A stretch of 64,000 nt of DNA from a phage. Shown one piece after another: positions 1 to 64,000 of this stretch. A program made the translations under genes and the position numbers. The notes under the pieces were generated by a model. The model was not told the DNA's origin. It did not search any database and saw only the letters and a program-made list of their open reading frames with translations. Positions within the stretch are counted from its first letter, which is position 1, and each line of letters begins with the position of its first letter. Location: the NCBI GenBank assembly GCA_018175075.1, contig GCA_018175075.1_4100.2; one strand, given 5' to 3'.

Positions 1-1
1 G

Positions 2-118
2 GATAAGTATAGTTCAGATGTTATACCAGAGGTAATTAACGGATTACAACGAAGGGTTGATATACTTTCATATGATATAATCAATGGAAATATAACAATA
101 AGTATAAACCAAGTATAA
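2..118 (+). CDS. 3' end of an upstream gene (partial, hypothetical)
   Basis: Only open frame from the window edge; stop TAA at 116-118; no start in window. Confidence 0.3.
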   Translation, partial: DKYSSDVIPEVINGLQRRVDILSYDIINGNITISINQV

Positions 119-130
119 GGAGAATACTTC

Positions 131-652
131 ATGGAAGAAGGGAAAAAGAAAGACAAATTGGCAATACACTACACATCAGGTCACGATGTATGGTGTACCC
201 CAAAAGATTTCTTTAAGAAATTGGATGATGTGTGGCATTTTACATTAGATAGTGCATGTGTTAAAGAAACTGCGTTATGTTCTAAGTACTATACACCAGA
301 AACTAATGGTTTAGTACAAGATTGGGGTAATGAAATTGTATGGTGCAATTGTCCATATAGTGATATTAAATCATGGCTAATAAAATGCACAGATGCATAT
401 AACAAAGGGGCAACTGTAATGATTTTAGTACCATCTAGAACAGAAACTATAGCTTTTCAAGATTATGCATGTCCAGTATCTGATGCAATTTGCTTTATTA
501 AAGGAAGATTGAAATTCGTAGATCCACATAATCCACATAGAAAAACAACGGTAGCTCCGTTCCCGTCATGTCTATTAGTTATGGATAGAAATCTAACACA
601 AGCTAAAATAAACTTACTCAAATCTCTCGGAAACACGATGGTTAACATATGA
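131..652 (+). CDS. DNA N6-adenine methyltransferase (phage Dam-like small MTase)
   Basis: RBS AAGGAG upstream; motif WCNCPYSD resembles the (D/N)PPY catalytic motif of N6A MTases; ~173 aa as in small phage N6A MTases. Confidence 0.65.
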   Translation: MEEGKKKDKLAIHYTSGHDVWCTPKDFFKKLDDVWHFTLDSACVKETALCSKYYTPETNGLVQDWGNEIVWCNCPYSDIKSWLIKCTDAYNKGATVMILVPSRTETIAFQDYACPVSDAICFIKGRLKFVDPHNPHRKTTVAPFPSCLLVMDRNLTQAKINLLKSLGNTMVNI

Positions 653-1185
653 CGAAAGAAACATGTATATTATCATTTATGAGATGTAACCCAATACATC
701 ACGGACATGGTTTAGTGTTTGAAAAAGCTCAAGCACTACAAGAACAGTACAATGCTGATTTGAAAATATTCCTTAGTACCAGTACTGATAATATAAAAAA
801 CCCGCTTCCTCCTGAATTAAAGATGTATTACACTGAGGGTTTCTATCCTTCGGTTCAAGAAAACATTTATACTGAAGATAATCTTTTTGATATAATGCGT
901 GAATTAGATGGAAAATATTTAGATGTATTTTTTATATGTGGTTCAGACCGTATTGATTCTTTTCAGAAAACACTTGACAGTTACAATGGGAAGTTGTATA
1001 ATTTTTGTAATATAAAAGCAATTCAAGCAGGTATTGACCGCCAATCAAGTCAATATAGCTCAACACAAATGCGTAACTTCGCAAAAAATGAAGATTTTGA
1101 TAGTTTTCGTGAGTTTTTACCTGGAAATGACGAGGACTTAAAAATACAATTATTTGAAGACGTTATAAAATACATGAGGAAATAA
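649..1185 (+). CDS. HxGH-type nucleotidyltransferase, NMN adenylyltransferase-like
   Basis: N-terminal RCNPIHHGH (H-x-G-H motif) and C-terminal SSTQMR (ISSTxxR-like motif) as in the NadD/NMNAT family; overlaps previous stop. Confidence 0.55.
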   Translation: MTKETCILSFMRCNPIHHGHGLVFEKAQALQEQYNADLKIFLSTSTDNIKNPLPPELKMYYTEGFYPSVQENIYTEDNLFDIMRELDGKYLDVFFICGSDRIDSFQKTLDSYNGKLYNFCNIKAIQAGIDRQSSQYSSTQMRNFAKNEDFDSFREFLPGNDEDLKIQLFEDVIKYMRK

Positions 1186-1187
1186 TT

Positions 1188-1481
1188 ATGTCAGTACTGT
1201 TCAAAACCAATCCAGTACTTTGGGATCAAAATGAGCAATCAGGATTTCGTTCCATCCATGTTGAATACAAAGGTAATACTGTAGTTGCAATTATTGCTAA
1301 CAAAACTCTAGGAAACTGGACTGCACAGGTTGTTCCTATGGGATATTCTTACACATCTGATGAGGTTCAATTCCTGGCTGAACTATATCGTCAAGTGCCG
1401 TTTATCATTAATGTACTAGAAGGTAATGATACATTAACCCATGAAGATGTGATTAATTTTCTTGGAAACTTACATGTGTGA
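1188..1481 (+). CDS. hypothetical protein
   Basis: ORF in tight plus-strand gene array. Confidence 0.5.
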   Translation: MSVLFKTNPVLWDQNEQSGFRSIHVEYKGNTVVAIIANKTLGNWTAQVVPMGYSYTSDEVQFLAELYRQVPFIINVLEGNDTLTHEDVINFLGNLHV

Positions 1482-1761
1482 TGAAATAAATCTTACAGGA
1501 TATTTTTTACAAGAATCAATGATTAAATTTAGTGATAAATTTTCAGTACTGGATGGTATCGAAATGTGGCATGTCAAACCACTGTTCCACACTTTCAGTA
1601 AAGAGCACAAAATGTTATTGACTGAAGCCAGTAAATCAAATAACATATGTGAAATCAAAATTGGTGTAAATGTCTATAAAGGGATGGTTATCTTTTTTGA
1701 CAATAACAGCAACTACTTTTATATTGTTAAGGAGCATTACGTTGACAAATACAAATACTAA
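1462..1761 (+). CDS. hypothetical protein
   Basis: ORF; overlaps neighbours, boundaries uncertain. Confidence 0.45.
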   Translation: METYMCDEINLTGYFLQESMIKFSDKFSVLDGIEMWHVKPLFHTFSKEHKMLLTEASKSNNICEIKIGVNVYKGMVIFFDNNSNYFYIVKEHYVDKYKY

Positions 1762-2356
1762 TACATACTTCCGTTATCTTCGCTTAGGTCTTTCCCTACG
1801 TCCGATCCGTGGAAAGTGCGATTCACTCGCTGACCTTGACTATGCATATGCATTACATCATGAAGGTGTACAGTATGTATTGGGTGATTATGGTGAATTT
1901 GAAGAAACAAATGACAGTACTGGAATTAATGCTGGTGTAGAAAATCTTAACAACATTGCTAACAGTTCTCGCCATGACATTGTGTTACAGATTCAAAACT
2001 TTATTGAGCAGCACACAGGTAAACGTGTTTGGTGCTATGTCGGTACGGATGCACAAATGTCAATTTCATTCGGTAACGATGAAGGATATGTTGCACAGCT
2101 TATTATGGATTTTGAATCTGAAGAGAAGTTTTTAGAATTCAAAGAAAAGATTATTCAGTCACTTGTTGATATGGGTATCCCCGAAGATAAAATGCCAGAA
2201 GTTCAAAACATTGATGAATTTGTTTTGATTCCATCTGATGAGAAATATGATGCAATGTTTACTGCTCTTAATATTCCAGGAGTTATTGTGGAGTACTTTG
2301 ATGATGGTGATGATAGTATCTATATCGATCTAGATGACGATGACGACGATGAATAA
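1670..2356 (+). CDS. hypothetical protein with poly-Asp C-terminus
   Basis: ORF ending DLDDDDDDE; 92-nt overlap with previous ORF so true start is probably downstream; followed by terminator. Confidence 0.45.
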   Translation: MSIKGWLSFLTITATTFILLRSITLTNTNTNTYFRYLRLGLSLRPIRGKCDSLADLDYAYALHHEGVQYVLGDYGEFEETNDSTGINAGVENLNNIANSSRHDIVLQIQNFIEQHTGKRVWCYVGTDAQMSISFGNDEGYVAQLIMDFESEEKFLEFKEKIIQSLVDMGIPEDKMPEVQNIDEFVLIPSDEKYDAMFTALNIPGVIVEYFDDGDDSIYIDLDDDDDDE

Positions 2357-2362
2357 TGTACA

Positions 2363-2391
2363 TAGCCCGACATAAGTTCGGGCTATTTTTG
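2363..2391 (+). terminator. intrinsic terminator
   Basis: Hairpin AGCCCGA...TCGGGCT followed by T-run. Confidence 0.6.
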
Positions 2392-2402
2392 TAAGGGGAT
2401 AT

Positions 2403-2678
2403 ATGAATTATAAAGTTCTACAATATACATACAGTGTTTTGTTTGATTTACATCACAATGGAAGATATCTCAATACAATACGAGAAAACACATTCACTCA
2501 TACTATCTGGATTAATCACTTAATAATGATACGTGAATATTTTGTTAATAGTGAGATAATCATTCGTGGTAAAAAACAGAAGATAGAACAAGTTAATAGT
2601 TTTGGTGGTAAATTAGTACTATCATTTATAGATAGTAATACTAATGAAAGATATAGTATAGATTTGGTGGACATATGA
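2403..2678 (+). CDS. small paralog-family protein (member 1 of tandem array)
   Basis: N-terminal LQYTYSVLFDL motif shared with downstream neighbours. Confidence 0.5.
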   Translation: MNYKVLQYTYSVLFDLHHNGRYLNTIRENTFTHTIWINHLIMIREYFVNSEIIIRGKKQKIEQVNSFGGKLVLSFIDSNTNERYSIDLVDI

Positions 2679-2941
2679 ATTATAAAGATTTCCTACTAAC
2701 ATACAAGATTATTCGAGATTTAGCACACGACAATGATAGCCCTAGTCTAGAAGACACATGCACTGAAATGATTCATACGATTCGTGGTAAGATTAAAAAA
2801 AAATTCAGTACTGTTATTATTGGTGATGACCATGCAGAATTTTCTGATATAATCATTAGACGTGATGGTAAAGTTGAGGTTCAGTACTACACTGATTTTG
2901 GATTTACCAGTATTCCGTTGGAGATATTCCCTTGGGATTAA
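2675..2941 (+). CDS. small paralog-family protein (member 2)
   Basis: Shared N-terminal LLTYKIIRDL motif; start overlaps previous stop. Confidence 0.5.
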   Translation: MNYKDFLLTYKIIRDLAHDNDSPSLEDTCTEMIHTIRGKIKKKFSTVIIGDDHAEFSDIIIRRDGKVEVQYYTDFGFTSIPLEIFPWD

Positions 2942-3243
2942 ATTTAAATGATATACAATTCACTTATAAGATCCTATATGATTTGTATGATGTATACCTT
3001 GTTAGTAACAAAATAGGTTCACATAACCCATACAAAGAACAACCATTTATTGATTTATATATTGAGTACTTAGATTCAGTAGGTGAATATATAAAAAAGA
3101 ATTACAGTACTTTTATCGACGGAAATGATATATTCGAGTTCTCTGGAGTTAAATCATACAATGGGATTATCCATGTTGAATTTCTTGAAATAACCGATAG
3201 GGGATTTATCGAGATTAAAGTTGTGAAGTTGGTGAATTTATAA
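2932..3243 (+). CDS. small paralog-family protein (member 3)
   Basis: IQFTYKILYDLYD motif; probable TTG start with GGAG upstream. Confidence 0.5.
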   Translation: MGLNLNDIQFTYKILYDLYDVYLVSNKIGSHNPYKEQPFIDLYIEYLDSVGEYIKKNYSTFIDGNDIFEFSGVKSYNGIIHVEFLEITDRGFIEIKVVKLVNL

Positions 3244-3253
3244 GAGGTTACAT

Positions 3254-3565
3254 ATGTTATTAAATGATATACAATTCACATACAAATTTTTGTATATCCA
3301 ATACGCTACGGTTGATGCTGGAGAATATCTCTACGGTGAAATCTATCGTTCGGTATGGATAAAGTTTTTGGATGAATTACATGAATATTACCATGATTTG
3401 TGTATAGTTCGTGATAATAAAATATACAAATTCCGCGATATTGTTAGTCATAGCGGTAAGCTACGATTGGAATTAAGTACTGATAGTGATGTTGATTGGA
3501 TTGGTGTAAATTTACTGGAGTTGGAGAATGAAAAACAACTTAAAGGAAATACAAGTATTTTATAA
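3254..3565 (+). CDS. small paralog-family protein (member 4)
   Basis: IQFTYKFLY motif; RBS AAGAGG; ATG start. Confidence 0.55.
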   Translation: MLLNDIQFTYKFLYIQYATVDAGEYLYGEIYRSVWIKFLDELHEYYHDLCIVRDNKIYKFRDIVSHSGKLRLELSTDSDVDWIGVNLLELENEKQLKGNTSIL

Positions 3566-3812
3566 ATTCTTATACTTGTCATATGTAAAAGATGAGTACT
3601 ATGAAAGTGTGTATTATTTTTTATGGCAACATTACCGTACTATAGTAAGAGATTTATATATAGGAAAATCTATCATATCCAATGGTGAAAAATGTATATG
3701 TACTGATGTTGTTAGTTTTAATGGTTCTTTAACACTGTGTTTCAGATGCGATAATAATAGTGGGTCATTTTCATTAAACGTATATCAGTTAGAAGGAATA
3801 AATTTTGAATAA
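3528..3812 (+). CDS. small paralog-family protein (member 5)
   Basis: IQVFYKFLYLSY and YIGKS motifs. Confidence 0.5.
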   Translation: MKNNLKEIQVFYKFLYLSYVKDEYYESVYYFLWQHYRTIVRDLYIGKSIISNGEKCICTDVVSFNGSLTLCFRCDNNSGSFSLNVYQLEGINFE

Positions 3813-4005
3813 ATGTCCATATTGTAACAGTACTCAATTAGCTCGTTTCCGTTTAGATTCAGACTGGGCGACTGGTGCTGGTGATTTCTTCCCTATTAAT
3901 GATGATGCAGAATACACCGAAGAACAGCACAAAGATTTTGATAAATCATGGCGACCTGACATTGAGTGCATTTATTGCCTTAATTGTGAGCGTGTTCATG
4001 ACTAA
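3805..4005 (+). CDS. small zinc-ribbon protein
   Basis: CPYC ... CIYCLNC cysteine pairs. Confidence 0.5.
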   Translation: MNKCPYCNSTQLARFRLDSDWATGAGDFFPINDDAEYTEEQHKDFDKSWRPDIECIYCLNCERVHD

Positions 4006-4261
4006 AGCTGAACTAATAGTTCATACATATAAAATGATATCAAGTACTGAGTTATCATATAGTGCAGATAATCCAGTACTAGATTATTTTGTTGAATTAT
4101 TGAAAGAGCATTATATTGGTAAATCACTGATTCTTAATAATATTAATTTCACGGTAAAGGATGTAGCACCTGGAAAAAACGTACTAATAGTATGTGTTAC
4201 TTCATCTGATAACCCAGTATACCCAATATCAATAATTTTTGAGATATTAGGAGATTTATGA
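3998..4261 (+). CDS. small paralog-family protein (member 6)
   Basis: IVHTYKMI and YIGKSL motifs; start taken at internal ATG overlapping previous stop. Confidence 0.45.
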   Translation: MTKAELIVHTYKMISSTELSYSADNPVLDYFVELLKEHYIGKSLILNNINFTVKDVAPGKNVLIVCVTSSDNPVYPISIIFEILGDL

Positions 4262-4548
4262 ATATCATTTTAATGCAGAAAACATATGCTATATTGGTGA
4301 AAGATTATTCCATTACTTTCGATTCACAAGAAAGTGCTCTACAGAACCTATACAAAAACGTAACACAAGAATACAGAAATATGTTTTCTGACTTAGTAGT
4401 AGGAAGGTATTTCAGTACTAAAAAACGCAAAAAACTCAAAGTTGTAGATATTACTTTTTTCTCCAACGGGCATATAACAATTCATGGTGTAGAACATAAT
4501 TCACAAATATATCGTAACTACTCATCTAACGAGGTAACATTTTTATGA
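4258..4548 (+). CDS. small paralog-family protein (member 7)
   Basis: LMQKTYAILVKDY motif; ATGA overlap with previous gene. Confidence 0.5.
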   Translation: MNIILMQKTYAILVKDYSITFDSQESALQNLYKNVTQEYRNMFSDLVVGRYFSTKKRKKLKVVDITFFSNGHITIHGVEHNSQIYRNYSSNEVTFL

Positions 4549-4718
4549 GAACAGTATTTTTTATCTGGAGTCTTTTTTCATTGGCAGTACTGACAGTATG
4601 TGGGATTTGTTTACTTTCGACAATGAATGTCTGGTACATTAATTTACTATTCCCATTCGTAGGTGTAGGTTTAGGATTTACTTTACATAGTGTTTGTAAG
4701 GATTTTAATGGCAAATAA
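4545..4718 (+). CDS. small hydrophobic membrane peptide (57 aa)
   Basis: ORF below the track threshold, found by reading; ATGA overlap with upstream stop; two hydrophobic stretches. Confidence 0.35.
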   Translation: MRTVFFIWSLFSLAVLTVCGICLLSTMNVWYINLLFPFVGVGLGFTLHSVCKDFNGK

Positions 4719-4992
4719 ATCGAATGAAGTACTTGTTGCTGAAACAATGAAGATGGTTTATGCCATAACAACTAGTAATGATTTGTCTTACCCAATTAAG
4801 TCCAAGTTGAGGGATATAACTCTTCAGGTTATACAGCAGTACTACAAATCTAAACACAAAAGTATTATTAATGTTTATCGTGACTATGAAAGGATTCGCA
4901 TTTTGTTCTGGAACAAGAATCGAGTTCGTTCGGAATGTGATATAGAAAACTTTAAATTTGAGAATCTTTATTGTTACAAAGCGGGACAATAG
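4708..4992 (+). CDS. hypothetical protein
   Basis: ORF; start set at ATG 4708 (track uses GTG 4690). Confidence 0.45.
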   Translation: MANKSNEVLVAETMKMVYAITTSNDLSYPIKSKLRDITLQVIQQYYKSKHKSIINVYRDYERIRILFWNKNRVRSECDIENFKFENLYCYKAGQ

Positions 4993-5010
4993 CTCAAGTA
5001 GTGATATAAT
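4983..5010 (+). promoter_or_regulatory. sigma70-like early promoter (GGGACA -16- TGaTATAAT)
   Basis: -35-like GGGACA at 4983-4988; extended -10 TGATATAAT at 5002-5010. Confidence 0.5.
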
Positions 5011-5050
5011 ATTGGATGAGGAACAATAACTAACACAAGGAGTGTGTAAA

Positions 5051-5974
5051 GTGCCAAGTAAAAAGCCAGATTCTGAAGTATTCAGACTGGTTGATGAAAA
5101 ATTGAGTTCAATTGGTTCATCGGTAAAAATGGATAGAACAACATACACTACCATATCAAACAAATCAACTTTTTTCTGTGATGAATGTGGGTTTAGTAAA
5201 AATATCATAGTTAGGAATGTGTACAAAAATGGAATATTTTGTCACTGTCCCACATTTAAAACTTTATATAATAAATTGGGTGAAATTAATTCAAAATTAA
5301 AATTAGATATTTCCACATTCACAACTACAAAAAACAAATCTAGATTTTATTGTGACGATTGTGCGTTTGAAAGATATATGACGGTGCATGATGTTAAGTC
5401 TAGAGGTTCATATTGTAAATGTCATTCATCATATTGTATGCCGTTAGATATCGACGAAGCATATAACACTATTATGAATAAAATAAAAGATTACTCAAAT
5501 ACAATATATATGGATAAATCTACATACCGTGGTACACAATATAAGGTTAGATTTTATTGTACAGCGTGTAATTTTGACAAATATATTAATTATAGTAGAG
5601 TTAAATGTGGATCTCTTAACTGCAATTGTATCAGACCAATCCCAGAAGAAAGTAAATTATATATTTTAGGAATATATGAACAAAATATTTTAATAAAATA
5701 TAAAGTTGGTATTTCTACAAAGATTGATAAATCAAGACTAATTAGTATTAGGTCAAAAACTAATTTTATAGTAGAGGAATTATATTATTTTACTGGAAAT
5801 ACCGAAGTTATTAAAAGTGTAGAATATAATATTTTAAATCTGCTTAAAAATAGTAGTAAATTGCCAAAGGATTATTTTGGTGATGGGTATACTGAAACAT
5901 TTGATTTACAAGACATAAATCTTGTTATTGATTATGTATGTAAATGTTTACTCGAAAATAAATTAAAAATATGA
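5051..5974 (+). CDS. putative nuclease: three zinc-ribbon repeats plus C-terminal GIY-YIG-like domain
   Basis: Three repeats of F-x-C-D-x-C...C-x-C; C-terminal GIYEQNILIKYKVGIS resembles a GIY-YIG/T5orf172-type motif; probable GTG start after AAGGAG. Confidence 0.45.
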   Translation: MPSKKPDSEVFRLVDEKLSSIGSSVKMDRTTYTTISNKSTFFCDECGFSKNIIVRNVYKNGIFCHCPTFKTLYNKLGEINSKLKLDISTFTTTKNKSRFYCDDCAFERYMTVHDVKSRGSYCKCHSSYCMPLDIDEAYNTIMNKIKDYSNTIYMDKSTYRGTQYKVRFYCTACNFDKYINYSRVKCGSLNCNCIRPIPEESKLYILGIYEQNILIKYKVGISTKIDKSRLISIRSKTNFIVEELYYFTGNTEVIKSVEYNILNLLKNSSKLPKDYFGDGYTETFDLQDINLVIDYVCKCLLENKLKI

Positions 5975-5999
5975 AAATCATAAACACAAGGAATGTGAA

Positions 6000-6728
6000 A
6001 TGATAGATAATATAAAATTTGCAACAGAAATGGCGAATCAACTCAATATTGCAAATTTCCAAATGTTAACATCTGTTATGGCTGAACATGCTGCGGCATA
6101 TTCATCTAGCGGTATACAATGTGGACAAGCTAACATGTTAGCTGATGTTTATAGTGAAGTTCAAAGCAAACAATATAGCGTAAAGACATACAAGGATAAG
6201 TTCGTAAGTCTTTATATGAATGAAGATATTTCAGAAGACCGCAAATTCACCGATTTTATTATTGAACGCCGTATTAGTGGGGTTTCAGACCCAAATGCAG
6301 CAAGTGATATTGTATTCGATGAGGTATTAAAAGATATATATGAAAATGAATTGAAAAGTAAGAATCATTACAATGTACGTGAAACTAACACAGTGCTAGT
6401 TGGATATGATGAAGACGACCAATATTTCTATTTTCGTATAACAGAAGTTCCATTTGAATATAAAAAACCATCCACTACATCGGTAAAAGAATTCACTGAG
6501 AAGAGTAAAAACTTCAAGAAACACGAAGGAAACCGTTGTAGTATTAATGGTTATGATGAAAATGGTGTTCATGTTTATGAATGGGTTTCACCTAATTGCC
6601 AAACATACACTCGTTGCTTGAAAAAACGTTATAATTTAGAAGAGCATGAATCATTCTATTTTAAAGTTAAGAAGCAAGGTTACACTCGCCCCGCCGATTC
6701 TGAATTGATGGGTATGATATATTTCTAA
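6000..6728 (+). CDS. hypothetical protein
   Basis: ORF with ATG start. Confidence 0.5.
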   Translation: MIDNIKFATEMANQLNIANFQMLTSVMAEHAAAYSSSGIQCGQANMLADVYSEVQSKQYSVKTYKDKFVSLYMNEDISEDRKFTDFIIERRISGVSDPNAASDIVFDEVLKDIYENELKSKNHYNVRETNTVLVGYDEDDQYFYFRITEVPFEYKKPSTTSVKEFTEKSKNFKKHEGNRCSINGYDENGVHVYEWVSPNCQTYTRCLKKRYNLEEHESFYFKVKKQGYTRPADSELMGMIYF

Positions 6729-6738
6729 GGAAACTTCT

Positions 6739-7020
6739 ATGGATTTTTATCTACACACATGGACATACGAACAATATATTACATTATATCTTGAAATTAT
6801 TAACACAGAACCTAGGTGTGGTTGTTGGTTCGCAGATATCATAAAAGAGTATGCTGACGAGTTCGAGTTTGTGTATCTTGGGTCTGATATATTTGTAAAA
6901 AGTGTAGGTAAAACCGGACGAATCACTGATATAGATTACGACACTGTTAGTGTGAATTTCTATGTTGATTTTCCTGATGCTGGCGTTGATGGTGTATATT
7001 GTCTTTATGAAATAATTTAA
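6739..7020 (+). CDS. hypothetical protein
   Basis: ORF followed by terminator. Confidence 0.5.
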   Translation: MDFYLHTWTYEQYITLYLEIINTEPRCGCWFADIIKEYADEFEFVYLGSDIFVKSVGKTGRITDIDYDTVSVNFYVDFPDAGVDGVYCLYEII

Positions 7021-7027
7021 ATTCTTA

Positions 7028-7051
7028 GGCCAGCGTTTGCTGGTCTTTTTT
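7028..7051 (+). terminator. intrinsic terminator
   Basis: Hairpin CCAGC...GCTGG plus T-run. Confidence 0.6.
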
Positions 7052-7064
7052 CGCAGGTACAAAG

Positions 7065-7367
7065 ATGTTCAGTATAGATTTAATTAACAGTACTATCAAA
7101 ATGTTGGCTGATTTGGTGAGACAATCAAATGGAACTTTATATTCTGCAATGTATAAAATGTTTGACCGATATATCAAGGATTGTAACATATCATTATATG
7201 GACTTGCTGTTGATATAGACGATTACTATGGAATTAATACTTCATATAAAACAGGAATTTTAATTGGTATTAATATAAAGATGGGGTATTTCCCTTATTA
7301 CTGTATAGGATTACCAGATAATACTTTGGTAGAATATCCAGCCAGTACTATTAAATTAAGAGGATAA
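7065..7367 (+). CDS. hypothetical protein
   Basis: ORF. Confidence 0.5.
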   Translation: MFSIDLINSTIKMLADLVRQSNGTLYSAMYKMFDRYIKDCNISLYGLAVDIDDYYGINTSYKTGILIGINIKMGYFPYYCIGLPDNTLVEYPASTIKLRG

Positions 7368-7374
7368 AACTAAA

Positions 7375-7953
7375 ATGAATGTATTAGAATTAAGTACTAA
7401 GCTGATTAGTATGCGTAATGAGTGGTACGATTGGTTTTATAATGGTACTGATATGGATTTTTCAAAATATCCATTTATGGAATCAGGATGTGATGCAAGA
7501 TACCGCTGGTTGAGCAAAGATTGTTCTGGTTTACATATTCTAGTTGACGATAGTGGTCAGGGAATTATAAAAGATTTACTTCAAGTTGAACAACTCGTCC
7601 ATGATAATTGGTGTGATAACGATCCATACCTTGGAAATATGATTTATGTAAGTGAAGATGATTGCATATTCGTTATCCAGCGTCATGGTAATTCTATGTT
7701 TTATGTAGCAGACAGCAGTACTCCAGAAGGTGCAGCAGCCGATGGTCTTATGCCTAAGATTGATATATTGGAATTTGGATTACCTGAGCACTTCCAGATT
7801 AGTACTTTATACGATATTCCACCACTTGAGTTCTTTGAAGAATTTAAATTGTACTACAATGATCTTCAAAAATTGAGTACTGATCGACGCATTGAAATAA
7901 CTGTTAAGTACATGGACGGAACGAAATTAACTGATACGGGGATAGAATTTTGA
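7375..7953 (+). CDS. hypothetical protein
   Basis: ORF. Confidence 0.5.
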   Translation: MNVLELSTKLISMRNEWYDWFYNGTDMDFSKYPFMESGCDARYRWLSKDCSGLHILVDDSGQGIIKDLLQVEQLVHDNWCDNDPYLGNMIYVSEDDCIFVIQRHGNSMFYVADSSTPEGAAADGLMPKIDILEFGLPEHFQISTLYDIPPLEFFEEFKLYYNDLQKLSTDRRIEITVKYMDGTKLTDTGIEF

Positions 7954-8639
7954 TTAAAGATTTAGATAGAATTTTATATGTACTAAGGGGTGTAATTACA
8001 TTACATCCACAAATCAATCGAATTGAAAGTACATTTCAGTTGGAGTCAAGAGAAACTCCATATTCACATATATCAAATGTAGTTGGTTCACTCAGTACTG
8101 AAGACTCGCCTTACGATATTTGTGTATGTGAAGTACAACCAAGTTCGGATCTTGGATTTGCTATTTTTGATAAAAATCAAAATCTCATTAGTATGTTTCA
8201 GTGCAATAATCCTTTTTGGAAAACATGCCTGTATCCAGAGTGGGCGATGCTTGATCCAACCAAGAGTACCATTAAAGTTTATGACTCTAAAAATGATGAA
8301 GTCGTTATTGATTTGGATGAGTCAATGTCAGAGGAAGAACACTTTCAGCTAATGATGATGCGTGCTATGCCTGAGTACAATGCAATGATTAACACTGTGC
8401 AATACATTAAGGATACTATGCCATCATTGCGTACACATGAGTTTTGTCATCCTGTATTGTATGAACATTTGGATTTAGATTTCAGTACTATTAAATTTAA
8501 AGATAGTGTTATTAGATATATCCAAGAGGTTACTAAATTTGATTTTATTAGTACTATGAACAATAATCCAAAAACTAATTTTAGGCATCAGTACAATGAA
8601 TCTTTGTCCGGTGGACGCGATACAAGTTGGTGGAAATAA
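7950..8639 (+). CDS. hypothetical protein
   Basis: ORF; start overlaps previous stop. Confidence 0.5.
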   Translation: MIKDLDRILYVLRGVITLHPQINRIESTFQLESRETPYSHISNVVGSLSTEDSPYDICVCEVQPSSDLGFAIFDKNQNLISMFQCNNPFWKTCLYPEWAMLDPTKSTIKVYDSKNDEVVIDLDESMSEEEHFQLMMMRAMPEYNAMINTVQYIKDTMPSLRTHEFCHPVLYEHLDLDFSTIKFKDSVIRYIQEVTKFDFISTMNNNPKTNFRHQYNESLSGGRDTSWWK

Positions 8640-8640
8640 T

Positions 8641-8904
8641 ATGAATATTAAAGATAGATTACAATTACTATACACTATTGAACAGGCTGCTTTTGAACTT
8701 GTTAATAAAATCTCCGAAGAACTTCCCAAAGGAACTATAGTTCGTGTAATTGAGAGGGATTATGAATCTGGAGAAATTGAAGAACTAGTACTAACCGTGA
8801 ATAAAGTAACATACTATGAATCTGAGTTGGCTATCCAATGTATATCGGAAGATGGTAAAATATACTATTATGACACTGGTGTAGATATAGAGGTAATAAA
8901 ATGA
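8641..8904 (+). CDS. hypothetical protein
   Basis: ORF; start moved to ATG 8641 (GGTGGA upstream) to avoid overlap. Confidence 0.45.
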   Translation: MNIKDRLQLLYTIEQAAFELVNKISEELPKGTIVRVIERDYESGEIEELVLTVNKVTYYESELAIQCISEDGKIYYYDTGVDIEVIK

Positions 8905-10043
8905 CCCTTTTACAAATATATGAAGATTTAATGCACTTATGTAATACAAACGATGCGTTTTTTTATGTGGATCATAAAAGTCCTGCTGGTGGTACGTATC
9001 GTGTATTCAGTTATCGTCTAGCATCATACACTGATTTCATGCAACCAAATGCGTTGGAAACCCGTGGCTCTATGTGGGAAATTGATGAAGAAGGTGACAT
9101 GATACGTTGTGCAGCACGTACAATGAAAAAGTTCTTCAATGCTTACGAGAATCCTGCTACAATGTTCCCTGCTAACACCACATGCGATGACATTGCGGTA
9201 GTGATGCCTAAGTTGGATGGTTCGATTATCAGTACTTATCGTGATAATGATGGTGAGATTCGTTGTAAATCACATACTGCATTGTATTCTGACCATGCGA
9301 TTAACAGTACTCGACTTATTAACGAGAACCAGAATTTGTACCAGTACATCGACGAAGCGGAACGTTTAGGTTACACAGTTAATATGGAGTATACAAGCCC
9401 AGAGTACCGAATTGTATTACCATATCAGGTAGAACAACTGTTTGTACTGAACGTTCGACATCGTGTGAGTGGTGAGTTGCTATGTGGTAAAGCACTACGT
9501 GATAAGTTTCCATGTCTTGCACAGTACAGTACTAATATGACTGGAAAAGATATTCATCACACTTTTCCGGTACGAAATACCTTCCGTGAAAGCGTGGAGG
9601 AAGTTCATAAAATGCTTGATATTGAGGGTTTTGTGTGCATCCTAAATAATGGGACAATGTGTAAAATAAAGACTGACTGGTACAGTTCATTACATCTTAC
9701 AAAAGATAGTATTATTATTGATTCTCATTTATATGAAGCAGTATTAAATGGTTCAAGTGATGATTTAAAACAATTGTTCAGTACTGATGAATATGCTATG
9801 CAAAAGATATTAAGAATGGAACAATTGGTATTTTCGTGCTATAATGCATTACAAGATGAAGTAGAAAGCTTCGTCAAGGAACACAAGCACTTGGAGCGAA
9901 AGGAATTCGCAATGAAGGTTCAGGAGTGTTTAACTAATGAACTGAATCGTCAGGGCTTGGCCTTTGCAATGTATAACAATAAGAAAGTTGATTACAAAGA
10001 GACTCTTATAAAATACATGAAAATTGTACTAAAGGATTTTTAG
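8901..10043 (+). CDS. rnlA: RNA ligase 1 (T4 gp63-like)
   Basis: N-terminal region closely resembles T4 Rnl1 as I recall it (FFY...YR.FSY..ASY.D...P.ALE.RG.M.E); length 380 aa; RBS GAGGT. Confidence 0.85.
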   Translation: MTLLQIYEDLMHLCNTNDAFFYVDHKSPAGGTYRVFSYRLASYTDFMQPNALETRGSMWEIDEEGDMIRCAARTMKKFFNAYENPATMFPANTTCDDIAVVMPKLDGSIISTYRDNDGEIRCKSHTALYSDHAINSTRLINENQNLYQYIDEAERLGYTVNMEYTSPEYRIVLPYQVEQLFVLNVRHRVSGELLCGKALRDKFPCLAQYSTNMTGKDIHHTFPVRNTFRESVEEVHKMLDIEGFVCILNNGTMCKIKTDWYSSLHLTKDSIIIDSHLYEAVLNGSSDDLKQLFSTDEYAMQKILRMEQLVFSCYNALQDEVESFVKEHKHLERKEFAMKVQECLTNELNRQGLAFAMYNNKKVDYKETLIKYMKIVLKDF

Positions 10044-10073
10044 TACTATCTAGCCTAAGCACAAGGAGAAGTG

Positions 10074-10328
10074 ATGGCTAAACCTAAGTATAAAAATGAC
10101 GGTTCCCTTTCTCCGACTGAGTTCAGGAAAATACAAGAAGAAATCGATGAATTACAGCACAAACGCTCAATGAAAGGTGTGAAGATAAGTAAGAAACGAA
10201 TCGAGAATACCTTCGGATGTAGTAGTACTGAATACAAGAAGAAAAGGAAACCAAAAGGTGTTAAGCCGAGAATACATGATGTAACTCGCTATACATCGAA
10301 ACGTGAAAATAAATTTGATCCACTATAA
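10074..10328 (+). CDS. small lysine-rich basic protein
   Basis: RBS AAGGAG 5 nt upstream of ATG. Confidence 0.5.
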   Translation: MAKPKYKNDGSLSPTEFRKIQEEIDELQHKRSMKGVKISKKRIENTFGCSSTEYKKKRKPKGVKPRIHDVTRYTSKRENKFDPL

Positions 10329-10337
10329 GGAGTTCAT

Positions 10338-10568
10338 ATGAAAGTTGAAGTTCAGCATAGTATTGTTCAGGATATGTCAGTAGTTAAATTTCTTTCTCTG
10401 AAAGATTACTTCAGATGTATCAAGTTCCTAGAAGAATCTCAATTACAGTGGACCCCATTAAAGTACAGTTCATCCAATGATACTGCTAGTATTCGTTGTG
10501 ATGAATCTGTACTTGTGAAAATCTCCAAGCGATTTGGAGTAGGAAAAGTTAATGAGCACAGTAAGTGA
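10338..10568 (+). CDS. hypothetical protein
   Basis: ORF. Confidence 0.45.
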   Translation: MKVEVQHSIVQDMSVVKFLSLKDYFRCIKFLEESQLQWTPLKYSSSNDTASIRCDESVLVKISKRFGVGKVNEHSK

Positions 10569-10806
10569 CCTAAAATACTACAACAAAACTGCGGATACGT
10601 TTATTACTCATTTATATGAAGAATTTAGTCGTATCCGTAAGGAATATACAGGTAAATGTATTTTATATAGTTCTTATCATAGTGGTGGAATTGAAAGTGC
10701 TTACATTACTAAAGTGAAGTTTTCTGATGACTATCAATTACTCTTTGAATTAGATGATTGTTTCGTTATTGAAGCTTGTTTGATAGTGGATGTTCTAGAT
10801 AATTGA
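10552..10806 (+). CDS. small paralog-family protein (dispersed member)
   Basis: EYTGKCILY motif resembling the YIGK-x-V family motif. Confidence 0.45.
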   Translation: MSTVSDLKYYNKTADTFITHLYEEFSRIRKEYTGKCILYSSYHSGGIESAYITKVKFSDDYQLLFELDDCFVIEACLIVDVLDN

Positions 10807-10812
10807 GGACAT

Positions 10813-11127
10813 ATGAATAAAGAACTTGTATTTGAGAGGATCGAAAAGTTAAAGTACATTGAAAAGGAACTAATAGAATCTGTCGAATCAATGGTCGAAG
10901 ATTACGTTTTCGATTTTAAGAAAACATTGATTGGATGTAAAGTTAAATGCTGGGATCATACAATCAGAGAATGGTTCAGTACTATAATTCTTGATGTTAA
11001 AGTATCGCGTACTGCTATTGGTAATTTAGTAAATGGTGAATGCTTTGTATACACTGAATACAATAACGGAACAAGAAACCTTTCAAGAGGATGGCACAAA
11101 CTCGAAGATGTAGAATTCATTGAGTAA
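10813..11127 (+). CDS. small paralog-family protein (dispersed member)
   Basis: TLIGCKVKCW motif. Confidence 0.45.
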   Translation: MNKELVFERIEKLKYIEKELIESVESMVEDYVFDFKKTLIGCKVKCWDHTIREWFSTIILDVKVSRTAIGNLVNGECFVYTEYNNGTRNLSRGWHKLEDVEFIE

Positions 11128-11139
11128 CAAGGAGTAATA

Positions 11140-12072
11140 ATGCCAACTATTACACTAACAGTTGGATTACCTGGGTGTGGTAAAACCACATGGGCAGTTC
11201 AAGAAATTAAAAATGCCAAATCCAAGACTATCAACATCAACCGTGATGATATTCGTGAATCTATGGCTGGGTCACATGATGCTTACAAATTCAACGATGC
11301 TAATGAGCAGTACGTAACTAATTTACAGTTCAGTGCAGCAAATTCAGCAGCAGAGAATGGTTGGAACATCATCATATCCGATACAAACCTTAAACAACAT
11401 TTCCGTAATCTCTGGAAAGTATGGGCTAAAGATAATGGTTATGATTACAAAGAAAAGAACTTCTATGATGATTTTGTACCTAATGAAGACCGTGGTGCAG
11501 ATGTTCATGAATTCTTTAAGATTAAAGAGTTCGTAAAACTTTGTAAGAAATATAACCTCCAGCGTGAGCGTTCAGTACAAGATGATATCATTGACACAAT
11601 GGCAGATACGTACTATTATAGTAAGGCATTACACATTGGTTACTATGGTAATTCACGCGAAGCTGCTATCATCGTTGATATCGATGGAACTCTTGCTCAT
11701 AAATGGGGTCGTAATCCTTACGATGAAAGTACTGTTCTTCAGGATACACCTGATGAAGAAGTTATTTTGTCTATTATCGCTGAAGCAGTTTTTCATAAAC
11801 GCAAGATTATCGTCATGAGTGGGCGTACTGAAGGGTGTCGTACTGACACCGAACAGTGGCTTAAGAATTGGGGTGTTCCTTACGATGCATTGTTTATGCG
11901 AGGCATCGATGATAAACGTCCTGATGATGTTGTTAAATTCGACCTGTACATGAAAAATGTGGTTAATCAATACGATGTTAAAAAGGTATATGATGACCGC
12001 GAAGCCGTGACGTTCATGTGGCGTAAGCTACTTGGTTTGAAGGTATTTCAAGTAGATTTTGGACGTTTTTGA
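11140..12072 (+). CDS. pseT: polynucleotide 5'-kinase / 3'-phosphatase
   Basis: P-loop GLPGCGKTT and overall resemblance to T4 Pnk (INRDD, VDIDGTLA phosphatase motif); RBS AAGGAG. Confidence 0.85.
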   Translation: MPTITLTVGLPGCGKTTWAVQEIKNAKSKTININRDDIRESMAGSHDAYKFNDANEQYVTNLQFSAANSAAENGWNIIISDTNLKQHFRNLWKVWAKDNGYDYKEKNFYDDFVPNEDRGADVHEFFKIKEFVKLCKKYNLQRERSVQDDIIDTMADTYYYSKALHIGYYGNSREAAIIVDIDGTLAHKWGRNPYDESTVLQDTPDEEVILSIIAEAVFHKRKIIVMSGRTEGCRTDTEQWLKNWGVPYDALFMRGIDDKRPDDVVKFDLYMKNVVNQYDVKKVYDDREAVTFMWRKLLGLKVFQVDFGRF

Positions 12073-12112
12073 TAAAATAAATAGTGCATATATGACAAAA
12101 AGGACTTTCTAT

Positions 12113-12799
12113 ATGCACTATTATATTATATATAAAATAACCAATTTAATTAATAATAAAATTTATATTGGTGCTCATATGACTGATGACATAAATGATG
12201 AATATATGGGTTCAGGTGTTCTGATAAAGAAATCCATTAAGAAATATGGAATTGAAAAATTCAATAAAGAAATACTTTATATTTTTGATAATAAAGAAGA
12301 AATGTATAACAAAGAAAGAGAAATTGTTAATGAACAATTTATACAAAGAAGCGACACATATAACATCAAACGTGGTGGAGAAGGTGGCTACGGCGTAATT
12401 GATAAAGAAAATTGGAAAAAACAAATATCAACGGCACAAAAGAAGCGATATTCTTCAGGTGTTGTGGCTTGGAATAAAGGTAAATCTGTATCAGAAGAAA
12501 CACGTATTCAAATGAGTCAGAGGATGAAAGGTCGTTTCCCTGGAGATAAAAATCCTATGCATGGTAAACCCTGTACATATAAAATGACAGATGAAGAAAA
12601 AACATCATGGTCCAACAATATAAAGAAATCAAACACTGGTAAAAAGAGAACTGATGTTCAAAAACAAAAATATTCTTCGGTCGCGTCAAAACGAATTTGG
12701 TTAGTTCATAAAAGTGGTAAAGTTACTAATACACAAAATGAAAATGACCCACGTTTGAATGATCCAGATTGGCAACGTGGTCAAAAGTGGAGAGAATGA
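12113..12799 (+). CDS. GIY-YIG homing endonuclease (Seg-like)
   Basis: YIIYKITN...KIYIGAH GIY-YIG motif; C-terminal NUMOD3-like repeats; start at ATG 12113 with AAAGGA upstream. Confidence 0.8.
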   Translation: MHYYIIYKITNLINNKIYIGAHMTDDINDEYMGSGVLIKKSIKKYGIEKFNKEILYIFDNKEEMYNKEREIVNEQFIQRSDTYNIKRGGEGGYGVIDKENWKKQISTAQKKRYSSGVVAWNKGKSVSEETRIQMSQRMKGRFPGDKNPMHGKPCTYKMTDEEKTSWSNNIKKSNTGKKRTDVQKQKYSSVASKRIWLVHKSGKVTNTQNENDPRLNDPDWQRGQKWRE

Positions 12800-12823
12800 A
12801 TATTTTTATGGATTATAATTTTT

Positions 12824-12850
12824 GAGGGATCATATGTTGGTCCCTTTTTC
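12824..12850 (+). terminator. intrinsic terminator
   Basis: Hairpin GGGATCA...TGGTCCC plus T-run. Confidence 0.6.
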
Positions 12851-12867
12851 TTTTAAGGAATATTATA

Positions 12868-13044
12868 ATGAATGTAAAAACACAGATGTTATTACAAAAA
12901 GAATACTTAGAAAATATAGAAATGTTCTATAGATTGTCTTTATACGAAAAAAAACATAAAAAATATAGCTTTTCTAAACATCTAAACACAAGTACTGATG
13001 ATTATCTATTTTCATCAATGTTTTATGTGAGAGGTTTATTATAA
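12868..13044 (+). CDS. small hypothetical protein (58 aa)
   Basis: ORF below track threshold; AAGGAA RBS 8 nt upstream; stop overlaps next ATG (TAATG). Confidence 0.4.
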   Translation: MNVKTQMLLQKEYLENIEMFYRLSLYEKKHKKYSFSKHLNTSTDDYLFSSMFYVRGLL

Positions 13045-13304
13045 TGGATAAATTTCACACAGATATAACACAGATAGGTAATCTTATCAATAGTCTAATT
13101 ACTGATTTAGAAGAAAAGTACTTAGGTCGAAATGTATACGTAGAAATGTATGAAACATATGGTGTTATTGATATGATTTATTACAGTGCATTGAAGTGTG
13201 AAATACGTTTAACAGTATGTTTGTTTGAAAAAAATACATTCAACAGAAGTACTGCAATTCGCCAAGTTGGAGTTGATGATATAGAATTATACGAGGAACA
13301 ATGA
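13044..13304 (+). CDS. small paralog-family protein (dispersed member)
   Basis: EEKYLGRNVYVEMY motif. Confidence 0.5.
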   Translation: MDKFHTDITQIGNLINSLITDLEEKYLGRNVYVEMYETYGVIDMIYYSALKCEIRLTVCLFEKNTFNRSTAIRQVGVDDIELYEEQ

Positions 13305-13555
13305 TGTTTGAGCAGGACTTAGAGATATTCAAAAGTCATATTGATTACTTGACTATATTAGAAAATGATTTAACTACAAAGTACAAAGGCATTCGTGTTC
13401 TGTGCTGGTATGATGATTGGGATTATAAACGTGAACTCACGATTGATCGAATTTATTTCAGTGACGGTGTACTAAATGTACATGGTGTAAATGATTTTGG
13501 TCATTCATATACATATTCTAATAATGCTAAATTTAAAAGGATCTACAATGAATGA
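13301..13555 (+). CDS. small paralog-family protein (dispersed member)
   Basis: TTKYKGIRVLCWYD motif. Confidence 0.5.
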   Translation: MMFEQDLEIFKSHIDYLTILENDLTTKYKGIRVLCWYDDWDYKRELTIDRIYFSDGVLNVHGVNDFGHSYTYSNNAKFKRIYNE

Positions 13556-13850
13556 ATATTATCATAATTTATTCGATTACATAAAACTAATAGATGATCT
13601 TTCTTTTGAATTTCTCAGTACTGAAAAAGTTCTTGAACCTCTCTATTATGATTGTATTAGTTCACTATGTTTAGATGAAAAAGAGATATTAGCAAACAAC
13701 TTACCATCCACGGTCTGTACAATCAATGGTTCCAAGGCATTAGTGTGCGAGGTTAATTTTCATAAATCACTTAATACAATTGTTTACAAGTTCGATAACA
13801 CTTGGGTAAATCATGTAACCAGTAATATTAAATCTGTGAGATTTTTATGA
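13548..13850 (+). CDS. hypothetical protein
   Basis: ORF; start at ATG 13548 after AAAAGGA. Confidence 0.45.
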   Translation: MNEYYHNLFDYIKLIDDLSFEFLSTEKVLEPLYYDCISSLCLDEKEILANNLPSTVCTINGSKALVCEVNFHKSLNTIVYKFDNTWVNHVTSNIKSVRFL

Positions 13851-14143
13851 ATATAAAAAAATTATTTGAACAAGTAAATTTATTGTACTGGTGTTCAGAC
13901 GGGTCAGATAAAGAAAATAGTGAAGCTTTTTTAGAATTATTCAGAAATGAAATACACATAATTAGAAGATACTTAATTGATAATAAAACTGAAGTAAAAG
14001 TTAGATACCATAATGGTACTTTAAAGAATGGTATAATTATTGGATTGATAGTTACACGAATGTCTAGTAATATTAAAGTTGCAGTAAGATTAATGACTGA
14101 TGATGGTGTCTACACAATAGAAGCTAGTGAGATTATATATTAA
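13847..14143 (+). CDS. small hypothetical protein
   Basis: ORF, overlapping start/stop. Confidence 0.5.
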   Translation: MNIKKLFEQVNLLYWCSDGSDKENSEAFLELFRNEIHIIRRYLIDNKTEVKVRYHNGTLKNGIIIGLIVTRMSSNIKVAVRLMTDDGVYTIEASEIIY

Positions 14144-14449
14144 ATGGATATACAAACATTCAATAAACTTAAGTACTATGATAATGGTTTTGCATTAATA
14201 ATTAACGAACTTGATGGAATACCATACGAATATCATAATCAATTAATGAAGATAATAAAATGTATATGTGAAGAATTAAAAAGTATATTTAAAAATGAAT
14301 ATGTTTATGATTTAGGTAATAGTAGCAAAAAACTATACATAAAGAAATTCTGGGGAACGCATTGCGGTTTGATGGTCGATTTAGGTTTAAGTTTAGACGA
14401 TAATTCTGAATCATGTTCATTATATATAGATGAAATGCGAATATCATGA
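14144..14449 (+). CDS. hypothetical protein
   Basis: ORF. Confidence 0.5.
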   Translation: MDIQTFNKLKYYDNGFALIINELDGIPYEYHNQLMKIIKCICEELKSIFKNEYVYDLGNSSKKLYIKKFWGTHCGLMVDLGLSLDDNSESCSLYIDEMRIS

Positions 14450-14475
14450 GACGTATCAGAATTCGGTGATATAAT
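14447..14475 (+). promoter_or_regulatory. sigma70-like promoter with extended -10 (TGaTATAAT)
   Basis: TGATATAAT at 14467-14475; weak -35 TGAGAC. Confidence 0.4.
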
Positions 14476-14506
14476 TTGATTACATCACCAATAGGGAGAA
14501 GTTGAA

Positions 14507-14833
14507 GTGAATGGTTCGTTTTTAACAATATTAGAAAAGACAACCGAGATGCTTTCTAGCTCGTTAATGCAGATTTTCAGTACTAATAATTTATACAATA
14601 CCCAGGTGTTAGATTCAATTAATAATAACTATGTGGTAAGTATATCTGATGAAATATGTCCATTTAACGCGTATTCAATTTATAGTGTAGAAGAGTTTCG
14701 TATATCCGAGATTCGATGTGGTTTTGGTGCTTGGTTAGTTCTAAATGAACGTTCAGGGTTGTCTTTATACATCGAAGAAGTTAGTAAATTTATATACAAA
14801 GGAGTAGAATATGTTAACCCCAATTATTCTTAG
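14507..14833 (+). CDS. hypothetical protein
   Basis: GTG start after AGGGAGAA RBS. Confidence 0.5.
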   Translation: MNGSFLTILEKTTEMLSSSLMQIFSTNNLYNTQVLDSINNNYVVSISDEICPFNAYSIYSVEEFRISEIRCGFGAWLVLNERSGLSLYIEEVSKFIYKGVEYVNPNYS

Positions 14834-15440
14834 CAGTGCATATGTAATCGGTATTATTATTTCTGGTATGCTTGCATATAACTATAACCGAAGTGTTCTA
14901 GGTTATGTAGTACTTGGTACAGTACTAAGTCCAGTGATTGCCATTGGTCTTCTTGTTATGCTAGGTGAGAAAAATACAAGCTTCTTTATTACTAAAGAAC
15001 TTGATAAAATCACTCCAGCACCAGAAACAGTTATTCCAGAAGTTAAAGAAGAAGTTAAAGAAGTTGAAGTTCAAATGCAAGTTAAAGTGTATAATACACT
15101 TGAAGAAACTGATCCTAAAGTTGTAGTGAATGTAGTTCCAGTCGTTGAAGATGTGAAACCAAAAGCTCCTAAAGTACAGAAAAATACTAAAACTGCAAAG
15201 AAAGCTCGTTACACTAAAGGTAAGAACAAAGGTAAATCTAAGGATGAACCACAACTAGGTGTTCATGACCATACTGCACAAATTGCAACGGCAGCGACCG
15301 CAGCAGCAATCGTAACATCACCAATCTACAACAATGATGATTACAGTGATTATAGCCGTCACAGCAGTTCTTCCTCTGATTCTTGTTCCTATGATAGCTC
15401 TAGTTCTGATTCAAGTTCATCGTCTGGAAGTTGTGATTAA
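14811..15440 (+). CDS. membrane protein with Lys/Val/Glu-rich linker and Ser/Asp-rich C-terminal tail
   Basis: Two N-terminal hydrophobic segments; C-terminus SSSSSDSCSYDSSSSDSSSSSGSCD. Confidence 0.5.
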   Translation: MLTPIILSSAYVIGIIISGMLAYNYNRSVLGYVVLGTVLSPVIAIGLLVMLGEKNTSFFITKELDKITPAPETVIPEVKEEVKEVEVQMQVKVYNTLEETDPKVVVNVVPVVEDVKPKAPKVQKNTKTAKKARYTKGKNKGKSKDEPQLGVHDHTAQIATAATAAAIVTSPIYNNDDYSDYSRHSSSSSDSCSYDSSSSDSSSSSGSCD

Positions 15441-15769
15441 TGTCAATGAAACCACTAATTCAACATAATATTTTTTATAGGTCATTATTCAAAATTCAAG
15501 ATGATTTTTATCAGACGTTGAGTAATGATCTTATAGGTAAAACTGTACGATATTCGGAACAATACATCAAACGTATGACAAGTCAGTATATTGACCCTGA
15601 ATACGAATACGACATTGAACACATTAATCCCAATACTAGAATGAAAATCATTGAGATATTTAAGAATGGGAGAACTATAGGTGCTGAAATTGAGTACTTG
15701 AATTGTGATTGTTACATAGATACAGAGTTGAGTTTGGATTATCTTGTTTTAGTGGATGATGAGGAATAA
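15440..15769 (+). CDS. small paralog-family protein (dispersed member)
   Basis: LIGKTVRYSEQY motif. Confidence 0.45.
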   Translation: MSMKPLIQHNIFYRSLFKIQDDFYQTLSNDLIGKTVRYSEQYIKRMTSQYIDPEYEYDIEHINPNTRMKIIEIFKNGRTIGAEIEYLNCDCYIDTELSLDYLVLVDDEE

Positions 15770-15771
15770 TT

Positions 15772-15987
15772 ATGATAACATTTTTTGCAATATATGGATT
15801 TGTAGCATTTGTTACATTTATAACCAACTTTCTAGTACTTAATTGGGGTTGTTTTAAAGATGAAATCATGATTATCATGAATCTCCAAACAGCAGCACTG
15901 ATGGCTATTATTTGGCCTGTAACATTAGTATATATTTTTATTTCACTTACCCAAGATATTATTAACAAATATAAGAGAAAGAAATAA
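15772..15987 (+). CDS. small membrane protein
   Basis: Hydrophobic ORF. Confidence 0.45.
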   Translation: MITFFAIYGFVAFVTFITNFLVLNWGCFKDEIMIIMNLQTAALMAIIWPVTLVYIFISLTQDIINKYKRKK

Positions 15988-16238
15988 TGTTCAACACTGA
16001 CTTATCACATCTGCGATATCTTATGTCTTTGGCTGATGATTTTATAAATGATCTGAAGCCAAAATATATTGGTCAAGAAGTACGATTAATAAACTCCAGA
16101 GGGTATGGAAAGTATATTATTACTGATATGTATATTAGTGGTGGTGAATGGCGTTTTAAAATTAATACTTATCTTAAAGATGGTTCTTTTGCTGGAACAC
16201 AAGTTACTAAACACACTAATATTATATGGTTGGAGTAA
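15987..16238 (+). CDS. small paralog-family protein (dispersed member)
   Basis: KPKYIGQEVRLIN motif. Confidence 0.5.
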   Translation: MFNTDLSHLRYLMSLADDFINDLKPKYIGQEVRLINSRGYGKYIITDMYISGGEWRFKINTYLKDGSFAGTQVTKHTNIIWLE

Positions 16239-16240
16239 TA

Positions 16241-16984
16241 ATGAAACACTTCTTAGAAGTAACCGTACCTGATGATAAAGATTTATACATTGTAGGTGAT
16301 TTGCATGGTAATGGTAAACTATGGGATGCTACAGTGAAAGAATTTGGTATTACACACAATGATTATGTTTTCAGTGTAGGTGATATTATCGACCGTGGAG
16401 AACAAAATTCAAAGCTCCTTTTTGAATTTTTGTTCGGAGAAAATCGTTACATGATTGCGGGTAATCATGAGATGATGTGCGTTGATTCGGAAACACTTCG
16501 AGATTGGTATCATTGTTGGATAAGTAATGGTGGTGATAAATTCCTTGATGAAGTTGGAGGAACAGGCATTCAATTCTTTCGTCAGTACTTAAAGGATCTC
16601 CCTATGATTATCCAAATCAATCACCGAGGATTGAAGATTGGGTTAGTTCATGCTGGTGTTCCGTTGGAATATACAACATGGGAACGATTTGTTAATGGGA
16701 CAAAATCACTTAGTGCTGATATAATTGATAAGTGCTTGTGGGATAGAAAAACATTCGATTATTGTAGAACTAATAATACATATTATGCACCTAAGTTAGA
16801 TGGAGTGCATTGTGTCTTTAGTGGACATACAGCAGTTACAGATCCACTCATTTACGGTAATCGCATTTGGATTGATAGTCAGTTCTTGACGGGTGACTTA
16901 ACTCTCGCTACTCCACAAAGTGGTGGAATGAGATACTTACGTAAAGAAAAAGATGAGTACTCATTCAATCGTTTCAAAAGGTAA
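16241..16984 (+). CDS. Ser/Thr protein phosphatase (PPP family, lambda-PPase-like)
   Basis: GDLHGN, GDIIDRG and GNHE motifs; start at ATG 16241 after GGAG. Confidence 0.8.
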   Translation: MKHFLEVTVPDDKDLYIVGDLHGNGKLWDATVKEFGITHNDYVFSVGDIIDRGEQNSKLLFEFLFGENRYMIAGNHEMMCVDSETLRDWYHCWISNGGDKFLDEVGGTGIQFFRQYLKDLPMIIQINHRGLKIGLVHAGVPLEYTTWERFVNGTKSLSADIIDKCLWDRKTFDYCRTNNTYYAPKLDGVHCVFSGHTAVTDPLIYGNRIWIDSQFLTGDLTLATPQSGGMRYLRKEKDEYSFNRFKR

Positions 16985-16989
16985 TAATT

Positions 16990-17232
16990 ATGCATGATGT
17001 AGTTAAAAAATATTTGAATGATAGATATATTATGAAAAAATCTATTAATTCTATCCTAAAAGACCATGCTAATCAAATACGTGAGATTCTATCAAATAAA
17101 CTTATTGGTTGTTCAGTTGAGTTCAACTACAAAAAGAATGTCGTGAAGATTGGAGTTATTAAACGTGTAGTTGCTGTTTATGACCAAAAGTATATGTTGA
17201 AATTGAATATGATGGTAAATTATCACAATTAA
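16990..17232 (+). CDS. small paralog-family protein (dispersed member)
   Basis: NKLIGCSVEFNY motif. Confidence 0.45.
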   Translation: MHDVVKKYLNDRYIMKKSINSILKDHANQIREILSNKLIGCSVEFNYKKNVVKIGVIKRVVAVYDQKYMLKLNMMVNYHN

Positions 17233-17268
17233 GTACTGAAGATTTAACATTTTTATAAGGAAATAGAA

Positions 17269-17496
17269 ATGAAAGTAATTCAAGTTATGGTAGAAAAATA
17301 CCAAACTGAAGATGGTCGTATTTTTGATTCAGCTAAACAAGCTGAACACCATGAACGTATTATTTCGGGTGCACGTAAAGTATGTCCTACATGTAATGGA
17401 ACACAACAAGTACCGTCAGAAGATTACCGCAGCTTTTATGCTTGTCCACACTGTGATGGGAAAGGCTACGTAGAAAAACAAGAGGTATGGAAATGA
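17269..17496 (+). CDS. small zinc-finger protein (CxxCxGxG type)
   Basis: CPTCNGT and CPHCDGKG motifs. Confidence 0.5.
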   Translation: MKVIQVMVEKYQTEDGRIFDSAKQAEHHERIISGARKVCPTCNGTQQVPSEDYRSFYACPHCDGKGYVEKQEVWK

Positions 17497-17906
17497 AATT
17501 GTATTGTTTAACTAATATGTACTGCCAAGGTGTCCAAGCTGGTATTCAAGCATTCCATGCTGGTGTTAAACTAATTAAAGAATATGAAGGTACTGCTTTC
17601 AGTACTATTATTGATGAATGGTACTATGAACACGAAACTATTGTAGTACTAAATGCTGGTGGACATGATAAGTTAAATTCTTATTATAACAACCTTAGCA
17701 AACAGGGAAAAGTTCCGTTTGCCAAATTCAATGAAGCTGGATTGAATGATGCTATTACCTGTGTAGCAGTACTGTGTACGTCTGAAATGATTGAAGACAT
17801 GGCTGTTATGCGTATGAATCTTCCTGCTGGTGATCAACTAATGCAAGTAAAATATGGTGCATTGTTTGACACACTAAAAGCAATCAGTACAATGAGGACT
17901 ATTTGA
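17487..17906 (+). CDS. hypothetical protein
   Basis: ORF. Confidence 0.5.
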   Translation: MEMKLYCLTNMYCQGVQAGIQAFHAGVKLIKEYEGTAFSTIIDEWYYEHETIVVLNAGGHDKLNSYYNNLSKQGKVPFAKFNEAGLNDAITCVAVLCTSEMIEDMAVMRMNLPAGDQLMQVKYGALFDTLKAISTMRTI

Positions 17907-19105
17907 TGGATTTTCCAGAGAAGTTATTTGTTGCACGTTCCTATGTAAACCACAACCAAGTTGATGGTTTTATTATCGATGCAACAAGATCACATACAAA
18001 AGCGTTTGAAACAAAGAAAGAGAGAGCAGAGTACTGGGCAAAGAAGAACAATCTTCCATCGTTATATATTGACAACGTTCCAACTACTGGATTTTGTGTA
18101 GTTGATAAATTAACAATTCATGCACGAGAAACATATTTCACAATCCGTCACCCAGAAGGATTTGAATTTATGATTAGTGCCAAAAACATGAATGATTTAA
18201 TTATCAATAACGATATAATCAAAGGTGTTTTTGTAGACCCAATGTTTTTCAACAATAACTTAGAATTAATTAATGGTAAAACAAAAACATTTGCTAAGTT
18301 AGTTGAAAAAGAAAATAAAAAAGAACAACAAAAAGAAACTGTAGCAGGTCTTAAAGTTGGTGATGGTTTCACGTATCTCAAAGAAGATTACTATTACTGC
18401 GGTAAAGTACATGCAATTTGTATAAAGAAAACTAAAGAATTTGCATACCCCGACAAAAGTTCTGTTTATCATTTACTTTTTAACAGTACTCGTGGAACTT
18501 ATGCATTGAATCAACGTTTGGATAATTACAATCTTGAACCTCGTGCACTCCTGAATAAGAAGACTACGGCAGATGAAGAAATTAAACTTGCTAATGAATT
18601 TTGGCAAAGCTATAGAACAAACAGACATAACCCATTAGGTGAATCTAATATTCCAGTACTGGTACACAATAAATCATTTAAAGCAAAAGACCTTAAAATT
18701 AAATACGAAGAAATAAATGTTGATGATCTTATGAATAATGGACGTTTCAACGAGAACGTACCATTTATGACTAAAGATAATGAACAAACATATCGCGTAT
18801 TTTTTGGTGTAAGTAATAATACAACGCGTAGTTATTATGGGCGTAGTGGAGATTATAATATCCATTATAATGATAAATTTGAACGCTTTAGTGCATATCC
18901 AGTTCAAATTGATGATAATGGGATTATGGTAATGGATGTTGATATTAATGAACACTCATCATTTAGTACATGGAATGGCTATCGTTCCCCATTCTTCCCA
19001 CCAAATGAACGCAAAACATCAAGCACTCGTTACTACCAAGACAAACCATGTCACGTCCAACTATCAATTAGTAATCCACTTTATATTGGAAAGTATTATC
19101 TATAA
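17903..19105 (+). CDS. hypothetical protein (400 aa)
   Basis: ORF immediately upstream of DNA ligase. Confidence 0.55.
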   Translation: MMDFPEKLFVARSYVNHNQVDGFIIDATRSHTKAFETKKERAEYWAKKNNLPSLYIDNVPTTGFCVVDKLTIHARETYFTIRHPEGFEFMISAKNMNDLIINNDIIKGVFVDPMFFNNNLELINGKTKTFAKLVEKENKKEQQKETVAGLKVGDGFTYLKEDYYYCGKVHAICIKKTKEFAYPDKSSVYHLLFNSTRGTYALNQRLDNYNLEPRALLNKKTTADEEIKLANEFWQSYRTNRHNPLGESNIPVLVHNKSFKAKDLKIKYEEINVDDLMNNGRFNENVPFMTKDNEQTYRVFFGVSNNTTRSYYGRSGDYNIHYNDKFERFSAYPVQIDDNGIMVMDVDINEHSSFSTWNGYRSPFFPPNERKTSSTRYYQDKPCHVQLSISNPLYIGKYYL

Positions 19106-19116
19106 AGGAATATACA

Positions 19117-20535
19117 ATGAGCATTTTAGCAATTCTTGAAAGCATTAAAAATACTAGCAGTACACTAGGCAAAAAAGCTATTCTTGAACAAAATAAAGAT
19201 AATGTAACTTTACAAAAAGTACTGAAATATACACTAGACCCTTCTATCGTTAGTGGCTATAAGAAGCTCCCTGCCGCTGATGACGTATATCAACATATGA
19301 CGTTAGATGAAGCAATTGATAAGCTAGAATGCATTTACAAGCGTGATGTGACAGGAAATGCGGGGCGTGATTTCATTGCTTCAGTACTGGGTTCAGTATC
19401 AGAAGATGATCAAGAAGTTCTCCGTAAAATGCTTACTAAAAACCTTGATTGTGGTATTCAAGAAAAGAACTGCAATGATGTATTTGGTAAAGGCTTTATT
19501 AAAGACGAACCATATATGCGTTGTTCTTTGATTGACAAAAAGACTGCAAAGAACATCAACTTCAAAGATTATGGTTACGCTATATCAGAAGTGAAAATGG
19601 ATGGTCAGTACTTGAACCACGTTGTCATTAATGGTTCATTAACTTCTACATCCCGTAATGGTAAACTATACGACTTCCTGGGTTGTCGTGATGGTGAGAT
19701 GGCAGGTCTTGCTCACATCATCCAAAGTAAAGATGAACGTTTTAGTAGTGGTGTAGTCTTTATGGGTGAAGGTGTAGTACTGGACAATGATGGAGAAACC
19801 ATTCTCCCACGCACTACTGGCAATGGTATAATTCAGAAAGCTGGAAAAGATAGTATCAGTCAGAATGAAGCAATGCGTACTGTATTTGTTCTATGGGATG
19901 TTGTTCCATATGATGCATTTTGTGAAGGTGTATGGGATGTAAAACGTAAAGAACGTCGCGAGATCTTAGTAGATGCAATTAACGAACTCAGTAGTGATTT
20001 TGTTCGTATGGTTGGATTCCGTAAAGTTCTAAACATCAAAGAAGCATTTGAGTACAATAGTGAACTAATGAGCGTAGGTGAAGAGGGTTCAGTACTGAAA
20101 TGTGAAGATGGTATCTGGAAATCTCACACTTCTCCTAAGCAATTGAAAATGAAACTCAAAATGCAACTGGACTTGCGTATTGTTGGTTTCAATGAAGGTG
20201 AAGGTAAGCGTAAAGGTAGCCTTGGTTCTTTACAACTGGAAAGTGCTTGTGGTACATTGAAAGTTAATGTAGGTACTGGAATTAAAGAGAAAGACGCAGA
20301 ATGGACGTTTAAAACCATTTGGGAAAGAATGCAAGAACTCATCGGTCAAGTAGTAACAGTAGAGTGCAATGATATTGTATTCGATAAGCGTACTGGTGAG
20401 CCATCACTGTTCTTACCAGTGTTTATTGAATTTAGATTTGACAAAAACACTTGTGATGATTATACTCGTATCTTAGAAATTCGTGAGAGTGCAGTTGAAG
20501 TGTTCTCAAACAGTATTATTGACGCATTAGGTTAA
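19117..20535 (+). CDS. ATP-dependent DNA ligase (T4 gp30-like)
   Basis: N-terminus resembles T4 DNA ligase (KQKQAILEKNKDN in T4 vs GKKAILEQNKDN here); KxDG-type motif EVKMDGQ; RBS AAGGA. Confidence 0.85.
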   Translation: MSILAILESIKNTSSTLGKKAILEQNKDNVTLQKVLKYTLDPSIVSGYKKLPAADDVYQHMTLDEAIDKLECIYKRDVTGNAGRDFIASVLGSVSEDDQEVLRKMLTKNLDCGIQEKNCNDVFGKGFIKDEPYMRCSLIDKKTAKNINFKDYGYAISEVKMDGQYLNHVVINGSLTSTSRNGKLYDFLGCRDGEMAGLAHIIQSKDERFSSGVVFMGEGVVLDNDGETILPRTTGNGIIQKAGKDSISQNEAMRTVFVLWDVVPYDAFCEGVWDVKRKERREILVDAINELSSDFVRMVGFRKVLNIKEAFEYNSELMSVGEEGSVLKCEDGIWKSHTSPKQLKMKLKMQLDLRIVGFNEGEGKRKGSLGSLQLESACGTLKVNVGTGIKEKDAEWTFKTIWERMQELIGQVVTVECNDIVFDKRTGEPSLFLPVFIEFRFDKNTCDDYTRILEIRESAVEVFSNSIIDALG

Positions 20536-20554
20536 CCATTTATTGGAGGTAATT

Positions 20555-21346
20555 ATGAAATTTGTTGTAACATCTGATGTACACGGTGGGACTGATTACC
20601 TCCATAGTGGTGATTACAGTGATACAGTACTGATTATTGCTGGGGACTTCGATGAAGTTAAACGCAGTCGTTACCGTACTGGTATCGAATCACTATGTAA
20701 GCAGTTTAAGAATGTAGTACTGGTTCCTGGCAATCATGAATATTATGGTTCCAATATCCACAAAACGCATAAAGTACTGTCCGATATACAAGATGAGATT
20801 CCAAATTTCATCTTTTTGCAAAACAAATTTGTATGGCTGGATGGAGTACTGCTTGTTGGTAGTACTCTGTGGACAGACTTCGATAAAGGTAATTCTTTGA
20901 CGAAGTTTGATGCTCGTCAGAAGATGAACGATTACAAACATATCCGTCATGGAACAACATCAGAGCCTTGGCGTAAGAAACTGACACCAGATGATACTGA
21001 GTTTATGCATCACAAAGATAAACAATTTATCAAAAATTCTATTGACACAGTTCGCTTTATGCATGATAATGATTTCAAGGTCATCGTGGTTACCCATCAC
21101 GCACCAAGTTATCAAAGTATTTCACCAAAATATAAAAATGATTCACTGAATGGTTGTTACTGTTCCGATATGGATCAGTACATTGAAGATTTGGGTGCTG
21201 ATGTTTGGATTCATGGTCATGTTCATAGTAGCTTTGACTACCACATTGGTAAGACACGTATCATTTGTAATCCACGAGGCTATGAATCATACAGTGGAGC
21301 TTGTGAGAATTTTGATTACAATCCTAAATTTGTATTTGAAATTTAA
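20555..21346 (+). CDS. calcineurin-like metallophosphoesterase
   Basis: SDVHGG, AGDFDE, GNHEYY, GHVH motifs; start at ATG 20555 after GGAGG. Confidence 0.75.
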   Translation: MKFVVTSDVHGGTDYLHSGDYSDTVLIIAGDFDEVKRSRYRTGIESLCKQFKNVVLVPGNHEYYGSNIHKTHKVLSDIQDEIPNFIFLQNKFVWLDGVLLVGSTLWTDFDKGNSLTKFDARQKMNDYKHIRHGTTSEPWRKKLTPDDTEFMHHKDKQFIKNSIDTVRFMHDNDFKVIVVTHHAPSYQSISPKYKNDSLNGCYCSDMDQYIEDLGADVWIHGHVHSSFDYHIGKTRIICNPRGYESYSGACENFDYNPKFVFEI

Positions 21347-21358
21347 TGAGAGGATATT

Positions 21359-21742
21359 GTGTCATTAATTTATTTTGAACTACCAGAATATACCAATTAT
21401 CCAAGCCGAGTTATTTGCTCAGTTTATAGTAATGCATATCATCACTTGTTAGTGAATAGTAATAAAGCTGTGCATTATTATCGAAATAAAGAACCACGTA
21501 CATTAAAGAATCGTTATGGTTTTGACCCAACTAACACTGAAGTTGAACTCTGTGATCTGTTTGGGGAAGTAATGGTGGTGTTGAAACGAGATATTCATCT
21601 TTTCCATACATACAAACTTAATCAGTACTTTATGGAAACACTGTCTATACGTTCCCATGCTCCGATGATTAAAGTTGATTTGAATTATGTTGATGATAAA
21701 TTGAAATATGATTTTATAAATTCACTTGTTTATTTGGAGTAA
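21359..21742 (+). CDS. hypothetical protein
   Basis: GTG start after GAGAGGA. Confidence 0.45.
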   Translation: MSLIYFELPEYTNYPSRVICSVYSNAYHHLLVNSNKAVHYYRNKEPRTLKNRYGFDPTNTEVELCDLFGEVMVVLKRDIHLFHTYKLNQYFMETLSIRSHAPMIKVDLNYVDDKLKYDFINSLVYLE

Positions 21743-21743
21743 T

Positions 21744-22148
21744 ATGAATATACGTTCAGTACGAATATTTTCATTTGTTGACATGAATGAAAAACACTCT
21801 TATGTGTTTGAAACTGTCAATAAGTTAAATCCTCATACGGCAAAAATGATTGAAACCATGAAGATCTTGAGTTTGCATATAGAAGTTTACTATCTTCATG
21901 ACGATTCTGTTTTTGTATATGATGATGGATGGTATGACGGTGTGTTTTATGATGACATTAGCACTACTGCTGATTACTACTTTCTAGTGAGTAATCCACT
22001 ATTCAGTACTAAAACTTTGTTTGACATTACCGATACAAGCGTGTATGATACAAGTCATGTTGAGTTACTTAAGTTTGATCCAGTATTATTCAACAAAGAG
22101 ACGGCGTATTGGATGACTGATTTCTTTTCAAATATTCCAGTAAAATAG
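21744..22148 (+). CDS. hypothetical protein
   Basis: ORF; start at ATG 21744 after GGAGT. Confidence 0.45.
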   Translation: MNIRSVRIFSFVDMNEKHSYVFETVNKLNPHTAKMIETMKILSLHIEVYYLHDDSVFVYDDGWYDGVFYDDISTTADYYFLVSNPLFSTKTLFDITDTSVYDTSHVELLKFDPVLFNKETAYWMTDFFSNIPVK

Positions 22149-22149
22149 T

Positions 22150-22178
22150 TTGGACATTTTAAATCTTAGTGATATAAT
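22150..22178 (+). promoter_or_regulatory. sigma70-like early promoter upstream of clpP
   Basis: -35-like TTGGAC/TGGACA at 22150-22156; extended -10 TGATATAAT at 22170-22178. Confidence 0.55.
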
Positions 22179-22212
22179 ACTCACAACAACGAAATAATAG
22201 AGGAAATTAATA

Positions 22213-22908
22213 ATGGTTGAACAATTCATGTTTGGTGGTTATGCTAATGGCGAAGTACGTAACATTTCTATTCCTTACGTAGTTGAGAAAGTTAATGGTT
22301 CAGAACGTACATATGATCTAGCATCTCGTATGATGCAAGACCGTATCATTTTCCTTGATACTGATTTCAATGATCAAATGGCACATATCATCAAACAACA
22401 ATTGGTATGGTTAGACTCACAAGGTGATTCCCCTATTACATTCTACATTAGTTCACCGGGTGGTTCAGTACACGCAGGTTTGGGTATTGCAGATGTTGCT
22501 AAGTCTTGTATTTCCCCAATTCGCACTGTAGTTATGGGTTATGCAGCATCAATGGGTTGCTATACACAATCTGTTATTGGGACTAAAGGTTTCCGTTTAG
22601 GTGGTAAACGCTCATACTTCATGTGTCACCAAGTAAGTTCTGGTACACAAGGTCTAATTACTGACCAGAAGATTTCACTTAAACATTCTGATGCCCTAAA
22701 CACTCTATTGACTAAAGAAATTGCAGAAGCAGTTGGTGTATCACACGAACAACTACTGAAAGATGCGGATCGTGACCTGTGGTTGAACGCTGAAGAAGCA
22801 CTCGAATACGGTGAACATGGTTTCATTGATGGTATCATCCTCGGACCACGCAACGAAGAAGGTAAGTATCTCGTCAAACGTCGCGGTGGCGTTGAAGAGT
22901 GGGTCTAA
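22213..22908 (+). CDS. clpP: ClpP-family serine protease
   Basis: ISSPGGSVHAG, catalytic GYAASMG and CHQ motifs; RBS GAGGAA. Confidence 0.75.
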   Translation: MVEQFMFGGYANGEVRNISIPYVVEKVNGSERTYDLASRMMQDRIIFLDTDFNDQMAHIIKQQLVWLDSQGDSPITFYISSPGGSVHAGLGIADVAKSCISPIRTVVMGYAASMGCYTQSVIGTKGFRLGGKRSYFMCHQVSSGTQGLITDQKISLKHSDALNTLLTKEIAEAVGVSHEQLLKDADRDLWLNAEEALEYGEHGFIDGIILGPRNEEGKYLVKRRGGVEEWV

Positions 22909-22920
22909 TTTGAATTTCAT

Positions 22921-22950
22921 TTGATGCCTCATTTGGGGCATCTTATTTCT
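22921..22950 (+). terminator. possible attenuator/terminator hairpin
   Basis: Hairpin GATGCC...GGCATC followed by interrupted T-run. Confidence 0.35.
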
Positions 22951-22959
22951 GGAGATTTT

Positions 22960-23250
22960 ATGAAAGTTCTTGTACGTAATAATACTGAAGTCAATGATGT
23001 GTTAGATGATTCAGAGTTTATTAATACCGCATTAGATCAGATTAGTGCAGTGGCTATTGAATTGAAAGGTGTTGACGAGGCAGAACGAGTACTCAATGGT
23101 TTTTCTATTGTTCTCGAATTAATGCAAGAAGTTCTTATTAAAAAGAACATTAATCCAATTAACGCAGTTCAACACGCAGAAGCTATGCGTCAAGAACATG
23201 GCACATTCTCAGATAAAAAATTCATCAGTACTGACGAGGGGAAAGAATAA
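22960..23250 (+). CDS. hypothetical protein
   Basis: ORF; start at ATG 22960 after GGAG. Confidence 0.45.
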   Translation: MKVLVRNNTEVNDVLDDSEFINTALDQISAVAIELKGVDEAERVLNGFSIVLELMQEVLIKKNINPINAVQHAEAMRQEHGTFSDKKFISTDEGKE

Positions 23251-23251
23251 T

Positions 23252-23698
23252 ATGTCTAATGCACAATACAAAGAAGGTTCTGCCGCGTTTAAAAACAAAG
23301 TAGTTTTTAACAATGAACAGCTAAAATCACAGCACCCATTATTCCGTCAAGGATATCGTGCTGCACAAGCTGAAGCTATGAAGAAAAATAACGTAACCTT
23401 CCCAACAACTCTGTATGATATTCCCAAACGTCCTTCAGTGTTTAAAGCAGAATGGACTGACATTATGGCAGCAACTAAACGTCCTCGTTTTGCTAAACTT
23501 CACACTGATGAAGGTCGCTGGATGTTGATGGGTATTATGAAAGCAGTTGAGAAACAGGCACATACTATTGTTCGTTACAAAGACGTTGTAGCTATGGTTG
23601 ATAAAGCATTTGATCTTATTCTCCAGTACGGTTATGATGAAGGTGTACTAACTGTTTCCGATTGTGAGCAGTACCAGTACACTCCATTCCAGAAATAA
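23252..23698 (+). CDS. hypothetical protein
   Basis: ORF; start at internal ATG 23252. Confidence 0.45.
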   Translation: MSNAQYKEGSAAFKNKVVFNNEQLKSQHPLFRQGYRAAQAEAMKKNNVTFPTTLYDIPKRPSVFKAEWTDIMAATKRPRFAKLHTDEGRWMLMGIMKAVEKQAHTIVRYKDVVAMVDKAFDLILQYGYDEGVLTVSDCEQYQYTPFQK

Positions 23699-23704
23699 TT
23701 ACTT

Positions 23705-23733
23705 AGGGAATCTTTCATGATTCCCATTTTATT
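23705..23733 (+). terminator. intrinsic terminator
   Basis: Hairpin GGGAATC...GATTCCC plus T-rich tail. Confidence 0.6.
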
Positions 23734-23811
23734 TGCTGCATATCAAAAATTATTGATCAAAAATTGATCCATACAAGGTAAATACCCAAGGTGTAATTGT
23801 TAATAGGGTAG

Positions 23812-24018
23812 GTGGATATGCAGCAATATAATTTAACTGAAGAACAAAGTGATATTTTTTATCATCATATGTTTTTAATTGATGAGTTTGCTTTGAAAAT
23901 TAATTCTGAAGCAATTGATATATTGAAGAAATGGTATTCATATTATAATAAAAACAAAAAGTGGTATTGGTTTAATAGAAATTTAAAGTCATTTTTTAAA
24001 AACAATAACACAAGTTGA
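23812..24018 (+). CDS. small hypothetical protein
   Basis: ORF. Confidence 0.4.
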   Translation: MDMQQYNLTEEQSDIFYHHMFLIDEFALKINSEAIDILKKWYSYYNKNKKWYWFNRNLKSFFKNNNTS

Positions 24019-24028
24019 TAGTGTAGAA

Positions 24029-24367
24029 ATGATACATAGTTCAATTGGATATAGTTATTTGACTAAACACAATAATACTATGATGTTATCCGGTTTTAAA
24101 GTTGAAAGAATTTCAAAGCTTACAGGTTTATCATTAAAAACAATTTTATATGATATAGAAAAGATTTGGAAAACTATAGAATTCATGCACAAAAATATGT
24201 CATTCATATATAGAAATTATGATATATTCACTGAGGTACGTCAATATCATAATAAACCTTATGTATTGAATGAAAAGTACTATAATCATATGGAAGTTTG
24301 TTCTAAACTCGTTGATGATTGGAATCTAGAGGGACATAATGAAATACACACACATAAGTATAGATGA
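24029..24367 (+). CDS. hypothetical protein
   Basis: ORF. Confidence 0.45.
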   Translation: MIHSSIGYSYLTKHNNTMMLSGFKVERISKLTGLSLKTILYDIEKIWKTIEFMHKNMSFIYRNYDIFTEVRQYHNKPYVLNEKYYNHMEVCSKLVDDWNLEGHNEIHTHKYR

Positions 24368-24863
24368 TACTAATATCTGGTTAGATAACATAATCAAGAC
24401 ATTAGAATTAATTAAACTTACATTACAAAAAACTACTGATATTGAAATTAATATTAAACAAGAAATATTAAACTATTATCATAGAAACAAATATAGCACG
24501 TTTATCTCTAAATTAATTTATGGATTATATGATATTGAAGATATTTGCATCGGTTACAGTACTGGTATTTGCTTCACTGTTAATGGTTTAAAAAATGATT
24601 TAAATTTCAGACTTTCCGATGAAGAGCAAGATTTTCGTAGATTTTGTGATAATATTATGGATACAGACAAAATTACATTTGTGATTGAATTAAATCAAAC
24701 ATGGTCTACATATGCAGATAAACCATTTGAAATTAATGAAACAGATGTGTTAAACTATATTCGAGTTATGAAAATTCATGATTTGTGTAAAAACGCATTG
24801 TTAAGTATTGGAGCTTATAATGAAACATACGACTTGGTTGAAGATAGCAGAAGTAGTTGCTGA
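24339..24863 (+). CDS. hypothetical protein
   Basis: ORF; 3' end overlaps cd start, boundary uncertain. Confidence 0.45.
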   Translation: MKYTHISIDDTNIWLDNIIKTLELIKLTLQKTTDIEINIKQEILNYYHRNKYSTFISKLIYGLYDIEDICIGYSTGICFTVNGLKNDLNFRLSDEEQDFRRFCDNIMDTDKITFVIELNQTWSTYADKPFEINETDVLNYIRVMKIHDLCKNALLSIGAYNETYDLVEDSRSSC

Positions 24864-25299
24864 GGAAAGTAAATGTATTTCACAAAAAGTTGGTTGTGTT
24901 ATTGTTAAAAATAATAGAGTATTGAGTACTGGATACAATGGAACGCCATCTAAGCAGCCAAACTGTTGTGATGTAAATCAACATTTAGTGAACGATGGTC
25001 GTTTTCAAGACTGGGTTGATGATGCAGCAAAACATGAACATCATGAGTGGAGTAATATTCATGAGATCCATGCAGAGATGAACGCTTTACTGTATAGTTC
25101 TCCGACTGAACGCCAAGGAGCAACTCTTTACACAACTCTACAACCATGCTATACTTGTTCTAAGTTAATCGCAGGTAGTGGGATTACCCGTGTAATTTAT
25201 CACAAAAGTTATCCACGAACACCACCTGAAGCGATTAAAGTACTGGAAGATGCTGGGATTATTGTTAACTGCATTTATGACAAGGGTATGAATCAATGA
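24820..25299 (+). CDS. cd: dCMP deaminase
   Basis: HAEMNAL and PCYTCSKLI zinc-binding deaminase motifs; start at ATG 24820. Confidence 0.8.
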   Translation: MKHTTWLKIAEVVAEESKCISQKVGCVIVKNNRVLSTGYNGTPSKQPNCCDVNQHLVNDGRFQDWVDDAAKHEHHEWSNIHEIHAEMNALLYSSPTERQGATLYTTLQPCYTCSKLIAGSGITRVIYHKSYPRTPPEAIKVLEDAGIIVNCIYDKGMNQ

Positions 25300-25550
25300 C
25301 ATTTATGATTGTTGGATTTCTATCAATATTAGTATTATTTTTTATAACAGTAATGTTTGTTATTGATGATAATGACATTTCTCAACGAAACTATGAAGTG
25401 CGTTTTTCTGCACAAAATAATAAGTACTATATTGTAAACTGTATACACCGTAGTGAGAAAAGGGTAACAAGTAGATTTGGATTTACCATTTATTATAAAG
25501 ACCGAGTAGAAGCTGACATGATTTGTCAGAAGCTTAATACTGTAGAATAA
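25296..25550 (+). CDS. small membrane protein
   Basis: N-terminal hydrophobic segment; followed by bidirectional terminator. Confidence 0.45.
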   Translation: MTFMIVGFLSILVLFFITVMFVIDDNDISQRNYEVRFSAQNNKYYIVNCIHRSEKRVTSRFGFTIYYKDRVEADMICQKLNTVE

Positions 25551-25578
25551 AAAAAGGAGCCACAAGGCTCCTTTTTTG
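25549..25578. terminator. bidirectional intrinsic terminator between convergent genes
   Basis: Hairpin GGAGCC...GGCTCC flanked by an A-run and a T-run. Confidence 0.65.
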
Positions 25579-25956
25579 TTAACCAGGGATGTTACAATAA
25601 TACAAATCCCAAGGGTGATATTTCATTTCTCCAGTACTCAATTTAATTTTATGAAACTGGAATGATTCGGCAAATGCACTATCATCAATCTTAATACAAA
25701 AAGTATTTTTTGCTAAAGTTGGTGCAATCTCTAGTGCAGTTTTAGATGCATCTAATCTGATTTTATCTTTATCAAAACTTGTTATAGTTACAAAACGATA
25801 AACATTAAAATCAGTGTCGATAAGATCGTAAACACAACTAGAACGTTGATTAAAGATGTTCAAGTTATATTTCAATTCACCGTTTATATTAGCGGCGGTT
25901 ACACAAAAGCCGCCGATATTGAATGGTAATTTACCTTGTGCTGCTATAGCTTTCAT
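25579..25956 (-). CDS. hypothetical protein (only substantial minus-strand gene in window)
   Basis: 125-aa ORF; minus-strand RBS AGAGGAAA upstream of ATG; convergent with plus-strand genes. Confidence 0.55.
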   Translation of the reverse strand: MKAIAAQGKLPFNIGGFCVTAANINGELKYNLNIFNQRSSCVYDLIDTDFNVYRFVTITSFDKDKIRLDASKTALEIAPTLAKNTFCIKIDDSAFAESFQFHKIKLSTGEMKYHPWDLYYCNIPG

Positions 25957-26084
25957 ATTTTATTTCCTCTTATTAATAAACAACTACTTTTACAGATTGT
26001 TGTACCTTTTATATTTACACCGTCAACTAAATATCCACCTAAAGTGAATGGAAATTGGTCTTGTCCTGCGATTGGTTTTCCCAT
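25955..26084 (-). CDS. upstream small ORF (43 aa) translationally coupled to 25579..25956
   Basis: Minus-strand ATG preceded by TAAGGAG; stop TGA overlaps the main ATG; peptide MGKPIAGQDQFPFTLGGYLV resembles the main protein N-terminus MKAIAAQGKLPFNIGGFCV. Confidence 0.4.
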
Positions 26085-26162
26085 TAAGGGCACTCCTTAT
26101 AAAAAAGCTTTACATTTGGTATGTGTTTGTGATAGAATCTTCACAGTGATTGTACTAAGGGG

Positions 26163-26190
26163 ATTATCAGATGAGGGAAATTTGAGTTAA
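26163..26190 (-). promoter_or_regulatory. candidate minus-strand promoter (TTAACT -16- GATAAT)
   Basis: Read on reverse complement; lies in divergent intergenic region. Confidence 0.3.
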
Positions 26191-26203
26191 GTACAGAAAA
26201 AGT

Positions 26204-26232
26204 TTGACTTAAGTGTTTAAGTACTATATTAT
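26204..26232 (+). promoter_or_regulatory. candidate sigma70-like promoter (TTGACT -17- TATTAT)
   Basis: -35 TTGACT at 26204-26209; flanked by TTAAGT(AC) repeats. Confidence 0.45.
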
Positions 26233-26265
26233 TTATATCTTCCTAACCAAAATTAAGGATTTGTT

Positions 26266-26874
26266 ATGAAAAGACTATGGCTTGAGGTAGTACAAGCAGT
26301 AATGCTTCTGATGTTGATAAATTTTCCAGCCAGTGCTGGTATTGAAAGTAAAAATGTGATAAAGTACAATCCTGAAACACGTAATGTATATTTCATCTCA
26401 GATATTACGGATGGGTCACTAAAGCGTATGATGGAGTTGTATGATAAAGAACACTATGATACCATTACCATCACATCGCCAGGTGGTGATTTTGATGCTG
26501 GGATTAAAATGGCAAACTTCGTTAGAGACAATGGTATAAATTTAATTGTTTCTAGGTATTGCAACTCAGCATGTACTGTGGTATTCTTCAGTGTAGCTTT
26601 TGAAAAGCGATACATGATAAATCGCTCAGTACTGGGTCTTCATAACATTTCGATTAAAAGTAATGTTACTGATGGTGATAATTCATTTGTGTCTGTAAGA
26701 CAGCTATCAACTTTTACCGAAGAAATGGCAACAAAGGTAGGTTTCCTTTTTTCACTATATGCAGCAAATGGAATCCCACCAGAAGTTCTATTTAGAGTTA
26801 GTCGTTCTCGTGGTGAAGATGTTGTAATATTAACAAAACCAGAACTGGTTTTTTACGGTTCAGTCAAACAATAA
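26266..26874 (+). CDS. secreted ClpP/S49-fold serine protease-like protein
   Basis: N-terminal signal peptide (hydrophobic core, AGI); ITSPGGDFDAG and NSAC motifs resembling the ClpP SPGG and Ser-site regions; a His is present. Confidence 0.5.
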   Translation: MKRLWLEVVQAVMLLMLINFPASAGIESKNVIKYNPETRNVYFISDITDGSLKRMMELYDKEHYDTITITSPGGDFDAGIKMANFVRDNGINLIVSRYCNSACTVVFFSVAFEKRYMINRSVLGLHNISIKSNVTDGDNSFVSVRQLSTFTEEMATKVGFLFSLYAANGIPPEVLFRVSRSRGEDVVILTKPELVFYGSVKQ

Positions 26875-26944
26875 AAATAATTAAAATAACAGGATGATTA
26901 TGATGTACTTCCTTTGTTATTAATTATATTGAGATTATATAACT

Positions 26945-27205
26945 ATGACAAACATCCAAAACTTGACATCTATTATTTTTTATGCTACTGTAGTAATGTA
27001 TGCTACAGTTATTTTTCTAACAGTTTTCATTTACAAAGATTATCGTAATGGCTTTATTGATCCAACTACAATGAAGTTCAATTCAAAATTCGAAGCAATA
27101 ATTTATTATGTACTATCAACTTCATACTTGGTGTGCCTAATGTTGTTAGGAGCACTAATTTATATCTTATACACAACATTATTTGCAATTGGAGCTATTT
27201 TATGA
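26945..27205 (+). CDS. small membrane protein
   Basis: Two hydrophobic segments. Confidence 0.45.
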   Translation: MTNIQNLTSIIFYATVVMYATVIFLTVFIYKDYRNGFIDPTTMKFNSKFEAIIYYVLSTSYLVCLMLLGALIYILYTTLFAIGAIL

Positions 27206-27795
27206 CCTGTATTATTGCACACACTGACGGAGTAAGTTCTTTTATTGCTGGGGATAAGTTAGGAAGCAATGGATTTACAAAAACTGTTCAAACTGAGCCA
27301 AAGGTATTCGAGAAAGAATTTATCAAGTTACATGATGATGGACTAACTAGAACTAAAGAAGTAATGGCATTGGGTTATACTACATCATTTCGTATGGGTC
27401 AGTTGTTAAATTATAACCTTAATTTACCTGAACAAGATGCTAGTCAAACATTTTCACAATATTTGGTTCTTAAAGTTATTCCAATCATTCGTCAAATGTT
27501 TAAAGAAGAATGGGGTGCACGAGATGCATCACAAGATGTAGGTGGTGGACAATTTATCATTCTCCACAATCATACAATCTATGAAGTTCAAGAAGACTTT
27601 TCAGTACTACAACCTAAAACAAGAATTACCGCAGTAGGTAGTGGGACATATCATGCAATTGCAGCAATGCAAGCATATATTGAAGTTGAGAACGAATCTA
27701 AAAAACCACTACACGAACGTATCAAATCAATTTTTAAAATTGTTAGTGATAATGTAACAAGCGTAAGCGAAGAGTTTGATGTTTTAAAATATTAA
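27202..27795 (+). CDS. HslV/proteasome-like Ntn-hydrolase peptidase
   Basis: Predicted N-terminus MTCIIAHTDG...IAGDK and AVGSGTYHAIAAMQAY, compared with E. coli HslV TTIVSV...IAGDGQ and IAIGSGGPYAQAAARA; Thr2 would be N-terminal after Met removal. Confidence 0.5.
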   Translation: MTCIIAHTDGVSSFIAGDKLGSNGFTKTVQTEPKVFEKEFIKLHDDGLTRTKEVMALGYTTSFRMGQLLNYNLNLPEQDASQTFSQYLVLKVIPIIRQMFKEEWGARDASQDVGGGQFIILHNHTIYEVQEDFSVLQPKTRITAVGSGTYHAIAAMQAYIEVENESKKPLHERIKSIFKIVSDNVTSVSEEFDVLKY

Positions 27796-27822
27796 AAGTA
27801 CTAATATTATAAGAGAGAATAG

Positions 27823-28023
27823 ATGATGGCATACACAATTTATGAATGGGTTTTGAGTTTTTTTATAGTTTTTTCTATTGTTGTAATTTATAACAATGCT
27901 AAATGCTTATATAGAGACTTGAAATCCAATGGTTATCACAAAGATAATAATTTTATGTATGCCTATCATATTGGAATCATTCTGTTATTATCAATATATT
28001 TAATTGTTTTTTATAAGGATTGA
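27823..28023 (+). CDS. small membrane protein
   Basis: Hydrophobic ORF. Confidence 0.45.
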   Translation: MMAYTIYEWVLSFFIVFSIVVIYNNAKCLYRDLKSNGYHKDNNFMYAYHIGIILLLSIYLIVFYKD

Positions 28024-28025
28024 AT

Positions 28026-28778
28026 ATGATATCAGAAAAATTTATAAGCAATGAAGGTAAAAAGCGATTACTGATTATATCAGGTGCAGGACTTTCTGTT
28101 GAAAGTGGTATGGAACCTTTTCGATTTGATGATGGTTTGTGGGATACATTTAAAATTAATGATGTATGTAACATTGCTAGTTTAACTACGAAATATCACG
28201 TTGTTCATTCCTTCTATAATACATTACGTGTAAAATTGGGACAATGCGAACCCAATGCAATGCATTATTTTATAAAATCGTTAGAAGATCAATATGGTGA
28301 TTGCTTCCTTCATATGACTTCTAACATGGACGATCTTTATACTCGTATTGGTGGTCATGAGCTTAAACTTCATGGAAACTTGTGCGAAGTTATTGAAAAT
28401 TATAGTATCAATTCCGATGATTATAATGTTATTAACTGCGGATACGAACCATACATACCAAAACATGATGTTTTTGCTAAACCAAATGTAGTAATGATTG
28501 GAGAATATCATCGTTATGTTGATGGTATTCGCTTACCAATTTACGAAGAACGAAATAATGTGTTGAAATCTCTTAATGAAAATGATACAGTTATTGTAAT
28601 TGGTAGTAGCGATACAGTACTGGTATGGTCGAGATTAGCAGCAGCATTACCATGTTATAGTGTTAATGTTAACATTCGTAAAAATGATAATGATTTTTTG
28701 TTTAATGAAAAAGTTATCAAGCCAGCAACCAAAGCAATACCGCATCTAGAGACTATAATTAAGGAACGTATGAAATGA
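28026..28778 (+). CDS. Sir2-family (sirtuin-like) NAD-dependent protein
   Basis: GAGLSVESGMEPFR NAD-binding motif and LHGN catalytic His motif; start at ATG 28026. Confidence 0.65.
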   Translation: MISEKFISNEGKKRLLIISGAGLSVESGMEPFRFDDGLWDTFKINDVCNIASLTTKYHVVHSFYNTLRVKLGQCEPNAMHYFIKSLEDQYGDCFLHMTSNMDDLYTRIGGHELKLHGNLCEVIENYSINSDDYNVINCGYEPYIPKHDVFAKPNVVMIGEYHRYVDGIRLPIYEERNNVLKSLNENDTVIVIGSSDTVLVWSRLAAALPCYSVNVNIRKNDNDFLFNEKVIKPATKAIPHLETIIKERMK

Positions 28779-29326
28779 GTGTTAAAGAAGTTCCCTTTGG
28801 TGAATATGGCACACGTGCAAATTTTGTATTTTGTTATTTCTTTGCAAGAAAATGCAACCCTTACAAAAACTATGAGTTGAATGATATACCAGAAGTAAAT
28901 TTAGTATTACTGCAATTACGATGGGATGGTCTTCTTGGTGGATGTGGTGGAACCGTAGAAAGTACTGATATCTCACTAGAAGATGCGTTGCGTCGTGAAG
29001 TTCAAGAAGAAATGGATTACAATATTTTTGTTTCCCATCTTCGACCACTCAAAACTTTTGAAATTTACCCAGGTGCAAACAGTCACAGTTTTAGCTATGA
29101 AGTAACCTATGACGAGTTGAAACACATTAGAGATGGATACACTAATGCTAAACATGCAAGTGCAGAAGTTGCTGGTGTAAATTTATGTCATATTTCTCGT
29201 TATTCTAAGGGACAAAATCGAGAAGCGGGATATAATAATCTTATGACACAGAACTTCATCGGTACAGCAAAACAAGAATTGGAGTATCTGGTTCAAAAAG
29301 AAAACTTACTAATTAGTTATCTATAG
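28775..29326 (+). CDS. Nudix-like hydrolase
   Basis: GCGGTVE ... REVQEE matches a Nudix box with atypical spacing. Confidence 0.45.
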   Translation: MSVKEVPFGEYGTRANFVFCYFFARKCNPYKNYELNDIPEVNLVLLQLRWDGLLGGCGGTVESTDISLEDALRREVQEEMDYNIFVSHLRPLKTFEIYPGANSHSFSYEVTYDELKHIRDGYTNAKHASAEVAGVNLCHISRYSKGQNREAGYNNLMTQNFIGTAKQELEYLVQKENLLISYL

Positions 29327-29335
29327 GAGTTTAAC

Positions 29336-29656
29336 ATGTCTTACTCAATGTTTTTGGATGATATTCGTGATGCAAATCTATATTATCCAAACCAAGATAT
29401 GGTGGTATGTCGTGACTTTAAAAGTGCATGTGAATATGTTATTGAAAATGGAATTCCAGCATTTGTATCATTCGACCATGACTTGGGTGATGTGAGCGAA
29501 GACGAAAAGACTGGATATTCTTTTGCTAAGTTTCTTATTGATTATATGTTTGATAATAATATTAAAGAACCGTTTGAGTACTTTGTTCACAGTAGTAATC
29601 CTGTTGGTAAAATTAATATTGAAACATACTTAAACAATGGATTTAACTCATTATGA
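29336..29656 (+). CDS. hypothetical protein
   Basis: ORF; RBS GGAG. Confidence 0.5.
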   Translation: MSYSMFLDDIRDANLYYPNQDMVVCRDFKSACEYVIENGIPAFVSFDHDLGDVSEDEKTGYSFAKFLIDYMFDNNIKEPFEYFVHSSNPVGKINIETYLNNGFNSL

Positions 29657-29955
29657 TTCAAACACACATCAAAAGTCTTATTTGTACTGTTCTGTTAGGT
29701 GCAGGAGTTCTTTGGTTCGGACAGTATCACGAGAACACTAAGCGTACCAACATTCACTACAATACCGCAGAAGTTGTTAGTTTAGGACAATGTAGCGAGT
29801 CCAAATGTTCATTTATGTATAAAACCCAAAGTGGTGAAGTACGTAATGGACTATCAAGAGAACCAGTTTCAATTGGTCAACTTGTTTACCAGGAGTGCTG
29901 GGAAGAAAAGGTTCGAGGTTCACGTTGCTATGTTGAATACGAACCAAATATGTAA
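29653..29955 (+). CDS. small membrane protein
   Basis: N-terminal TM segment; conserved cysteines. Confidence 0.45.
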   Translation: MIQTHIKSLICTVLLGAGVLWFGQYHENTKRTNIHYNTAEVVSLGQCSESKCSFMYKTQSGEVRNGLSREPVSIGQLVYQECWEEKVRGSRCYVEYEPNM

Positions 29956-30015
29956 TAATCCGAGTCAATAACATTAGTCGAGTACAAGGATGTACTCATA
30001 ACTCAAGGATGTTTT

Positions 30016-31455
30016 ATGAAAAAATATACAATTGACACAAACGTACTACTATCTGACCCTAATGCATCTATTGCTTTTGATGGTGCTGCAATCATTCTAC
30101 CATTTACAGTACTGGAAGAATTGGATTCAATTAAGAGTCGTAATGTAGATGTTTCACGCGATGCTCGTGTTGCTATTCGTAACATTGAAGCAATTATTGC
30201 AGATGCATCACATGATGAGATTAGTAGTACTGGTGTTAATATTGCTGATGTTCATACCAATATGAATCCTGATAGCAAATTGTTTGTTATTACAAACGAA
30301 GAAGCTGAAGCACTAATTCGTACTAAAGGTTCAGAAGAGAAAGTTCAAACCCTTCTCAAAAGCACAGTACCTGATGATAAAATCATTCTGGTAGCTTTAG
30401 CAACAGAATCAGTACTGGTAACTCGTGATATCAACATGCGTATCAAAGCACTAAGTTATGGTGTCGAGGTACAAGATTATCGCCATGATATTGTTATTGG
30501 TGATAGTGATTTGATTCACATTGGTCAACACCATTTGGAAATCAATTTTTGGGAAGTATATAGCAACTTAACCAATACTAATATTCAATCCGAACAAGTT
30601 GGTCGTCGTTTGTATCATTACATTTCCAAAAGCTTGATTGAGCATTTGCTCCCACAAAATCTATGCATCGGGGATTATCTATATGATGATGCAGACGTAT
30701 TATTTGTGTACGAAGGTCAATCAGCAATTGAGGAAGATGATGGAACACTAACACCAGAAGATATTTTGGTATTCCAAGATATTGGACAATCAGTAGCTTT
30801 ACGTGCTAAAGTATGGGATATTAAAGCAAAGAATATCCAACAAGCACTCGCCATCAACAGTATTCTCGATCCTGATGTACATCTAACAGTACTGCTAGGT
30901 TCTGCTGGTACTGGTAAAACACTAATTACGATTGCGACTGCATTAGAATTAGTACTGGAAAAACGTAAATACGACCGAATCATCTTCTCTAAAACTCAAG
31001 ACTCACAGTTTGAAGATATTGGTTTCTTGCCAGGTTCAGAAGCAGAAAAAGTGATTCCATTCTGTGGAGCCGCAATTGACGCGTTAGAGTTTCTTCATAA
31101 AGATGATGCTAACCCTCAAGGTAGTATTGAAGAGATTATGAAACGTAATGTTATTCAATTTAAAGCACTAAACTTTGTACGTGGACGTTCATTCACCAAC
31201 ACTATTCTAGTAGTTGATGAATTCCAAAACATTACACCTGCACAAGCCAAAACAATCTTGACACGAGCAGGATTAAACTGTAAAGTAGTAATTATGGGTA
31301 ACTTGAGTCAGATTGACAGTAAGTTTATTAGTCCTGTTAACAGTGGTTTGACATATGTAACTGAGAAGTTTAAAGATTGGGCAGGTTGTCGTGTCATCGA
31401 ACTAGAAGGTGTTGTTCGTTCACCACTTGCAGAATTTGCTGAAGAAAATATGTAA
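30016..31455 (+). CDS. phoH: PIN-domain / PhoH-like ATPase
   Basis: N-terminal IDTNVLL (PIN-like); Walker A LLGSAGTGKT; Walker B-like ILVVDEFQN; RBS AAGGA. Confidence 0.8.
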   Translation: MKKYTIDTNVLLSDPNASIAFDGAAIILPFTVLEELDSIKSRNVDVSRDARVAIRNIEAIIADASHDEISSTGVNIADVHTNMNPDSKLFVITNEEAEALIRTKGSEEKVQTLLKSTVPDDKIILVALATESVLVTRDINMRIKALSYGVEVQDYRHDIVIGDSDLIHIGQHHLEINFWEVYSNLTNTNIQSEQVGRRLYHYISKSLIEHLLPQNLCIGDYLYDDADVLFVYEGQSAIEEDDGTLTPEDILVFQDIGQSVALRAKVWDIKAKNIQQALAINSILDPDVHLTVLLGSAGTGKTLITIATALELVLEKRKYDRIIFSKTQDSQFEDIGFLPGSEAEKVIPFCGAAIDALEFLHKDDANPQGSIEEIMKRNVIQFKALNFVRGRSFTNTILVVDEFQNITPAQAKTILTRAGLNCKVVIMGNLSQIDSKFISPVNSGLTYVTEKFKDWAGCRVIELEGVVRSPLAEFAEENM

Positions 31456-31459
31456 TATT

Positions 31460-31482
31460 GTATGGGACATTATGTCCCATAC
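31460..31482 (+). promoter_or_regulatory. perfect palindrome overlapping a promoter -35 (possible operator)
   Basis: GTATGGGACAT-TAT-GTCCCATAC inverted repeat with no T-run. Confidence 0.4.
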
Positions 31483-31493
31483 ATGATATAATG
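31464..31493 (+). promoter_or_regulatory. sigma70-like early promoter (GGGACA ... TGaTATAAT)
   Basis: GGGACA at 31464-31469; TGATATAAT at 31485-31493; shares the 12-mer ATGGGACATTAT with the promoter at 55294. Confidence 0.55.
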
Positions 31494-31523
31494 TTGTTAT
31501 CATAATACAGAAGGAGATATAAA

Positions 31524-31712
31524 ATGGCTAAACAACCTAAGAAAAAAGAACCAGTAGCAAAAGTTAAGAAAGAGAAAGTTATTCAATCTAAAGAACAACG
31601 TATGTACGAACAACGTAAGAGTGAAACCCTATCCGGTCTTCAAGCTCTACGCAAACAAGGTGTACTAACTCGTGCACAGTACCGTGAACTAGTAGCTCAG
31701 AAAGGTTTTTGA
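31524..31712 (+). CDS. small basic protein
   Basis: RBS AAGGAG; Lys-rich. Confidence 0.5.
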   Translation: MAKQPKKKEPVAKVKKEKVIQSKEQRMYEQRKSETLSGLQALRKQGVLTRAQYRELVAQKGF

Positions 31713-31815
31713 TTCATTTGAAGACATATTGTGGAGTTCTTAATAAATACTTTTATAAGAATAATAATACTTTTTATTAAATTAAAAAGAACTCCATGTG
31801 TTATTTCAGTTTTTC

Positions 31816-31843
31816 GTCCCTGTCTTTTGGCAGGGATTTTTTA
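31816..31843 (+). terminator. intrinsic terminator
   Basis: Hairpin CCCTG...CAGGG plus T-run. Confidence 0.55.
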
Positions 31844-31938
31844 TATCTATATCTTGACAAAAGGAACAAATCATGAGAACATGTATTAAAGGAAGAATGA
31901 CTTTCCATTAGGTTATTTTAACTTAAAGGAGATTTCAT

Positions 31939-32496
31939 ATGTTTTTTGACCAAACATTTACGTTGTATCACGATTCTGGTAAAGTTGAGATTATTGATAA
32001 TCTGTTAGAGTACATTGCGGAACATGACGGTATAGACCGTTTCCACAGTAAGATGAAATTCGATTTAGCTGAATTCAACAAAAAGAATCGTGAAACATTT
32101 TGGAAGAACCGTTTCTATTACGAAATGTTTCCAGAAAAGTTTGTGGGTTATTATCTTTGTACTGAAAAAGGATTACTTGTATCTCCTGATTTACTTATGG
32201 GTGAATACATGATACTCTATAATGAGTACTGGGAACATAAACGTAAAGCTCGTGATACGGAATGGCGACATAAGCGTTCGTATATGTACAAACATAACCA
32301 CTCCCGATACAAGCGTCCTAAGACACAACAAGAGCGTCGTATGGCTTGTGCAGTACTGAAGGATGAGGGGGAACCTGATATACGTGGAAGACGTAAGATG
32401 CGTTCATTACCATCGTATTGGGACGATATCAGAACAAGACATAGTACTGGCTGGAAATACAGTACTAAACGTAAACATCAATACAAAGGGAGCTAA
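31939..32496 (+). CDS. hypothetical basic protein
   Basis: RBS AAGGAG; Arg/Lys-rich C-terminus. Confidence 0.5.
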   Translation: MFFDQTFTLYHDSGKVEIIDNLLEYIAEHDGIDRFHSKMKFDLAEFNKKNRETFWKNRFYYEMFPEKFVGYYLCTEKGLLVSPDLLMGEYMILYNEYWEHKRKARDTEWRHKRSYMYKHNHSRYKRPKTQQERRMACAVLKDEGEPDIRGRRKMRSLPSYWDDIRTRHSTGWKYSTKRKHQYKGS

Positions 32497-32511
32497 TGCT
32501 CCCTAATTTTA
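32487..32511 (+). terminator. possible terminator
   Basis: Hairpin GGGAGC...GCTCCC then TAATTTT. Confidence 0.4.
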
Positions 32512-32523
32512 TAGGTGAACTTT

Positions 32524-32853
32524 ATGAACAAAATTGACGTTACTGTAGTAATTGGTTATATTGAAATTGAACCGTGTGGCATTGATACCTTTATTGACAC
32601 TCTTAATAAGTATCGTGCTGAATATAACGGTCACATTAGTCTTTCACCAGACAGTGGTTACGGCGGTTTTCATGGATACAATGTAATTTGGACCAGAGAA
32701 GAAACTGACGAAGAATATAATACACGAATTGAAGCTGAATCTAAAAGATGTGAAGAAATTGAACGTCAAGAAATGAAACACTTAATGAACAAGAAATCAT
32801 TAAGTACCGAAGAGAAATCTAAACTGCTAAAATACATCAAGGATTACATGTAA
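32524..32853 (+). CDS. hypothetical protein
   Basis: ORF; start at ATG 32524. Confidence 0.45.
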   Translation: MNKIDVTVVIGYIEIEPCGIDTFIDTLNKYRAEYNGHISLSPDSGYGGFHGYNVIWTREETDEEYNTRIEAESKRCEEIERQEMKHLMNKKSLSTEEKSKLLKYIKDYM

Positions 32854-33503
32854 TGAAAAATGTAACTCAAGAAAAGATTCTGTACCTTGCAAAGTACAAT
32901 GGTGGTTTCAATATCATTAGCCGTGAGTACAGTGGTAATTTGGCTAAGTTGATTGACAGTTTGTTAGAATTTGATTTCATTAAATGGGAAACTAATGAAC
33001 TTTGGTACGAATATGCTGGTCAGAAATGGGAAAGTGATTATGATAATGCAATACATTCATACACTATCACCAAAGCAGGTGAAGTTCGATTAGCCATTAT
33101 GCGTTGTGCATATACTTACAAAAATCATAAAGGTGAAGAAAAACATATTCGCAGAAATGAAGAGCTATTACTTCTCATGGAAGCAGCAAAAGTTACAATG
33201 CATGATTTGTTCCACCACCCACGTTGGTATGAAAATCTAACAAAAGCAGAGTACAAAGCTTTACGTTACATTGATGAACAAAACAACAACCCAGTTGAAG
33301 TTGATGATGTTAGTGATGATGAACTAAGCCTCAAAAATGTATTTGAAAGTACCAGTACTGAAAGTATTACAGACATTTCTGTACAGATGGCACTAAAAGC
33401 AATGGAACTTTTCAAGACACAATATGAAGGACACAGTGCTGAAGAAGTAGAGCGTGAGTTCATTACACGCGTACAGATTGCATTGTTCCAATCGAAAAAG
33501 TAG
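32853..33503 (+). CDS. hypothetical protein
   Basis: ORF. Confidence 0.5.
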   Translation: MKNVTQEKILYLAKYNGGFNIISREYSGNLAKLIDSLLEFDFIKWETNELWYEYAGQKWESDYDNAIHSYTITKAGEVRLAIMRCAYTYKNHKGEEKHIRRNEELLLLMEAAKVTMHDLFHHPRWYENLTKAEYKALRYIDEQNNNPVEVDDVSDDELSLKNVFESTSTESITDISVQMALKAMELFKTQYEGHSAEEVEREFITRVQIALFQSKK

Positions 33504-33509
33504 GATGAT

Positions 33510-33689
33510 ATGAAATTTTTACTTGTACTAATCGCAGTTCTTATGGTATTATCTTGTTCAGTTAGTAATGGTTCATACATTTACGTATCAGTATTTGAAG
33601 AAGCTCCCGACAACTGTGTATTAACTCACACTGGAATTGTGTTAGTTAATGGTAAACCATCAATCGAGTACTTATGTATAGGTGATTAA
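33510..33689 (+). CDS. small putative lipoprotein (59 aa)
   Basis: ORF below track threshold; signal peptide with lipobox-like LSC. Confidence 0.4.
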   Translation: MKFLLVLIAVLMVLSCSVSNGSYIYVSVFEEAPDNCVLTHTGIVLVNGKPSIEYLCIGD

Positions 33690-33692
33690 ATT

Positions 33693-33923
33693 ATGAAATT
33701 ATTATATATTTTTATTATTTCTTCTATTGTATTTCTGAGTGGATGTGCTCCTAAAGTTGATGAGATGGATGCTGAAATCATCCGTCAAGGTTTAACAAAG
33801 CTAAATCACCAAGGAACACTATACGCATGTCATACTATGCGTCATGGGCAAGATCTTAATCTCATGTGCAGGAAGATTGTGAATCGCAAACGTCTTAATA
33901 CTGTTCCGAAGGATGCACAATGA
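33693..33923 (+). CDS. small putative lipoprotein
   Basis: Signal peptide with lipobox LSGC. Confidence 0.5.
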   Translation: MKLLYIFIISSIVFLSGCAPKVDEMDAEIIRQGLTKLNHQGTLYACHTMRHGQDLNLMCRKIVNRKRLNTVPKDAQ

Positions 33924-34090
33924 AAGAAGTAATTGACTACAAATGTAAAAATTGTGGCAAAGATAAGGGTAAGCATTCAGTACAAGGGATGGCTTGCCCG
34001 AATCCAGGTCGTGGTAATTTCAGAGGGTTCAGTACTGAAAAGTCTTACGAACCGGATCATACCAAACCTGTAATGGGTTATAAATTATGA
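33920..34090 (+). CDS. small zinc-ribbon protein (56 aa)
   Basis: ORF below track threshold; CKNCG...CPNPG; ATGA overlap with upstream stop. Confidence 0.4.
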   Translation: MKEVIDYKCKNCGKDKGKHSVQGMACPNPGRGNFRGFSTEKSYEPDHTKPVMGYKL

Positions 34091-34446
34091 GTGATTATGT
34101 AGCATTTCTTCATCGCTTTGGAGAAGCTAAAGAAAAACATATTATCCGTATGCCATTATATGGTGAAAAAGACTGGTACAAAAGTACTATCAGTGTAGGT
34201 GCATTTCGTGACCGTGAAGCTGGATTCTTTCTGGGTAAGAAACATGAACGAGAGGTACTTTGCTCACTGTGGCGTTTGGATGAATGGGATAGTGAGAACG
34301 TAAGAACTGCTGAGTCAATGCTGGCTATTGTTGGTATTGCGAACTATCAGCATCCATATGACCTATTACCTACATTTGAACATGCTTCTTTGTTTGATTT
34401 TTACAAAGCAGTAGGGTATGATTATAAAAAGAAACGTTACATTTAA
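34087..34446 (+). CDS. hypothetical protein
   Basis: ORF. Confidence 0.5.
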   Translation: MSDYVAFLHRFGEAKEKHIIRMPLYGEKDWYKSTISVGAFRDREAGFFLGKKHEREVLCSLWRLDEWDSENVRTAESMLAIVGIANYQHPYDLLPTFEHASLFDFYKAVGYDYKKKRYI

Positions 34447-34492
34447 TATCAGTACTACCACAGTGGGCAGTACTTTTTAATTGGAGATTACT

Positions 34493-35107
34493 ATGACTAC
34501 ATCGGAAAAGTACTGGTGGATTTTGGCTCATCCTAAATTCATAAACAAAGATATGGTTCCAGCTAGGATTGATATAGAACCTCATGATGTGTGTCCAATG
34601 ACAAATCGAATTGAAGATTTCAAAGCATTGAATACAAAGACTCAATTTTGGGTAGAATTTCTTTCACCAATGTATATTGAGCAAGACGACGAATGGGTAC
34701 AAGCACATGATTATCAATTGGATTGTGGTGGTGATACGTATGAAGAGGCGATTGATAAATTATACAAAAATGTGCTAAACACATATGGTGATTACACCCA
34801 ACAAGAAGCAGATAACACATTTAATAAGATCCATGCATTCAAATCTACTCCATCAATTTTTAATCCCACTAAAACTGTTTGGGAGGAACGACACAGTTGG
34901 AGTTCATGTGTAATCGATGAAGAAACCAAAGAAAAAATCATCGATGATATAAAAAATTTAAAAAATACGATAGAAGCCTTGCGTGAATTCATAATGTCTT
35001 GTACAATAGAACAACAGAAAGAGGCAAAGATACATTTGGAGAGTGAAGAATGTAAACTTTGGGTTCTAGAGAAATCTATTGAAAAGGGTATAGACTTAGA
35101 CTTATGA
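34493..35107 (+). CDS. hypothetical protein
   Basis: ORF; start at ATG 34493 after TTGGAG. Confidence 0.5.
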   Translation: MTTSEKYWWILAHPKFINKDMVPARIDIEPHDVCPMTNRIEDFKALNTKTQFWVEFLSPMYIEQDDEWVQAHDYQLDCGGDTYEEAIDKLYKNVLNTYGDYTQQEADNTFNKIHAFKSTPSIFNPTKTVWEERHSWSSCVIDEETKEKIIDDIKNLKNTIEALREFIMSCTIEQQKEAKIHLESEECKLWVLEKSIEKGIDLDL

Positions 35108-35472
35108 ATAGTAAATTGGAGAAACTAATCGAAGAATTACGCCAGATGCCACCTATTGAACAAGTAGGAAATTACAAACGGTATCGTGTTATTGCTCGTG
35201 CACTTGATAAAAAAGGTAGAGTACTGGCAACTCGCACAAATTCTTATACACAGACTCACCCAGTACAGAAGGGTTTCGCCATTCGTGCTGGGCGACCGCA
35301 AGGTGAGTTTCTTCATGCTGAAATTTCATGTTTACTGGCTGCTCGTGCTGATGTTCATACTTTACTGATTGCACGGATAAGTAAAGATGGAATTCCTGTT
35401 CCGGCTAAACCATGTGAAATTTGCTCATTAGCAATAAAAGAATATGGGGTGAAAGAGATTATCCACACATGA
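35104..35472 (+). CDS. CDA-fold zinc deaminase-like protein
   Basis: HAE and PCEIC motifs of cytidine/deoxycytidylate deaminase-like zinc enzymes. Confidence 0.55.
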   Translation: MNSKLEKLIEELRQMPPIEQVGNYKRYRVIARALDKKGRVLATRTNSYTQTHPVQKGFAIRAGRPQGEFLHAEISCLLAARADVHTLLIARISKDGIPVPAKPCEICSLAIKEYGVKEIIHT

Positions 35473-35690
35473 AAATTGAAAGATATGCTAAGCATACTGT
35501 TGGGTGTGTAAATGATATATTCTATTATTATATTTTTGCACCTGAACTACGTTTTCAAATCACAACATACAATGATGGCAGATTTAAAGATACAAACTTC
35601 CTCATAACCGACTTAGCAAAGTATGCGAATACAGAACATTTTAATCATTTAGTATTTGTGTACTGTATACCAAACCCAAATAAAAAGTAG
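35469..35690 (+). CDS. small hypothetical protein
   Basis: ATGA overlap with deaminase stop. Confidence 0.4.
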   Translation: MKIERYAKHTVGCVNDIFYYYIFAPELRFQITTYNDGRFKDTNFLITDLAKYANTEHFNHLVFVYCIPNPNKK

Positions 35691-35700
35691 GAGATTAAAA

Positions 35701-36060
35701 ATGGCTAAAACAATTTCTTTAAAAAATGAAAATGTAGGACAACGCAAAGATGGTTTCTTTGGTTTTTCTTGGACAACATTATTCTTTGGACCGTTCCCTG
35801 CATTGTTTCGTGGTGACTTTATTACGTTCATCGGTGCATTCGTAATTTACTTCATCCTCAACGCAGTGTCATTTTGGATTGTGGGTACAATTGCAATGGT
35901 TGTATGGGCATTTCTTTATAATAAGTACTACACCGTGAATCTCATCAAGAATGGGTATAAATTCAATGGCACACATGAAGAAAATGCTGAAGCTGCAATG
36001 GCTTTGCAAATTGATTTGAATAAAAACAACACAGTTGATAAAAATAAAGATCCTGAATAA
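35701..36060 (+). CDS. membrane protein
   Basis: RBS AGGAGA; hydrophobic segments. Confidence 0.5.
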   Translation: MAKTISLKNENVGQRKDGFFGFSWTTLFFGPFPALFRGDFITFIGAFVIYFILNAVSFWIVGTIAMVVWAFLYNKYYTVNLIKNGYKFNGTHEENAEAAMALQIDLNKNNTVDKNKDPE

Positions 36061-36279
36061 ATGGAAAAATATGACATAATTTACGATTATTATGGTAAGG
36101 CTTATATGAAGTGTGGGCGTTATGTTGAACTCTCTAATAGAGAATCAATAGATCCCCACACTCTTATAACAATTCATAATTCGTACTATAAAAAAGTTAC
36201 AATAGCTAATTTCGCTACATACGTGAATAATCCATTATTTCCTTACATTATTCAGTACTACTGTAGAGTTATCAAATAA
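36061..36279 (+). CDS. small hypothetical protein
   Basis: ORF. Confidence 0.4.
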   Translation: MEKYDIIYDYYGKAYMKCGRYVELSNRESIDPHTLITIHNSYYKKVTIANFATYVNNPLFPYIIQYYCRVIK

Positions 36280-36291
36280 GGTAAAAAAGAA

Positions 36292-36702
36292 ATGTTAGCT
36301 GATGAATTTATGTCACTAAGTATCAAGATATTTGATATACTAGGTGATGAAACAGATTTCAATCTAAGCGACAAAGATATTCCATTGGAAGATGGTGGAT
36401 ACTTTTTTGCGATTGGAACTACGTATAATCTGGATCTTTCAAAGCCTATCAGTGATGATAGTGATTATAATGCAACAACATATTTTGATTTCCAGCTTGA
36501 TGGACATAAAGAGCGTTTACTAACGTACAGACGTAAAGGTAGTTTCAATAGAACCGAGATTACAATAATGGATTTTGAAAAACGCATTGAACTAGCTAAG
36601 AAACATCCATTCATCAGTACTCATACATTTAATAGACTAATCGATCTATTAGATAATTATCCATATACAATCCGAGGGTCGTTACGTTTAAATGCAGAAT
36701 GA
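36292..36702 (+). CDS. hypothetical protein
   Basis: ORF. Confidence 0.5.
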   Translation: MLADEFMSLSIKIFDILGDETDFNLSDKDIPLEDGGYFFAIGTTYNLDLSKPISDDSDYNATTYFDFQLDGHKERLLTYRRKGSFNRTEITIMDFEKRIELAKKHPFISTHTFNRLIDLLDNYPYTIRGSLRLNAE

Positions 36703-36877
36703 AATCTTCAAAAAAGAATACGATGGTGAAAGTCTCTATGATATTCAAAGAGACGTACATGAAGCATTCGATTCAAGATTTAACCCATTAGCTGAACAAA
36801 TCCCACAAGATGAGTTTGGTTTTCAGGAAGGCACTTTCACAGTGACTATTACATGGAGTCCAGATGAGACTAGCTAA
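36692..36877 (+). CDS. small hypothetical protein
   Basis: ORF. Confidence 0.4.
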   Translation: MQNEIFKKEYDGESLYDIQRDVHEAFDSRFNPLAEQIPQDEFGFQEGTFTVTITWSPDETS

Positions 36878-36980
36878 ACTTGTCATAGGTTGTAGTGCAC
36901 TTGCTGCATATATGCTTTTTTCCGCACCAACCAATGTATTACTGTTAATTTGGGCAGTTGTTATATTAGCAGTACTTTAA
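36864..36980 (+). CDS. possible 38-aa hydrophobic peptide
   Basis: ORF below track threshold; GGAG 5 nt upstream; ends at terminator. Confidence 0.3.
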   Translation: MRLAKLVIGCSALAAYMLFSAPTNVLLLIWAVVILAVL

Positions 36981-37003
36981 AGCACCCTAGTGGTGCTTTT
37001 TCT
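36979..37003 (+). terminator. intrinsic terminator
   Basis: Hairpin AGCACC...GGTGCT plus T-run. Confidence 0.6.
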
Positions 37004-37139
37004 ATTTGTGCAAATAAAAACCAATGTGACTTTTCCTTGATATAGGTCAAGAGAAATAACCTGTTCTGACGCTATAATGTTGTCTGGTGATATTAAATAT
37101 CTTCACCCCCAGATGATTTCAAAATACAAGGAATGTACA

Positions 37140-38945
37140 ATGCAATTAGATAAATTATATACTGACGTAACGAATTTCCTCAATCAGAGCAATACTGATC
37201 TTACCAACGAAAATGCGAACAAAGATGCGAAATGCGTCAATACACACAGGGATTTACTTGCAGGTATCCTATCTAAGCATTATTCACAAGATGTTATTCC
37301 AAATGAGCTAATGCAGTGGCATAATGATGGTTATGGTCATATTCATGATTTAGACTACTATATCAGCCCATTAACCAACTGTTGCTTAGTTAACTACCCA
37401 GATATGCTAAAAAATGGATTTACCATTGGTTGTGCCAAAATTGAAGAACCAAAGAGTTTTAGTGTAGCATGTACAGTACTGACACAGATTGTACAAGCAG
37501 TAGCTAGTTCCCAATACGGCGGTCAATCGTTGGCTCACATTGATGTTGGTTTAGAACCTTACGTTCAAAAGTCATGGGATAAGCTGTTAGAAAAACAAAA
37601 GAAATATAATCTAAGTGATGAGTTCATTGAAGAAGAATTACGAAAAGAAGTATACGATGGATGTCAAACATTACTTTACCAGACTAATTCAATGATTAGC
37701 ACTAATGGACAAGCTGCATTCATTTCTCTTAGTTTAGGGCTTAATACTTCTAAATTTGGTAAATTAATCACTGAACAGTACTTAAAAGTTCATGAGAATG
37801 GTTTAGGTAAAGATAAGATTACTCCAGTGTTTCCTAAAGTAATTTTCTTTTTACAAGATGGTATAAACATGAATACCAATGATAGTAATTATGACCTTAA
37901 ACAGTTAGCTATGCGTTGTGCATCAAAACGAATCTACCCAGACTTTGTTTCAGTTCCATTAAATCACAAAGTGACGGGAAGTAGTAGTACTGCTGTAACA
38001 CCGATGGGATGTCGTTCATTCTTAGGAAAATGGGAAGATTCAAATGGAAATGAACAATACAACGGTCGTTTCAATTTAGGTGTGGTTTCTATCAATTTAC
38101 CTCTAATTGCTCTTGAGAGTGATTCTGATGGAGAGTTTTTTGATAAGATAGACGAGCATATGAATATTGCATATCGTGCTCAGATGAACCGTGTGGAGCG
38201 TTTAAAAGGCACTAAAGCGAAGCAGAATCCAATTTTGTTCATGGAAGGTGCATTAGCACGTTTAGGTGCAGAAGAAACCATTGACAAGCTATTTTACAAT
38301 GGTTATGCTAGTATTAGTATTGGTTATGTTGGTCTTGTTGAATGTTCAGAAATCCTCACTGGTTCTATCAGTAAGGAGTTTTGTATGTCAGTACTGAATT
38401 ATATGAAAGTAAAATGTGATGAGTTCAAAAAAGAAAGTAATATTGCTTTTAGTCTATATGGAACTCCAGCAGAGTCGCTTTGTTATAAATTTGCACGTTG
38501 CATTGAAGCAAAATATCCTTCAGTACTAAAACGTGATTACATCACAAATTCCTTCCATCAACCAGTATGGGTAGAAAGTTCTCCATTTGATAAATGGAGT
38601 TATGAAGAAGGCTTTGCTTACCTAAGTAACGGTGGAAACATCAGTTATGTTGAATCTCCAAACTTAGCAAACAACATTCAAGCACTTGAAACATTAGTTA
38701 ACTATGCTTACACGAAGATACCATATTTTGGTATTAACCAACCAGTTGACCATTGTTATGAATGTGGCTTCCAGGGTGAGTTCAGTGTAGATAAACATGG
38801 TTTCCACTGTCCGGTATGTGATAATCGTAATGAGAAGACAATCTCAGTGATTCGTCGTGTTTCTGGTTACTTGGGTAATCCTTCTTCGCGTGGATTCAAT
38901 AAAGGCAAACAACAAGAGTGTTGTGAGCGTATTCAGCACAAATAA
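37140..38945 (+). CDS. nrdD: anaerobic ribonucleoside-triphosphate reductase
   Basis: C-terminal glycyl-radical motif RRVSGYLG and CxxC...CPVC; N-terminal NENANKD resembles T4 NrdD; start moved to ATG 37140 (AAGGAA RBS) because the track ATG 37077 overlaps a TATAAT. Confidence 0.85.
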   Translation: MQLDKLYTDVTNFLNQSNTDLTNENANKDAKCVNTHRDLLAGILSKHYSQDVIPNELMQWHNDGYGHIHDLDYYISPLTNCCLVNYPDMLKNGFTIGCAKIEEPKSFSVACTVLTQIVQAVASSQYGGQSLAHIDVGLEPYVQKSWDKLLEKQKKYNLSDEFIEEELRKEVYDGCQTLLYQTNSMISTNGQAAFISLSLGLNTSKFGKLITEQYLKVHENGLGKDKITPVFPKVIFFLQDGINMNTNDSNYDLKQLAMRCASKRIYPDFVSVPLNHKVTGSSSTAVTPMGCRSFLGKWEDSNGNEQYNGRFNLGVVSINLPLIALESDSDGEFFDKIDEHMNIAYRAQMNRVERLKGTKAKQNPILFMEGALARLGAEETIDKLFYNGYASISIGYVGLVECSEILTGSISKEFCMSVLNYMKVKCDEFKKESNIAFSLYGTPAESLCYKFARCIEAKYPSVLKRDYITNSFHQPVWVESSPFDKWSYEEGFAYLSNGGNISYVESPNLANNIQALETLVNYAYTKIPYFGINQPVDHCYECGFQGEFSVDKHGFHCPVCDNRNEKTISVIRRVSGYLGNPSSRGFNKGKQQECCERIQHK

Positions 38946-38953
38946 GGTAAATT

Positions 38954-39286
38954 ATGGATTTAAAGCCAATTGTGGTTAACAAATACAAAGAACCGTATGA
39001 TGTGTATATTGGACGTGGGTCTAAATGGGGAAACCCATTTACCCATATTAAAGATAAACAAACCAAAGCCGAGTTCATTGTTAGTACAAGAGAAGAATCA
39101 ATTGAAAAATTCAGAGAATACATTATTGAACGTATTTCTTGTGGAGAAGTTAAGATTGATGAATTACTTGAACTCGCAGGGAAACGCCTTGGTTGTTTCT
39201 GTAAACCAAAATCATGTCACGGCGATGTTCTTGTCGAAATAGTGAGTGCAATATTAGATGAATTACCAGACGATAATCAAGGATGA
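38954..39286 (+). CDS. small conserved protein (GRGSKWGNPF motif)
   Basis: Motifs YIGRGSKWGNPF and CFCKPKSCHGD; sits between nrdD and nrdG. Confidence 0.5.
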   Translation: MDLKPIVVNKYKEPYDVYIGRGSKWGNPFTHIKDKQTKAEFIVSTREESIEKFREYIIERISCGEVKIDELLELAGKRLGCFCKPKSCHGDVLVEIVSAILDELPDDNQG

Positions 39287-39728
39287 TTTAGTAAATGGAG
39301 AGGGCGTTCGCTGCTCTTTATTTGTTAGTGGGTGTTCGCACGGATGTGATGGTTGCTTCAATGAAGAAGCATGGGATTACAGAAGTGGTCAATTGTTCAG
39401 TACTGAAACAGTTGAGATTATACTACAGGAACTAAAAAAACCATATGTTAGTGGTTTGTCACTTCTAGGCGGCGATCCATTAATGAAAAAGAATATAGAT
39501 GAAGTTTTAAATCTATGCAAAGTAGTTAAAGAAACTTATCCTAGTAAAACTATTTGGTGCTGGAGTGGGTATACTTTAGATGAGATTATAAAAAATCATG
39601 CTAAAGATATACTTCAGTACTTAGATGTATTAGTTGATGGTAAATTTATTGAGTCCGAAAAGAATTTAAAATTACCTTTCCGTGGTTCAAATAATCAAAG
39701 AATACTATATAAAAATAAAGATTTTTAG
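39258..39728 (+). CDS. nrdG: anaerobic ribonucleotide reductase activating protein (radical SAM)
   Basis: CSHGCDGC CxxxCxxC motif; N-terminus MNY...VNGEG resembles T4 NrdG. Confidence 0.85.
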   Translation: MNYQTIIKDDLVNGEGVRCSLFVSGCSHGCDGCFNEEAWDYRSGQLFSTETVEIILQELKKPYVSGLSLLGGDPLMKKNIDEVLNLCKVVKETYPSKTIWCWSGYTLDEIIKNHAKDILQYLDVLVDGKFIESEKNLKLPFRGSNNQRILYKNKDF

Positions 39729-39731
39729 CAT

Positions 39732-39756
39732 AAGCACCCGTTGGGTGCTTTTTTAT
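39732..39756 (+). terminator. intrinsic terminator
   Basis: Hairpin AGCACCC...GGGTGCT plus T-run. Confidence 0.65.
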
Positions 39757-39762
39757 TATGTA

Positions 39763-39770
39763 TATAAATA
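39763..39770 (+). promoter_or_regulatory. T4-type late promoter motif TATAAATA
   Basis: Exact TATAAATA about 35 nt upstream of the 39805 ATG. Confidence 0.45.
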
Positions 39771-39804
39771 CATTAACTAATATCTAATTTATAAGGGATA
39801 TATA

Positions 39805-42501
39805 ATGTCAAAGAAAATATATGGTGGCTTAGATGTCACACATAATGTGACAGTTAATGGTAAAAGAACAATTCAAGGAATAAATGAACAAGTTTTTGAT
39901 TCCAACGGTAACTTGGAATTAGATACTTATTCCAGAGATGAAGTACTAGATATAGTAAGTATGATGCCAATCTCCCATTATGGTTCACAAAACTATCTAC
40001 CTGCGGGTGTTTCTGGGGATTTCAATGGTGCATCAGAAAACCAGTCACAACGTAGAAATAAAATTTTATTAGAAAACGATGGTACACTAGTACTTTTACG
40101 TAGTGGGACAAACGGTAGTGTTGAGGGATTATTTTATTCATATTTGGCTAACGCATTATCAGTTGATGACATGAGCCGTACAATTAACACTAGTCGTCAA
40201 TACAAGCCTGGGTTTTTTGGTTCAAATAGAGTTGCGATTGGTTTATACAATACTGATCCAAATATTTTACTCGGTAGATATATTGATACTTCTAACAGTA
40301 CTAATGGTTTGTTCATATCAATTACCAATGGTACATTAGATGATAAATTGCATACTGGTTTTTTCGTTAACCAAGCAGATATATCACCTGAAGGTGGTAT
40401 TGAATATGCTATGATGGCAGAAGATGGTTCTATATATGTTTTTAACGTACTTAATGAAAATAACCAACTACAATTAGTTGTTGTTAAAGTTGTTTATAAT
40501 ATAAGCAATGGTACTTATACTGCAACTCGAATTACTGGATGGACTACTAAAACATTTTATAACACGACATATTCTGCACAAAATAATATGGTTATTACTA
40601 ATCAGGTAACATCAACAAATATTGCTGATAAACCTTATGTGTATGTTCCACAAAATCTACGCGGTATTGGGATTTACATGACATCAATTGATTTATATGT
40701 TGCACAGCAGCCAGGAACGCAGAATTTCCGCTTTAGAATGAACGGGGATGCTTGGTTTACAATGGCAACATATAATACACGTCCACAGCATAGTTACAGT
40801 TTTGTGTTCAATATGAGTACTAAACAATGTACATTAGATGCGGGTAACGATATTGGTTCATATCAAGCACCATTAGTTATAACTAATACTGGTTCGGCAT
40901 TAGTTCCTACTGGTAACGTTTTAAATAACGATCCATTGTATAACCATGCAAATGCAAGAAACATTTATAGTTCATATTTTTATTTAAATTCAGGTGAAGC
41001 ATTTTGTACTGCATGTCCAAACTTAGCAGAACCATTACTTATGCAAAAAGCTAAGTTTCCTATTCAAATAGTTTATAGTATGCTGAATGTCCGTGCTGTA
41101 CTTTCTACTGACTTCAAAGGTGGTATAGTTCGCCCGTCTTTTGGTTCAGCGGTTGGTTCATTTATTAATGGTGTAGAATTACTACCAGATAACAGTACTA
41201 AACAATATTCACGTGCATCAGGTAGTGGTGGATTTAGACCATCATATGCAGTTCATAAAAGTACTCCTAATTTTACATTTAAATCATTATCTTTAGGAAC
41301 AATACAAGGTTATGAACCTACAGTTGAACGTGCTAATGTTGATGATAATGCAAATAATAGAATTTTTATTAGTAGTATTTCTGGGTCAACTGTCACAACC
41401 AATGGTGGTATTTTTATGGTTGGGAAACGTTATTCACAATCATTATCCTATGATAAAAACTTAAATGGCACAGGAATTATAAGCGTTACACAATCAGTAC
41501 TGGACAATTTTAGAAATACTGAATATGCCAAAGTTCTAAGTGATTGGAATTTATCAGCACAAGCATACCGTGATATGACACTATTTGTTCCACAACAAAC
41601 AGACATTCCAGCTTTTGTTATGTTGAGTACAATTACTAATGATTATAGAAACTATATTAGAATTGCTGAAGTTAATGTCAATACTAGAGTTGGTAATATT
41701 ACATCTATTACATTTAAGCGTTTAGTACTTGAGAATACGTATGGTGATAACTTTACACCAACTGGGAATGGTTCGATTGCATCTTCTTCTGTTGGTTTGA
41801 CCATATATGATGGTGGTTCATTCTACTTCATTGGTGGTTCTGACCCATTATCACATCCAACAATAGGTAATACTGCAACTCATCAATTTAGAGCATATGT
41901 AACTAAATCAACTGCACAATTTACAAGTTTTATAATTACTGGATCTCATGCCAGTTATGAACAAGGAAGTCAACCAGCAGCATTACCTGGTATTGGTTTT
42001 GGAATTTTTGAACCAATGGATTACTCAAATAAAATGACATTCAAAAAATATGGAACAACGATTGCAGACTATAATAACTGGACTGCACAAGGTAGCCCAA
42101 TTAACGTAGTATCCCAGGACGTTGCTCAAGGGTTTATTGTATATTTTACAGAGGAAACACCAGTTATTCTTTCAGGTAAGTCATTTTCACTACCAGTTTC
42201 AAATATTGATTTGAGAACTATTAAGTCTAATCCAGCAAATACAACATTTTATGTATATGTTAAATTGGAACAAGGATTGGCAAACTATTACATAACTACT
42301 GATGTTATTTCTGAAACAGGAACAACTGCATATAATATTTTTTGGATAGGTACAATTCAAACTAATGCAATTCAAATCGAAACAATTAATATACAAAAAC
42401 GTTCCCGTTTAGATATATTTGGTGCTTCACTTGAATCAGCAGGTTCATCGTTCCCAGTTAGCTACGGTCTACCATCACAAACAGGAACCATAAACTGGTA
42501 A
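39805..42501 (+). CDS. large fibre-like structural protein (paralog A)
   Basis: 898 aa, Ser/Thr/Asn/Gly-rich; shares N-terminal (LRSGTNGS) and C-terminal (GSSFPVS.G.PS.TGT..W) blocks with 43117..45846. Confidence 0.5.
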   Translation: MSKKIYGGLDVTHNVTVNGKRTIQGINEQVFDSNGNLELDTYSRDEVLDIVSMMPISHYGSQNYLPAGVSGDFNGASENQSQRRNKILLENDGTLVLLRSGTNGSVEGLFYSYLANALSVDDMSRTINTSRQYKPGFFGSNRVAIGLYNTDPNILLGRYIDTSNSTNGLFISITNGTLDDKLHTGFFVNQADISPEGGIEYAMMAEDGSIYVFNVLNENNQLQLVVVKVVYNISNGTYTATRITGWTTKTFYNTTYSAQNNMVITNQVTSTNIADKPYVYVPQNLRGIGIYMTSIDLYVAQQPGTQNFRFRMNGDAWFTMATYNTRPQHSYSFVFNMSTKQCTLDAGNDIGSYQAPLVITNTGSALVPTGNVLNNDPLYNHANARNIYSSYFYLNSGEAFCTACPNLAEPLLMQKAKFPIQIVYSMLNVRAVLSTDFKGGIVRPSFGSAVGSFINGVELLPDNSTKQYSRASGSGGFRPSYAVHKSTPNFTFKSLSLGTIQGYEPTVERANVDDNANNRIFISSISGSTVTTNGGIFMVGKRYSQSLSYDKNLNGTGIISVTQSVLDNFRNTEYAKVLSDWNLSAQAYRDMTLFVPQQTDIPAFVMLSTITNDYRNYIRIAEVNVNTRVGNITSITFKRLVLENTYGDNFTPTGNGSIASSSVGLTIYDGGSFYFIGGSDPLSHPTIGNTATHQFRAYVTKSTAQFTSFIITGSHASYEQGSQPAALPGIGFGIFEPMDYSNKMTFKKYGTTIADYNNWTAQGSPINVVSQDVAQGFIVYFTEETPVILSGKSFSLPVSNIDLRTIKSNPANTTFYVYVKLEQGLANYYITTDVISETGTTAYNIFWIGTIQTNAIQIETINIQKRSRLDIFGASLESAGSSFPVSYGLPSQTGTINW

Positions 42502-42512
42502 AGGATTACATA

Positions 42513-43100
42513 ATGGCATATAAAATAAGAGCAGACCTTAAGGCAATGCAACAAGTAACAGTTCAGGGTAAAAGTACTGGTCTTGGTGTATTAGGTAATA
42601 ATATGACTTATTACCCAACAAATTCAAATGGGGAATGTACATTCCCCTCTATTACCAAAGATGAAGTTAACTTTATTGTCAATGGATTACCACTTACACA
42701 ATACGGAGAATTGTATGATGACGCTAGTCTAAATATTACTTCATCAGGCTATAGTCTTACATTTAACAGACAGATACCATCATTTATTGGTGGTTATCTT
42801 TATAAATTTCCAGCAGTTTCTATTTTTGCTTCAACTGTTTCATCTGGAACACAAACACAATACGTATATGCAACGTTAGTTCTCGGTGAACCAATTTATA
42901 AAATATCACCAACACAAATACAAGAATCTGAAATTATAATGTTTATTGGAACACTGACCGTTGGTACAAGTGGTATTACAAATATAAACATTAATAAAGT
43001 ATCCAGATTTAGTACATATAGACCTAGTGTTACACAAAAAGGTTCTTCATTCCCAGTCAGTACTGGAAAACCATCAGAAACTGGTACAATTGGTTGGTAA
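42513..43100 (+). CDS. short fibre-like paralog (195 aa)
   Basis: C-terminus ...YRPSVTQKGSSFPVSTGKPSETGTIGW matches neighbours. Confidence 0.5.
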   Translation: MAYKIRADLKAMQQVTVQGKSTGLGVLGNNMTYYPTNSNGECTFPSITKDEVNFIVNGLPLTQYGELYDDASLNITSSGYSLTFNRQIPSFIGGYLYKFPAVSIFASTVSSGTQTQYVYATLVLGEPIYKISPTQIQESEIIMFIGTLTVGTSGITNININKVSRFSTYRPSVTQKGSSFPVSTGKPSETGTIGW

Positions 43101-43116
43101 ATTAAGGAAAAGAAAG

Positions 43117-45846
43117 ATGTCATCAAAACGAATTATAGGAAGTGCCGAGATCCTTGGGAACTTGGCAATTGGACAAAGGTACGCTATGCGTACTTTTAAT
43201 GGAACCTCACCGAATGCCAATACTGGAATTGTTCAATATCCAATATATAAGCGTTCAGAAGTTCAAAGTATTTTAGATATGTTGCCTATATCACGTGTAG
43301 GAGAAATGGATTACTTACCATTAAACGTAAGTGGATCGTATGAAGGTGCTACACCTATGTCAAGTGACCAAGTAGTTCAGCCAACAATTATTGAAGATGA
43401 TGGAACCGCCGTTGTTCTGCGTAGCGGAACCAATGGTAGTACTAAAGGTTTTTATTATTCATTTATACGAGATCTCCGAAATATAACTATGATTTCACAA
43501 GAAAGTGTTATTTCAACCAATTCAATGTATAAACCTTCAATTATGAGTAGTACTGAAAATATTAAGTATTTTATTGGCTCTAATGGTTATGAGATGCTTG
43601 GATGTTTAAGTACTGAAGATAATTATATTTTTACTATAACCAATGGCACATTTAACGAAATATCACATATTCATGCTAAAGTTCCAAGTACTTCTTTTGG
43701 TAATGATATGCCAATATATACACATATTGTTGGGACAAAGGTTTATATTTGGTGTAAAGATAAAAGTGTTTCTAATTTAGGATTAGCACTTTCAATTTAT
43801 ACAGTAGAGCTAAGTGATGTGAAAGCAAGCTCAATGGCATCATTAACAAAAGTTACTGGGTTATCAGGTCAAACTGTTCGAAACACAAGTTATTCTGCAT
43901 CTAATAACATAAGAGTGTTCGATAAATTATATAGTGTTGGTACTAGCTCGGATTCATTATTCGAAGTTACATCACCAGTATCACGTGTAGAATTTTCAGA
44001 CTATACAGACTTTAACATTCAAGCCAACGTTAGTCCTGATTTATCAAAAATACGTGTAACTTTATATCCAACACATCGAATGGTTACACCTTTGTATATT
44101 TCAACAGTTTATGGTACTGGAATAAGTTTTGTTTATAATATAAACTCAAAATCTATGTCACTAGATGGTAGTGCTCGTGCACCTGCAACTGTTTCATATA
44201 ATAATGGATTTCAAGTTTCTAACCCATTTGAAATTAATATGGTCAACTTCACAGGGACAACTGCTGCTGGTGTATTAGGAAACGCAGGTGGTTTATGTCA
44301 AACTAAAGATGGTTTGGTATTTGCATCTAAATTTAGATGGAGTTCAACTGAATTTTATGGTCTACAACGATATAAGGTTAGTGGTACACCGTTTGATTCA
44401 TGGGTTGCCAGTACTAGAACCGCAAGTAACGTTATAAATGCAAACGTTTTACCAGTTTTTGGTAGTGCTGTTGGTGCAAACCTTTTAGGTGTACGTTTCA
44501 TCGATAATAGAAAAATATTATTAGCATGTTCTGGTACGTATGATGATGTAACATATAATTATAATAATACTGTTTTTTCTGAAATAGGTTCACAACCAAC
44601 ATATCAATATAACTCAGTTCAAAATAATACTACATTAAATGGTTTTGCACCACAATCTAATCGTAAACAAATAGGCGATGATTTTACATACACTGCTATG
44701 ATTTCTCTTGTTGATACCGATGGTAGTGTTAGATGCTATGGAACATCATTCATTGAAGGTGTATATAAAACAAGTGGTGGATTATTAAACCCAGATACTT
44801 TAGAATTTGATGAAACATATACAATAGAACCAACGGTATTAGAATCATTAAAACAAGATATTTTTGCTAATATAGGAAACTCTGGCATTGTTGGCACACT
44901 ATCTGGACAAATTGTATTATATTATGTACCTGATAATACTTTTTCTAAATCCATCGCAGTAGTTTCAGCATATAATCTTAACAATAACCAAGGTTATGCA
45001 ATCTATGCCGAAGTTGATGTTGTATTATCTGGAACTAACATAACTTCAGCTACATTGGTGAGTACTAGATATGAGACACTTAGTTCTGTTACAGGAATTA
45101 TTACTGAAGCATATATGAAACGTTGTACTGGTCTAACAGTTGCAAAATATTCAGGATTTGGTTACATTGGTGTTGATGCTGTTCATCAATTTTCACAACC
45201 AGGTAATGCACAATTTAAGATGATGATAGCTAAAACAGTAGATGGTGTCATAACATCAAATCGTTTTTTATCATCTAGTTACATCCAACTTGGTGCAGCA
45301 TATCAACATGGTGTTATTCCTGGTGTTGGTTTTGGATATTACAATTTTCAAGATTCTGACTATCAAACCAAATCTGTATTCAGCGTTTTTGGTACAACAT
45401 CTGCTGAAATGGATGGTTTAATTAGCGGAAATGGTAGCGTTAAAGAAAAGATTGTGGTAGTATCACAAGACGTTGCACAAGGATTCTCAGTGTACTTTAC
45501 ACGTGAAGTTCCGGTGTTTTTAGGTGGAATTTTCGACAGACTACCTATACAAAGTGTTGATTTAAGTACTGTAAAAAGTAACCCAGCTAATACTACGTTC
45601 TATTTGTATATACAAATGAACAGGAATACTAAGAAAGCGTCATATGTTATTAGTACTGAAACAATTGATGAATCTTTAACTAGCACTTACATTGGTAAGA
45701 TAGTTACTGGAACTTCAGGAATAACTTCAATTGATACAGAAAAAGTAACTCGTTTTTTGACATATCGTCCAAGTACAACGAAACGTGGTTCAGCGATACC
45801 TGCCAGTACTGGTGTACCATCAGGTCCAGGTACACGTTGGAAATAA
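43117..45846 (+). CDS. large fibre-like structural protein (paralog B)
   Basis: Start at ATG 43117 after AAGGAAAAG; shared N- and C-terminal blocks with 39805..42501. Confidence 0.5.
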   Translation: MSSKRIIGSAEILGNLAIGQRYAMRTFNGTSPNANTGIVQYPIYKRSEVQSILDMLPISRVGEMDYLPLNVSGSYEGATPMSSDQVVQPTIIEDDGTAVVLRSGTNGSTKGFYYSFIRDLRNITMISQESVISTNSMYKPSIMSSTENIKYFIGSNGYEMLGCLSTEDNYIFTITNGTFNEISHIHAKVPSTSFGNDMPIYTHIVGTKVYIWCKDKSVSNLGLALSIYTVELSDVKASSMASLTKVTGLSGQTVRNTSYSASNNIRVFDKLYSVGTSSDSLFEVTSPVSRVEFSDYTDFNIQANVSPDLSKIRVTLYPTHRMVTPLYISTVYGTGISFVYNINSKSMSLDGSARAPATVSYNNGFQVSNPFEINMVNFTGTTAAGVLGNAGGLCQTKDGLVFASKFRWSSTEFYGLQRYKVSGTPFDSWVASTRTASNVINANVLPVFGSAVGANLLGVRFIDNRKILLACSGTYDDVTYNYNNTVFSEIGSQPTYQYNSVQNNTTLNGFAPQSNRKQIGDDFTYTAMISLVDTDGSVRCYGTSFIEGVYKTSGGLLNPDTLEFDETYTIEPTVLESLKQDIFANIGNSGIVGTLSGQIVLYYVPDNTFSKSIAVVSAYNLNNNQGYAIYAEVDVVLSGTNITSATLVSTRYETLSSVTGIITEAYMKRCTGLTVAKYSGFGYIGVDAVHQFSQPGNAQFKMMIAKTVDGVITSNRFLSSSYIQLGAAYQHGVIPGVGFGYYNFQDSDYQTKSVFSVFGTTSAEMDGLISGNGSVKEKIVVVSQDVAQGFSVYFTREVPVFLGGIFDRLPIQSVDLSTVKSNPANTTFYLYIQMNRNTKKASYVISTETIDESLTSTYIGKIVTGTSGITSIDTEKVTRFLTYRPSTTKRGSAIPASTGVPSGPGTRWK

Positions 45847-45849
45847 ATT

Positions 45850-45880
45850 TAAAGCTCGTCTATTGACGGGCTTTTCTTTT
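45850..45880 (+). terminator. intrinsic terminator
   Basis: Imperfect hairpin AGCTCGTC...GACGGGCT plus T-run. Confidence 0.5.
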
Positions 45881-45891
45881 ATGTGTATAAT
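45863..45891 (+). promoter_or_regulatory. sigma70-like promoter (TTGACG -17- TATAAT) overlapping the terminator hairpin
   Basis: TTGACG at 45863-45868; TATAAT at 45886-45891. Confidence 0.5.
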
Positions 45892-45913
45892 TGAATAAAA
45901 ATAGGAGGAAATT

Positions 45914-46480
45914 ATGGTCAAATCTTTATTACCGCCACCAAAACGTCACAAAATCAAAGAAATGAAAGAACAACGTACATTAAAGATGTACATCAATTTA
46001 GTTAAGTTACTGTGTAAAAGTCCATCGCTCAAAGCAGAGTTTAAAACTGATGATGACCGCAAAGCACTAATTGAGATGAAGTATATGCTCAGTAAAATGT
46101 CCTTTTACAAATTTGTAAAAGAATACGCATCTGACCCATTTAGTCCTCGTTGGAGAGCCAAACCAAGAGAGTATTTTTACGGTGGTTCATATACGGATCT
46201 CATTCAAGACACAGTGATGGGAGTTGAATTTGAAATCGATTATGATCCGAATGGTGTGGAAAGCTGGCCGATTGAGAAACGTTTACCAAGTGAAGAAGAA
46301 ATTTATGTTTATGCAAGAAAACTTTCAAATTTCAGTTCAAGAATTACTCTAGGCAATTTAGATTCATTTATTATTTTCTATACACGTGTTGGTGTAGATA
46401 AAATGGTAACTAAACTCAATGAACTTTCATTACAACAAAAACAGATTAATGCATACAAAGACATTACTGATTTATACTAA
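45914..46480 (+). CDS. hypothetical protein (triplet paralog 1)
   Basis: RBS AGGAGG; KTDDDRKALIEMKYMLSK motif shared with next two genes. Confidence 0.5.
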   Translation: MVKSLLPPPKRHKIKEMKEQRTLKMYINLVKLLCKSPSLKAEFKTDDDRKALIEMKYMLSKMSFYKFVKEYASDPFSPRWRAKPREYFYGGSYTDLIQDTVMGVEFEIDYDPNGVESWPIEKRLPSEEEIYVYARKLSNFSSRITLGNLDSFIIFYTRVGVDKMVTKLNELSLQQKQINAYKDITDLY

Positions 46481-46492
46481 TGAGGAATGGAT

Positions 46493-47008
46493 ATGTTTTT
46501 TGGATCAGTTGGAAAACAAAACAGTACTTTAATTTGGCATGAAATTATCTTTAAAATTATATCTAAAAGCTACTCACTAAAGGATATTATCACCACAGAT
46601 AATGATAGACGTATCCTGTTAGATGCAAAATATAAATTGAGCAAACACCCTTTACTTTCTTTAATCATTGATTACGTTAATGATTATGAATCTAGTCGTT
46701 GGAAGTGGGAAGACGGCGGTTTATTTCGTGGAAAAACATTCTACGGTGCGGAACGATATGTTTTCAGTGATACATCAAATGGCGTTAAGTTTGCTATTAG
46801 AAACTTTAACTCCAAAGAAAATGATTATCTTGAAAGTGGAGTGAAAGTATATATCGATAATAATAGCAATGTACTAACATATGACGAATCACTAATTATG
46901 TTACAAATAATGCGTGGAGTTGAAGGTGTAAGAAACAACCTTACTAAATTGAAAATCCAGCAAAATGATATACATAATAGACAGAAAATTAAGGGTTTAT
47001 ATAAATGA
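46493..47008 (+). CDS. hypothetical protein (triplet paralog 2)
   Basis: TTDNDRRILLDAKYKLSK motif; start at ATG 46493. Confidence 0.5.
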   Translation: MFFGSVGKQNSTLIWHEIIFKIISKSYSLKDIITTDNDRRILLDAKYKLSKHPLLSLIIDYVNDYESSRWKWEDGGLFRGKTFYGAERYVFSDTSNGVKFAIRNFNSKENDYLESGVKVYIDNNSNVLTYDESLIMLQIMRGVEGVRNNLTKLKIQQNDIHNRQKIKGLYK

Positions 47009-47514
47009 TTTCATTTTTCAAAAAGAAACAAAAAGTTGATGAAACCGGATTAGAATCGTTTCTGTGGACTCTTATCATCAAAAAAAGCCCATTGATGAAA
47101 GAATATGCTATCAATGATGCTAATAGAAAAACTATCATTGAATACAAATACGAATTATCAAAATGTGATCCAATCGTTTATCACTTTGCGAAGTACTGTT
47201 CAAACAATTTATCGGATATCACAATCGACCACGAGTCAGTCCCGATGAGTTTTCCTTATGGTGATTGGGTAGATACTTTTGATATTTTTGATGGGTCAAA
47301 TGGTTTCAGTTTCTTTTACTCGTCAAATAAAGCAAGTGTTCGTATTAAAACAGACATAGGTTGGACACAGCATAGCTCAAATAAAGAAGATTATAATTTA
47401 TTAGCTGACGTATACCGAAGTGTGAAGAATTCAAAGGATATTGATGAAAGAATTAAAAAGCAAAATCGTATATCTTTATCACTTGAAACATACAAGTCAA
47501 AGTATGGTGGTTAA
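47005..47514 (+). CDS. hypothetical protein (triplet paralog 3)
   Basis: INDANRKTIIEYKYELSK motif. Confidence 0.5.
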   Translation: MISFFKKKQKVDETGLESFLWTLIIKKSPLMKEYAINDANRKTIIEYKYELSKCDPIVYHFAKYCSNNLSDITIDHESVPMSFPYGDWVDTFDIFDGSNGFSFFYSSNKASVRIKTDIGWTQHSSNKEDYNLLADVYRSVKNSKDIDERIKKQNRISLSLETYKSKYGG

Positions 47515-47516
47515 CT

Positions 47517-47918
47517 ATGACTACAGTTGATGATATCTATAGCACTATACGCAATATGAGTACAGATAGAAAAGTATTTGGCGATAAAGAAAAATCTAAG
47601 TGTTATGGTATTGATTCTTTTGATATAATTTCTTATGAGTACAATACAAGTGGAAATAGTTCACTGAATATCGTCTGTCCTCGTGACCCAGAAAATAATT
47701 TTATGTATGTTGAAATTAATAATGATGGAATGTTTTTTACAAAAGTTTTCAAAGGTGGAATTAATTACGAACCTATTGAATGTATGAATGAAGAAACTTT
47801 CTTTCAAGAAGATACAATTATCAATTTAGGTTTTAGTTTTGATGATTATAAAACATTAGAACATGACTTTAATCGTTATTATAATGGTTTCTTAAAGGAG
47901 TTAACAATTTATCTATGA
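47517..47918 (+). CDS. hypothetical protein
   Basis: ORF. Confidence 0.5.
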   Translation: MTTVDDIYSTIRNMSTDRKVFGDKEKSKCYGIDSFDIISYEYNTSGNSSLNIVCPRDPENNFMYVEINNDGMFFTKVFKGGINYEPIECMNEETFFQEDTIINLGFSFDDYKTLEHDFNRYYNGFLKELTIYL

Positions 47919-49147
47919 ATAACCAATATATTGAACAAACAATAGTGAAACACTTGGCTGGGTCACAAGCCTACGGAACCAGTACACCGGAAAGTGATAC
48001 TGATTATCGTGGTATTTTTCTTGCTAATAAAGAATTTATTCTTACACCCTTCTATAAGGTCAAAGAGGTAGCTGACAAAAGCGAAGAAGATACTAAATTC
48101 TATGAGTTGAATCAGTATTTAAAATTATACACTGAAGCTAACCCTAATATTCTTGAATCACTTTGGGTTGAACCTGAACACATTGTGGAAAGTACTGAAA
48201 TTTATGACTATCTTCGTTCATTTAACCAAAAACTTCTTAGTTCCAAGATTGCATTTTCATACACTGGATATGCATATAATCAGATTAAGCGTATGACAAA
48301 TCATCACGGTTGGATGGATAAAGAGCGTATTGCTGAAAAACGATTAAATGAGATTTTAGAAGAACACCCTGTCGATGAGGTTCTTGCGTGGATGTATGAT
48401 TCATTCCCACAGTATCTTGTTGAACGTTTAGATACATCCAACTTACATCCATTTAATGCTAAAAAGATTGATTTTGAAAAATATATGCGTGATACATCAT
48501 TGCAGTTAGTTTCGAAAAATCCATTAAAGCAATATCATTTCGTAAGATTAGTGCATAACTACACTACTGAAAAAATTCTTGATCGTGATTTCAATTTATT
48601 GAATTTTAATAATGGTTATGAACTAATTCATTACGGAGAAAACATTTTTGCGATTGTTAAGAATCCTAATGAAAGCACTATTAACCATGATGGTTCATTG
48701 CGTTATTTTTCAAAAGAACGTAGTACTGAAGAGTTGAAAACCAAACCAGAACTAATTGTAAAATTTAACGAAAAAGAATATCAGGAAAATAGTGAGAATA
48801 GGAAAAGTTATCATAAATGGAAAGAAAATCGTAATGCCAAACGTGCTATTTTAGAATCACAACACGGATTCGATTGCAAACATGCTATGCACACAATTAG
48901 ACTTTTGAATAGTGCAGAAGAAGCATTACAGAGTGGAATTATTCAAGTTAAACGACCTGATGCACAAATGTTGATGGATATTCGTAATGGTAAGTGGAAG
49001 TATGAAGAAGTATTAGAATATTTCGATGATAAAGTACAATACATTCGTGATGTTCTATATAAGAAATCAGTACTTCCCAAAAAACCAAACATTAAATTAG
49101 CATCAAAAATTATCATTGATATCAGAGAAATGCAATGGTATAAGTAA
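47915..49147 (+). CDS. Pol-beta-superfamily nucleotidyltransferase-like protein
   Basis: N-terminal GSQAYGTSTPESDTDYRGIF fits the hG[GS]...D.D minimal nucleotidyltransferase motif. Confidence 0.5.
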   Translation: MNNQYIEQTIVKHLAGSQAYGTSTPESDTDYRGIFLANKEFILTPFYKVKEVADKSEEDTKFYELNQYLKLYTEANPNILESLWVEPEHIVESTEIYDYLRSFNQKLLSSKIAFSYTGYAYNQIKRMTNHHGWMDKERIAEKRLNEILEEHPVDEVLAWMYDSFPQYLVERLDTSNLHPFNAKKIDFEKYMRDTSLQLVSKNPLKQYHFVRLVHNYTTEKILDRDFNLLNFNNGYELIHYGENIFAIVKNPNESTINHDGSLRYFSKERSTEELKTKPELIVKFNEKEYQENSENRKSYHKWKENRNAKRAILESQHGFDCKHAMHTIRLLNSAEEALQSGIIQVKRPDAQMLMDIRNGKWKYEEVLEYFDDKVQYIRDVLYKKSVLPKKPNIKLASKIIIDIREMQWYK

Positions 49148-49152
49148 CATAC

Positions 49153-49353
49153 ATGAGTATAATGGTACTAAAAATGCCATTATACTCGATAAATACTCAA
49201 TATAAATTAACGCAAGGATTAAGTATGGCACAACAAATTTTCACAGATATCCACACTACCGGAGTTATTAAATTTCAAAATAATTTTTCAGGTGCAACTG
49301 GCGTAGACATTAAAAATGATGGTTTTAACATTGTCAGTACTCGGATCTATTGA
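49153..49353 (+). CDS. small hypothetical protein
   Basis: ORF; overlaps next ORF in another frame. Confidence 0.3.
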   Translation: MSIMVLKMPLYSINTQYKLTQGLSMAQQIFTDIHTTGVIKFQNNFSGATGVDIKNDGFNIVSTRIY

Positions 49354-49852
49354 CGGTGAAGATAGTTCTCTTAGTGATTCGGTAATTGCATCATTTGGAA
49401 CAAATAAAAACAGTTCTTTTATTATTTCTGGCTGGACTGGAATGACTTCTTCCGAAAATAATGTAAAAATAAAAGCTAAAGCTACTAATGAGAATCATGA
49501 AACAGAATGGGTAACATTGTATGATAGTGCTAGTAACAAGTTATATAATGTATTGAGTTCTAATAATATTTTAATTAATCCCCTATCAGGTAATACAGTT
49601 TTTAATATTAATTTATCTGATAGAAATACCACTATTGCTATTGGTTCTGCTCCTACTGAAGTTTATTCAATTACTATCCTATTAACTCAGCAAACAGGGT
49701 CTAACCTCGTTAATTGGGGTTCAAATGTTAAATGGTCATATAATAGACCAGTTGTTCTTTCTTATGAAATTGGTGAAAAAGATATTATTTCATTAGAAAC
49801 ATATGATAAAGGAGTTACATGGTACGGTGCATTAATTAGAGCAGGAGTATGA
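49316..49852 (+). CDS. hypothetical protein
   Basis: ORF; start uncertain. Confidence 0.4.
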   Translation: MMVLTLSVLGSIDGEDSSLSDSVIASFGTNKNSSFIISGWTGMTSSENNVKIKAKATNENHETEWVTLYDSASNKLYNVLSSNNILINPLSGNTVFNINLSDRNTTIAIGSAPTEVYSITILLTQQTGSNLVNWGSNVKWSYNRPVVLSYEIGEKDIISLETYDKGVTWYGALIRAGV

Positions 49853-49853
49853 T

Positions 49854-52643
49854 ATGTTAAACAATAATATTGATAATATTGTACAACTTCTTTATGGGCA
49901 TCACAAATTTATTGAAAGAAATACTGGTGATACAATAGACCCAACAGTACAGCATTATGTGGTGAACAATCAGGGTGTTTTGGCGAACAACCGCCATTTT
50001 ATTAACTATTCTGCAATGGAAGGTCAACCAAACGGTGACGGGACAACAGAAGGTCAAAGTCTATTAATTTTAGGATACATTTATGCATATCTGGCTACAA
50101 ATGATCCATTGTTTTTAGATAAGGCAAAGTGGTATTGGGACGCATATCATCAGTACTTTTATGCTGGACGTGAATTACCAGATCCACCTACACCGCTACA
50201 ATGTAACTGGATAGTTAATGCAAAAGAACCTATATTGGCTAACTGGCCTTTAGCTGATGATGGATGGCCTACACATGGTGGTTTCAAGGGTGTAGAATTT
50301 ACATTTACAAATGGTCAATGCAAAATACCACATGGTGCACCATATTATGGTCAGTTCTTGGATAAAGTGACATTTGCATTCAAAGGTGCTTTAGCATGGA
50401 ACCAAATAAATGCGTCAGTAAAAGCTTTATTACCAGATGGTAGTGTTGATTGGGATACACCAGGTGAACAATATGATGTTGACTGGATTATTGATTTCAT
50501 GGGTAGAAAAATCGACTGGGATGGTAATATTTTAGCAGAAGGTTTTGACGAATCTGAAAAAGGAACTGTTCAATTAAAGAATACAACAATTAATGGTGTA
50601 TATAAATTAAATTTTGCTAATCGTCAACCAGTAGAATATGGTGGTGTAATAATTCAACGAAATGAAATGCAACACAACCGCCCACTTCATGTTCCAATTG
50701 ATTTAGAATTTGCTGATAACGCATCAGATGCAGAATTATGGTTTAGTGATGCTTCGTATTTGTTATATAAAATAACTAAAGAAAGAAAACATTATTTGGG
50801 TTGGAAATGTTCACTACTCACATGCTATGCTTATGGTGATATCGACTCCAGAGATAAATTTTTCAGACAAAGTACAATTGTAACCACACCATTCACTGAT
50901 GGTATTTCCTATGAATATTTTTATCCAAGTGATGCTATTGCTAAGTTTGGTAGAAATTCGTTAGGATACATTACTATCAGACAAGACCAAAGTGCACAGA
51001 GTACTATGGAGCAACAAGCTATTTGGTTCAGGGTAAATGCTGATTCAAAATTGCTAGTTGACTATGGTGGCGTGTGCGATGATGGTAAACCGTTATCATT
51101 TAAACCAGTACTGGAATTGTCAAAAACAAAAAATGACCATGATGTTGTTCGTTATCGTTGCGGCTTACCAGAAAGTAAAGACCAAAATATCACACATTCA
51201 TTAACACCGTTAAGTGCATTTGTTAGAGAAAAGAAAGCAGATGGTTCCCCTTATATAATTGCTGATAGTAGAATTGTTGTTCCTTATGGTGCAGCTACGT
51301 CCGAAATGTTATATAGTACTGATATATTAGTTACACGCCGCGATACCATTAATCAGTTAGTTTGTGGTGAAGATGATGGTGCTGTTATTGGATTTTGGCT
51401 ATTAGCAACAAATAAGTCTGAAGTTAAATCTTTTACCTATCGTTCATATGAAGATGATTACAATATAAGAATTGTAGATGATAATGGTTGGAGATGGTGG
51501 TGGATGATTCCTGCAACACACGGGGAATGGACTACAATCACACTAAGTTCCGATACATTACGTTTATCTGGGTATCAGCCAAATCATCCAAGTTCTGACC
51601 CAAGACCAGATGCACCAGTTTATAGTGAACTAGAAGATATTACTATTTTACCTGATACAACCCCAGTAGATGGTGTTGCTGCAATAATTGATTGGTATTG
51701 TATTAATGACATTCCAGAATTATACACGGATGCTGACGGTGATGACTATACTATGACATTTTCAATAACAATTGCAGGTGAATCACCATATACTGCACAG
51801 TTAGGGGATTGTGTAATCAAGGATTATTTGTTAAACTCATTGCATTACACACCAGGAACAATACCATTTTCTAACATCACTGACCCGTATGCGAACCAGT
51901 ATTCAGGATGGCGTGGTTTACCGTATCCAGGTTATCAATATCCTGTGATATATTGTTTTAAAGACCAGCCGGTAGATAACACACGCTTAGGAAACATGTT
52001 AAGCTTTATGAAAGATTCCCAAACATGGTTTACTCAACAATTCGGTACTGTTGGTCCGTGTGCACAAGCATATGTTTGGAACCGCTGGGATAACTTAAAA
52101 TATGGTGAACCAGATACATTTACTATGCTACATTGGGGTGATCAAGCATGGAGTGGGTATGAACCACGTGCGTTCTTTGGGGCTGCCAGAGCATGGCAAG
52201 AACTCGCAGAGAGAGGAATTGAACCACCAGCAGATCTTGTTGAATTTTGTGAGAATTGGATTCACTTTTTAATTCAATTTCAAAAAGATAATGATGGTCG
52301 TTCACCAACAATCTTCAATAAAGATGGCACAGTTGAAGGTCCAGATTGGGACTTTACAGGTCATATGTGTGGGTTGTGGTTAGCTGGGGCTTGTGCTGCT
52401 GGATTGGCTGGATGTAAAATAGAAGGTCTAACAACACTCGCTGATAACTTAGTTCTCGAACTTCAAAAGAATTATGTTATTGTAAATCCAGGTTCACCAA
52501 TGAATGGTTCATGGAGTCCAGCAGTTAGAGAAGGTACTGATAATGGTATGTTTTTTGGTTTCTGGGCAGGTGAGATTATGCGTGGATTGGGATTATACTC
52601 AATGTACCGCTTAAACACACCAAATCGTTTCCGTGATTTATAA
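49854..52643 (+). CDS. large hypothetical protein (929 aa)
   Basis: Long Trp/Tyr-rich ORF directly after the fibre-like genes; no motif I can assign. Confidence 0.5.
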   Translation: MLNNNIDNIVQLLYGHHKFIERNTGDTIDPTVQHYVVNNQGVLANNRHFINYSAMEGQPNGDGTTEGQSLLILGYIYAYLATNDPLFLDKAKWYWDAYHQYFYAGRELPDPPTPLQCNWIVNAKEPILANWPLADDGWPTHGGFKGVEFTFTNGQCKIPHGAPYYGQFLDKVTFAFKGALAWNQINASVKALLPDGSVDWDTPGEQYDVDWIIDFMGRKIDWDGNILAEGFDESEKGTVQLKNTTINGVYKLNFANRQPVEYGGVIIQRNEMQHNRPLHVPIDLEFADNASDAELWFSDASYLLYKITKERKHYLGWKCSLLTCYAYGDIDSRDKFFRQSTIVTTPFTDGISYEYFYPSDAIAKFGRNSLGYITIRQDQSAQSTMEQQAIWFRVNADSKLLVDYGGVCDDGKPLSFKPVLELSKTKNDHDVVRYRCGLPESKDQNITHSLTPLSAFVREKKADGSPYIIADSRIVVPYGAATSEMLYSTDILVTRRDTINQLVCGEDDGAVIGFWLLATNKSEVKSFTYRSYEDDYNIRIVDDNGWRWWWMIPATHGEWTTITLSSDTLRLSGYQPNHPSSDPRPDAPVYSELEDITILPDTTPVDGVAAIIDWYCINDIPELYTDADGDDYTMTFSITIAGESPYTAQLGDCVIKDYLLNSLHYTPGTIPFSNITDPYANQYSGWRGLPYPGYQYPVIYCFKDQPVDNTRLGNMLSFMKDSQTWFTQQFGTVGPCAQAYVWNRWDNLKYGEPDTFTMLHWGDQAWSGYEPRAFFGAARAWQELAERGIEPPADLVEFCENWIHFLIQFQKDNDGRSPTIFNKDGTVEGPDWDFTGHMCGLWLAGACAAGLAGCKIEGLTTLADNLVLELQKNYVIVNPGSPMNGSWSPAVREGTDNGMFFGFWAGEIMRGLGLYSMYRLNTPNRFRDL

Positions 52644-52644
52644 C

Positions 52645-52673
52645 TTGACATAGAAAAAGTAATTATGTATAAT
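52645..52673 (+). promoter_or_regulatory. consensus sigma70 promoter (TTGACA -17- TATAAT)
   Basis: TTGACA at 52645-52650; TATAAT at 52668-52673. Confidence 0.65.
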
Positions 52674-52674
52674 C

Positions 52675-52705
52675 AGAGAACTTCATATGGAGTTCTCTTT
52701 TTTTA
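52675..52705 (+). terminator. strong intrinsic terminator
   Basis: 10-bp stem AGAGAACTTC / GGAGTTCTCT, 4-nt loop, seven T's. Confidence 0.7.
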
Positions 52706-52717
52706 TAAGGTGATAAA

Positions 52718-53137
52718 ATGTTAAATGAACGTATTAAAAATGCACTACATGTATTGAACCAAGAAGTAAATTCTATTGATAAAAGTACTGACCGTTATAA
52801 AGTAATGCATGAAATCAAACAAGAATTGGAATCTATTAATAAGGGAGAATGGTGGTATCTTCAGCCCGAATATCAAACTCGTGAATTAAACGATGTTGAA
52901 AAAGAAATTGTCAAATTCATCACTACTCGTTACTGTGATACATCAGAGAATGAGGTATCAGCGAACTTCAATCTTACTAAATTGGAAGTCGAAGAAAAAT
53001 TCAATTTTGATTGGCTTGATTGGATTGAAATGGTCATGGAACTAGAAGAAAAATTCAATGTTGAAGTTGATGAAAAGTTCGAGAATAATGAAACGAAGCT
53101 GTATGAACTAGTAGAACATATTCAAAAAATGTTGTAA
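52718..53137 (+). CDS. acidic hypothetical protein
   Basis: ORF. Confidence 0.5.
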   Translation: MLNERIKNALHVLNQEVNSIDKSTDRYKVMHEIKQELESINKGEWWYLQPEYQTRELNDVEKEIVKFITTRYCDTSENEVSANFNLTKLEVEEKFNFDWLDWIEMVMELEEKFNVEVDEKFENNETKLYELVEHIQKML

Positions 53138-53190
53138 AACTATACAATTGTATACTCTAAATAATATCATCAACTATAGGAGATATTATT

Positions 53191-53565
53191 ATGAGTATGT
53201 TAGAAATAATTGTTTCAAAAATTCTTATTCCATTTTGGAAACCAATTTCTTTTGTATTATTAATTGGCGGTTCAGCTTATGCTGGTTGGGAAGCTAATAC
53301 TTATTACAGTGGATATCAACAAAGCATAGAGCAACAAATAGCTAAAAAAGTTGATACCGCCTTGGATAAAATGCAACAAGAAAATGCAAAAAATTACCTT
53401 GAAACTAAAAAAATCATGGAAGATAATGCTAAAGTTATTGAAACAAAGGTTCCTTTTATTGTAGAACGTGAAGTTTATAAGAATGTATGTTTAGATGAAG
53501 ATGGTGTAAAAGTACTGAATGAACTAAAACAAAATTCTCAAGCAGCGAGGAATAAATTCAAATGA
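53191..53565 (+). CDS. i-spanin-like protein (N-terminal TM plus coiled coil)
   Basis: N-terminal TM helix then charged helical region; RBS AGGAGA; adjacent lipoprotein gene, an arrangement like the T4 spanin pair. Confidence 0.45.
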   Translation: MSMLEIIVSKILIPFWKPISFVLLIGGSAYAGWEANTYYSGYQQSIEQQIAKKVDTALDKMQQENAKNYLETKKIMEDNAKVIETKVPFIVEREVYKNVCLDEDGVKVLNELKQNSQAARNKFK

Positions 53566-53870
53566 AAAAATTATTAGTTCCAATGATTTCTTTTTTAATT
53601 ATAAGTGGGTGTGCCGAGCAAGTAAAACTACAATCCCCCGCACCAATTAAACAAGAAATTCTGTTAGAAAGATGTGATGATGATACACCTCTACCACAAA
53701 AAATTATGATTGACAAAAATGGTTTTAAAGGTTATGATGGTGCAGAAATTCTTAAAGTACTTACTCGTTGGGATGCAGTATACAATGAATGTGCTTTAAA
53801 ACATGACGCATTGATTAAAACTATTCGTGATTTACAAGGTAAAGATATTAAAATCAATATCAAGGAATAA
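53562..53870 (+). CDS. o-spanin-like lipoprotein
   Basis: Signal peptide with lipobox LIISGC; start overlaps upstream stop. Confidence 0.45.
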   Translation: MKKLLVPMISFLIISGCAEQVKLQSPAPIKQEILLERCDDDTPLPQKIMIDKNGFKGYDGAEILKVLTRWDAVYNECALKHDALIKTIRDLQGKDIKINIKE

Positions 53871-53871
53871 A

Positions 53872-54483
53872 ATGAACAAATATCATGTTTACTATACGAC
53901 AAAATTATCACTTCTTGAAGAATTAAATCAACGAAGTACTAAGATGAAACGCTACACTTTAAATGGTATTACTTTTCGATATTTCCCACAAAAAGTTCTT
54001 ACTTTTGTTAAGAATCCAAAATGCGTGGCATGTGGGATTGAAGCTACTGAAGTACGCATTGAACGTTCATTATGTTCTGATCCAGTATATGGTAAACCAC
54101 ATTTAAATGTATATGCTGTATGTGGTCTTTATGAAGTTTTAATGACAGTTGACCATAATCATCTGGCATCTAAGGGTGGACCTGATTTAGAGTCAAACTT
54201 TAATACTATGTGCTCCAGATGTAATCAACTACGTTCGAATAAAACTGAAACAGTTGATGAGTTTCTTGAAAAAGTTAAAGGTCGTAATCTTCTCCAAGAA
54301 CATATGAATAATTTCTTTAATGTACAAAAAAAGAAAAATAACATTGACAAGTCGAAACTACTAGAAGAACGTAGGTTACGTCAAGAATTATGGGAAACCG
54401 ATCATCTATGGCATGTTCGAGAGTTTGGTCGTCATATGAAAGCTTTGAAAAAAGAACAGAAGAAATTGAATAAACATGATTGA
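53872..54483 (+). CDS. HNH homing endonuclease
   Basis: TVDHNH...SKGGPD...N...CSRCNQLR HNH motif; RBS AAGGAA. Confidence 0.7.
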   Translation: MNKYHVYYTTKLSLLEELNQRSTKMKRYTLNGITFRYFPQKVLTFVKNPKCVACGIEATEVRIERSLCSDPVYGKPHLNVYAVCGLYEVLMTVDHNHLASKGGPDLESNFNTMCSRCNQLRSNKTETVDEFLEKVKGRNLLQEHMNNFFNVQKKKNNIDKSKLLEERRLRQELWETDHLWHVREFGRHMKALKKEQKKLNKHD

Positions 54484-54495
54484 TATGATATTATA

Positions 54496-54526
54496 AGGAC
54501 TTGAGTATTCAAGTCCTTTTTTTTGG
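54496..54526 (+). terminator. intrinsic terminator
   Basis: Hairpin GGACTTGA...TCAAGTCC plus eight T's. Confidence 0.7.
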
Positions 54527-54535
54527 AGAAAATAA

Positions 54536-54892
54536 ATGAAATCTAAAATCTTTTTACCACAATTAATGTGGCATCTAGCAGAGTTAGATGAAAATGATGA
54601 ATTTACTGACTATGGTGCATGGGATGACAGTACTGAAACTTTTAAACCAGATGTAAAATATAAAATCATCTACAATGAAAGCAAAGGGCACAGAAGGTGG
54701 ACTGAAGAATTTGATCTCGTATTTCTTGACATGAGCACAAATAAGTTTTATCATTGTACTTATGAACGAGGTTTAACAGAAGATAGACCAGTACAACCAT
54801 TCAGTAATGAAACTGATGGTGTTAAGTGCAATGAAGTTTCTGTAACCAGAGAAGAAATTATCACTTATCGAACTTTGTGGAAATATTTGTAA
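54536..54892 (+). CDS. hypothetical protein
   Basis: ORF. Confidence 0.5.
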   Translation: MKSKIFLPQLMWHLAELDENDEFTDYGAWDDSTETFKPDVKYKIIYNESKGHRRWTEEFDLVFLDMSTNKFYHCTYERGLTEDRPVQPFSNETDGVKCNEVSVTREEIITYRTLWKYL

Positions 54893-54893
54893 A

Positions 54894-55292
54894 ATGCTTA
54901 AAGAATTAGATTTTTCAAACTTAGAAATTATCAGTGCTGTAAAAAACATTTCCGATATGGGAGATGAGAAAGCAGTTCTTGTTACTATTACTTTTGTAAA
55001 AGAAAAAGATAGCTATAGCCATTTAACTGGTATTGAAGAACTAATTCATAAAACCAATCTTGAGAATGATGGTAAACTCATCAAGCTTCAGGCTTCATAT
55101 ACGCAAAAAACGTCAAATTTTATAGACCTAAATAATGTAGTCAAGGTGGTATACAATCATCCTGAACACACATATAGGAACACGACAAGAAATGAAAATG
55201 TTGCTAACGATTCGAATATTATCGAAGATGTTGAATTCATAAACACAATTTTTGATCGTTGTTCTAAGGATTTAAAAAAAGTATACATGTAA
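54894..55292 (+). CDS. hypothetical protein
   Basis: ORF. Confidence 0.5.
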   Translation: MLKELDFSNLEIISAVKNISDMGDEKAVLVTITFVKEKDSYSHLTGIEELIHKTNLENDGKLIKLQASYTQKTSNFIDLNNVVKVVYNHPEHTYRNTTRNENVANDSNIIEDVEFINTIFDRCSKDLKKVYM

Positions 55293-55293
55293 T

Positions 55294-55321
55294 GGGACAT
55301 TATATGTTCCAATGATATAAT
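55294..55321 (+). promoter_or_regulatory. sigma70-like early promoter (GGGACA -16- TGaTATAAT)
   Basis: GGGACA at 55294-55299; TGATATAAT at 55313-55321; shares ATGGGACATTAT with the promoter at 31464. Confidence 0.55.
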
Positions 55322-55327
55322 GTATAT

Positions 55328-55843
55328 AGAAAATGACAACGGACATTGAAAAATGGACACTGAGAACCTACTTCTCTTGAAAATGTAAAGGATAGATGAG
55401 CTTTACCGTTGTAGCGAACAGCAGAAGAAACCTGTTAGAGTACTGGCATTCAAACAAACACGATGTAAGACCACGAATCACGGCGACACGGCTGTATAAA
55501 GAACTCCGATAAGCATACAGAGAGTTCCTAGATAGATGTATAAGGTTCGCACCTTACCAGATTTGCTAAGGGAGTTTAAGGATAGCGGACGCAATTTTAC
55601 AAGAAAGTTGCGTCCAAAATTTGAGAACAGGTACTTACTTTGATCGAATAGAGTTAGTACTGAGTGCTGTTGATGAAAAGACCAGCGACCGTTGCATATG
55701 ACTGCGATAGAGAGAAACCGAGCAACCCGCTTTCGCTCTCTAAATTTTGGTACAAGAAAGATCCGTCCAAAATTTGAGAAATTCGCAATTCGATAATATC
55801 CGATGCCATCATCGTCAAGAGAGACTTAATTGTCTCTTTTTTA
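55328..55843 (+). ncRNA. candidate structured non-coding RNA (~515 nt, unknown class)
   Basis: Promoter-to-terminator interval with no ORF of 60 aa or more inside it; visibly more GC-rich than flanks; internal repeated hairpin modules; terminator at 55817-55843. Confidence 0.4.
55817..55843 (+). terminator. intrinsic terminator
   Basis: Hairpin AGAGAC-TTAATT-GTCTCT plus T-run. Confidence 0.6.
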
Positions 55844-55982
55844 TTACCTTCATTCCCCTGCGGGGGGATGTAATAGTCCTCAACAAATCCCGTCAAGTTT
55901 TTAAAGTACATTATCATTTTCAGAAGGAACTAGTTTACGAAGTAAACGCAGTGACTTCTTGAGTTACGAGAGAACGAAGTGA

Positions 55983-56411
55983 ATGAGTAACACAACGAAA
56001 ATATCCGATAAATCCGAATTAACACAAATGTTATTCAAAGAATATTTTGAGTTTCAGATAAAAGACGAACAACAATTACCACAGCAATATTTGAAAAGAA
56101 TTAAAGATCCGTCAGTAATTACTAAAGAAACTAATTTTTATAATAGTATTTTGGATTTCGTTAAATCAGTTCATACAACAAGACCTATTGTAGTTTTGTT
56201 TTTTGATAAATCTATTCCTTTAGTAGTTCCTGAAAATGTATTTTTTATTTCAGAAACTGATTTAAATAATCAAAGTACTGTAAGTAGATTAAGAAATTGC
56301 TTACTTGTAGTATGTGATTCTTCTTTGTATAATAACAGAATACTATGGGATAGAAGTAAACGCAATGCAGTTTCGGAAATGAATCCTGAAATTACCTTTA
56401 TTATTAACTAA
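55983..56411 (+). CDS. hypothetical protein
   Basis: ORF. Confidence 0.5.
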   Translation: MSNTTKISDKSELTQMLFKEYFEFQIKDEQQLPQQYLKRIKDPSVITKETNFYNSILDFVKSVHTTRPIVVLFFDKSIPLVVPENVFFISETDLNNQSTVSRLRNCLLVVCDSSLYNNRILWDRSKRNAVSEMNPEITFIIN

Positions 56412-56443
56412 ATAATAAGAGAATAACTCTAAGGAGAGATATT

Positions 56444-56884
56444 ATGGAAGATATTAATGATTTACGACACGTAATGGACTTTATCGGAAGTACTGAAGAA
56501 GATAATTCATATGATGAAGTACTATTAACTTTTATTGAAAATAGTTTGTTTTTAAGTTCTGCTGCACATAACTGGCACTTACAATGTCATTTTTATACAA
56601 AGCATTTACAATTAGATGAACTATATAAAGAATTACCAGAATATGTAGACGCATTTGTTGAAGGTATCATGAATAATCGTGGTGCTTTGCAAGTTGGGAC
56701 TGGTAATAGTTATCGTTTTACACCAATTGAAGATTGTGTACCAATTCTTGAAGAATATGTTGAGCAATGCAGAGCAATTCATGATATGCTTGAAGAATCG
56801 GGTGATTACGGCAGTGTAAACACATTAGAAGATATTATGAGTTTTGTTGAAGGAACACTTTACAAACTTAAAGTTTTACAATAA
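56444..56884 (+). CDS. acidic hypothetical protein
   Basis: RBS AAGGAG. Confidence 0.5.
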   Translation: MEDINDLRHVMDFIGSTEEDNSYDEVLLTFIENSLFLSSAAHNWHLQCHFYTKHLQLDELYKELPEYVDAFVEGIMNNRGALQVGTGNSYRFTPIEDCVPILEEYVEQCRAIHDMLEESGDYGSVNTLEDIMSFVEGTLYKLKVLQ

Positions 56885-56889
56885 ACTAT

Positions 56890-56920
56890 ATGGAGAGTCG
56901 CTATGACTCTCCTTTTCTTT
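56890..56920 (+). terminator. intrinsic terminator
   Basis: Hairpin GGAGAGTC...GACTCTCC plus T-rich tail. Confidence 0.6.
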
Positions 56921-56932
56921 TGGAGAAATAAT

Positions 56933-57550
56933 ATGAAATCGCATGAGTTAGCAAAATTACTACTATCTCAACCAAATCTAGAAATTTATCATTATGATGC
57001 AGAGAGTGACTTGCATTATCAGAATTTTGATAATAGATTAATGGTTACACCATCTGGTATTTTCACAACGGTAAAACCTACATCAGTTTCTGAAAATGTA
57101 CTTACACCATACGAAACCCCCCTCTTGGGTCATGTGCAAATTTTCTTTAAGGATGGTACTATTACTCCAAAATTGGAGGGTTCACATATTCAAACTGTTC
57201 TTAGCTTAGAATATGGGTTGGTATTTAACATTCCTTATGAAAAGCCAATTGTTTTATTAGGTAAAAATAAATCAACACAATTCTCTAATCAACATGCTGT
57301 TTGTTATACATCTGATGATATTGATTTCATTTCAGTACTGACAGAATATGATCCTAATACTTGGAATGAAACATGGGAAAATATGTCATATGATGAAGCA
57401 ATTGAATGTGGTAAAAATTTAGCCAAAATGTTATTTCCACAAAAAGAAGAACTTTCACAAGAACAAAATGAATCATTTTCTAAAGATTTTCCTGATTCTG
57501 AATTCAATGTAAAAGTATCACCTTCTATGATTGATAAAATTGAAAAATAA
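56933..57550 (+). CDS. hypothetical protein (paralog of 58286..58870)
   Basis: Start at ATG 56933; N-terminus MKSHELAKLLLSQPNLEIYHYD parallels MKAKDLAALLLQNPEMEVYHEH. Confidence 0.5.
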   Translation: MKSHELAKLLLSQPNLEIYHYDAESDLHYQNFDNRLMVTPSGIFTTVKPTSVSENVLTPYETPLLGHVQIFFKDGTITPKLEGSHIQTVLSLEYGLVFNIPYEKPIVLLGKNKSTQFSNQHAVCYTSDDIDFISVLTEYDPNTWNETWENMSYDEAIECGKNLAKMLFPQKEELSQEQNESFSKDFPDSEFNVKVSPSMIDKIEK

Positions 57551-57562
57551 AAGAGGTTGAAC

Positions 57563-57916
57563 ATGAGTGATTACCGCGTAACATCTGGACTAATGGCACG
57601 TCTTATTGAAGCAGTTCCTGAAGATGATTATGAAGCTATTTCAGATCGTCTTTTTGACGCAGATTCTAAACTCCATATTACATATGATGGTGCATTGATT
57701 TACAGTACTGATATTGATATGTCTAGTTATGAATTTGAGATTTCTTTTGGTAACAAACTAACTACTGAAGAATTCGCTCGAAAATGTGAGCGTGAAGGAT
57801 TCTGTATTGATATTAGTTCAGTTCAGCCATATACATCACTGTGGTATGATGGTGCTGATAGTCCAATGTCTACTACATCTTTACAGGATTTTCTAAATGC
57901 AAATCAAAAAGATTAA
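57563..57916 (+). CDS. hypothetical protein
   Basis: RBS AAGAGG; ATG 57563. Confidence 0.5.
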   Translation: MSDYRVTSGLMARLIEAVPEDDYEAISDRLFDADSKLHITYDGALIYSTDIDMSSYEFEISFGNKLTTEEFARKCEREGFCIDISSVQPYTSLWYDGADSPMSTTSLQDFLNANQKD

Positions 57917-58289
57917 ATTCCACCAGCATTGTTCTATACATGAATGTGATGATTGTGGTATACAAATGAGTGACATTTATACAGTTTCCTGTAAAGGTTT
58001 CAAATTCACTCACGGTGAACCTGCTTATTGTTATGGTACAGAAGAAGGTGATATCGAAGTAGTACTGAAAGAATTGTTCCAGTACTTGCAAAGTGTAGGC
58101 CATGATGTTACAATACCCACATATTATGAAGATGATTATGATGCACATGTAGAAGAAAATACATATTATAATCAATTCGTTTATGGTAATGGTTTTATCA
58201 CATATCTACATGAGAATGGTATTGAGGTAAAAACTAAGTACACCAGTGATGATTATGATGATGATAATTCTATGGAGATTGAAGATTGA
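57897..58289 (+). CDS. hypothetical acidic protein
   Basis: ORF. Confidence 0.45.
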   Translation: MQIKKIKFHQHCSIHECDDCGIQMSDIYTVSCKGFKFTHGEPAYCYGTEEGDIEVVLKELFQYLQSVGHDVTIPTYYEDDYDAHVEENTYYNQFVYGNGFITYLHENGIEVKTKYTSDDYDDDNSMEIED

Positions 58290-58870
58290 AAGCAAAAGAC
58301 TTAGCAGCACTGTTGTTACAGAATCCTGAAATGGAAGTGTATCATGAGCACATGCACATTGATGACATGTGTGACGCTTACTATTCACCAGAAAATGTGT
58401 CTGGTATTGAAATTACCCCTAGTGGCGTATTCATCAGTACTGAACGTATTGATTATAATTCCCAGCAAGAAATCAAAACTCCACATAATAAACCTCGCAT
58501 TGGTGCTATTGACCTAGTATTTCATCAGGACCGTTTGGTAGAATATGATGAAGAAGATGGTACTACCCGAACTGATGTTGAGAATGTAGTTTTTCGTTTT
58601 TATAATGCATACGAAGACCCAACTACTGGAGAAGATTTCTTCCGTGAGCTATTAGAGGATGGAGAAGTTTATGGTCAGGATGGTACGGTTTTTGTACTGG
58701 ACCCTAACTATGAGCCAGATCACAATACATGGCAATTCTATACACCAGAAGATGTAATGGAAGTTAAAGTACTTACTGATCTTGACGATAAATGGAATCC
58801 TATGTATACTTCAATGACATATGAAGAAGCCAAAGAATACTTCGTTTCTAAACTAAACATTACAAAATAA
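58286..58870 (+). CDS. hypothetical protein (paralog of 56933..57550)
   Basis: Probable TTG start; shared N-terminal motif. Confidence 0.5.
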   Translation: MKAKDLAALLLQNPEMEVYHEHMHIDDMCDAYYSPENVSGIEITPSGVFISTERIDYNSQQEIKTPHNKPRIGAIDLVFHQDRLVEYDEEDGTTRTDVENVVFRFYNAYEDPTTGEDFFRELLEDGEVYGQDGTVFVLDPNYEPDHNTWQFYTPEDVMEVKVLTDLDDKWNPMYTSMTYEEAKEYFVSKLNITK

Positions 58871-58887
58871 TAAGGATTCACAAATTT

Positions 58888-59169
58888 ATGAAAATTGTTG
58901 CAAGTGCATGGATGAAACTACCAGATGGTACAACTGCTTTTGAAGAATATGGCTTTGTTGAAAGTGTCGATGAATTAAAGCGTTTCAAGAGTGAAAATGA
59001 TGATGATGTTTTTGATATTGTATTTGTATATCATCATATTCCTAATGATACTGATTATGAACATTATTATTATCATCCTGATTTGTTGGAAACACTTGTA
59101 TGCGACAACTATCATGAAATTGATGAAAATACAGCTTTACTAATGTTGAGTACCGTATCTCCGGTATAA
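58888..59169 (+). CDS. hypothetical protein
   Basis: ORF. Confidence 0.5.
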   Translation: MKIVASAWMKLPDGTTAFEEYGFVESVDELKRFKSENDDDVFDIVFVYHHIPNDTDYEHYYYHPDLLETLVCDNYHEIDENTALLMLSTVSPV

Positions 59170-59177
59170 GGAGTTAT

Positions 59178-59657
59178 ATGTATAACCTTACAATTATCCG
59201 CGAACCAAATGATTATGAAGGTAATACAATCTATGGTGAAGTTTTGGTATTTCAAAGTACTGAACAAAGTGGTATTGAACATAAATTAAAAGATTATTTA
59301 CGTGATCATTTATATCTGTACCGTACTGATGCAAATTGTAATTATGGTGATATAATGTTTATTGTAACGCACAATGGTGCGGTAATTGAACATGTGAATA
59401 TGACAAATGTAATGGATTTTTATAATTACACTGATACTTCTTTTCCATTGGATAACTATTTCAGTACTGTTTTTGATACGTTACGTAAGAACGTTGCTAA
59501 AAATGATAGATTCTGTACTAATTTTAGATTATTAGAAACAAATACAAGAAAGAATCTTTCTAAGAAGTATGATGAAGAACATAAGAAAAATCAGGAAATT
59601 CAACGTTTACATGAGTTAATGAAGAAATATCCCAACGAGGTCAAATATGGCTCTTAG
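59178..59657 (+). CDS. hypothetical protein
   Basis: RBS AAGGAG. Confidence 0.5.
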   Translation: MYNLTIIREPNDYEGNTIYGEVLVFQSTEQSGIEHKLKDYLRDHLYLYRTDANCNYGDIMFIVTHNGAVIEHVNMTNVMDFYNYTDTSFPLDNYFSTVFDTLRKNVAKNDRFCTNFRLLETNTRKNLSKKYDEEHKKNQEIQRLHELMKKYPNEVKYGS

Positions 59658-59985
59658 AGGACAAACTCAATATAAGTGTATTGAAGAAATCAGAAAGAAA
59701 GATGGAACACTTTTTGACAGGAAATTAAAACAAGAATATAAAGACCTAAGAGATGTTATCCGAAATGAAAGTTTCGGTGGGAAGCGTAGGCAGAAGATTT
59801 ATGAATTTCTGAAGAATGGTGTAGAAATTCAAGTCAATGGTCTTCATTGTGTACAAACCAAAAACGATCCAGATATTTTACGTCTTTTAAAAGAGGGTAA
59901 AATAGAAATGTTCAATATCCCAATTTCATCCTATGGTAATAGATTAAAATGTAAGCACACGTACTTAAGGATTAAAAATGGGTAA
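59647..59985 (+). CDS. basic hypothetical protein
   Basis: ORF. Confidence 0.45.
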   Translation: MALRGQTQYKCIEEIRKKDGTLFDRKLKQEYKDLRDVIRNESFGGKRRQKIYEFLKNGVEIQVNGLHCVQTKNDPDILRLLKEGKIEMFNIPISSYGNRLKCKHTYLRIKNG

Positions 59986-60562
59986 ATTAGTATATTACTA
60001 TGGTAGTATGTCTAGTGGTAAAAGTACTCATCTTTTACAAAAAGCATATAACCATAAGAAAAATGGAATGAAGGTAATTTACTTAACCAGTGCACTTGAT
60101 GATCGTTATGGAACAGGAAAGATTACTTCAAGAATTGGCATCGAAGCTGTGGCTGAAGTAATTCCAAAAAATGACATTAGTGTTCTTCTTAAAGTTAAAG
60201 AAACACTCAAAAATGACGTTGACATTAACAGTATCTATATTGATGAATGTCAATTTTTAAACAGAGAACAAATTGACCATTTAGCTGATATAGCAGATAA
60301 TTATGGTGTTGATGTTTCCTGTTATGGAATCCGAACAGATTTTGAATCCAATCTATTTGAAGGTTCACAAAGACTGTTCGAAATAGCTGATGACATACAT
60401 GAACTTAAGAACGTGTGTGAGAATCAGAAGTGTGGCAAAGAAGCCACTATGAATGCCCGTATAGTTGAAAGTACTGATAAAGTCTTTATTGGTGGTGATG
60501 AATCATACAAGAGTCTATGCAGAACTTGCTATATGGATTATATGAGGAATAAAAATGGTTGA
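59978..60562 (+). CDS. tk: thymidine kinase
   Basis: P-loop GSMSSGKST; C-terminal CENQKC...CRTCY zinc motif typical of type II thymidine kinases. Confidence 0.85.
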   Translation: MGKLVYYYGSMSSGKSTHLLQKAYNHKKNGMKVIYLTSALDDRYGTGKITSRIGIEAVAEVIPKNDISVLLKVKETLKNDVDINSIYIDECQFLNREQIDHLADIADNYGVDVSCYGIRTDFESNLFEGSQRLFEIADDIHELKNVCENQKCGKEATMNARIVESTDKVFIGGDESYKSLCRTCYMDYMRNKNG

Positions 60563-60779
60563 TTCATTTATGAAACGCGTTTTGAATGATGTACTATCTG
60601 GATTTAAAAAAGCAACTAGTCTTATTTTTAGTTCAGTAGTGATGGTTATTACCGTAATGGCATTTGCACTTGTACTGCATTTTGTACCATTCTGGTTAGT
60701 ATTCATTGTACTCATTGTTCTTCTAGGTACGCATGTTTATTATGTTTACCGTGAAGCTTTGGATGATGATAACGTTTAA
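60555..60779 (+). CDS. small membrane protein
   Basis: Two hydrophobic segments; followed by T-run hairpin. Confidence 0.45.
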   Translation: MVDSFMKRVLNDVLSGFKKATSLIFSSVVMVITVMAFALVLHFVPFWLVFIVLIVLLGTHVYYVYREALDDDNV

Positions 60780-60785
60780 AAGTGT

Positions 60786-60812
60786 TTGGCCTCACTATGT
60801 GGGGTCTTTTTT
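60786..60812 (+). terminator. possible terminator
   Basis: Weak hairpin then TCTTTTTT. Confidence 0.35.
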
Positions 60813-60823
60813 AAGGTATCTAT

Positions 60824-61267
60824 ATGCATAACGAAACTGAAGTCTTCAAACGTTTCATTGATATTTGTTTACACACGAATTTGGTATATTTGGGTCCAGG
60901 AGCAAACTTCAGAACTTTATCTTCAATTTTAGGATACACTGAACCATCATGCTTATATTGCGATGGGAACATGATCCATCTCACTGACGGTGATTTTAAT
61001 GTTCAGTACATTTCACAATGTGATATGTATGTGTTTAATACACCAGAATATAATATTATTATTGAAGAACGTACTAAAGATAATTACCCAACCCAATATG
61101 TAAGTTGGGATAGAACAGATTGCGTATATGCCACTGGTCCAGTACAGAAACCTATGAACTATCCTACTATTCATTTGAATGTTATCCATGATGAATTGAA
61201 AGATTACTGTAACAGTATTTCAGATTCGGAAACAAAATACTTTCCTATTATATTTTTTAAGGTTTGA
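60824..61267 (+). CDS. hypothetical protein
   Basis: ORF. Confidence 0.5.
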   Translation: MHNETEVFKRFIDICLHTNLVYLGPGANFRTLSSILGYTEPSCLYCDGNMIHLTDGDFNVQYISQCDMYVFNTPEYNIIIEERTKDNYPTQYVSWDRTDCVYATGPVQKPMNYPTIHLNVIHDELKDYCNSISDSETKYFPIIFFKV

Positions 61268-61659
61268 TTATGAGATGGCGTAAACGACATGTAACAAGAT
61301 TTGATAAAATAATCAAAAAGTATTTCTCGCATAAGTTAGATCCAATCATACTTCAACTAAGAAGTAGTATGTTTGATAGACGTTTCCCACAGTGTTTAGA
61401 ATCGTACAGTCGTAAACGTTACAAGAATGAATACCTGGTATATCGTTATGATTTATCAGAATTCTTTTTGAATACTCGTGTATCTGTACCCATCAGACTG
61501 TACTCAAGGGTAAAACGAAGTAGGGTTCAAGATATTACATATGGATATCTTATGATTGAAATCGACGACCTCAATGAAAAAACTGGCAGAAATTACAGTA
61601 CTTTATGTCTGGAAAACCATGATTCAATAAAAAGAATCATAGAAGAGTTGGGAAAGTGA
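61264..61659 (+). CDS. hypothetical protein
   Basis: ORF. Confidence 0.5.
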   Translation: MIMRWRKRHVTRFDKIIKKYFSHKLDPIILQLRSSMFDRRFPQCLESYSRKRYKNEYLVYRYDLSEFFLNTRVSVPIRLYSRVKRSRVQDITYGYLMIEIDDLNEKTGRNYSTLCLENHDSIKRIIEELGK

Positions 61660-61688
61660 GATTTTTAGTGCTATAATTGGAGATGAGT

Positions 61689-62033
61689 ATGAAATACATC
61701 GATAAAGGTACAGTGGAGACACAGTACTGGAATATCCATATTGCTGGTGATATTCAAACAGCAAGAGAATACACAAGAAAATTTGCGTTTAAGCATGGCT
61801 TTTGTGTACAATTAATTCCCTGTGAATATATCTACACTGGTGGTCTTGAAAGTGGGATGTGTGCTCGTATTATTCAGTACCCACGCTTTCCAAAAGAAGA
61901 AGTATATCTCAACCGAGATGTATTAAACTATGCAAAGGGTTTAGCTGAAGAGTTGTGTCAAAAGAGCTTTACTATAGAGCGAAATAATGATACAATTTAT
62001 TATGAAAGTGATGAACCTTTACACAAGAAATAA
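61689..62033 (+). CDS. hypothetical protein
   Basis: ORF; start at ATG 61689 after GGAG. Confidence 0.45.
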   Translation: MKYIDKGTVETQYWNIHIAGDIQTAREYTRKFAFKHGFCVQLIPCEYIYTGGLESGMCARIIQYPRFPKEEVYLNRDVLNYAKGLAEELCQKSFTIERNNDTIYYESDEPLHKK

Positions 62034-62044
62034 AAGGAAAATAT

Positions 62045-62176
62045 ATGAATGGACTAAAGAAATTTGGTAAAGATTTTCTAAAATGCATACGCTACACATA
62101 TGATGCAAATCCAGAAATGACTGCCATTGTGGGTGTGTTTATTACACTCGTTGTATTAAGCTTTATTGTGGTGTAA
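62045..62176 (+). CDS. small membrane peptide (43 aa)
   Basis: ORF below track threshold; AAGGA RBS; hydrophobic C-terminus. Confidence 0.35.
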   Translation: MNGLKKFGKDFLKCIRYTYDANPEMTAIVGVFITLVVLSFIVV

Positions 62177-62179
62177 AAT

Positions 62180-62383
62180 ATGATTGAAATTAATGCTGAT
62201 ATATATTGTAGTGCATCACCCAATTACTTCATTTATGCACTAAGTACATTTGGTGAAACTGAAGGTGAAACTTTTGTTTTAGTAGAGAATACTACATGGT
62301 TCAAAACAAGTAATAAAATTCCGAAAGATGTTTTGGAAACATATGTTCGTATTGAAAATAAAAACATATATGTAATTTTATAG
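62180..62383 (+). CDS. small hypothetical protein
   Basis: ORF. Confidence 0.4.
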   Translation: MIEINADIYCSASPNYFIYALSTFGETEGETFVLVENTTWFKTSNKIPKDVLETYVRIENKNIYVIL

Positions 62384-62390
62384 GTAACAT

Positions 62391-62801
62391 ATGATTGAAA
62401 TGGAAGGAACTCTGGTGTATGATCCAGATCGTGGCACTATGAAAAAGAAGAAGGACTTCTGGTTAGTACTACAACTTCCATTACAGTTGGTTCGATACTA
62501 CCAGTACTTCATCAGAACTGACTTACATATTGATATTAAAGACCCACAATGGGGAGCACATGTCAGTATCGTTCGTGGTGAAGTGCCACCAAATCCAGAG
62601 TACTGGAAAAAGTACGATGGAATGAAAGTAAAGATAAAGTTCAATCCTTGTATTGAGATAGTAAAAGATAAAAAGAATCCAGGTTCATTCTTTATCATTG
62701 AATTTGAAGATGATTTCATCACACATATTAGAAATGAACTAGGACTACCAACCAAGTACTTTAAATATCACATCACTGTAGGTAGAACTTACTACGATTA
62801 A
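62391..62801 (+). CDS. 2H-phosphoesterase-like protein (LigT-like)
   Basis: Two H-x-S/T-x motifs (AHVSIV and YHITVG) about 90 aa apart. Confidence 0.45.
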   Translation: MIEMEGTLVYDPDRGTMKKKKDFWLVLQLPLQLVRYYQYFIRTDLHIDIKDPQWGAHVSIVRGEVPPNPEYWKKYDGMKVKIKFNPCIEIVKDKKNPGSFFIIEFEDDFITHIRNELGLPTKYFKYHITVGRTYYD

Positions 62802-62825
62802 TGTGGTTTTTACAGTAAATATGTC

Positions 62826-62853
62826 TTGTAATAAAATAAAAATATGCTATACT
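62826..62853 (+). promoter_or_regulatory. candidate promoter (TTGTAA -16- TATACT)
   Basis: Spacing and hexamers approximate the sigma70 consensus. Confidence 0.35.
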
Positions 62854-62969
62854 ACTTAAACATTTGAAAAGAACGTTTTTGTACTGTAGAAAGTCCGATG
62901 AGGCTTTTGCAAATGGCCTCTTTGCCATCTTTGTGATTGCCCATCTTAACAATCAACAAAGGAGGCGTT

Positions 62970-63896
62970 TTGAAACAAGCGAAAAAAGCACTGAAAACTA
63001 AGACTACTTATGGTGTTCTAGTTTGCACAGTACTTGTCGCTGCGATTGGATTTTATGGTTTTTCTCAAAATGATCGTGTATCATCATCGGACGAAAGTCA
63101 GGTACACAATTTAAAACCACAAGTTACGCAAATTCAAAAGCAGGAATTACCAAAGGTAGAAATATCAAAGGATGTTCCACGCGGCGAGAAGCATTATACG
63201 GTTCAACCTGGTGATAGTTATTATTCTATTGCTAAAAAGTTTAAACCTAAAAATGTACAACTTGAAGAGTATGTTATTTTGTTGAAAAATATCAATTTAA
63301 ATGCTACTCTTCATACTTCTCAGGGTATCTTTATCCCAACAAAAGAGGATTTGAAGAACGTATTGTTACCAGATGTGACTGTACTGTTTGATTATAATGA
63401 TCCAGAAATTGTCAATCACATCAAAGAAGCTGAAGGTTCAATTGAATTTCAGTCCAAGAACAAACGCCGTTTACTTGGTGGGAAAGTCGGAGTTCCTTTC
63501 CACAATTCTAAATTTCATCCCTACAAGGACATGAAAGGTAATTATACAATAGGTTATGGGCATTATTTGGGTAGAAAAGAATCTGATGCGATTAAGTACA
63601 GAAACGGTATTACCAAAGCTCAAGCCAATAAACTTTTAATGCAAGATATGAAAAGAACATATAATGACTTTTTATTATTGATGCAGAAAAAAGAAGCAGT
63701 AAATCTGACCAAAGAACAACAACGTATTCTTTATGAAATGTCCTATACAATGGGTGTTGATAAATTAGCAACGTTTAATAAACTTTGGAAAAGTGTGAAA
63801 AATGATAACCCTAAGAAATTTAAAAAAGAAATTATGAATTCCTTATGGTATCGTCAAGTTACAAACCGAGCAGATTTGTTGTTAAGTTCACTCTAA
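62970..63896 (+). CDS. membrane-anchored LysM-domain lysozyme (T4 lysozyme-like C-terminal domain)
   Basis: Probable TTG start after AAAGGAGG; N-terminal TM segment; LysM-like YTVQPGDSYYSIAKKF; C-terminal YKD.KGNYTIGYGH...WYRQVTNRA resembles T4 lysozyme. Confidence 0.6.
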   Translation: MKQAKKALKTKTTYGVLVCTVLVAAIGFYGFSQNDRVSSSDESQVHNLKPQVTQIQKQELPKVEISKDVPRGEKHYTVQPGDSYYSIAKKFKPKNVQLEEYVILLKNINLNATLHTSQGIFIPTKEDLKNVLLPDVTVLFDYNDPEIVNHIKEAEGSIEFQSKNKRRLLGGKVGVPFHNSKFHPYKDMKGNYTIGYGHYLGRKESDAIKYRNGITKAQANKLLMQDMKRTYNDFLLLMQKKEAVNLTKEQQRILYEMSYTMGVDKLATFNKLWKSVKNDNPKKFKKEIMNSLWYRQVTNRADLLLSSL

Positions 63897-63912
63897 AAAA
63901 GGAAGGTGAAGT

Positions 63913-64000
63913 ATGCTAAATCTAAATATTCAAGGCAACGTTGATATCACTCCAGCAATCCAAGATGCTATTTACAATGAAGCAAAAAGTCTGGATAAGT
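63913..64000 (+). CDS. 5' end of a downstream gene (partial, hypothetical)
   Basis: RBS AAAAGGAAGG then ATG; runs off the window. Confidence 0.35.
   Translation, partial: MLNLNIQGNVDITPAIQDAIYNEAKSLDK

Follow-up and report, generated by a model that had tools for sequence, protein, structure and literature searches.

Described systems that resemble the phage palindrome

In phage SPO1 the terminal redundancy is packed with small genes for host takeover that are each driven by a strong early promoter, and SPO1 TF1 prefers phage over host DNA, its preferred sites overlapping early promoters. The DNA analysed here, a stretch of 64,000 bases (the window), comes from an Asteriusvirus-type jumbo coliphage of the 121Q/PBECO4 group, which likewise has a terminal redundancy full of small genes with strong early promoters. 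Across this phage and its relatives the six-letter palindrome AGTACT is about eight times too frequent. TF1, however, recognises hydroxymethyluracil DNA, whereas here the sequence itself would discriminate, through a hypothetical factor, and ordinary restriction enzymes digest the phage DNA normally (PMC13070987).

The GATC system of E. coli (Dam, SeqA and MutH) offers a second comparison. Both words are short palindromes found genome-wide at sub-kilobase spacing in coding and non-coding DNA; both form hyperdense clusters at one particular locus, and both also occur within the -35/-10 region of regulated promoters. The tetramer occurs near expectation, whereas the hexamer is 8-13-fold enriched; no AGTACT-specific methyltransferase is known here, and the hyperdense locus is the early-gene terminal repeat rather than an origin. 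A tblastn search of a whole relative genome found no HU-family gene or TF1, no SeqA or MutH, and no MetJ, Arc, Mnt, Fis, AsiA, SlmA or Dps.

Other likenesses are more partial. Chi (RecBCD) and USS/DUS are also over-represented 'self' oligomers, present within genes as well, whose density is kept while copies turn over, but they are 8-12 nt long, asymmetric and orientation-dependent, whereas AGTACT is 6 bp long and palindromic, occupies fixed positions in promoters and has no identified cognate machinery. The SlmA site GTGAGTACTCAC, a palindrome read by a dimer, has the identical central six bases; SlmA also needs the outer GTG/CAC, which is missing around the phage copies and statistically avoided there. 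ScaI (AGT^ACT) shares the recognition sequence, but phages normally avoid restriction targets, as PA5oct does, and no ScaI-like enzyme is among the Pfam families listed. Operators of the MetJ/Arc RHH type consist of very short palindromic boxes of 6-8 bp (metbox AGACGTCT) in phased copies overlapping a promoter; they are not genome-wide, and Pfam recognised no RHH protein among the small proteins scanned here.

Excess of AGTACT in the window

We counted 169 exact copies of AGTACT (Table 1), 2.64 per kb or about one per 380 bp, against 21.5 expected from base composition (7.9-fold). Markov expectations are 16.9 at first order (10-fold), 29.6 at second, 54.2 at third (3.1-fold) and 141 at fourth; the last is high because the pentamers AGTAC and GTACT are themselves enriched, and shows only that. 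Among all 4096 hexamers AGTACT ranks first (z = 31.8), followed by CAGTAC and GTACTG. The roughly ten-fold excess that the initial annotation had estimated by eye thus agrees with exact counting, and the ratio does not approach 1 under either a third-order Markov or a codon-aware model. Its figure of 3-5 copies per sampled kilobase also agrees (exactly 4, 4, 4 and 5, somewhat above the window mean); for the fibre-gene block it gave about 17 copies, and the exact count is 19.

Table 1. Positions of AGTACT and of other features in the window
Feature	Position	Strand	Details
AGTACT copies, 169 dispersed	1..64000		exact count; start positions in following rows
AGTACT starts, 1-10 kb	285, 781, 1193, 1214, 1545, 1916, 2292, 2615, 2807, 2883, 3065, 3106, 3476, 3595, 3829, 4043, 4075, 4414, 4586, 4728, 4838, 7089, 7344, 7393, 7717, 7801, 7876, 8094, 8484, 8550, 8787, 9231, 9306, 9528, 9780		
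AGTACT starts, 10-20 kb	10042, 10224, 10978, 11728, 12991, 13117, 13248, 13617, 14172, 14579, 14909, 14921, 15693, 15834, 16584, 16956, 17232, 17601, 17645, 17768, 18030, 18485, 18655, 19218, 19383, 19607, 19776		
AGTACT starts, 20-30 kb	20091, 20626, 20716, 20773, 20845, 20861, 21624, 22005, 23088, 23227, 24276, 24558, 24925, 25239, 25423, 25633, 26220, 26628, 27603, 27797, 28616, 28961, 29577		
AGTACT starts, 30-40 kb	30108, 30226, 30411, 30888, 30951, 32225, 32352, 32443, 32461, 33354, 33667, 34031, 34183, 34451, 34469, 34509, 35220, 35924, 36254, 36616, 36971, 37475, 37777, 37986, 38390, 38522, 39399, 39616, 39942		
AGTACT starts, 40-50 kb	40089, 40297, 40816, 41194, 41260, 41496, 41724, 42573, 43059, 43438, 43549, 43609, 43687, 44410, 45061, 45565, 45652, 45805, 46523, 47192, 48191, 48722, 49069, 49336		
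AGTACT starts, 50-64 kb	50152, 51000, 51107, 51315, 52784, 53511, 53756, 53935, 54629, 55439, 55656, 56274, 56489, 56518, 57334, 57704, 58061, 58081, 58436, 58768, 59256, 59463, 60023, 60470, 61597, 61723, 62465, 62503, 62599, 62755, 63029		
Sigma-70-type promoter-like site	26204..26232	+	TTGACT, 17-nt spacer, TATTAT; AGTACT at 26220-26225, 7 nt before the -10 hexamer
Dam-family N6-adenine DNA methyltransferase gene	131..652	+	PF05869, E=1.8e-28
Longest AGTACT-free stretch in the window	4844..7088		2.25 kb, three ORFs
Fibre-gene block	39805..45846	+	two ~900-aa paralogous minor-tail/virion proteins and a 195-aa ORF; homologues in relatives annotated minor tail/structural

An artefact of codon usage or amino-acid composition would suit the preference of these genes for the codons AGT, ACT and GTA, but is refuted by the shuffles. 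Shuffling synonymous codons within genes gives 57.5±5.6 copies (maximum 76; z about 20), and shuffling whole codons gives 39.6±4.5, although both nulls already retain a codon usage inflated by AGTACT itself. The sites fall in every phase (73 as AGT-ACT, 30 as xAG-TAC-Txx and 48 as xxA-GTA-CTx), with 18 outside called ORFs, and their density is alike in coding (2.63 per kb) and non-coding DNA (2.73 per kb), which bears out the earlier view of a signal in the DNA rather than a protein motif. The enrichment is strong enough to have shifted dipeptide usage: Ser-Thr pairs number 125 against 84 expected, 73 of them spelled by AGTACT, and Val-Leu pairs 147 against 97, whereas the reversed pairs Thr-Ser and Leu-Val match expectation.

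The flanks are themselves symmetric. As had been noticed, C is frequent at -1 (82 of 169 sites) and G at +1 (80 of 169), CAGTACTG being the preferred form with 37 copies, and the least frequent flanks are G at -1 and C at +1; this symmetry points to duplex recognition by a dimer. Variants that break the palindrome are far rarer (17 CGTACT, 16 GGTACT and 36 TGTACT against the 169). A role as primase template (one cryptic base plus a 5-nt primer, a length that matches the hexamer by inference from the T4 and T7 primases), or as a nickase site for clamp loading in T4-type late transcription, would draw on the T4-like replication and late-transcription core of these phages (PMC5259590) and on sub-kilobase spacing on both strands. 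We consider it scarcely credible: symmetric flanks and the strict need for the full palindrome argue for duplex rather than single-strand recognition, and neither the promoter positions nor the early-region excess is accounted for.

A repeat family as the source of the excess was rejected, since no 10-mer context recurs more than 10 times and conservation ends beyond ±2 bases. The longest AGTACT-free stretch is not significant alone, about 0.45 such gaps being expected among 168 Poisson gaps. The word GCGC is wholly missing from these phage genomes.

AGTACT density across the clade and its terminal repeats

The excess, 5.5- to 13-fold, recurs in phages of E. coli, Salmonella, Klebsiella, Cronobacter, Yersinia and Pectobacterium (observed/expected: EC.P1 106/14.5, Munch 100/11.9, GAP32 119/10, Yen9-04 118/14, RaK2 92/17, CBB 226/17), and persists between genera whose DNA can no longer be aligned. 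Erwinia Agricanvirus Deimos-Minion shows no excess, and in Pseudomonas phage PA5oct the word is depleted (4 sites in 98 kb against 33 expected). A 50-kb sample of E. coli K-12 holds 3 copies, about 0.06 per kb, and phage density is roughly 40-100 times that of this sample.

Of 94 sites compared with EC.P1 (85% nucleotide identity), 68 (72%) are conserved, whereas control hexamers in matching phase reach 44-45%; each of the two phages also has 26-27 sites of its own that the other lacks. In the alignment to Yersinia phage fHe-Yen9-04 (59% identity), aligned columns hold 48 and 49 sites, of which only 9 are shared. Sites thus turn over despite above-control conservation, showing that selection holds some 2-3 AGTACT per kb genome-wide by acting on their density and not on where each copy lies.

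Mutational or repair bias, or biased gene conversion, could in principle create or preserve AGTACT as a by-product without function; uniformity over frames and non-coding DNA, positional turnover and similar ratios of observed to shuffled counts everywhere would all follow, and biased repair would likewise make existing sites appear conserved. In E. coli, however, only a modest bias is attributed to Vsr-type repair, far below an 8-13-fold excess. One-mismatch neighbours are not depleted (ratios 0.65 to 2.0, with the C-to-T neighbour AGTATT/AATACT at 1.0), 13 kb of conserved genome carry no AGTACT at all, and such a drive would not give fixed, conserved promoter positions across genera with unalignable intergenic DNA. 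We therefore regard a by-product as quite unlikely.

Density is not even along the genome. A whole relative genome holds 918 copies against 119 expected, 195 of them in the 32 kb from 300 to 332 kb that include the terminal repeat. Outside the window, density climbs to about 6-7 sites per kb in the direct terminal repeat/early-gene region of about 21 kb. In CBB the annotated repeat has 6.4 per kb and the adjoining DNA 3.0; early-promoter stretches of RaK2, GAP32, 121Q, Serratia BF and Yen9-04 have 6-7, and three metagenomic jumbo contigs 5-7. The ratio of observed to synonymously shuffled counts is nevertheless alike in early, middle and late regions (3.2-3.8), so weaker constraint on the proteins may explain part of the higher density in the early region.

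The terminal repeats must recombine into circles or concatemers, and AGTACT is densest in them; the phages carry T4-type recombination genes (gp46/47, UvsX), and density rather than position is conserved. A Chi-like, end-protection or recombination signal, readable from either end of the linear genome, would fit these facts, but we judge it very unlikely. High density runs about 5 kb past the repeat, tracking the early genes, the fixed spacing to -35/-10 is left unexplained, host Chi (GCTGGTGG) occurs just 2+2 times in the window, and no cognate helicase-nuclease has been identified.

Early promoters and candidate readers of the site

Early promoters were located from their -35 and -10 elements alone, and the AGTACT offset was then scored; because they are paralogous copies, the counts are not independent events. 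The offset is -5 in 19 of 34 Asteriusvirus promoters and 14 of 22 in CBB, and +15/16 in 12 of 34 and 13 of 22. AGTACT thus has two fixed positions in these sigma-70-type promoters: at the -35 element, where it abuts or overlaps the first base of the hexamer (AAAAGTACTTGCA), and 7 nt upstream of the -10 (TATAAT). The two copies lie 20-21 bp apart, and so on the same helix face. Next to the -35, some of the sequence looks like the A-tract of an UP element. The dual architecture is common to RaK2, GAP32, CBB, Serratia BF, Yen9-04 and 121Q. In IMG/VR the dual-site pattern is matched exactly about 110 times where about 1 match would be expected, and almost all of these matches cluster on a single strand of contigs 345-378 kb long. 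The promoter-like site in Table 1, upstream of the ORF at 26266-26874, is the only one in the window with AGTACT at an early-promoter position, the one 7 nt before the -10.

Conservation above same-phase controls, clade-wide excess, dyad-symmetric flanks and fixed promoter positions uphold the suggestion of a functional site. We tentatively propose, at somewhat less than even odds, that AGTACT is the recognition site of a dyad-symmetric, sequence-specific DNA-binding activity conserved in RaK2-like jumbo phages of Enterobacterales, its factor being hypothetical. On our best reading, the predicted site is AGTACT with G disfavoured directly 5' and C directly 3', CAGTACTG being preferred in coliphages. 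A phage-encoded or virion-delivered factor would bind these sites. As the early promoters are near-consensus and need no activator, its most likely role there would be to repress or time early transcription from an operator. Through the dispersed copies, this factor would also selectively coat or mark the DNA of the phage, a counterpart by sequence of the marking that TF1 achieves via modified bases. Against this proposal, six base pairs are short for a classical HTH dimer, and a promoter-operator role leaves some 900 intragenic copies unaccounted for. When 111 proteins of the window and 355 small proteins of the relative were scanned with Pfam, no HTH or RHH was among the families listed; a single HTH regulator is annotated, CBB_511, and only CBB and GAP32 have it.

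Early promoters must function before any phage protein exists, and the enrichment is limited to phages of Enterobacterales and reversed in the Pseudomonas relative. Both facts would suit a host protein as reader, such as SlmA, a nucleoid-occlusion factor that would stop cell division once bound. To our knowledge, no E. coli factor has AGTACT as its site, and LexA-box and TrpR-like arrangements were looked for and not found. AGTACT does lie at the core of the 12-bp SlmA consensus (PMC3020112), and cells infected by the close relative Sharanji filament (PMC11895373). Yet SlmA requires G1 and T2 (PMC3020112), whereas G at -1 and C at +1 are the rarest flanks here; SlmA-type flanks are under-represented (12 against about 27 expected), and full sites (GTRAGYRCTYAC) number zero in the window and in the four loci scanned (EC.P1, Yen9-04, RaK2 and PA5oct). 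A host reader is thus decidedly improbable.

It is also possible, though unlikely, that AGTACT is the target of a phage orphan DNA methyltransferase, its methylation state switching early promoters and marking phage DNA. Parental DNA would be fully methylated and progeny un- or hemimethylated, as with GATC under Dam and SeqA. A 6-bp palindrome with little flank information is a typical type II methyltransferase site, several orphan methyltransferases are encoded in these phages (PMC11895373), and genome-wide sites, hyperdense clusters and -35/-10 copies mirror GATC at oriC and Dam-regulated promoters. The only enzymes reported to cut RaK2 DNA are those tolerant of Dam, Dcm, CpG and EcoKI methylation (PMC3622015), which also favours methylation, whereas fEgEco12 DNA was cut as predicted by 10 enzymes, ScaI not among them (PMC13070987). 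Methylation alone gives no reason for an 8-fold enrichment, the tblastn search of the relative genome returned no SeqA or MutH homologue, and no methyltransferase has been shown to be common to all enriched genera, the PF01555 candidate being confined to the Mimasvirus/Eneladusvirus branch. The link to the Dam-family gene in the window, which the initial annotation had offered as speculation, gains no support. That gene is an exchangeable, divergent allele: relatives that are otherwise ~96% identical carry alleles unlike it, and it is best matched in Klebsiella siphovirus phiKp_21 (81.5% amino-acid identity; K64-1, 61%).

Excess of AGTACT in the window and across the clade

By megablast, the window falls among the ~350-kb jumbo coliphages of the Asteriusvirus group (121Q, PBECO4, G17, Sharanji), and vB_EcoM_E9.1 and 31 other records match most of its first 20 kb at ~96% identity. 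Its G+C content is 33%. Our own simple ORF calls, which took the longest ATG-initiated frames first and required 50 aa or more, give 111 plus-strand genes that cover ~90% of the window. Pfam matches point to nucleotide metabolism and RNA repair, with NrdD/G, thymidine kinase, dCMP deaminases, Rnl1, PNK, DNA ligase, Sir2, PhoH and ClpP among them. For one ORF, the annotations of its homologues (see table) suggest a Dps-like product; E. coli Dps has no tblastn match in the Asteriusvirus relative OR844650.1, so this kinship, if real, is remote.

Features of the window discussed in the text
Feature	Position	Strand	Basis
Dam-family methyltransferase gene	131-652	+	Pfam
Sole promoter in the window of the AGTACT-bearing early type	26204-26232	+	-35/-10 with AGTACT
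ORF with homologues 'ferritin-like protein' (Munch) and 'starvation-inducible regulator' (GAP32)	56444-56884		annotation

AGTACT occurs 169 times in the window, where 21.5 copies are expected from base composition and 16.9, 29.6 and 54.2 from first-, second- and third-order Markov models. It ranks first for over-representation among all hexamers (z=31.8), followed by CAGTAC and GTACTG. The excess claimed in the initial annotation therefore stands, at 7.9-fold over composition and with a ratio not near 1 even under the third-order model. The 8-bp palindrome CAGTACTG is present in 37 copies. Among the 16 NGTACN hexamers, strong enrichment is confined to AGTACT (169, vs 49 for AGTACA, 36 for TGTACT and 0-26 for the others), which identifies the entire palindrome, and not GTAC, as the unit.

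A codon or dipeptide artefact is ruled out by shuffling: synonymous-codon shuffles within genes yield 57.5±5.6 copies (maximum 76) and whole-codon shuffles 39.6±4.5. Both nulls are generous, because they retain codon usage that the motif itself has inflated. As the initial annotation had also described, copies fall in every codon phase (here 73/30/48) and outside called ORFs (18). Density is equal in coding (2.63/kb) and non-coding DNA (2.73/kb). The pressure is strong enough to be visible in protein sequences: there are 125 Ser-Thr dipeptides (84 expected), 73 of them spelt AGTACT, and 147 Val-Leu dipeptides (97 expected), with the reversed dipeptides at expectation. The flanks are dyad-symmetric and show the preference already seen by eye for C on the 5' side (82 of the 169 copies) and G on the 3' side (80), G at -1 and C at +1 being rarest. 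Conservation ends at ±2 bases, with no further conserved bases or second motif within ±80 bp, which rules out a repeat family or mobile element.

Within the window the copies are spaced in a near-Poisson manner. They are spread evenly along ORFs, with no surplus at gene starts or ends, and 30 genes lack the motif where 38.7 would be expected to do so under Poisson. The AGTACT-free stretch 4844-7088, considered as a recent insertion, is not statistically significant. Two pairs lie exactly 18 bp apart (32443/32461 and 34451/34469); such pairs were checked for LexA boxes, and none were found. Over the whole genome, no distance between copies is sharply preferred, apart from a mild excess of pairs at 20-21 bp.

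Homologous regions of ~43-50 kb in other phages are similarly enriched: 106 copies are observed and 14.5 expected in EC.P1, 100 and 11.9 in Salmonella phage Munch, 119 and 10.0 in Cronobacter phage GAP32, and 118 and 14.1 in Yersinia phage fHe-Yen9-04. Enrichment extends to non-homologous DNA: Klebsiella phage RaK2 has 92 copies (16.7 expected) in a structural/replication stretch, and Pectobacterium phage CBB has 226 (16.8 expected) at its right end. Across these relatives it amounts to 5.5-13x, and the core proteins of the enriched phages share just 35-60% identity with those of the window. The AGTACT excess is a property of the whole clade. Erwinia phage Deimos-Minion does not show it (12 copies over 43 kb), and in the related Pseudomonas phage PA5oct it is reversed: two 49-kb stretches hold 1 and 3 copies (~16-17 expected in each), which together make 4 in 98 kb of the 60-159 kb region (33 expected), an ~8-fold depletion. 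A 50-kb sample of E. coli K-12 contains 3 copies (0.06/kb), so the phage DNA is 40-100 times denser in AGTACT than that host sample. PA5oct also depletes TCATGA, TACGTA, ACATGT and AAGCTT, several AT-rich palindromes being avoided, and its top enriched hexamers are TGCAGA and ATGCAG.

Individual sites are conserved above background and yet turn over. In comparison with EC.P1 (85% nucleotide identity, 38 kb), 68 of 94 window copies are intact, vs 44-45% of all same-codon-phase hexamers, a difference of ~5 standard deviations; 26-27 copies are private to each phage. Over 5431 codons aligned with the Yersinia phage (50% amino-acid, 59% nucleotide identity), the two phages carry 48 and 49 copies, with just 9 in common. 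Judging from these alignments, selection on AGTACT works on density, not position. No specific depletion is seen among its one-mismatch neighbours (ratios 0.65-2.0), which argues against a Vsr-like conversion drive. We accordingly reject Vsr-like biased repair, and likewise an uptake-sequence-like molecular drive, from which neighbour depletion or conversion would be expected.

Early region, terminal repeat and promoters

In OR844650.1 (350 kb, unannotated, ~97% identical, the window corresponding to ~196-260 kb), AGTACT occurs 918 times vs 119 expected (z=73). Density is ~1.7/kb in the long late/structural genes (55-200 kb), ~3/kb in window-like regions and 5-10/kb at 301-327 kb. The right end of the annotated Asteriusvirus G17, terminal repeat included, maps to 322.2 kb of this genome, and the genus is known to have direct terminal repeats 20.7-21.0 kb long (PMC11895373, PMC13070987); the hyperdense block is thus the terminal repeat plus ~5 kb. 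The annotated repeat of CBB carries 6.4 copies/kb vs 3.0/kb beside it, and the step falls at the annotated boundary. Adjoining the hyperdense terminal repeat of OR844650.1 are two AGTACT-free islands, 285,378-293,664 (8.3 kb) and 296,097-301,096 (5.0 kb), which are also found in G17 and are kept in all Asteriusviruses; CBB has no such island. Because composition predicts ~4 copies in the islands, zero chiefly means that enrichment is absent there. A family of diverged paralogues, 170-205 aa long (PHROG 19795/12674) and with no Pfam match, is encoded in the 8.3-kb island.

According to the G17 annotation, the genes of the hyperdense block number in the dozens, encode 50-90 aa and share one strand, and many have a terminator to themselves. 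This layout suggests an early host-takeover region, as has been argued likewise for CBB (PMC5259590). The ratio of observed to synonymous-shuffle counts is alike in early, middle and late regions (3.2-3.8), so the extra early density resides in the amino-acid and codon make-up, perhaps in part because small early proteins are weakly constrained. Identical terminator hairpins, GGGATTGACTCCGGTCAGTCCC, recur across the early region (e.g. G17 351,610-351,631, 354,362-354,383 and 357,631-357,652), with TTTGCTATTATAT, which reads as a promoter, directly 3' of the hairpin; this recurrence points to duplicated promoter-gene-terminator cassettes. An upstream element, TTCAGTACTGAAAACTATTTTT, is repeated ~25 bp before several early-region promoters. 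A Pfam hit in the terminal-repeat region also indicates a zinc-finger protein of the DksA/TraR type (1e-11), which probably modulates RNA polymerase.

Promoters in the hyperdense block were located from the -35/-10 pattern alone, and the position of AGTACT was read afterwards. In the Asteriusvirus relative, AGTACT starts 5 nt before the -35 hexamer (AAAAGTACTTGCA) in 19 of 34 promoters and lies 15-16 nt past the -35 start, 7 nt before TATAAT (CAGTACTGTATAAT), in 12; it occupies one or both fixed positions in 30, both in several and neither in 4, counts that are not independent, as the early promoters are paralogous copies. The same -35 and -10 positions are taken in 14 and 13 of 22 CBB promoters, many of which have both sites, 21 bp apart (AAAAGTACTTGCAAAATGAATGCGAGTACTTTATAAT). 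This placement, fixed over the -35 and/or -10 element in many promoters, is what would be expected of an operator of sigma-70 early promoters, and it is exact in genera without alignable intergenic DNA. In sequence the early promoters come close to consensus and carry UP-like elements made of A-tracts; RpoD-like promoters with a UP-like element have been described in CBB, AGTACT being unmentioned (PMC5259590).

An exact-pattern scan of IMG/VR with AGTACTTG-N11-14-AGTACTNTATAAT returned ~110 matches, where by our own estimate from the 20 specified bases ~1 is expected by chance. Nearly all lie on 345-378-kb contigs, clustered and co-oriented, and the set includes 121Q, RaK2 (7), GAP32, CBB, Serratia phage BF, fHe-Yen9-04 and six metagenomic jumbo-phage contigs; the dual-site pattern is conserved in the six named phages. 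Their pattern-bearing stretches have 6-7 AGTACT/kb, having been chosen for a pattern that adds two sites per match. Apart from the promoter listed in the table, the other 168 copies in the window are ordinary dispersed ones.

A putative sequence-specific factor and its rivals

We propose that AGTACT is probably the recognition site of a putative sequence-specific factor. This is the only reading that covers four features together: dyad symmetry, conservation above background, density kept over deep divergence, and exact -35/-10 placement. The sites in early promoters would be operators for shut-off or timing rather than activator sites, since near-consensus promoters with sites over both elements on one helical face look more operator-like than activator-like. 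At the dispersed copies, the same putative factor might occupy phage DNA preferentially. The closest known precedent is TF1 of SPO1: it favors phage DNA, which contains hydroxymethyluracil, and its sites overlap early promoters in the terminal redundancy. Whereas TF1 reads hydroxymethyluracil, here the distinction would lie in sequence. We place it there because ten restriction enzymes digest fEgEco12 DNA as normal (PMC13070987).

The main rival is a methylation-based version of this recognition. In its favor, RaK2 DNA is reported to be cut only by enzymes tolerating Dam, Dcm, CpG and EcoKI methylation (PMC3622015), and AGTACT resembles the Dam/SeqA system in being a short genome-wide palindrome with hyperdense clusters and promoter-embedded copies. 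It differs in that a reader of hemimethylated sites was not found: in a sequence-level search of the 350-kb relative genome with SeqA and MutH of E. coli (tblastn), the best match reached E 0.04 across 49 aa and is unconvincing. The speculation in the initial annotation that AGTACT is linked to the Dam-family methyltransferase of the window is not supported, as the allele is variable and probably horizontally exchanged. It is far more divergent than its surroundings, with alignment to close relatives starting only at ~197 or 654; a 47-kb Klebsiella siphovirus gives the best protein match (81.5%), and most Asteriusvirus/Alcyoneusvirus copies are 60-80% identical. By these comparisons the gene looks like an exchanged cassette. 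A PF01555 methyltransferase, confined to the GAP32/CBB/Yersinia branch, was rejected as the common factor, as was the HTH regulator CBB_511, which is restricted to CBB and GAP32.

Candidates for the putative sequence-specific factor were sought by homology and none emerged, though such searches would miss a host factor or a protein of novel fold. No HTH or RHH domain appears among the Pfam families listed for 466 proteins (window plus relative, the best 25 of 34 window families). The RE_ScaI family is absent among the best 25 of the 34 families of the 111 window proteins and among 355 small proteins of the relative, where the scan covered proteins up to 230 aa outside the window. Searches of the whole relative genome for HU/TF1, MetJ, Arc, Mnt, Fis, AsiA, Dps and Dam gave nothing significant. 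SlmA binds a 12-bp site, GTRAGYRCTYAC, in which G1 and T2 are required (PMC3020112); the AGTACT flanks are wrong for it, with 0 full sites and 12 half-extended ones vs ~27 expected, and no SlmA homologue was found in phage records.

Two further known systems were compared. A ScaI-type restriction target should be under-represented in phages that face such a system, whereas AGTACT exceeds expectation 7.9x in the window and 5.5-13x among relatives. Like Chi, AGTACT is over-represented and kept in density rather than position; unlike Chi, it is a perfect palindrome with symmetric flanks, lacking asymmetry or orientation bias. Among recombination helicase-nuclease candidates, T4-type gp46/47 alone are annotated.

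Pfam hits among other small proteins of OR844650.1 include, at 1-87 kb, a full IF-3 homologue (IF3_N 6e-16, IF3_C 8e-14), a ClpS adaptor, GroES and a sigma-70-family protein (regions 3 and 4). At 87-306 kb, outside the window, the hits are to a small TnsA-like protein with a restriction-endonuclease fold (PF08722, 2e-16), a toxin domain of ParE type and a protein with a T5orf172/MUG113 domain.

Absence of GCGC and other palindromes

The tetramer GCGC is absent from the window (28 expected from dinucleotide shuffles, 48 from composition) and from all 350 kb of OR844650.1, where we estimate ~290 from base composition. The loci of EC.P1, RaK2, the Yersinia phage and CBB likewise contain none; in PA5oct its frequency is normal (52 vs 35). 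Every hexamer palindrome containing GCGC is consequently also at zero. This absence suggests either a phage-encoded GCGC-specific nuclease directed against host DNA or strong universal restriction pressure.

Base modification is used by T4 and SPO1, and short palindromes are normally purged by phages. It is conceivable, if rather unlikely, that these phages replace base modification with a two-motif code of self and non-self, in which AGTACT is read by the putative factor and GCGC is missing. The private hexamer would be displayed ~900 times in the genome, most densely in the early-gene end, presumably the first DNA expressed; its putative reader would time early promoters and would distinguish, coat or protect phage DNA, and the total absence of GCGC would let a putative phage nuclease destroy host DNA only.

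The AGTACT excess, its promoter placement and the GCGC absence are unreported in the literature examined on the clade (Sharanji, CBB, RaK2, fEgEco12), and the excess and the GCGC absence likewise in the giant-virus methylome and SlmA literature examined. We class AGTACT with over-represented genomic signatures or operator motifs. A restriction-type hexamer is here enriched 8-13-fold over several genera of 350-kb phages and lies within the early-promoter core, which could explain how these phages separate their own unmodified DNA from that of the host. Taken together, the density of the motif and its paired placement in promoters are a specific signature, which picked out the clade in IMG/VR and, in new assemblies, shows where the early region and terminal repeat lie.

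Other palindromes depleted in the window are GATC (92 vs 194 expected, 0.48), GGCC (9 vs 48), CCGG (15 vs 48) and CTAG (0.46 of expectation), and many G+C-rich hexamer palindromes are absent. Besides AGTACT, CATATG is the sole 6-bp palindrome clearly above expectation in the window (47 vs 21).

Follow-up and report, generated by a model that had tools for sequence, protein, structure and literature searches.

A clpP-ORF2-ORF3 unit of a Rak2-like jumbo coliphage and the candidate phage-encoded Clp machine to which it may belong

Does a ClpP-family peptidase encoded by a jumbo phage mature the phage head, borrow the unfoldases of the host, or serve a Clp machine of the phage's own, and what do the two small genes behind it contribute? 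These questions are raised by a locus in the 64-kb stretch of DNA that we analyzed (the window), which is part of an Asteriusvirus/Rak2-like jumbo coliphage genome. The clpP gene itself is already annotated, and ClpP, ClpA, and ClpS of Rak2-like jumbo phages have been both annotated and mentioned in comparative papers; what is new about the locus is a modest synteny observation (clpP-ORF2-ORF3-terminator). Our literature searches found no experiments on phage ClpP and no transcriptomes of Asteriusvirus/Rak2-like phages. The locus comprises the following features.

22151..22178, + strand: sigma-70-type promoter (-35 TGGACA at 22151-22156, 16-nt spacer, extended -10 TGATATAAT at 22170-22178)
22200..22203, + strand: Shine-Dalgarno GAGG of clpP, 9 nt 5' of the ATG, from sequence
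22213..22908, + strand: clpP, 231-aa ClpP-family serine peptidase (Pfam PF00574, triad, family alignment)
22923..22950, + strand: T1, terminator-like hairpin with U-rich tail between clpP and ORF2 (8-bp stem, 4-nt loop)
22951..22954, + strand: Shine-Dalgarno GGAG of ORF2, from sequence
22960..23250, + strand: ORF2, 96-aa helical protein (phrog_16159) with 50 homologues and a remote MazG/PRA-PH relationship
23252..23698, + strand: ORF3, 148-aa helical protein (phrog_16190), starting 1 nt past the ORF2 stop codon
23706..23735, + strand: T2, intrinsic terminator (hairpin 23706-23725 with 7-bp stem and 6-nt loop; ATTTTATTT tail)

The product of 22213-22908 is predicted to be a canonical, catalytically intact ClpP. 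Proteins that already bear the ClpP annotation match it at 99.6% identity, and with Pfam CLP_protease (PF00574), whose cut-off is 20.2 bits, it scores 141.6 bits (E=3.3e-41). The original prediction had described a ClpP homolog with an intact serine and histidine, and this description holds: GYAASMG and CHQ are both present, and the aspartate can be added to them. Ser113 (GYAASMG), His139 (MCHQ), and Asp188 (DRDLW) align with S97, H122, and D171 of E. coli ClpP, and in the family alignment this triad is invariant in ten phage members. Matches to ClpP structures in the PDB reach 5e-36, with the alignment beginning at phage residue 20. At the N terminus, a variable leader of ~18 aa is followed by the axial-loop motif IPYVVE, and bacterial ClpPs can be aligned with the phage protein over IPYVVE...GER..D. 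The C terminus carries a clade-specific conserved extension of ~22 aa that is missing in bacterial ClpP. Identity to E. coli ClpP is 36%, and the canonical ClpP models of NCBIfam score 152-155 bits; with the equivalog model TIGR00493 (clpP), the 152 bits fall short of the 308.6 that equivalog level requires. The phage protein is a divergent ClpP and no orthologue of the bacterial housekeeping enzyme.

Several GenBank records call this ClpP a "head maturation protease," and its best PHROG match is phrog_94, which bears the same name (E=3.9e-44). The gene could thus encode a morphogenetic protease, acting in head maturation or associated with the virion. Two virion-protein genes, at 24339-24863 (phrog_19307) and 25579-25956 (corresponding to phAPEC6 gp347), do lie within 1-3 kb of clpP, and mass spectrometry of CBB virions recovered one ClpP peptide (4.5% coverage), an observation that sits uneasily with a nonvirion role. 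Relatives, however, possess a separate T4 gp21-like prohead protease, which adjoins the capsid, scaffold, and portal genes and has been detected in virions; Sharanji and CBB have gp21-like proteases too. The clpP gene lies outside this portal-protease-scaffold-capsid module, and its product is not the only prohead protease candidate of the lineage. It sits instead among genes of DNA and nucleotide metabolism, flanked by ligase and metallophosphoesterase genes on one side and a dCMP deaminase gene on the other, and its promoter is of the sigma-70 type and not the T4 late type. The virion proteome of phAPEC6 (62 proteins) does not include gp353c, gp352c, or gp351c, which are ClpP, ORF2, and ORF3. 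In addition, the phage protein keeps the N-terminal axial loop that couples ClpP to its ATPase, and it scores only 51.2 bits with NF045542, the NCBIfam model for ClpP-related head-maturation proteases (cut-off, 120), compared with ~152 bits for the canonical ClpP models. We therefore consider a morphogenetic role very improbable. The original prediction had named identity with the prohead protease as the finding that would overturn it, and the gp21-like protease of relatives, together with the absence of ClpP from phAPEC6 virions, speaks against that identity. ClpP-related head-maturation proteases (phrog_94, NF045542) and T4 gp21 have a distantly common ClpP-like fold, and this shared fold explains the automated labels, which for Rak2-type ClpP should be corrected.

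The original prediction also reasoned that, since neither ClpX nor ClpA is encoded here, the phage ClpP presumably pairs with host unfoldases. For ClpA the premise stands within the window, in which tblastn with the phage ClpA-like protein found no match; encoding of either ClpA or ClpS within the window itself was checked and rejected. The conclusion fares less well, in that relatives encode a ClpA-like unfoldase and a ClpS-domain adaptor of their own. The ClpA-like unfoldase was present in every relative checked, comprising 33 Escherichia records and all Rak2-like genera examined. Its architecture and docking loop were examined in WPEC3 and K64-1: the protein consists of D1, AAA_lid_9, D2, and ClpB_D2-small (Pfam AAA, AAA_lid_9, AAA_2, ClpB_D2-small), and its best NCBIfam model is ClpA, matched end to end at 751 bits (cut-off, 993). 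The phage docking loop RSIGMS aligns with KSIGLI of E. coli ClpA, such that IGM stands in the place of IGL, and IG(M/V) is found across the lineage. The E. coli ClpS query missed the ClpS of Asteriusvirus, which was recovered with the GAP32 homologue as the query. This ClpS-domain protein, of 177 aa with an N-terminal extension of ~60 aa, was found in 72 records, whose hosts are essentially those of the unfoldase. We infer from these relatives that the present genome likewise encodes ClpA and ClpS, outside the window.

Compared with the E. coli ClpAPS system, the phage set shares the ClpP fold, the Ser-His-Asp triad, and the N-terminal axial loop; a ClpA in which an N-domain-like region accompanies D1 and D2 and the loop that corresponds to IGL reads IG[hydrophobic]; and the existence of a ClpS-domain protein in the lineage. 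It differs in its ClpP, which is 36% identical, extended by ~22 aa at the C terminus, and altered in pocket residues, and in scoring under the equivalog cut-offs (ClpP, 152 versus 308.6; ClpA, 751 versus 993). The gene arrangement differs as well: the three phage genes are spread over ~170 kb, whereas E. coli has a clpS-clpA operon. Phage-encoded ClpP, Clp ATPases, and ClpS have been noted earlier in jumbo phages (PMC6102473, PMC7824862), and our tblastn searches agree, finding them in Atu_ph07, PA5oct, phage G, and Lak phages. Unlike the Asteriusvirus records, in which a search with E. coli ClpX found no ClpX homologue, these other phages also carry ClpX.

The reading that we favor, with somewhat better than even confidence, is that ClpP is the peptidase of a phage-encoded Clp machine, that it is expressed from a unit defined by the promoter, T1, and T2 as described below, and that it is not a capsid-maturation protease. 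ClpP would form the peptidase chamber, with the phage ClpA-like unfoldase and ClpS-domain adaptor as its partners, and selected proteins of the cytoplasm would be the substrates of this machine during infection. A phage ClpP would then not have to borrow host unfoldases, as has been assumed. If the phage does run its own N-degron-type protease, the identity of the substrates (host defense or takeover targets, or phage scaffold debris) becomes a tractable question, and ORF2 and ORF3 would be the first candidates for specificity factors.

That the phage ClpP instead docks on host ClpX and/or ClpA, with ORF2 and ORF3 as adaptors or inhibitors that redirect host-driven proteolysis, strikes us as unlikely. 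The window yielded no Clp ATPase with the ClpA-like query, Asteriusvirus records lack a detected ClpX homologue, and the conserved ORF2 and ORF3 lie in close linkage with clpP and in its orientation, all of which would suit such docking, as would the retained N-terminal axial loop (aligned from IPYVVE). In the ClpP/ADEP literature, the docking pocket of E. coli ClpP comprises Y60, Y62, F82, I90, M92, F112, L114, and L189. Of these 8 positions, ~5 stay hydrophobic in the phage protein (Y62, I90, M92, F112, and L189 are Y, V, M, L, and I), and the other 3 are changed (Y60T, F82S, and L114G). These three replacements count against docking on the host enzymes, as do the conserved 22-aa C-terminal extension that bacterial ClpP lacks and the co-occurrence across the clade of ClpP with a ClpA-like unfoldase bearing its own IG(M/V) loop and with a ClpS-domain adaptor. 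ORF2, moreover, derives from an NTP-pyrophosphatase fold and not from any known adaptor, and ORF3 is unlike known adaptors such as ClpS, SspB, and RssB. Two features sit less comfortably with a Clp machine of the phage's own. Conservation extends to the N-terminal loop and to some of the docking pocket, so that ClpP may still be able to use host ClpX or ClpA, and clpP, clpA, and clpS are dispersed (~85 and ~170 kb) and not clustered, with clpA lying ~85 kb from clpP.

How the putative peptidase gene and its neighbors are expressed bears on whether they belong together. The near-consensus, extended -10 promoter that had been claimed for clpP is indeed present, scoring 11/12 with TG, and it recurs in the window. 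The pattern GGACA-N13-15-TGNTATAAT occurs at 5 sites, all on the + strand and one of them the clpP promoter, against 0.01 expected by chance, and TGATATAAT was counted 12 times against 3.1 expected. The clpP promoter is identical in G17, Sharanji, and phAPEC6, while Turkey3 keeps the extended -10 only, and clpA of WPEC3 has a promoter of the same type (TTGACA-N16-TGATATAAT). A T4-late-type promoter ahead of clpP was considered and rejected; the motif is absent, and the -10 region reads TGATATAATAC. Transcription of clpP would start at a host-type extended -10 promoter (22151-22178), and because no terminator precedes this promoter, read-through from upstream genes probably feeds clpP as well.

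At the other end of the unit, the terminator claimed after the second downstream ORF was found as a hairpin at 23706-23725 with a T-tract (dG, -11.6), and ARNOLD annotates this T2 in G17. A GC-rich hairpin and T-tract, differing in sequence, lie 3' of ORF3 in 10 of 10 lineages and are weak in Muenster. The claim that the three genes form one operon can be kept only in part. They do share a strand, short gaps (51 nt between clpP and ORF2, 1 nt between ORF2 and ORF3), and a common conserved 3' terminator, but a terminator-like hairpin at 22923-22950 had been overlooked. The unit is therefore not free of internal terminators, and because T1 sits between clpP and ORF2, clpP-ORF2-ORF3 is not a simple uninterrupted operon. 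T1 consists of GATGCCTC-ATTT-GGGGCATC followed by TTATTTCT, with the hairpin at 22923-22942 (dG, -13.0). Its stem is kept in all Asteriusvirus relatives aligned, and hairpins of other sequence occupy its position in the metagenomic locus L012 and in Muenster, whose annotation calls the hairpin a terminator; lineages in which clpP and ORF2 abut or overlap have no hairpin of this type. On the + strand between 22200 and 22960, no promoter-like site scored at least 9/12. Given the position of T1, we predict that ORF2 and ORF3 are expressed by read-through only. T1 is probably an attenuator or a 3' stabilizer, which would stop or stabilize most transcripts; the rest would run through ORF2 and ORF3 to T2, and we propose that the level of ORF2 and ORF3 consequently lies below that of clpP.

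Both downstream genes had been described as unknown. Both are real and under purifying selection, but ORF2 is not wholly without relatives, since profile comparison places it, as a degenerate and distant relation, in the MazG/PRA-PH superfamily of all-alpha NTP pyrophosphohydrolases. Whether queried with ORF2 alone or with profiles of 8 and of 50 sequences, Pfam, NCBIfam, and the PDB returned only noise, and Pfam PF01503/PF03819 did not match the window ORF2 and matched 1 of its 50 homologues (E=0.094). The link to MazG was obtained solely through the positional orthologue in a Vibrio phage, which matches PF01503 (PRA-PH) at 24.7 bits (cut-off, 21.3) and aligns with the ORF2 family profile in hhalign with 91.5% probability (E=8.8e-7, 76 columns). 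In keeping with this placement, ORF2 and the Vibrio PRA-PH protein have in common an N-terminal K-x-L-[VI]-R, a D-I-L-E-[LV] helix, and a C-terminal G-x-F, and the annotators of Muenster obtained an HHpred match of 92% between its ORF2 counterpart and the HisE structure 1YVW. The AF2 model of ORF2 is of low confidence (pLDDT of 59); Foldseek found nothing below E=1 in the PDB, with HisE 1yxb in fourth place (E=2). Unlike MazG/HisE (PRA-PH, COG4997), however, ORF2 has its EExxE and EExxD clusters cut to one or two residues, and it reaches no Pfam, NCBIfam, or PDB threshold. Where the Vibrio protein has QEESIEL and EEMADILE, the aligned window protein reads SAVAIEL and NGFSIVLE, with one or two acidic residues left. 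Since most of the metal-binding acidic residues have been lost, ORF2 is probably not an active pyrophosphatase.

ORF3 appears from its sequence to be a clade-specific helical protein without a catalytic signature, and in the comparisons made it resembled no known adaptor (ClpS, SspB, RssB). It is confined to Rak2-like phages (72 records), and its host-genus spectrum is that of the DNA-level clpP matches (71 records) and of the ClpS-like matches. More distant phage ClpPs come from groups (PA5oct-like, Lak phages, phage G) that are absent among the ORF3 matches.

Whether ORF2 and ORF3 have anything to do with ClpP can be addressed through their linkage. Conservation of the downstream ORFs, on which the original prediction had staked itself, was borne out, with both found behind clpP in ten lineages. 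The order clpP-ORF2-ORF3-terminator recurs in 10 of 10, and in all ten, which range from phages of E. coli to those of Xanthomonas and Vibrio, clpP and ORF2 are adjacent, with differing genes upstream of clpP; the adjacency of ORF2 and ORF3 is broken only in the Vibrio phage, by one added gene (244 aa). In three lineages the stop codon of one gene overlaps the start codon of the next. ORF2, ORF3, and the 3' part of clpP have been exchanged as a unit, in a single mosaic patch of 1.1 kb that ends at T2, and relative to the G17 orthologues all three genes are under purifying selection (dN/dS of 0.012 for clpP, 0.10 for ORF2, and 0.07 for ORF3). This fixed position behind clpP suggests a role for ORF2 and ORF3 in the ClpP pathway, whether in regulation, in substrate selection, or in assembly, a possibility to which we would give roughly a third of our belief.

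A serious competitor, which we rate at a little under even, is that ORF2 and ORF3 are unrelated to ClpP and belong to the conserved block of nucleotide- and DNA-metabolism genes, having no more than a transcript end in common with clpP. ORF2 would then bind nucleotides or do house-cleaning in the manner of MazG, and ORF3 would be a small factor of another kind. The whole block from ligase through clpP-ORF2-ORF3 to dCMP deaminase is collinear in every lineage compared, so that adjacency to clpP may mean little. The counterpart of ORF2 in the Vibrio phage retains EExxE and EExxD and is a genuine protein of the PRA-PH/MazG type, and a MazG ancestry suits neighbors in nucleotide metabolism as well as it suits any Clp role; in three lineages a hairpin within the unit partly separates the expression of clpP from that of ORF2 and ORF3, and in the Vibrio phage another gene parts ORF2 from ORF3. 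Yet ORF2 of enterobacterial and Xanthomonas phages has lost most of the catalytic acidic residues and is still under purifying selection. In addition, the genes that precede clpP and those that separate ORF3 from dCMP deaminase differ in number and identity, whereas clpP and ORF2 are never parted in the ten lineages, the overlapping stop and start codons suggest translational coupling, and the mosaic patch moved ORF2 and ORF3 together with the 3' part of clpP.

More specifically, the phage might possess a self-contained ClpS-ClpA-ClpP machine to which ORF2 and ORF3 belong as dedicated accessory subunits; this proposal is tentative, and we think it rather doubtful. As such subunits, they might gate or retarget the C-terminally extended ClpP, or keep it apart from host ClpP, ClpX, or ClpA, and the conserved internal hairpin would set their expression at substoichiometric levels. 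If this is true, ORF2 and ORF3 would represent a class of ClpP regulators not described before, in which a pyrophosphatase fold has been put to new use. As to the C-terminal extension, the tblastn matches to ClpPs of distant jumbo phages stop at query residue ~200-216, short of the Rak2-type extension.

The clpP unit had been described as a promoter, a clpP homolog, two genes without assigned function, and a terminator. We confirmed this observation, including a terminator that a dedicated scan recovered after ORF3, while the interpretation attached to it was partly supported. All of its elements lie on the same strand:

-35 TGGACA at 22151-22156, 16-nt spacer, TGATATAAT at 22170-22178, plus strand: sigma-70-like promoter, 11/12 with TG extension
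22213-22908, plus strand: clpP, 231 aa, GYAASMG and CHQ present
22923-22942, plus strand: T1, terminator-like hairpin between clpP and ORF2, 8-bp stem, dG -13.0, then TTATTTCT
22960-23250, plus strand: ORF2, phrog_16159
23252-23698, plus strand: ORF3, phrog_16190
23706-23725 plus T-tract, plus strand: T2, terminator hairpin, dG -11.6, annotated in the related phage G17

The clpP feature is already known, since GenBank entries for Rak2-like and related jumbo phages name ClpP, ClpA, and ClpS, and a published paper (PMC7824862) presents ClpP as a peptidase that is probably turned on the host, mentioning ClpS and ClpA/ClpX chaperones too; our literature search found no experimental study of such phage Clp proteins. 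To this we add published-proteome grounds for excluding a capsid role, Clp partners that relatives' genomes suggest are phage-encoded, the internal attenuator-like hairpin T1, a recurrent promoter class, the probable MazG ancestry and degeneracy of ORF2, and the invariant clpP-ORF2-ORF3-terminator arrangement.

A megablast search with 22100-23800 matched 44 phage records, all from jumbo phages of 310-386 kb infecting E. coli, Salmonella, Erwinia, or Serratia. Escherichia phage Turkey3 was the best match (95%); phages of the PBECO4/121Q/G17/phAPEC6 group (genus Asteriusvirus) matched at ~87%. A more sensitive search of the clpP region reached 71 Rak2-like phage records, adding Klebsiella, Cronobacter, Pectobacterium, Yersinia, Xanthomonas, and Vibrio phages. 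Coding in the window is nearly all on the plus strand (109/111 simple ORF calls).

The product of clpP matched Pfam CLP_protease (E=3.3e-41), and residues 20-209 aligned with ~100 ClpP structures from bacteria, plastids, and mitochondria (E down to 5e-36), beginning at the N-terminal axial-loop motif IPYVVE...GER.YD. Against E. coli ClpP (reference sequence identical to PDB 3mt6) it is 36% identical, with Ser113, His139, and Asp188 aligned on catalytic Ser97, His122, and Asp171, so the intact Ser and His of the original prediction hold. All 10 family members compared, from phages of E. coli, Klebsiella, Pectobacterium, Yersinia, and Vibrio and from metagenomic phages, carry this triad unchanged; their first ~18 residues vary and resemble a propeptide. 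The phage family also conserves a C-terminal extension, G.RNE.G.Y.VKRRGG..EWV, which bacterial ClpP lacks. Canonical ClpP models were nearest in NCBIfam (152-155 bits, under their equivalog cut-offs), and the protein is 99.6% identical to already annotated phage ClpPs. The NCBIfam model for ClpP-related head-maturation proteases gave 51 bits, below its cut-off of 120.

Several GenBank records of these ClpPs carry the label "head maturation protease," which raises the potential that the enzyme processes proheads. The source of the label is PHROG 94. In phAPEC6, ClpP, ORF2, and ORF3 correspond to gp353c, gp352c, and gp351c, and none of the three is among the 62 proteins of the published virion proteome. 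In addition, Sharanji (PMC11895373) and CBB (PMC5259590) each encode a T4 gp21-like prohead protease beside the capsid gene. The sole contrary datum on virion absence is one ClpP peptide (4.5% coverage) in a CBB virion preparation (PMC5259590). The labels are most likely misannotations. The refutation proposed with the original prediction, a ClpP that proves to be the prohead maturation protease, was not borne out.

Host unfoldases had been presumed to serve this ClpP because the phage DNA showed no ClpX or ClpA. Within the 64-kb window we indeed detected no Clp ATPase by tblastn with a phage ClpA-like query, and no ClpS with an E. coli ClpS query, but relatives encode both ClpA and ClpS. When E. 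coli ClpX served as the tblastn query, PA5oct-like phages, Atu_ph07, phage G, and Lak phages yielded true ClpX genes, and beyond these there was one weak AAA+ match only, in Klebsiella phage K64-1. This protein, gp078, is a two-ring Clp/Hsp100 ATPase (AAA, AAA_lid_9, AAA_2, and ClpB_D2-small domains), and homologs 64-78% identical to it occur both in 33 Escherichia jumbo-phage records and in Rak2-like phages of Klebsiella, Salmonella, Yersinia, Pectobacterium, Erwinia, and Serratia, with the name clpA already given to several. Where both positions are listed, clpA lies ~83-89 kb from clpP (156.8 and 239.7 kb in slurp01; 300.2 and 213.0 kb in WPEC3), and it therefore falls outside the window. 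The 762-aa WPEC3 protein matched the NCBIfam ClpA model best and end to end (751 bits versus 637 for ClpB), its N-terminus is Clp_N repeat-like by eye, and its D2 loop, TKRSIGMSGSD, lines up with ERKSIGLIHQD of E. coli ClpA, the IGL of the ClpP-docking loop being IGM in WPEC3 and IGV in K64-1. A ClpS-domain protein has been noted for CBB (PMC7824862); that of GAP32 (177 aa) matched NCBIfam ClpS models at 1e-10, and such proteins occur in 72 records with a matching host spectrum, 34 of them Escherichia phages, Turkey3 included.

Given these clpA and ClpS homologs across relatives, the lineage encodes a complete ClpS/ClpA/ClpP set. The phage ClpP may also use host ClpX or ClpA. At the positions we take to form the docking pocket of E. 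coli ClpP (Y60, Y62, F82, I90, M92, F112, L114, and L189), the alignment retains hydrophobic residues at Y62, I90, M92, F112, and L189, with T, S, and G replacing Y60, F82, and L114. The proposed pairing of the phage proteins is based on co-occurrence and sequence features, and a phage-autonomous Clp protease would be the most economical reading, rather than a host-unfoldase-dependent ClpP.

The promoter ahead of clpP was present as described, and it recurs. The window contains five copies of GGACA-N13-15-TGNTATAAT, all on the plus strand, where 0.01 would be expected, so the clpP match is not due to chance; for the extended -10 TGATATAAT we counted 12 copies and expected 3.1. A pattern scan placed the class as follows:

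4984-5010, 16698-16725, 22152-22178, 31465-31492, and 55295-55321, plus strand: (G/T)GGACA-N13-15-TGATATAAT

Three of the five sites, including that of clpP, lie ~30-35 nt 5' of a start codon; those at 4984 and 16698 do not. The clpP promoter is unchanged in G17, Sharanji, and phAPEC6, and Turkey3, which has a different gene upstream, retains only the extended -10. WPEC3 clpA is preceded by TTGACA-N16-TGATATAAT (~3414-3442 of its locus), ~35 nt before the ribosome-binding site, a promoter of the type seen at clpP. The sigma-70-like promoter would suggest early timing for the unit; RNA-seq is available among the relatives only for PA5oct, whose DNA-metabolism genes were mostly middle or late. 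Since no terminator was found ahead of the promoter, clpP is likely also transcribed by read-through from upstream genes. The upstream gene abuts or nearly abuts clpP in CBB, Yen9-04, two metagenomic loci (L010 and L014), XaC1, and a Vibrio phage.

The promoter, genes, and terminator of the predicted unit all stand, but the internal hairpin T1 had been overlooked. T1 is retained in all Asteriusvirus relatives, hairpins of other sequence occupy its position in Klebsiella phage Muenster (annotated there as a terminator) and a metagenomic locus, and it is missing where clpP and ORF2 abut or overlap. Since only ~9 nt plus GGAG separate its tail from the ORF2 start and a promoter scan found no promoter-like site upstream of ORF2, ORF2 and ORF3 would be expressed by read-through across T1. 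A GC-rich hairpin with a T-tract follows ORF3 in 10/10 lineages compared, different in sequence in each and weak in Muenster only, and ORF3 thus appears to be conserved as the final gene of a unit transcribed with clpP and ORF2. The 113-nt spacer after T2, conserved in Asteriusvirus relatives, contains repeated GATC-containing TTGATC(A/C) motifs (23742-23775, plus strand) that may be a regulatory or promoter element of the next gene.

Both downstream ORFs are conserved (dN/dS versus G17 of 0.10 for ORF2 and 0.07 for ORF3). Asteriusvirus, Alcyoneusvirus, Mimasvirus, and Eneladusvirus share the clpP-ORF2-ORF3 order, as do three metagenomic lineages, Xanthomonas phage XaC1 (ClpP 45% identical), and a Vibrio phage with one 244-aa gene inserted ahead of ORF3. 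The upstream neighbor of clpP differs (a hypothetical gene, a metallophosphoesterase, or the ligase directly), and ORF3 is separated from dCMP deaminase by 1 to 4 genes, depending on the lineage. In L010, L014, and XaC1, stop codons overlap start codons. A 1.1-kb mosaic patch (~22650-23750), spanning the 3' third of clpP, T1, ORF2, ORF3, and T2, is 99-100% identical to Turkey3 and only ~80% to G17, with flanks that are G17-like (98-100%, or 93-100% over 19000-22600 and 24250-24750); it looks like a recombination cassette with limits at clpP and the terminator. The conserved order, variable neighbors, overlapping codons, and joint mosaic patch favor a possible functional link among the three genes, tempered by the collinearity of the entire ligase-to-deaminase block in these phages. 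A further reading, in which the two ORFs serve as dedicated regulators of a self-contained ClpAPS machine encoded by the phage, seems rather unlikely.

Both ORFs are real genes, and ORF2 is not wholly without known kin. Word-based and profile searches gave 50 homologs, all ~95 aa and on Rak2-like phage contigs. Direct searches of Pfam, NCBIfam, and PDB with ORF2 gave nothing significant, and only 1/50 family members touched PRA-PH (E=0.094). The AF2 model was poor (pLDDT 59), and Foldseek returned no match under E=1, with HisE 1yxb fourth (E=2). The MazG/PRA-PH link was reached through synteny: the 107-aa protein directly 3' of clpP in Vibrio phage 2.275.O passes Pfam PRA-PH (24.7 bits versus 21.3) and matches the ORF2 family profile (hhalign probability 91.5%, E=8.8e-7), sharing K-x-L-[VI]-R, D-I-L-E-[LV], and G-x-F motifs. 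The Muenster annotators reported HHpred 92% to HisE 1YVW for the ORF2 counterpart. Since the Vibrio acidic clusters QEESIEL and EEMADILE read SAVAIEL and NGFSIVLE in our ORF2, it is best described as a degenerate, probably non-catalytic MazG/PRA-PH-fold protein.

Further downstream, 23812-24018 and 24029-24367 (plus strand) are halves of one 182-aa gene (phrog_11171), intact in G17 and frameshifted here near 24015-24030, either a pseudogene or a sequencing error. The 202-aa product of 26266-26874 (plus strand) combines a ClpP/crotonase-like fold with a signal peptide at its N-terminus, matching phrog_26024 "protease" and Pfam CLP_protease at only E=0.0074; its CNSAC Ser and GLHN His seem to occupy the places of the nucleophile and base of ClpP. 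Muenster (annotators' HHpred 98% to ClpP) and the Vibrio phage conserve this protein, which is possibly a periplasmic ClpP-fold protease. A second self-compartmentalizing protease subunit, ~4 kb from clpP, is encoded at 27199-27795 (plus strand), a 198-aa HslV-family Ntn peptidase starting MT (phrog_1040, E=2.7e-24; NCBIfam HslV, 4e-4); ClpX tblastn found no HslU-like partner in Asteriusvirus records. The proteases are followed by a run of NAD- and nucleotide-signaling-type genes (28020-29656, plus strand):

28020-28778, plus strand: Sir2-family
28775-29326, plus strand: Nudt16-like NUDIX
29336-29656, plus strand: cREC_REC "cyclic-phosphate processing receiver" domain protein

The block's only minus-strand gene (25579-25956) is the ortholog of phAPEC6 gp347, a virion protein of 14 kDa covered to 75% by mass spectrometry, and the PIN-PhoH fusion protein at 30016-31455 (plus strand) corresponds to gp341c, also listed for the virion; metabolic genes and genes for virion-associated proteins are thus intermingled in this region.

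Follow-up and report, generated by a model that had tools for sequence, protein, structure and literature searches.

A short minus-strand reading frame beside a virion-protein gene of an Asteriusvirus is probably the remnant of a deleted paralogue

Two overlapping minus-strand open reading frames in the genome of an Asteriusvirus, a 121Q-like jumbo phage, one encoding 125 aa and the other 43 aa, are best read as a reduced late virion-protein cassette, in which the shorter frame (hereafter the stub) is what is left of a deleted paralogue of ~640 aa. We put the probability of this reading at about 0.82. The stub is probably translated still, and probably has no function of its own. The window, by which we mean the whole stretch of 64,000 nucleotides that was analysed, is 97% identical to Escherichia phage 121Q, where the two frames are already annotated, as genes 471 and 472. 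Amino-acid identity amounts to 99.2% between the 125-aa protein and 121Q gp471 and to 95.7% between the stub product and gp472, and in both phages the two genes are placed identically with respect to their neighbours. The features of the locus are the following:

25549..25578, both strands: bidirectional intrinsic terminator, AAAAAAAGGAGCC-ACAA-GGCTCCTTTTTT
25579..25956, minus strand: gene of the 125-aa virion protein (121Q gp471, phAPEC6 gp347, PBECO4 gp098)
25953..26084, minus strand: stub (121Q gp472), of 43 aa with ATG as start codon or 46 aa with the GTG at 26093
25973..25990, minus strand: 3' piece of the stub, AAAGTAGTTGTTTATTAA, which in the +1 frame reads KVVVY-stop with the presumed original TAA at 25975..25973
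about 25988-25991, minus strand: putative deletion junction, in an A-run
25991..26084, minus strand: 5' piece of the stub, start codon and ~31 codons (MGKPIAGQDQFPFTLGGYLVDGVNIKGTTIC.) of the presumed lost gene, from alignment with loci L003, L012 and L014
25976..26177, no strand assigned: segment specific to the 121Q lineage (stub and 5' leader), from a three-way alignment
26093..26098, minus strand: Shine-Dalgarno sequence AAGGAG of the stub, 8 nt before its ATG
26204..26232, plus strand: sigma70-like promoter TTGACT-17-TATTAT for the ClpP-like protease gene (ATG at 26266)
26237..26230, minus strand: TATAAATA, T4-type late-promoter motif upstream of the minus-strand cassette

A preliminary description of this DNA had already pointed to both frames, their ATGA overlap, the bidirectional terminator and the similarity of the two N-termini, and all of these were found where it had placed them. 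Its view that the 125-aa gene is the only convincing minus-strand gene agrees with the 121Q annotation, in which genes 471 and 472 alone, 2 of 95 CDSs in the matching 50 kb, lie on the minus strand. It had further proposed an independently acquired, separately regulated module. Separate regulation is borne out, in that the cassette has a late-type promoter and a terminator of its own, apart from its plus-strand neighbours. Independent acquisition, however, does not sit well with synteny: an opposite-strand gene adjoins the dCMP deaminase gene in Asteriusvirus, Alcyoneusvirus (RaK2), Mimasvirus (CBB) and Eneladusvirus (fHe-Yen9-04), that is, in at least four genera of RaK2-like phages, and the arrangement is therefore old.

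Comparison of gene 471 with its PBECO4 counterpart yields 20 synonymous and 3 nonsynonymous differences (dN/dS 0.03), a ratio that indicates strong purifying selection. The orthologue in phAPEC6, gp347 (14.10 kDa, 97.6% identical), was detected by virion mass spectrometry with 8 unique peptides and 75.2% coverage (PMC7247149), and CBB_112, the syntenic counterpart, was found in CBB virions at 24.3% coverage. Judged by these two orthologues, the 125-aa protein is a virion protein. The gene has a Shine-Dalgarno sequence of its own, GAGGA at 25969..25965, which is conserved in PBECO4-like phages.

With respect to its structure, gp471 consists of nothing but the N-terminal ~120-aa domain of a larger family. 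This domain occupies residues 1 to about 122 in 98 of 98 representatives (among 1.84 billion proteins), and it always stands at the extreme N-terminus of proteins that range from 76 to 1859 aa. It is followed by variable arrays of Big_2, Big_1, Invasin_D3 and HYDIN-type Ig domains, such that the locus behaves as a variable cassette with a constant N-terminal domain and differing Ig-like arrays. Profile comparison matched gp471 to phrog_33171 (E 3e-88) and phrog_10468 (E 9e-13), and the stub, which has the N-terminal motif of the family, M(G)KPIAG..PF..GG, to positions 1-32 of phrog_10468 (E 0.0099). Pfam, on the other hand, gave no match for either frame, for gp471 none at E <= 1, and structure comparison with an AlphaFold2 model of gp471 (pLDDT 83.9) gave no informative match and none that was Ig-like.

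The C-terminal end of gp471 runs straight into the stop and terminator with which a longer gene closes in L003, and gene 471 may itself derive from a longer gene (~440 aa) by an in-frame deletion up to the stop. If the N-terminal domain is what attaches the protein to the surface of capsid or tail, as we infer, the 125-aa protein would be a bare anchor that displays nothing.

The case for the stub as a remnant rests on what its relatives carry at the same place. In L003, three genes of 637, 162 and 162 aa lie between the ClpP-like protease and the dCMP deaminase, and in L012 and L014 intact 640-aa homologues occupy the position of the stub. Over its first 80 nt the stub matches the beginning of the 637-aa gene with 77.5% identity (E 2e-12), and at the protein level the two agree in 67% of 33 aa. 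The similarity of the stub to the N-terminus of gp471 is lower, with 48% identity across 25 aa (E from 2e-5 to 4e-4 by tblastn within the window). The same AAGGAG precedes the intact long gene in L003. At the other end, the long proteins terminate in ..KVVVY* (L014), ..KVIVY* (L003) or ..KLIVY* (L012), and the corresponding 18-mer of L014, searched in the window on both strands with <=3 mismatches, has its sole match at 25973..25990 (0.24 expected), though this 3' remnant is only 18 nt long. The locus thus shows what a gene remnant should show, namely an intact homologue at the orthologous position, both ends kept and the frame broken.

These observations point to an internal deletion of ~1.8 kb, which probably removed the middle of a second family member of ~640 aa; its end-points are placed by relatives that are ~70-77% identical. 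Promoter, leader, ribosome-binding site, start codon, ~31 codons and the last 18 nt would have been retained. Since the junction would be out of frame, the old TAA would be read through and the next stop would fall on the ATG of gene 471, so that the overlap of the stub's TGA (25955..25953) with that ATG (25956..25954) would have come about by accident. The resemblance of the two N-termini is, by the same alignments, one of paralogy and not of mimicry or recent duplication.

Locus comparison across related phages had been recommended by the preliminary description, which took one continuous longer gene in relatives, or minus-strand frames that are not conserved, as evidence against its own reading. 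The outcome comes near to that: such a gene exists, and the upstream frame is not conserved, but the longer gene is the neighbouring paralogue and not an extended gene 471. Other decayed states of the locus were found in the fragments A4_466 and A4_465 and in the 162a/162b split of L003. No relative more than 90% identical was found to have the long gene intact, the 637-aa protein had no match in IMG/VR, and among GenBank phages none has an orthologue of the long gene that is intact beyond the N-domain.

The main alternative concerns how the truncated state came to this lineage. Rather than being produced in place, the truncated segment (about 25976-26177) could have been imported from another phage by recombination, with the spacer of PBECO4-type phages as the older state; we regard this as unlikely, though deserving of serious consideration. 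PBECO4-like phages have an unrelated, shorter spacer of ~115 bp in place of 25976..26177. Divergence among the window, 121Q and L016, a metagenome contig, forms a marked mosaic, in which blocks with 0 differences adjoin blocks with >10%, and the borders of the segment are sharp against sequence that is invariant with PBECO4, including the block 26178-26253, which is the same in the window, 121Q and PBECO4. Set against this, the order in L003 (long gene, then a gp471-like gene) is that of the window, and the 3' remnant lies exactly before the Shine-Dalgarno sequence of gene 471, as a deletion in place predicts. None of the loci that were fetched showed any relationship to the PBECO4 spacer, which therefore gives no indication of the polarity between stub and spacer.

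It is improbable that the stub works as a leader or coupling frame, whose translation would set the yield of gp471 by re-initiation at ATGA, or as a micro-protein that docks on the virion. The overlap, the intact AAGGAG and ATG and the position on a presumed late transcript would suit such a role, and the stub is retained in three genomes, namely the window, 121Q and L016, to which it is restricted. However, these three share one near-identical recombination block, and retention therefore says nothing about constraint; for the same reason we rejected as a sign of constraint the fact that the window and L016 have identical stubs, the entire 5-kb block being near-identical. Moreover, the stub is missing from 20 PBECO4-like phages that keep the 125-aa gene, and in one of them, phAPEC6, the 125-aa protein is nevertheless abundant in virions; the earlier suggestion of a leader peptide is thus not supported. 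Gene 471 can rely on its own conserved GAGGA, the 121Q stub has K3E, an exchange in one of the family's invariant positions, the overlap is accounted for by an out-of-frame deletion, and of the modelled domain the stub would span no more than the N-terminal arm and first hairpin. Since the stub keeps the late promoter, the ribosome-binding site, the start codon and the N-terminal arm MGKPIAG..PF..GG, in which the family is most strongly conserved, it may nevertheless be made late. In a speculative extension, to which we give equally little credence, it would be a live 4.6-kDa late micro-protein that feeds re-initiation on gene 471 or fills a docking site, and the constant 5' ends would serve as recombination anchors; such anchors could allow Ig-array "display" modules to be swapped between co-infecting jumbo phages.

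A partial tandem duplication, as the preliminary description had considered, would make the stub a recent copy of the 5' end of gene 471, and the similarity of the N-termini was its attraction. We consider it very improbable, as a repeat search found no direct DNA repeat linking the two, the stub is nearer to the long genes of L003, L012 and L014 than to gene 471, and it has the leader, Shine-Dalgarno sequence and C-terminal codons of the long gene. That the abutting frames with their 4-nt overlap are one split gene, as was also suggested earlier, divided by a frameshift or a sequencing error, has next to no probability, given that gene 471 aligns with all family members from its own Met1, that these positions are occupied by two distinct genes in relatives, that PBECO4-like phages possess only gene 471 of the pair, and that three independent assemblies contain the same sequence.

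The candidate late promoter of the cassette is the motif TATAAATA. It is depleted in the window, with 2 copies in 64 kb versus 13.7 expected. The second copy (39763, plus strand) precedes an 898-aa ORF of 98.59 kDa, a mass that agrees with the phAPEC6 virion protein gp323c (98.62 kDa). As for T4 late promoters, the octamer is identical, and both copies precede genes with virion-protein orthologues. The motif is conserved in PBECO4 and L003, and of 11 related loci, 9 have (T)ATAAATA ahead of the cassette. RaK2-like phages have been reported to use ATAAATA as a late motif, described for CBB and GAP32, and to have a sigma factor resembling gp55, with a gp55-like gene in CBB (PMC5259590). The leader would measure 146 nt to the ATG of the stub and about 268-274 nt to that of gene 471, which is longer than in typical T4 late leaders. 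From the motif and its context we infer that TATAAATA drives the cassette as a T4-type late promoter, from which both frames would be transcribed late, with transcription ending at 25549-25578.

The preliminary description had overlooked this minus-strand signal and had instead seen a divergent promoter region with three copies of TTAAGT(AC). The copies are there, at 26187, 26208 and 26217, but they are part of the plus-strand sigma70-like promoter region of the next gene, whose -10 element overlaps the minus-strand TATAAATA. The motif TTAAGTAC is over-represented in the window (16 versus 3.7 expected). It was rejected as a phage-wide promoter or operator, since nearly all other copies are coding, as Leu-Ser-Thr codons, and the local TTAAGT copies have no conserved counterparts in L003, a more distant locus.

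The terminator serves both strands, with the homologue of gene 470 on the plus strand and the cassette on the minus strand. Its 12-nt arms (25550-25561 and 25566-25577) are 100% complementary and are flanked by T-runs on both strands, with folding energies of -20.1 kcal/mol on the plus and -19.0 on the minus strand (z about -4.6). It is kept in PBECO4, and L003, L012 and L014 have comparable hairpins after the cassette. A consensus scan did not pick it up, and Rfam on 25000-26800 gave sub-threshold matches only, on the terminator.

Two existing labels deserve comment. In 121Q, gene 471 is called "virion structural protein; Ig domain" and gene 472 "hypothetical protein". An Ig domain was rejected for the 125-aa protein, which shows no Big_2 (PF02368) or other Pfam domain at E <= 1 and whose model has no Ig-like match; the wording was probably carried over from longer, Big_2-bearing homologues. 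The RefSeq label of the RaK2, CBB and GAP32 orthologues is "major tail protein" (lambda gpV-like). These orthologues do share a domain, Big_2, with gpV, in which it is C-terminal, and with a number of tail-tube proteins. Nonetheless, a major tail (tube) protein was likewise rejected, because the PDB profile matches to gpV, pb6 and gp13 cover only the Big_2 part (~117-197), and the N-domain had no fold match.

As a discovery this is of small importance, and its value is modest, since both frames are already annotated in 121Q and the gp471 orthologue is already proven to be a virion protein in a sister phage. What it offers is an annotation fix, with gene 472 as a probable remnant, which none of the GenBank annotations of this gene that were examined calls it, and with "Ig domain" and "major tail protein" as ill-suited to the 125-aa protein. 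Furthermore, it documents in RaK2-like jumbo phages a conserved, apparently late "antisense island" of 1-4 genes between dCMP deaminase and the ClpP-like protease, with a constant, structurally uncharacterised N-domain of ~120 aa and highly variable Ig-like arrays. Cryo-EM of phAPEC6 showed unassigned fibres on hexamers and tail, and the genes of the island are candidates for the unassigned hairs or fibres on phAPEC6 and CBB; for phiKp24, cryo-EM reported no decoration protein of this N-domain family. The locus also illustrates how an out-of-frame internal deletion can by accident yield an ATGA overlap and an apparent N-terminal "mimic".

In comparison with known systems, the stub shares with ATGA-coupled leader frames the 4-nt overlap and a position upstream on the same transcript. 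Unlike such leaders, it is not conserved, and gene 471 has its own Shine-Dalgarno sequence and is expressed without the stub in relatives. A second comparison is with the Ig-display proteins Hoc of T4 and pb10 of T5; Ig-like domains on bacteriophages are reportedly treated by Fraser et al. 2006. Structure and PDB profile searches matched the N-domain to neither Hoc nor pb10, in sequence or in fold, and the Big_2 part alone matches solved structures, among them the "Hoc-like protein ORF90" (7x30). Hoc and pb10 also have Ig domains, whereas gp471 has none. However, the orthologues phAPEC6 gp347 and CBB_112 are present in purified virions, as a protein of the Hoc/pb10 type should be, and the longer family members likewise combine one attachment-type domain with 1-7 or more exposed Ig-like domains. 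Like Hoc and pb10, they are associated with the virion; they also differ in copy number and length and have repeatedly been lost, a pattern of variation and loss that is expected for accessory surface proteins.

Over 2.4 kb around the finding, the window shares 97.2% identity with Escherichia phage 121Q (Asteriusvirus, 348.5 kb) and about 93% with some 20 PBECO4-like phages. Both minus-strand ORFs are already annotated in 121Q, gene 471 as 'virion structural protein; Ig domain' (125 aa) and gene 472 as 'hypothetical protein' (43 aa), and they are the sole minus-strand CDSs among 95 in the 50 kb matching the window, in agreement with a preliminary description made from sequence alone. The elements which that description had named are present:

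25579..25956, minus strand: 125-aa ORF (gene 471, product gp471)
25953..26084, minus strand: 43-aa upstream ORF (gene 472, here the stub), its stop overlapping the start of gene 471 in ATGA
25549-25578, both strands: bidirectional terminator, 12-nt perfectly complementary arms, T-runs on each strand

The terminator has a folding energy near -20 kcal/mol on each strand (z about -4.6); it was found by folding and repeat search and missed by a consensus terminator scan, whose negatives are thus unreliable. The observation is therefore confirmed, and its interpretation is partly right, in that the module is separately regulated, but mostly wrong, namely regarding acquisition, leader peptide, duplication and split gene. 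Three protease-like genes surround the minus-strand island (the cassette) within 22210-27800: a ClpP-like head maturation protease (121Q 464), a second ClpP-like gene (121Q 473; weak Pfam match, E 0.007) and an HslV-like gene (121Q 475). Farther along, at about 35096-35464, is a second dCMP-deaminase-like gene.

The 125-aa ORF is a genuine gene under constraint, with 20 synonymous and 3 nonsynonymous differences from PBECO4 (dN/dS 0.03). Its phAPEC6 orthologue gp347 (97.6% identical, 14.10 kDa) was detected in purified virions by 8 unique peptides at 75.2% coverage (PMC7247149); the syntenic CBB_112 of phage CBB is likewise a protein detected in virions (PMC5259590). Gene 471 has its own Shine-Dalgarno sequence, GAGGA, which is conserved in PBECO4, and the virion data show its expression in phAPEC6, a PBECO4-like phage that lacks any upstream ORF.

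The stub, judged from sequence comparison, is the remnant of a long gene. By tblastn, the 43-aa ORF as such occurs in 121Q only, while 20 PBECO4-like genomes match gene 471 alone; a third carrier is the metagenome contig L016. In a three-way alignment, PBECO4 has an unrelated, roughly 115-bp spacer in place of about 25976-26177 of the window, both flanks being nearly invariant. The related Logan contig L003 (about 70-76% identity in the flanks) shares the flanking genes, with a ClpP-like protease at one end and, at the other, an 85-aa gene and dCMP deaminase; between them it carries three opposite-strand genes of 637, 162 and 162 aa. The 637-aa gene starts with MGKPIAGQNQFPYTIGGFLVDGAKINGVT, and its first 80 nt match those of the stub at 77.5% (E 2e-12); at the protein level, the stub is 67% identical to it versus 48% to gp471. 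Intact 640-aa homologues were found by a degenerate-pattern scan in the IMG/VR contigs L012 and L014, and the long genes end in ..KLIVY* (L012), ..KVVVY* (L014) and ..KVIVY* (L003). The 18 nt at 25990..25973 of the window, AAAGTAGTTGTTTATTAA, encode KVVVY-stop one base off the stub frame; with up to 3 mismatches on both strands, the L014 18-mer matches the window there only, 0.24 matches being expected anywhere.

The simplest history would be an internal deletion of about 1.8 kb in the long gene, with its junction in the A-run TGTAAAAGT, that joined some 94 5'-terminal nt to the last 18 nt in a different frame. The long gene's own stop, TAA (25975..25973), would then be skipped, and translation would continue to the TGA overlapping the gene 471 ATG, such that the geometry suggestive of translational coupling would be an accident. 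The likeness of the two N-termini holds up but is limited (48% identity over 25 aa; within-window E about 1e-4). It reflects paralogy, gp471 and the first ~120 aa of the long gene being members of one family. A split gene had been proposed from this likeness, but the upstream ORF derives from a neighbouring gene that is paralogous to gp471. A leader peptide, as the overlap might suggest, does not agree with the remnant nature of the stub, with its absence from the 20 PBECO4-like genomes or with the independent Shine-Dalgarno sequence and expression of gene 471. A recent, partial tandem duplication is ruled out, as the two copies share no direct repeat at the DNA level.

The remnant retains AAGGAG and an ATG and is thus probably still translated, though we infer that the peptide is functionless. 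Comparison of the window with 121Q and L016 gave no evidence of selection on it: the 121Q difference is K3E, at a family-invariant position, and the L016 stub is identical to the window's within a near-identical 5-kb block (1 difference in 25500-26270, about 4 in 5 kb), other blocks differing by >10%. Across 17675-30607, divergence among the window, L016 and 121Q is strongly mosaic (0 to about 100 differences per 500-bp bin), the window grouping with L016 in some blocks and L016 with 121Q in others, which indicates that 121Q-like phages recombine frequently among themselves.

gp471 itself looks like a reduced gene. In the IMG/VR loci L013 and L014, the first ~125 residues of a 442-aa protein align with gp471 (..FDLFYCNIPTPEP..), and its C-terminus matches the third L003 gene. 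ORF 471 ends in ..CNIPG and directly meets the TAA and terminator that close the L003 cassette (junction CCTG|GTTAA), so that gp471 consists of nothing but the N-terminal domain, a form that all 121Q- and PBECO4-like phages share, fixed and under constraint. In L003, the two 162-aa genes (5001-5974) together correspond to the single 442-aa gene of L013 (1003-2331) and L014; the L003 version is therefore split or internally deleted, another decay state of the same cassette.

An opposite-strand family gene adjoins the dCMP deaminase in several genera, in states from single genes to tandem genes and fragments.

Family genes beside the dCMP deaminase in related phages
RaK2: 212 aa, N-terminal domain and one Big_2
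CBB: 218 aa
fHe-Yen9-04: two tandem genes, 345 and 301 aa
JNE01: 302 aa
UE-S1: 633 aa, six Big_2
A4: two fragments of a broken first gene, 722 aa with seven Big_2, 124 aa

Hence the orientation flip is old rather than recently acquired, and the supposed independent acquisition is not supported. The A4 fragments (L004 5001-5504; A4_466, 65 aa, and A4_465, 43 aa) come from the first-slot gene and are homologous to the N-terminal domain and next segment of the L003 637-aa gene, so that the same gene has decayed in a further lineage, independently. Phage CBB also encodes another family member, the virion structural protein gp483 (377 aa, L009 3001-4134), whose gene likewise stands alone against genes on the other strand and is preceded by ATAAATA at 32 nt.

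As for regulation, the T4 late-promoter octamer TATAAATA occurs twice in 64 kb versus 13.7 times expected, and ATAAATA five times at 67% A+T; this strong avoidance fits use as late promoters:

26237..26230, minus strand: TATAAATA, directly upstream of the cassette, overlapping the -10 of the divergent plus-strand promoter
39763-39770, plus strand: TATAAATA, 42 nt before the 898-aa ORF 39805-42501
12077, 31743 and 49189, plus strand: other ATAAATA sites

The site at 49189 lies just upstream of tail-fibre genes 507/508. The cassette motif is conserved in PBECO4 and L003, (T)ATAAATA precedes the cassette in 9/11 related loci, and work on CBB (PMC5259590) reported, for this phage group, a gp55-like sigma factor and an ATAAATA motif in front of structural genes. 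Together these suggest that the cassette is transcribed late, from about 26224 to the terminator, which upholds separate regulation and would explain why a virion gene runs antisense to the nucleotide-metabolism and protease genes around it. ORF 39805-42501 is 121Q gp499 ('hypothetical'), whose computed mass of 98.59 kDa agrees with the phAPEC6 virion protein gp323c (98.62 kDa); it is probably another late virion gene, lying within a nucleotide-metabolism block.

The three TTAAGT(AC) copies noted in the promoter region all exist but carry no special signal: the local ones lie inside the sigma70-like promoter TTGACT-17-TATTAT of the plus-strand protease gene and are not kept in the more distant L003, and elsewhere in the window TTAAGTAC nearly always falls within genes as Leu-Ser-Thr codons. 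A further strong sigma70-like match with extended -10 (TTTACA-18-TGaTAGAAT, 10/12; 26109-26138, plus strand) points towards the ClpP-like protease gene, antisense to the stub leader, inside the 121Q-specific segment, and is absent from PBECO4-like phages.

The AlphaFold2 model of gp471 (28-sequence alignment; pLDDT 83.9, pTM 0.80) shows residues 1-17, the site of the most conserved motif, as a poorly ordered N-terminal arm, and the rest as two small beta-rich halves. Foldseek gave no PDB match (best E 0.5), BFVD returned RaK2-like homologues and uncharacterised Atu_ph07 proteins only, and PDB profile searches matched through Big_2 only; none gave a functional lead for the N-terminal domain, for which the labels 'Ig domain' (gp471) and 'major tail protein' (orthologues) are therefore unsupported. 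A profile of domain-only members found 98 representatives among 1.84 billion proteins, 76 to 1859 aa long, with the domain always at residues 1 to about 122 and Big_2, Big_1, Invasin_D3 or HYDIN-type Ig arrays in the C-terminal parts. Because of this constant position, the variable arrays after it and the presence in virions, we propose the domain as a candidate virion-docking module of an accessory surface-display family, with gp471 as an anchor-only version. Cryo-EM of phAPEC6 has shown fibres on hexamers and tail rings that have no assigned protein. The proposed family would work like Hoc and pb10, while being a member of neither family.
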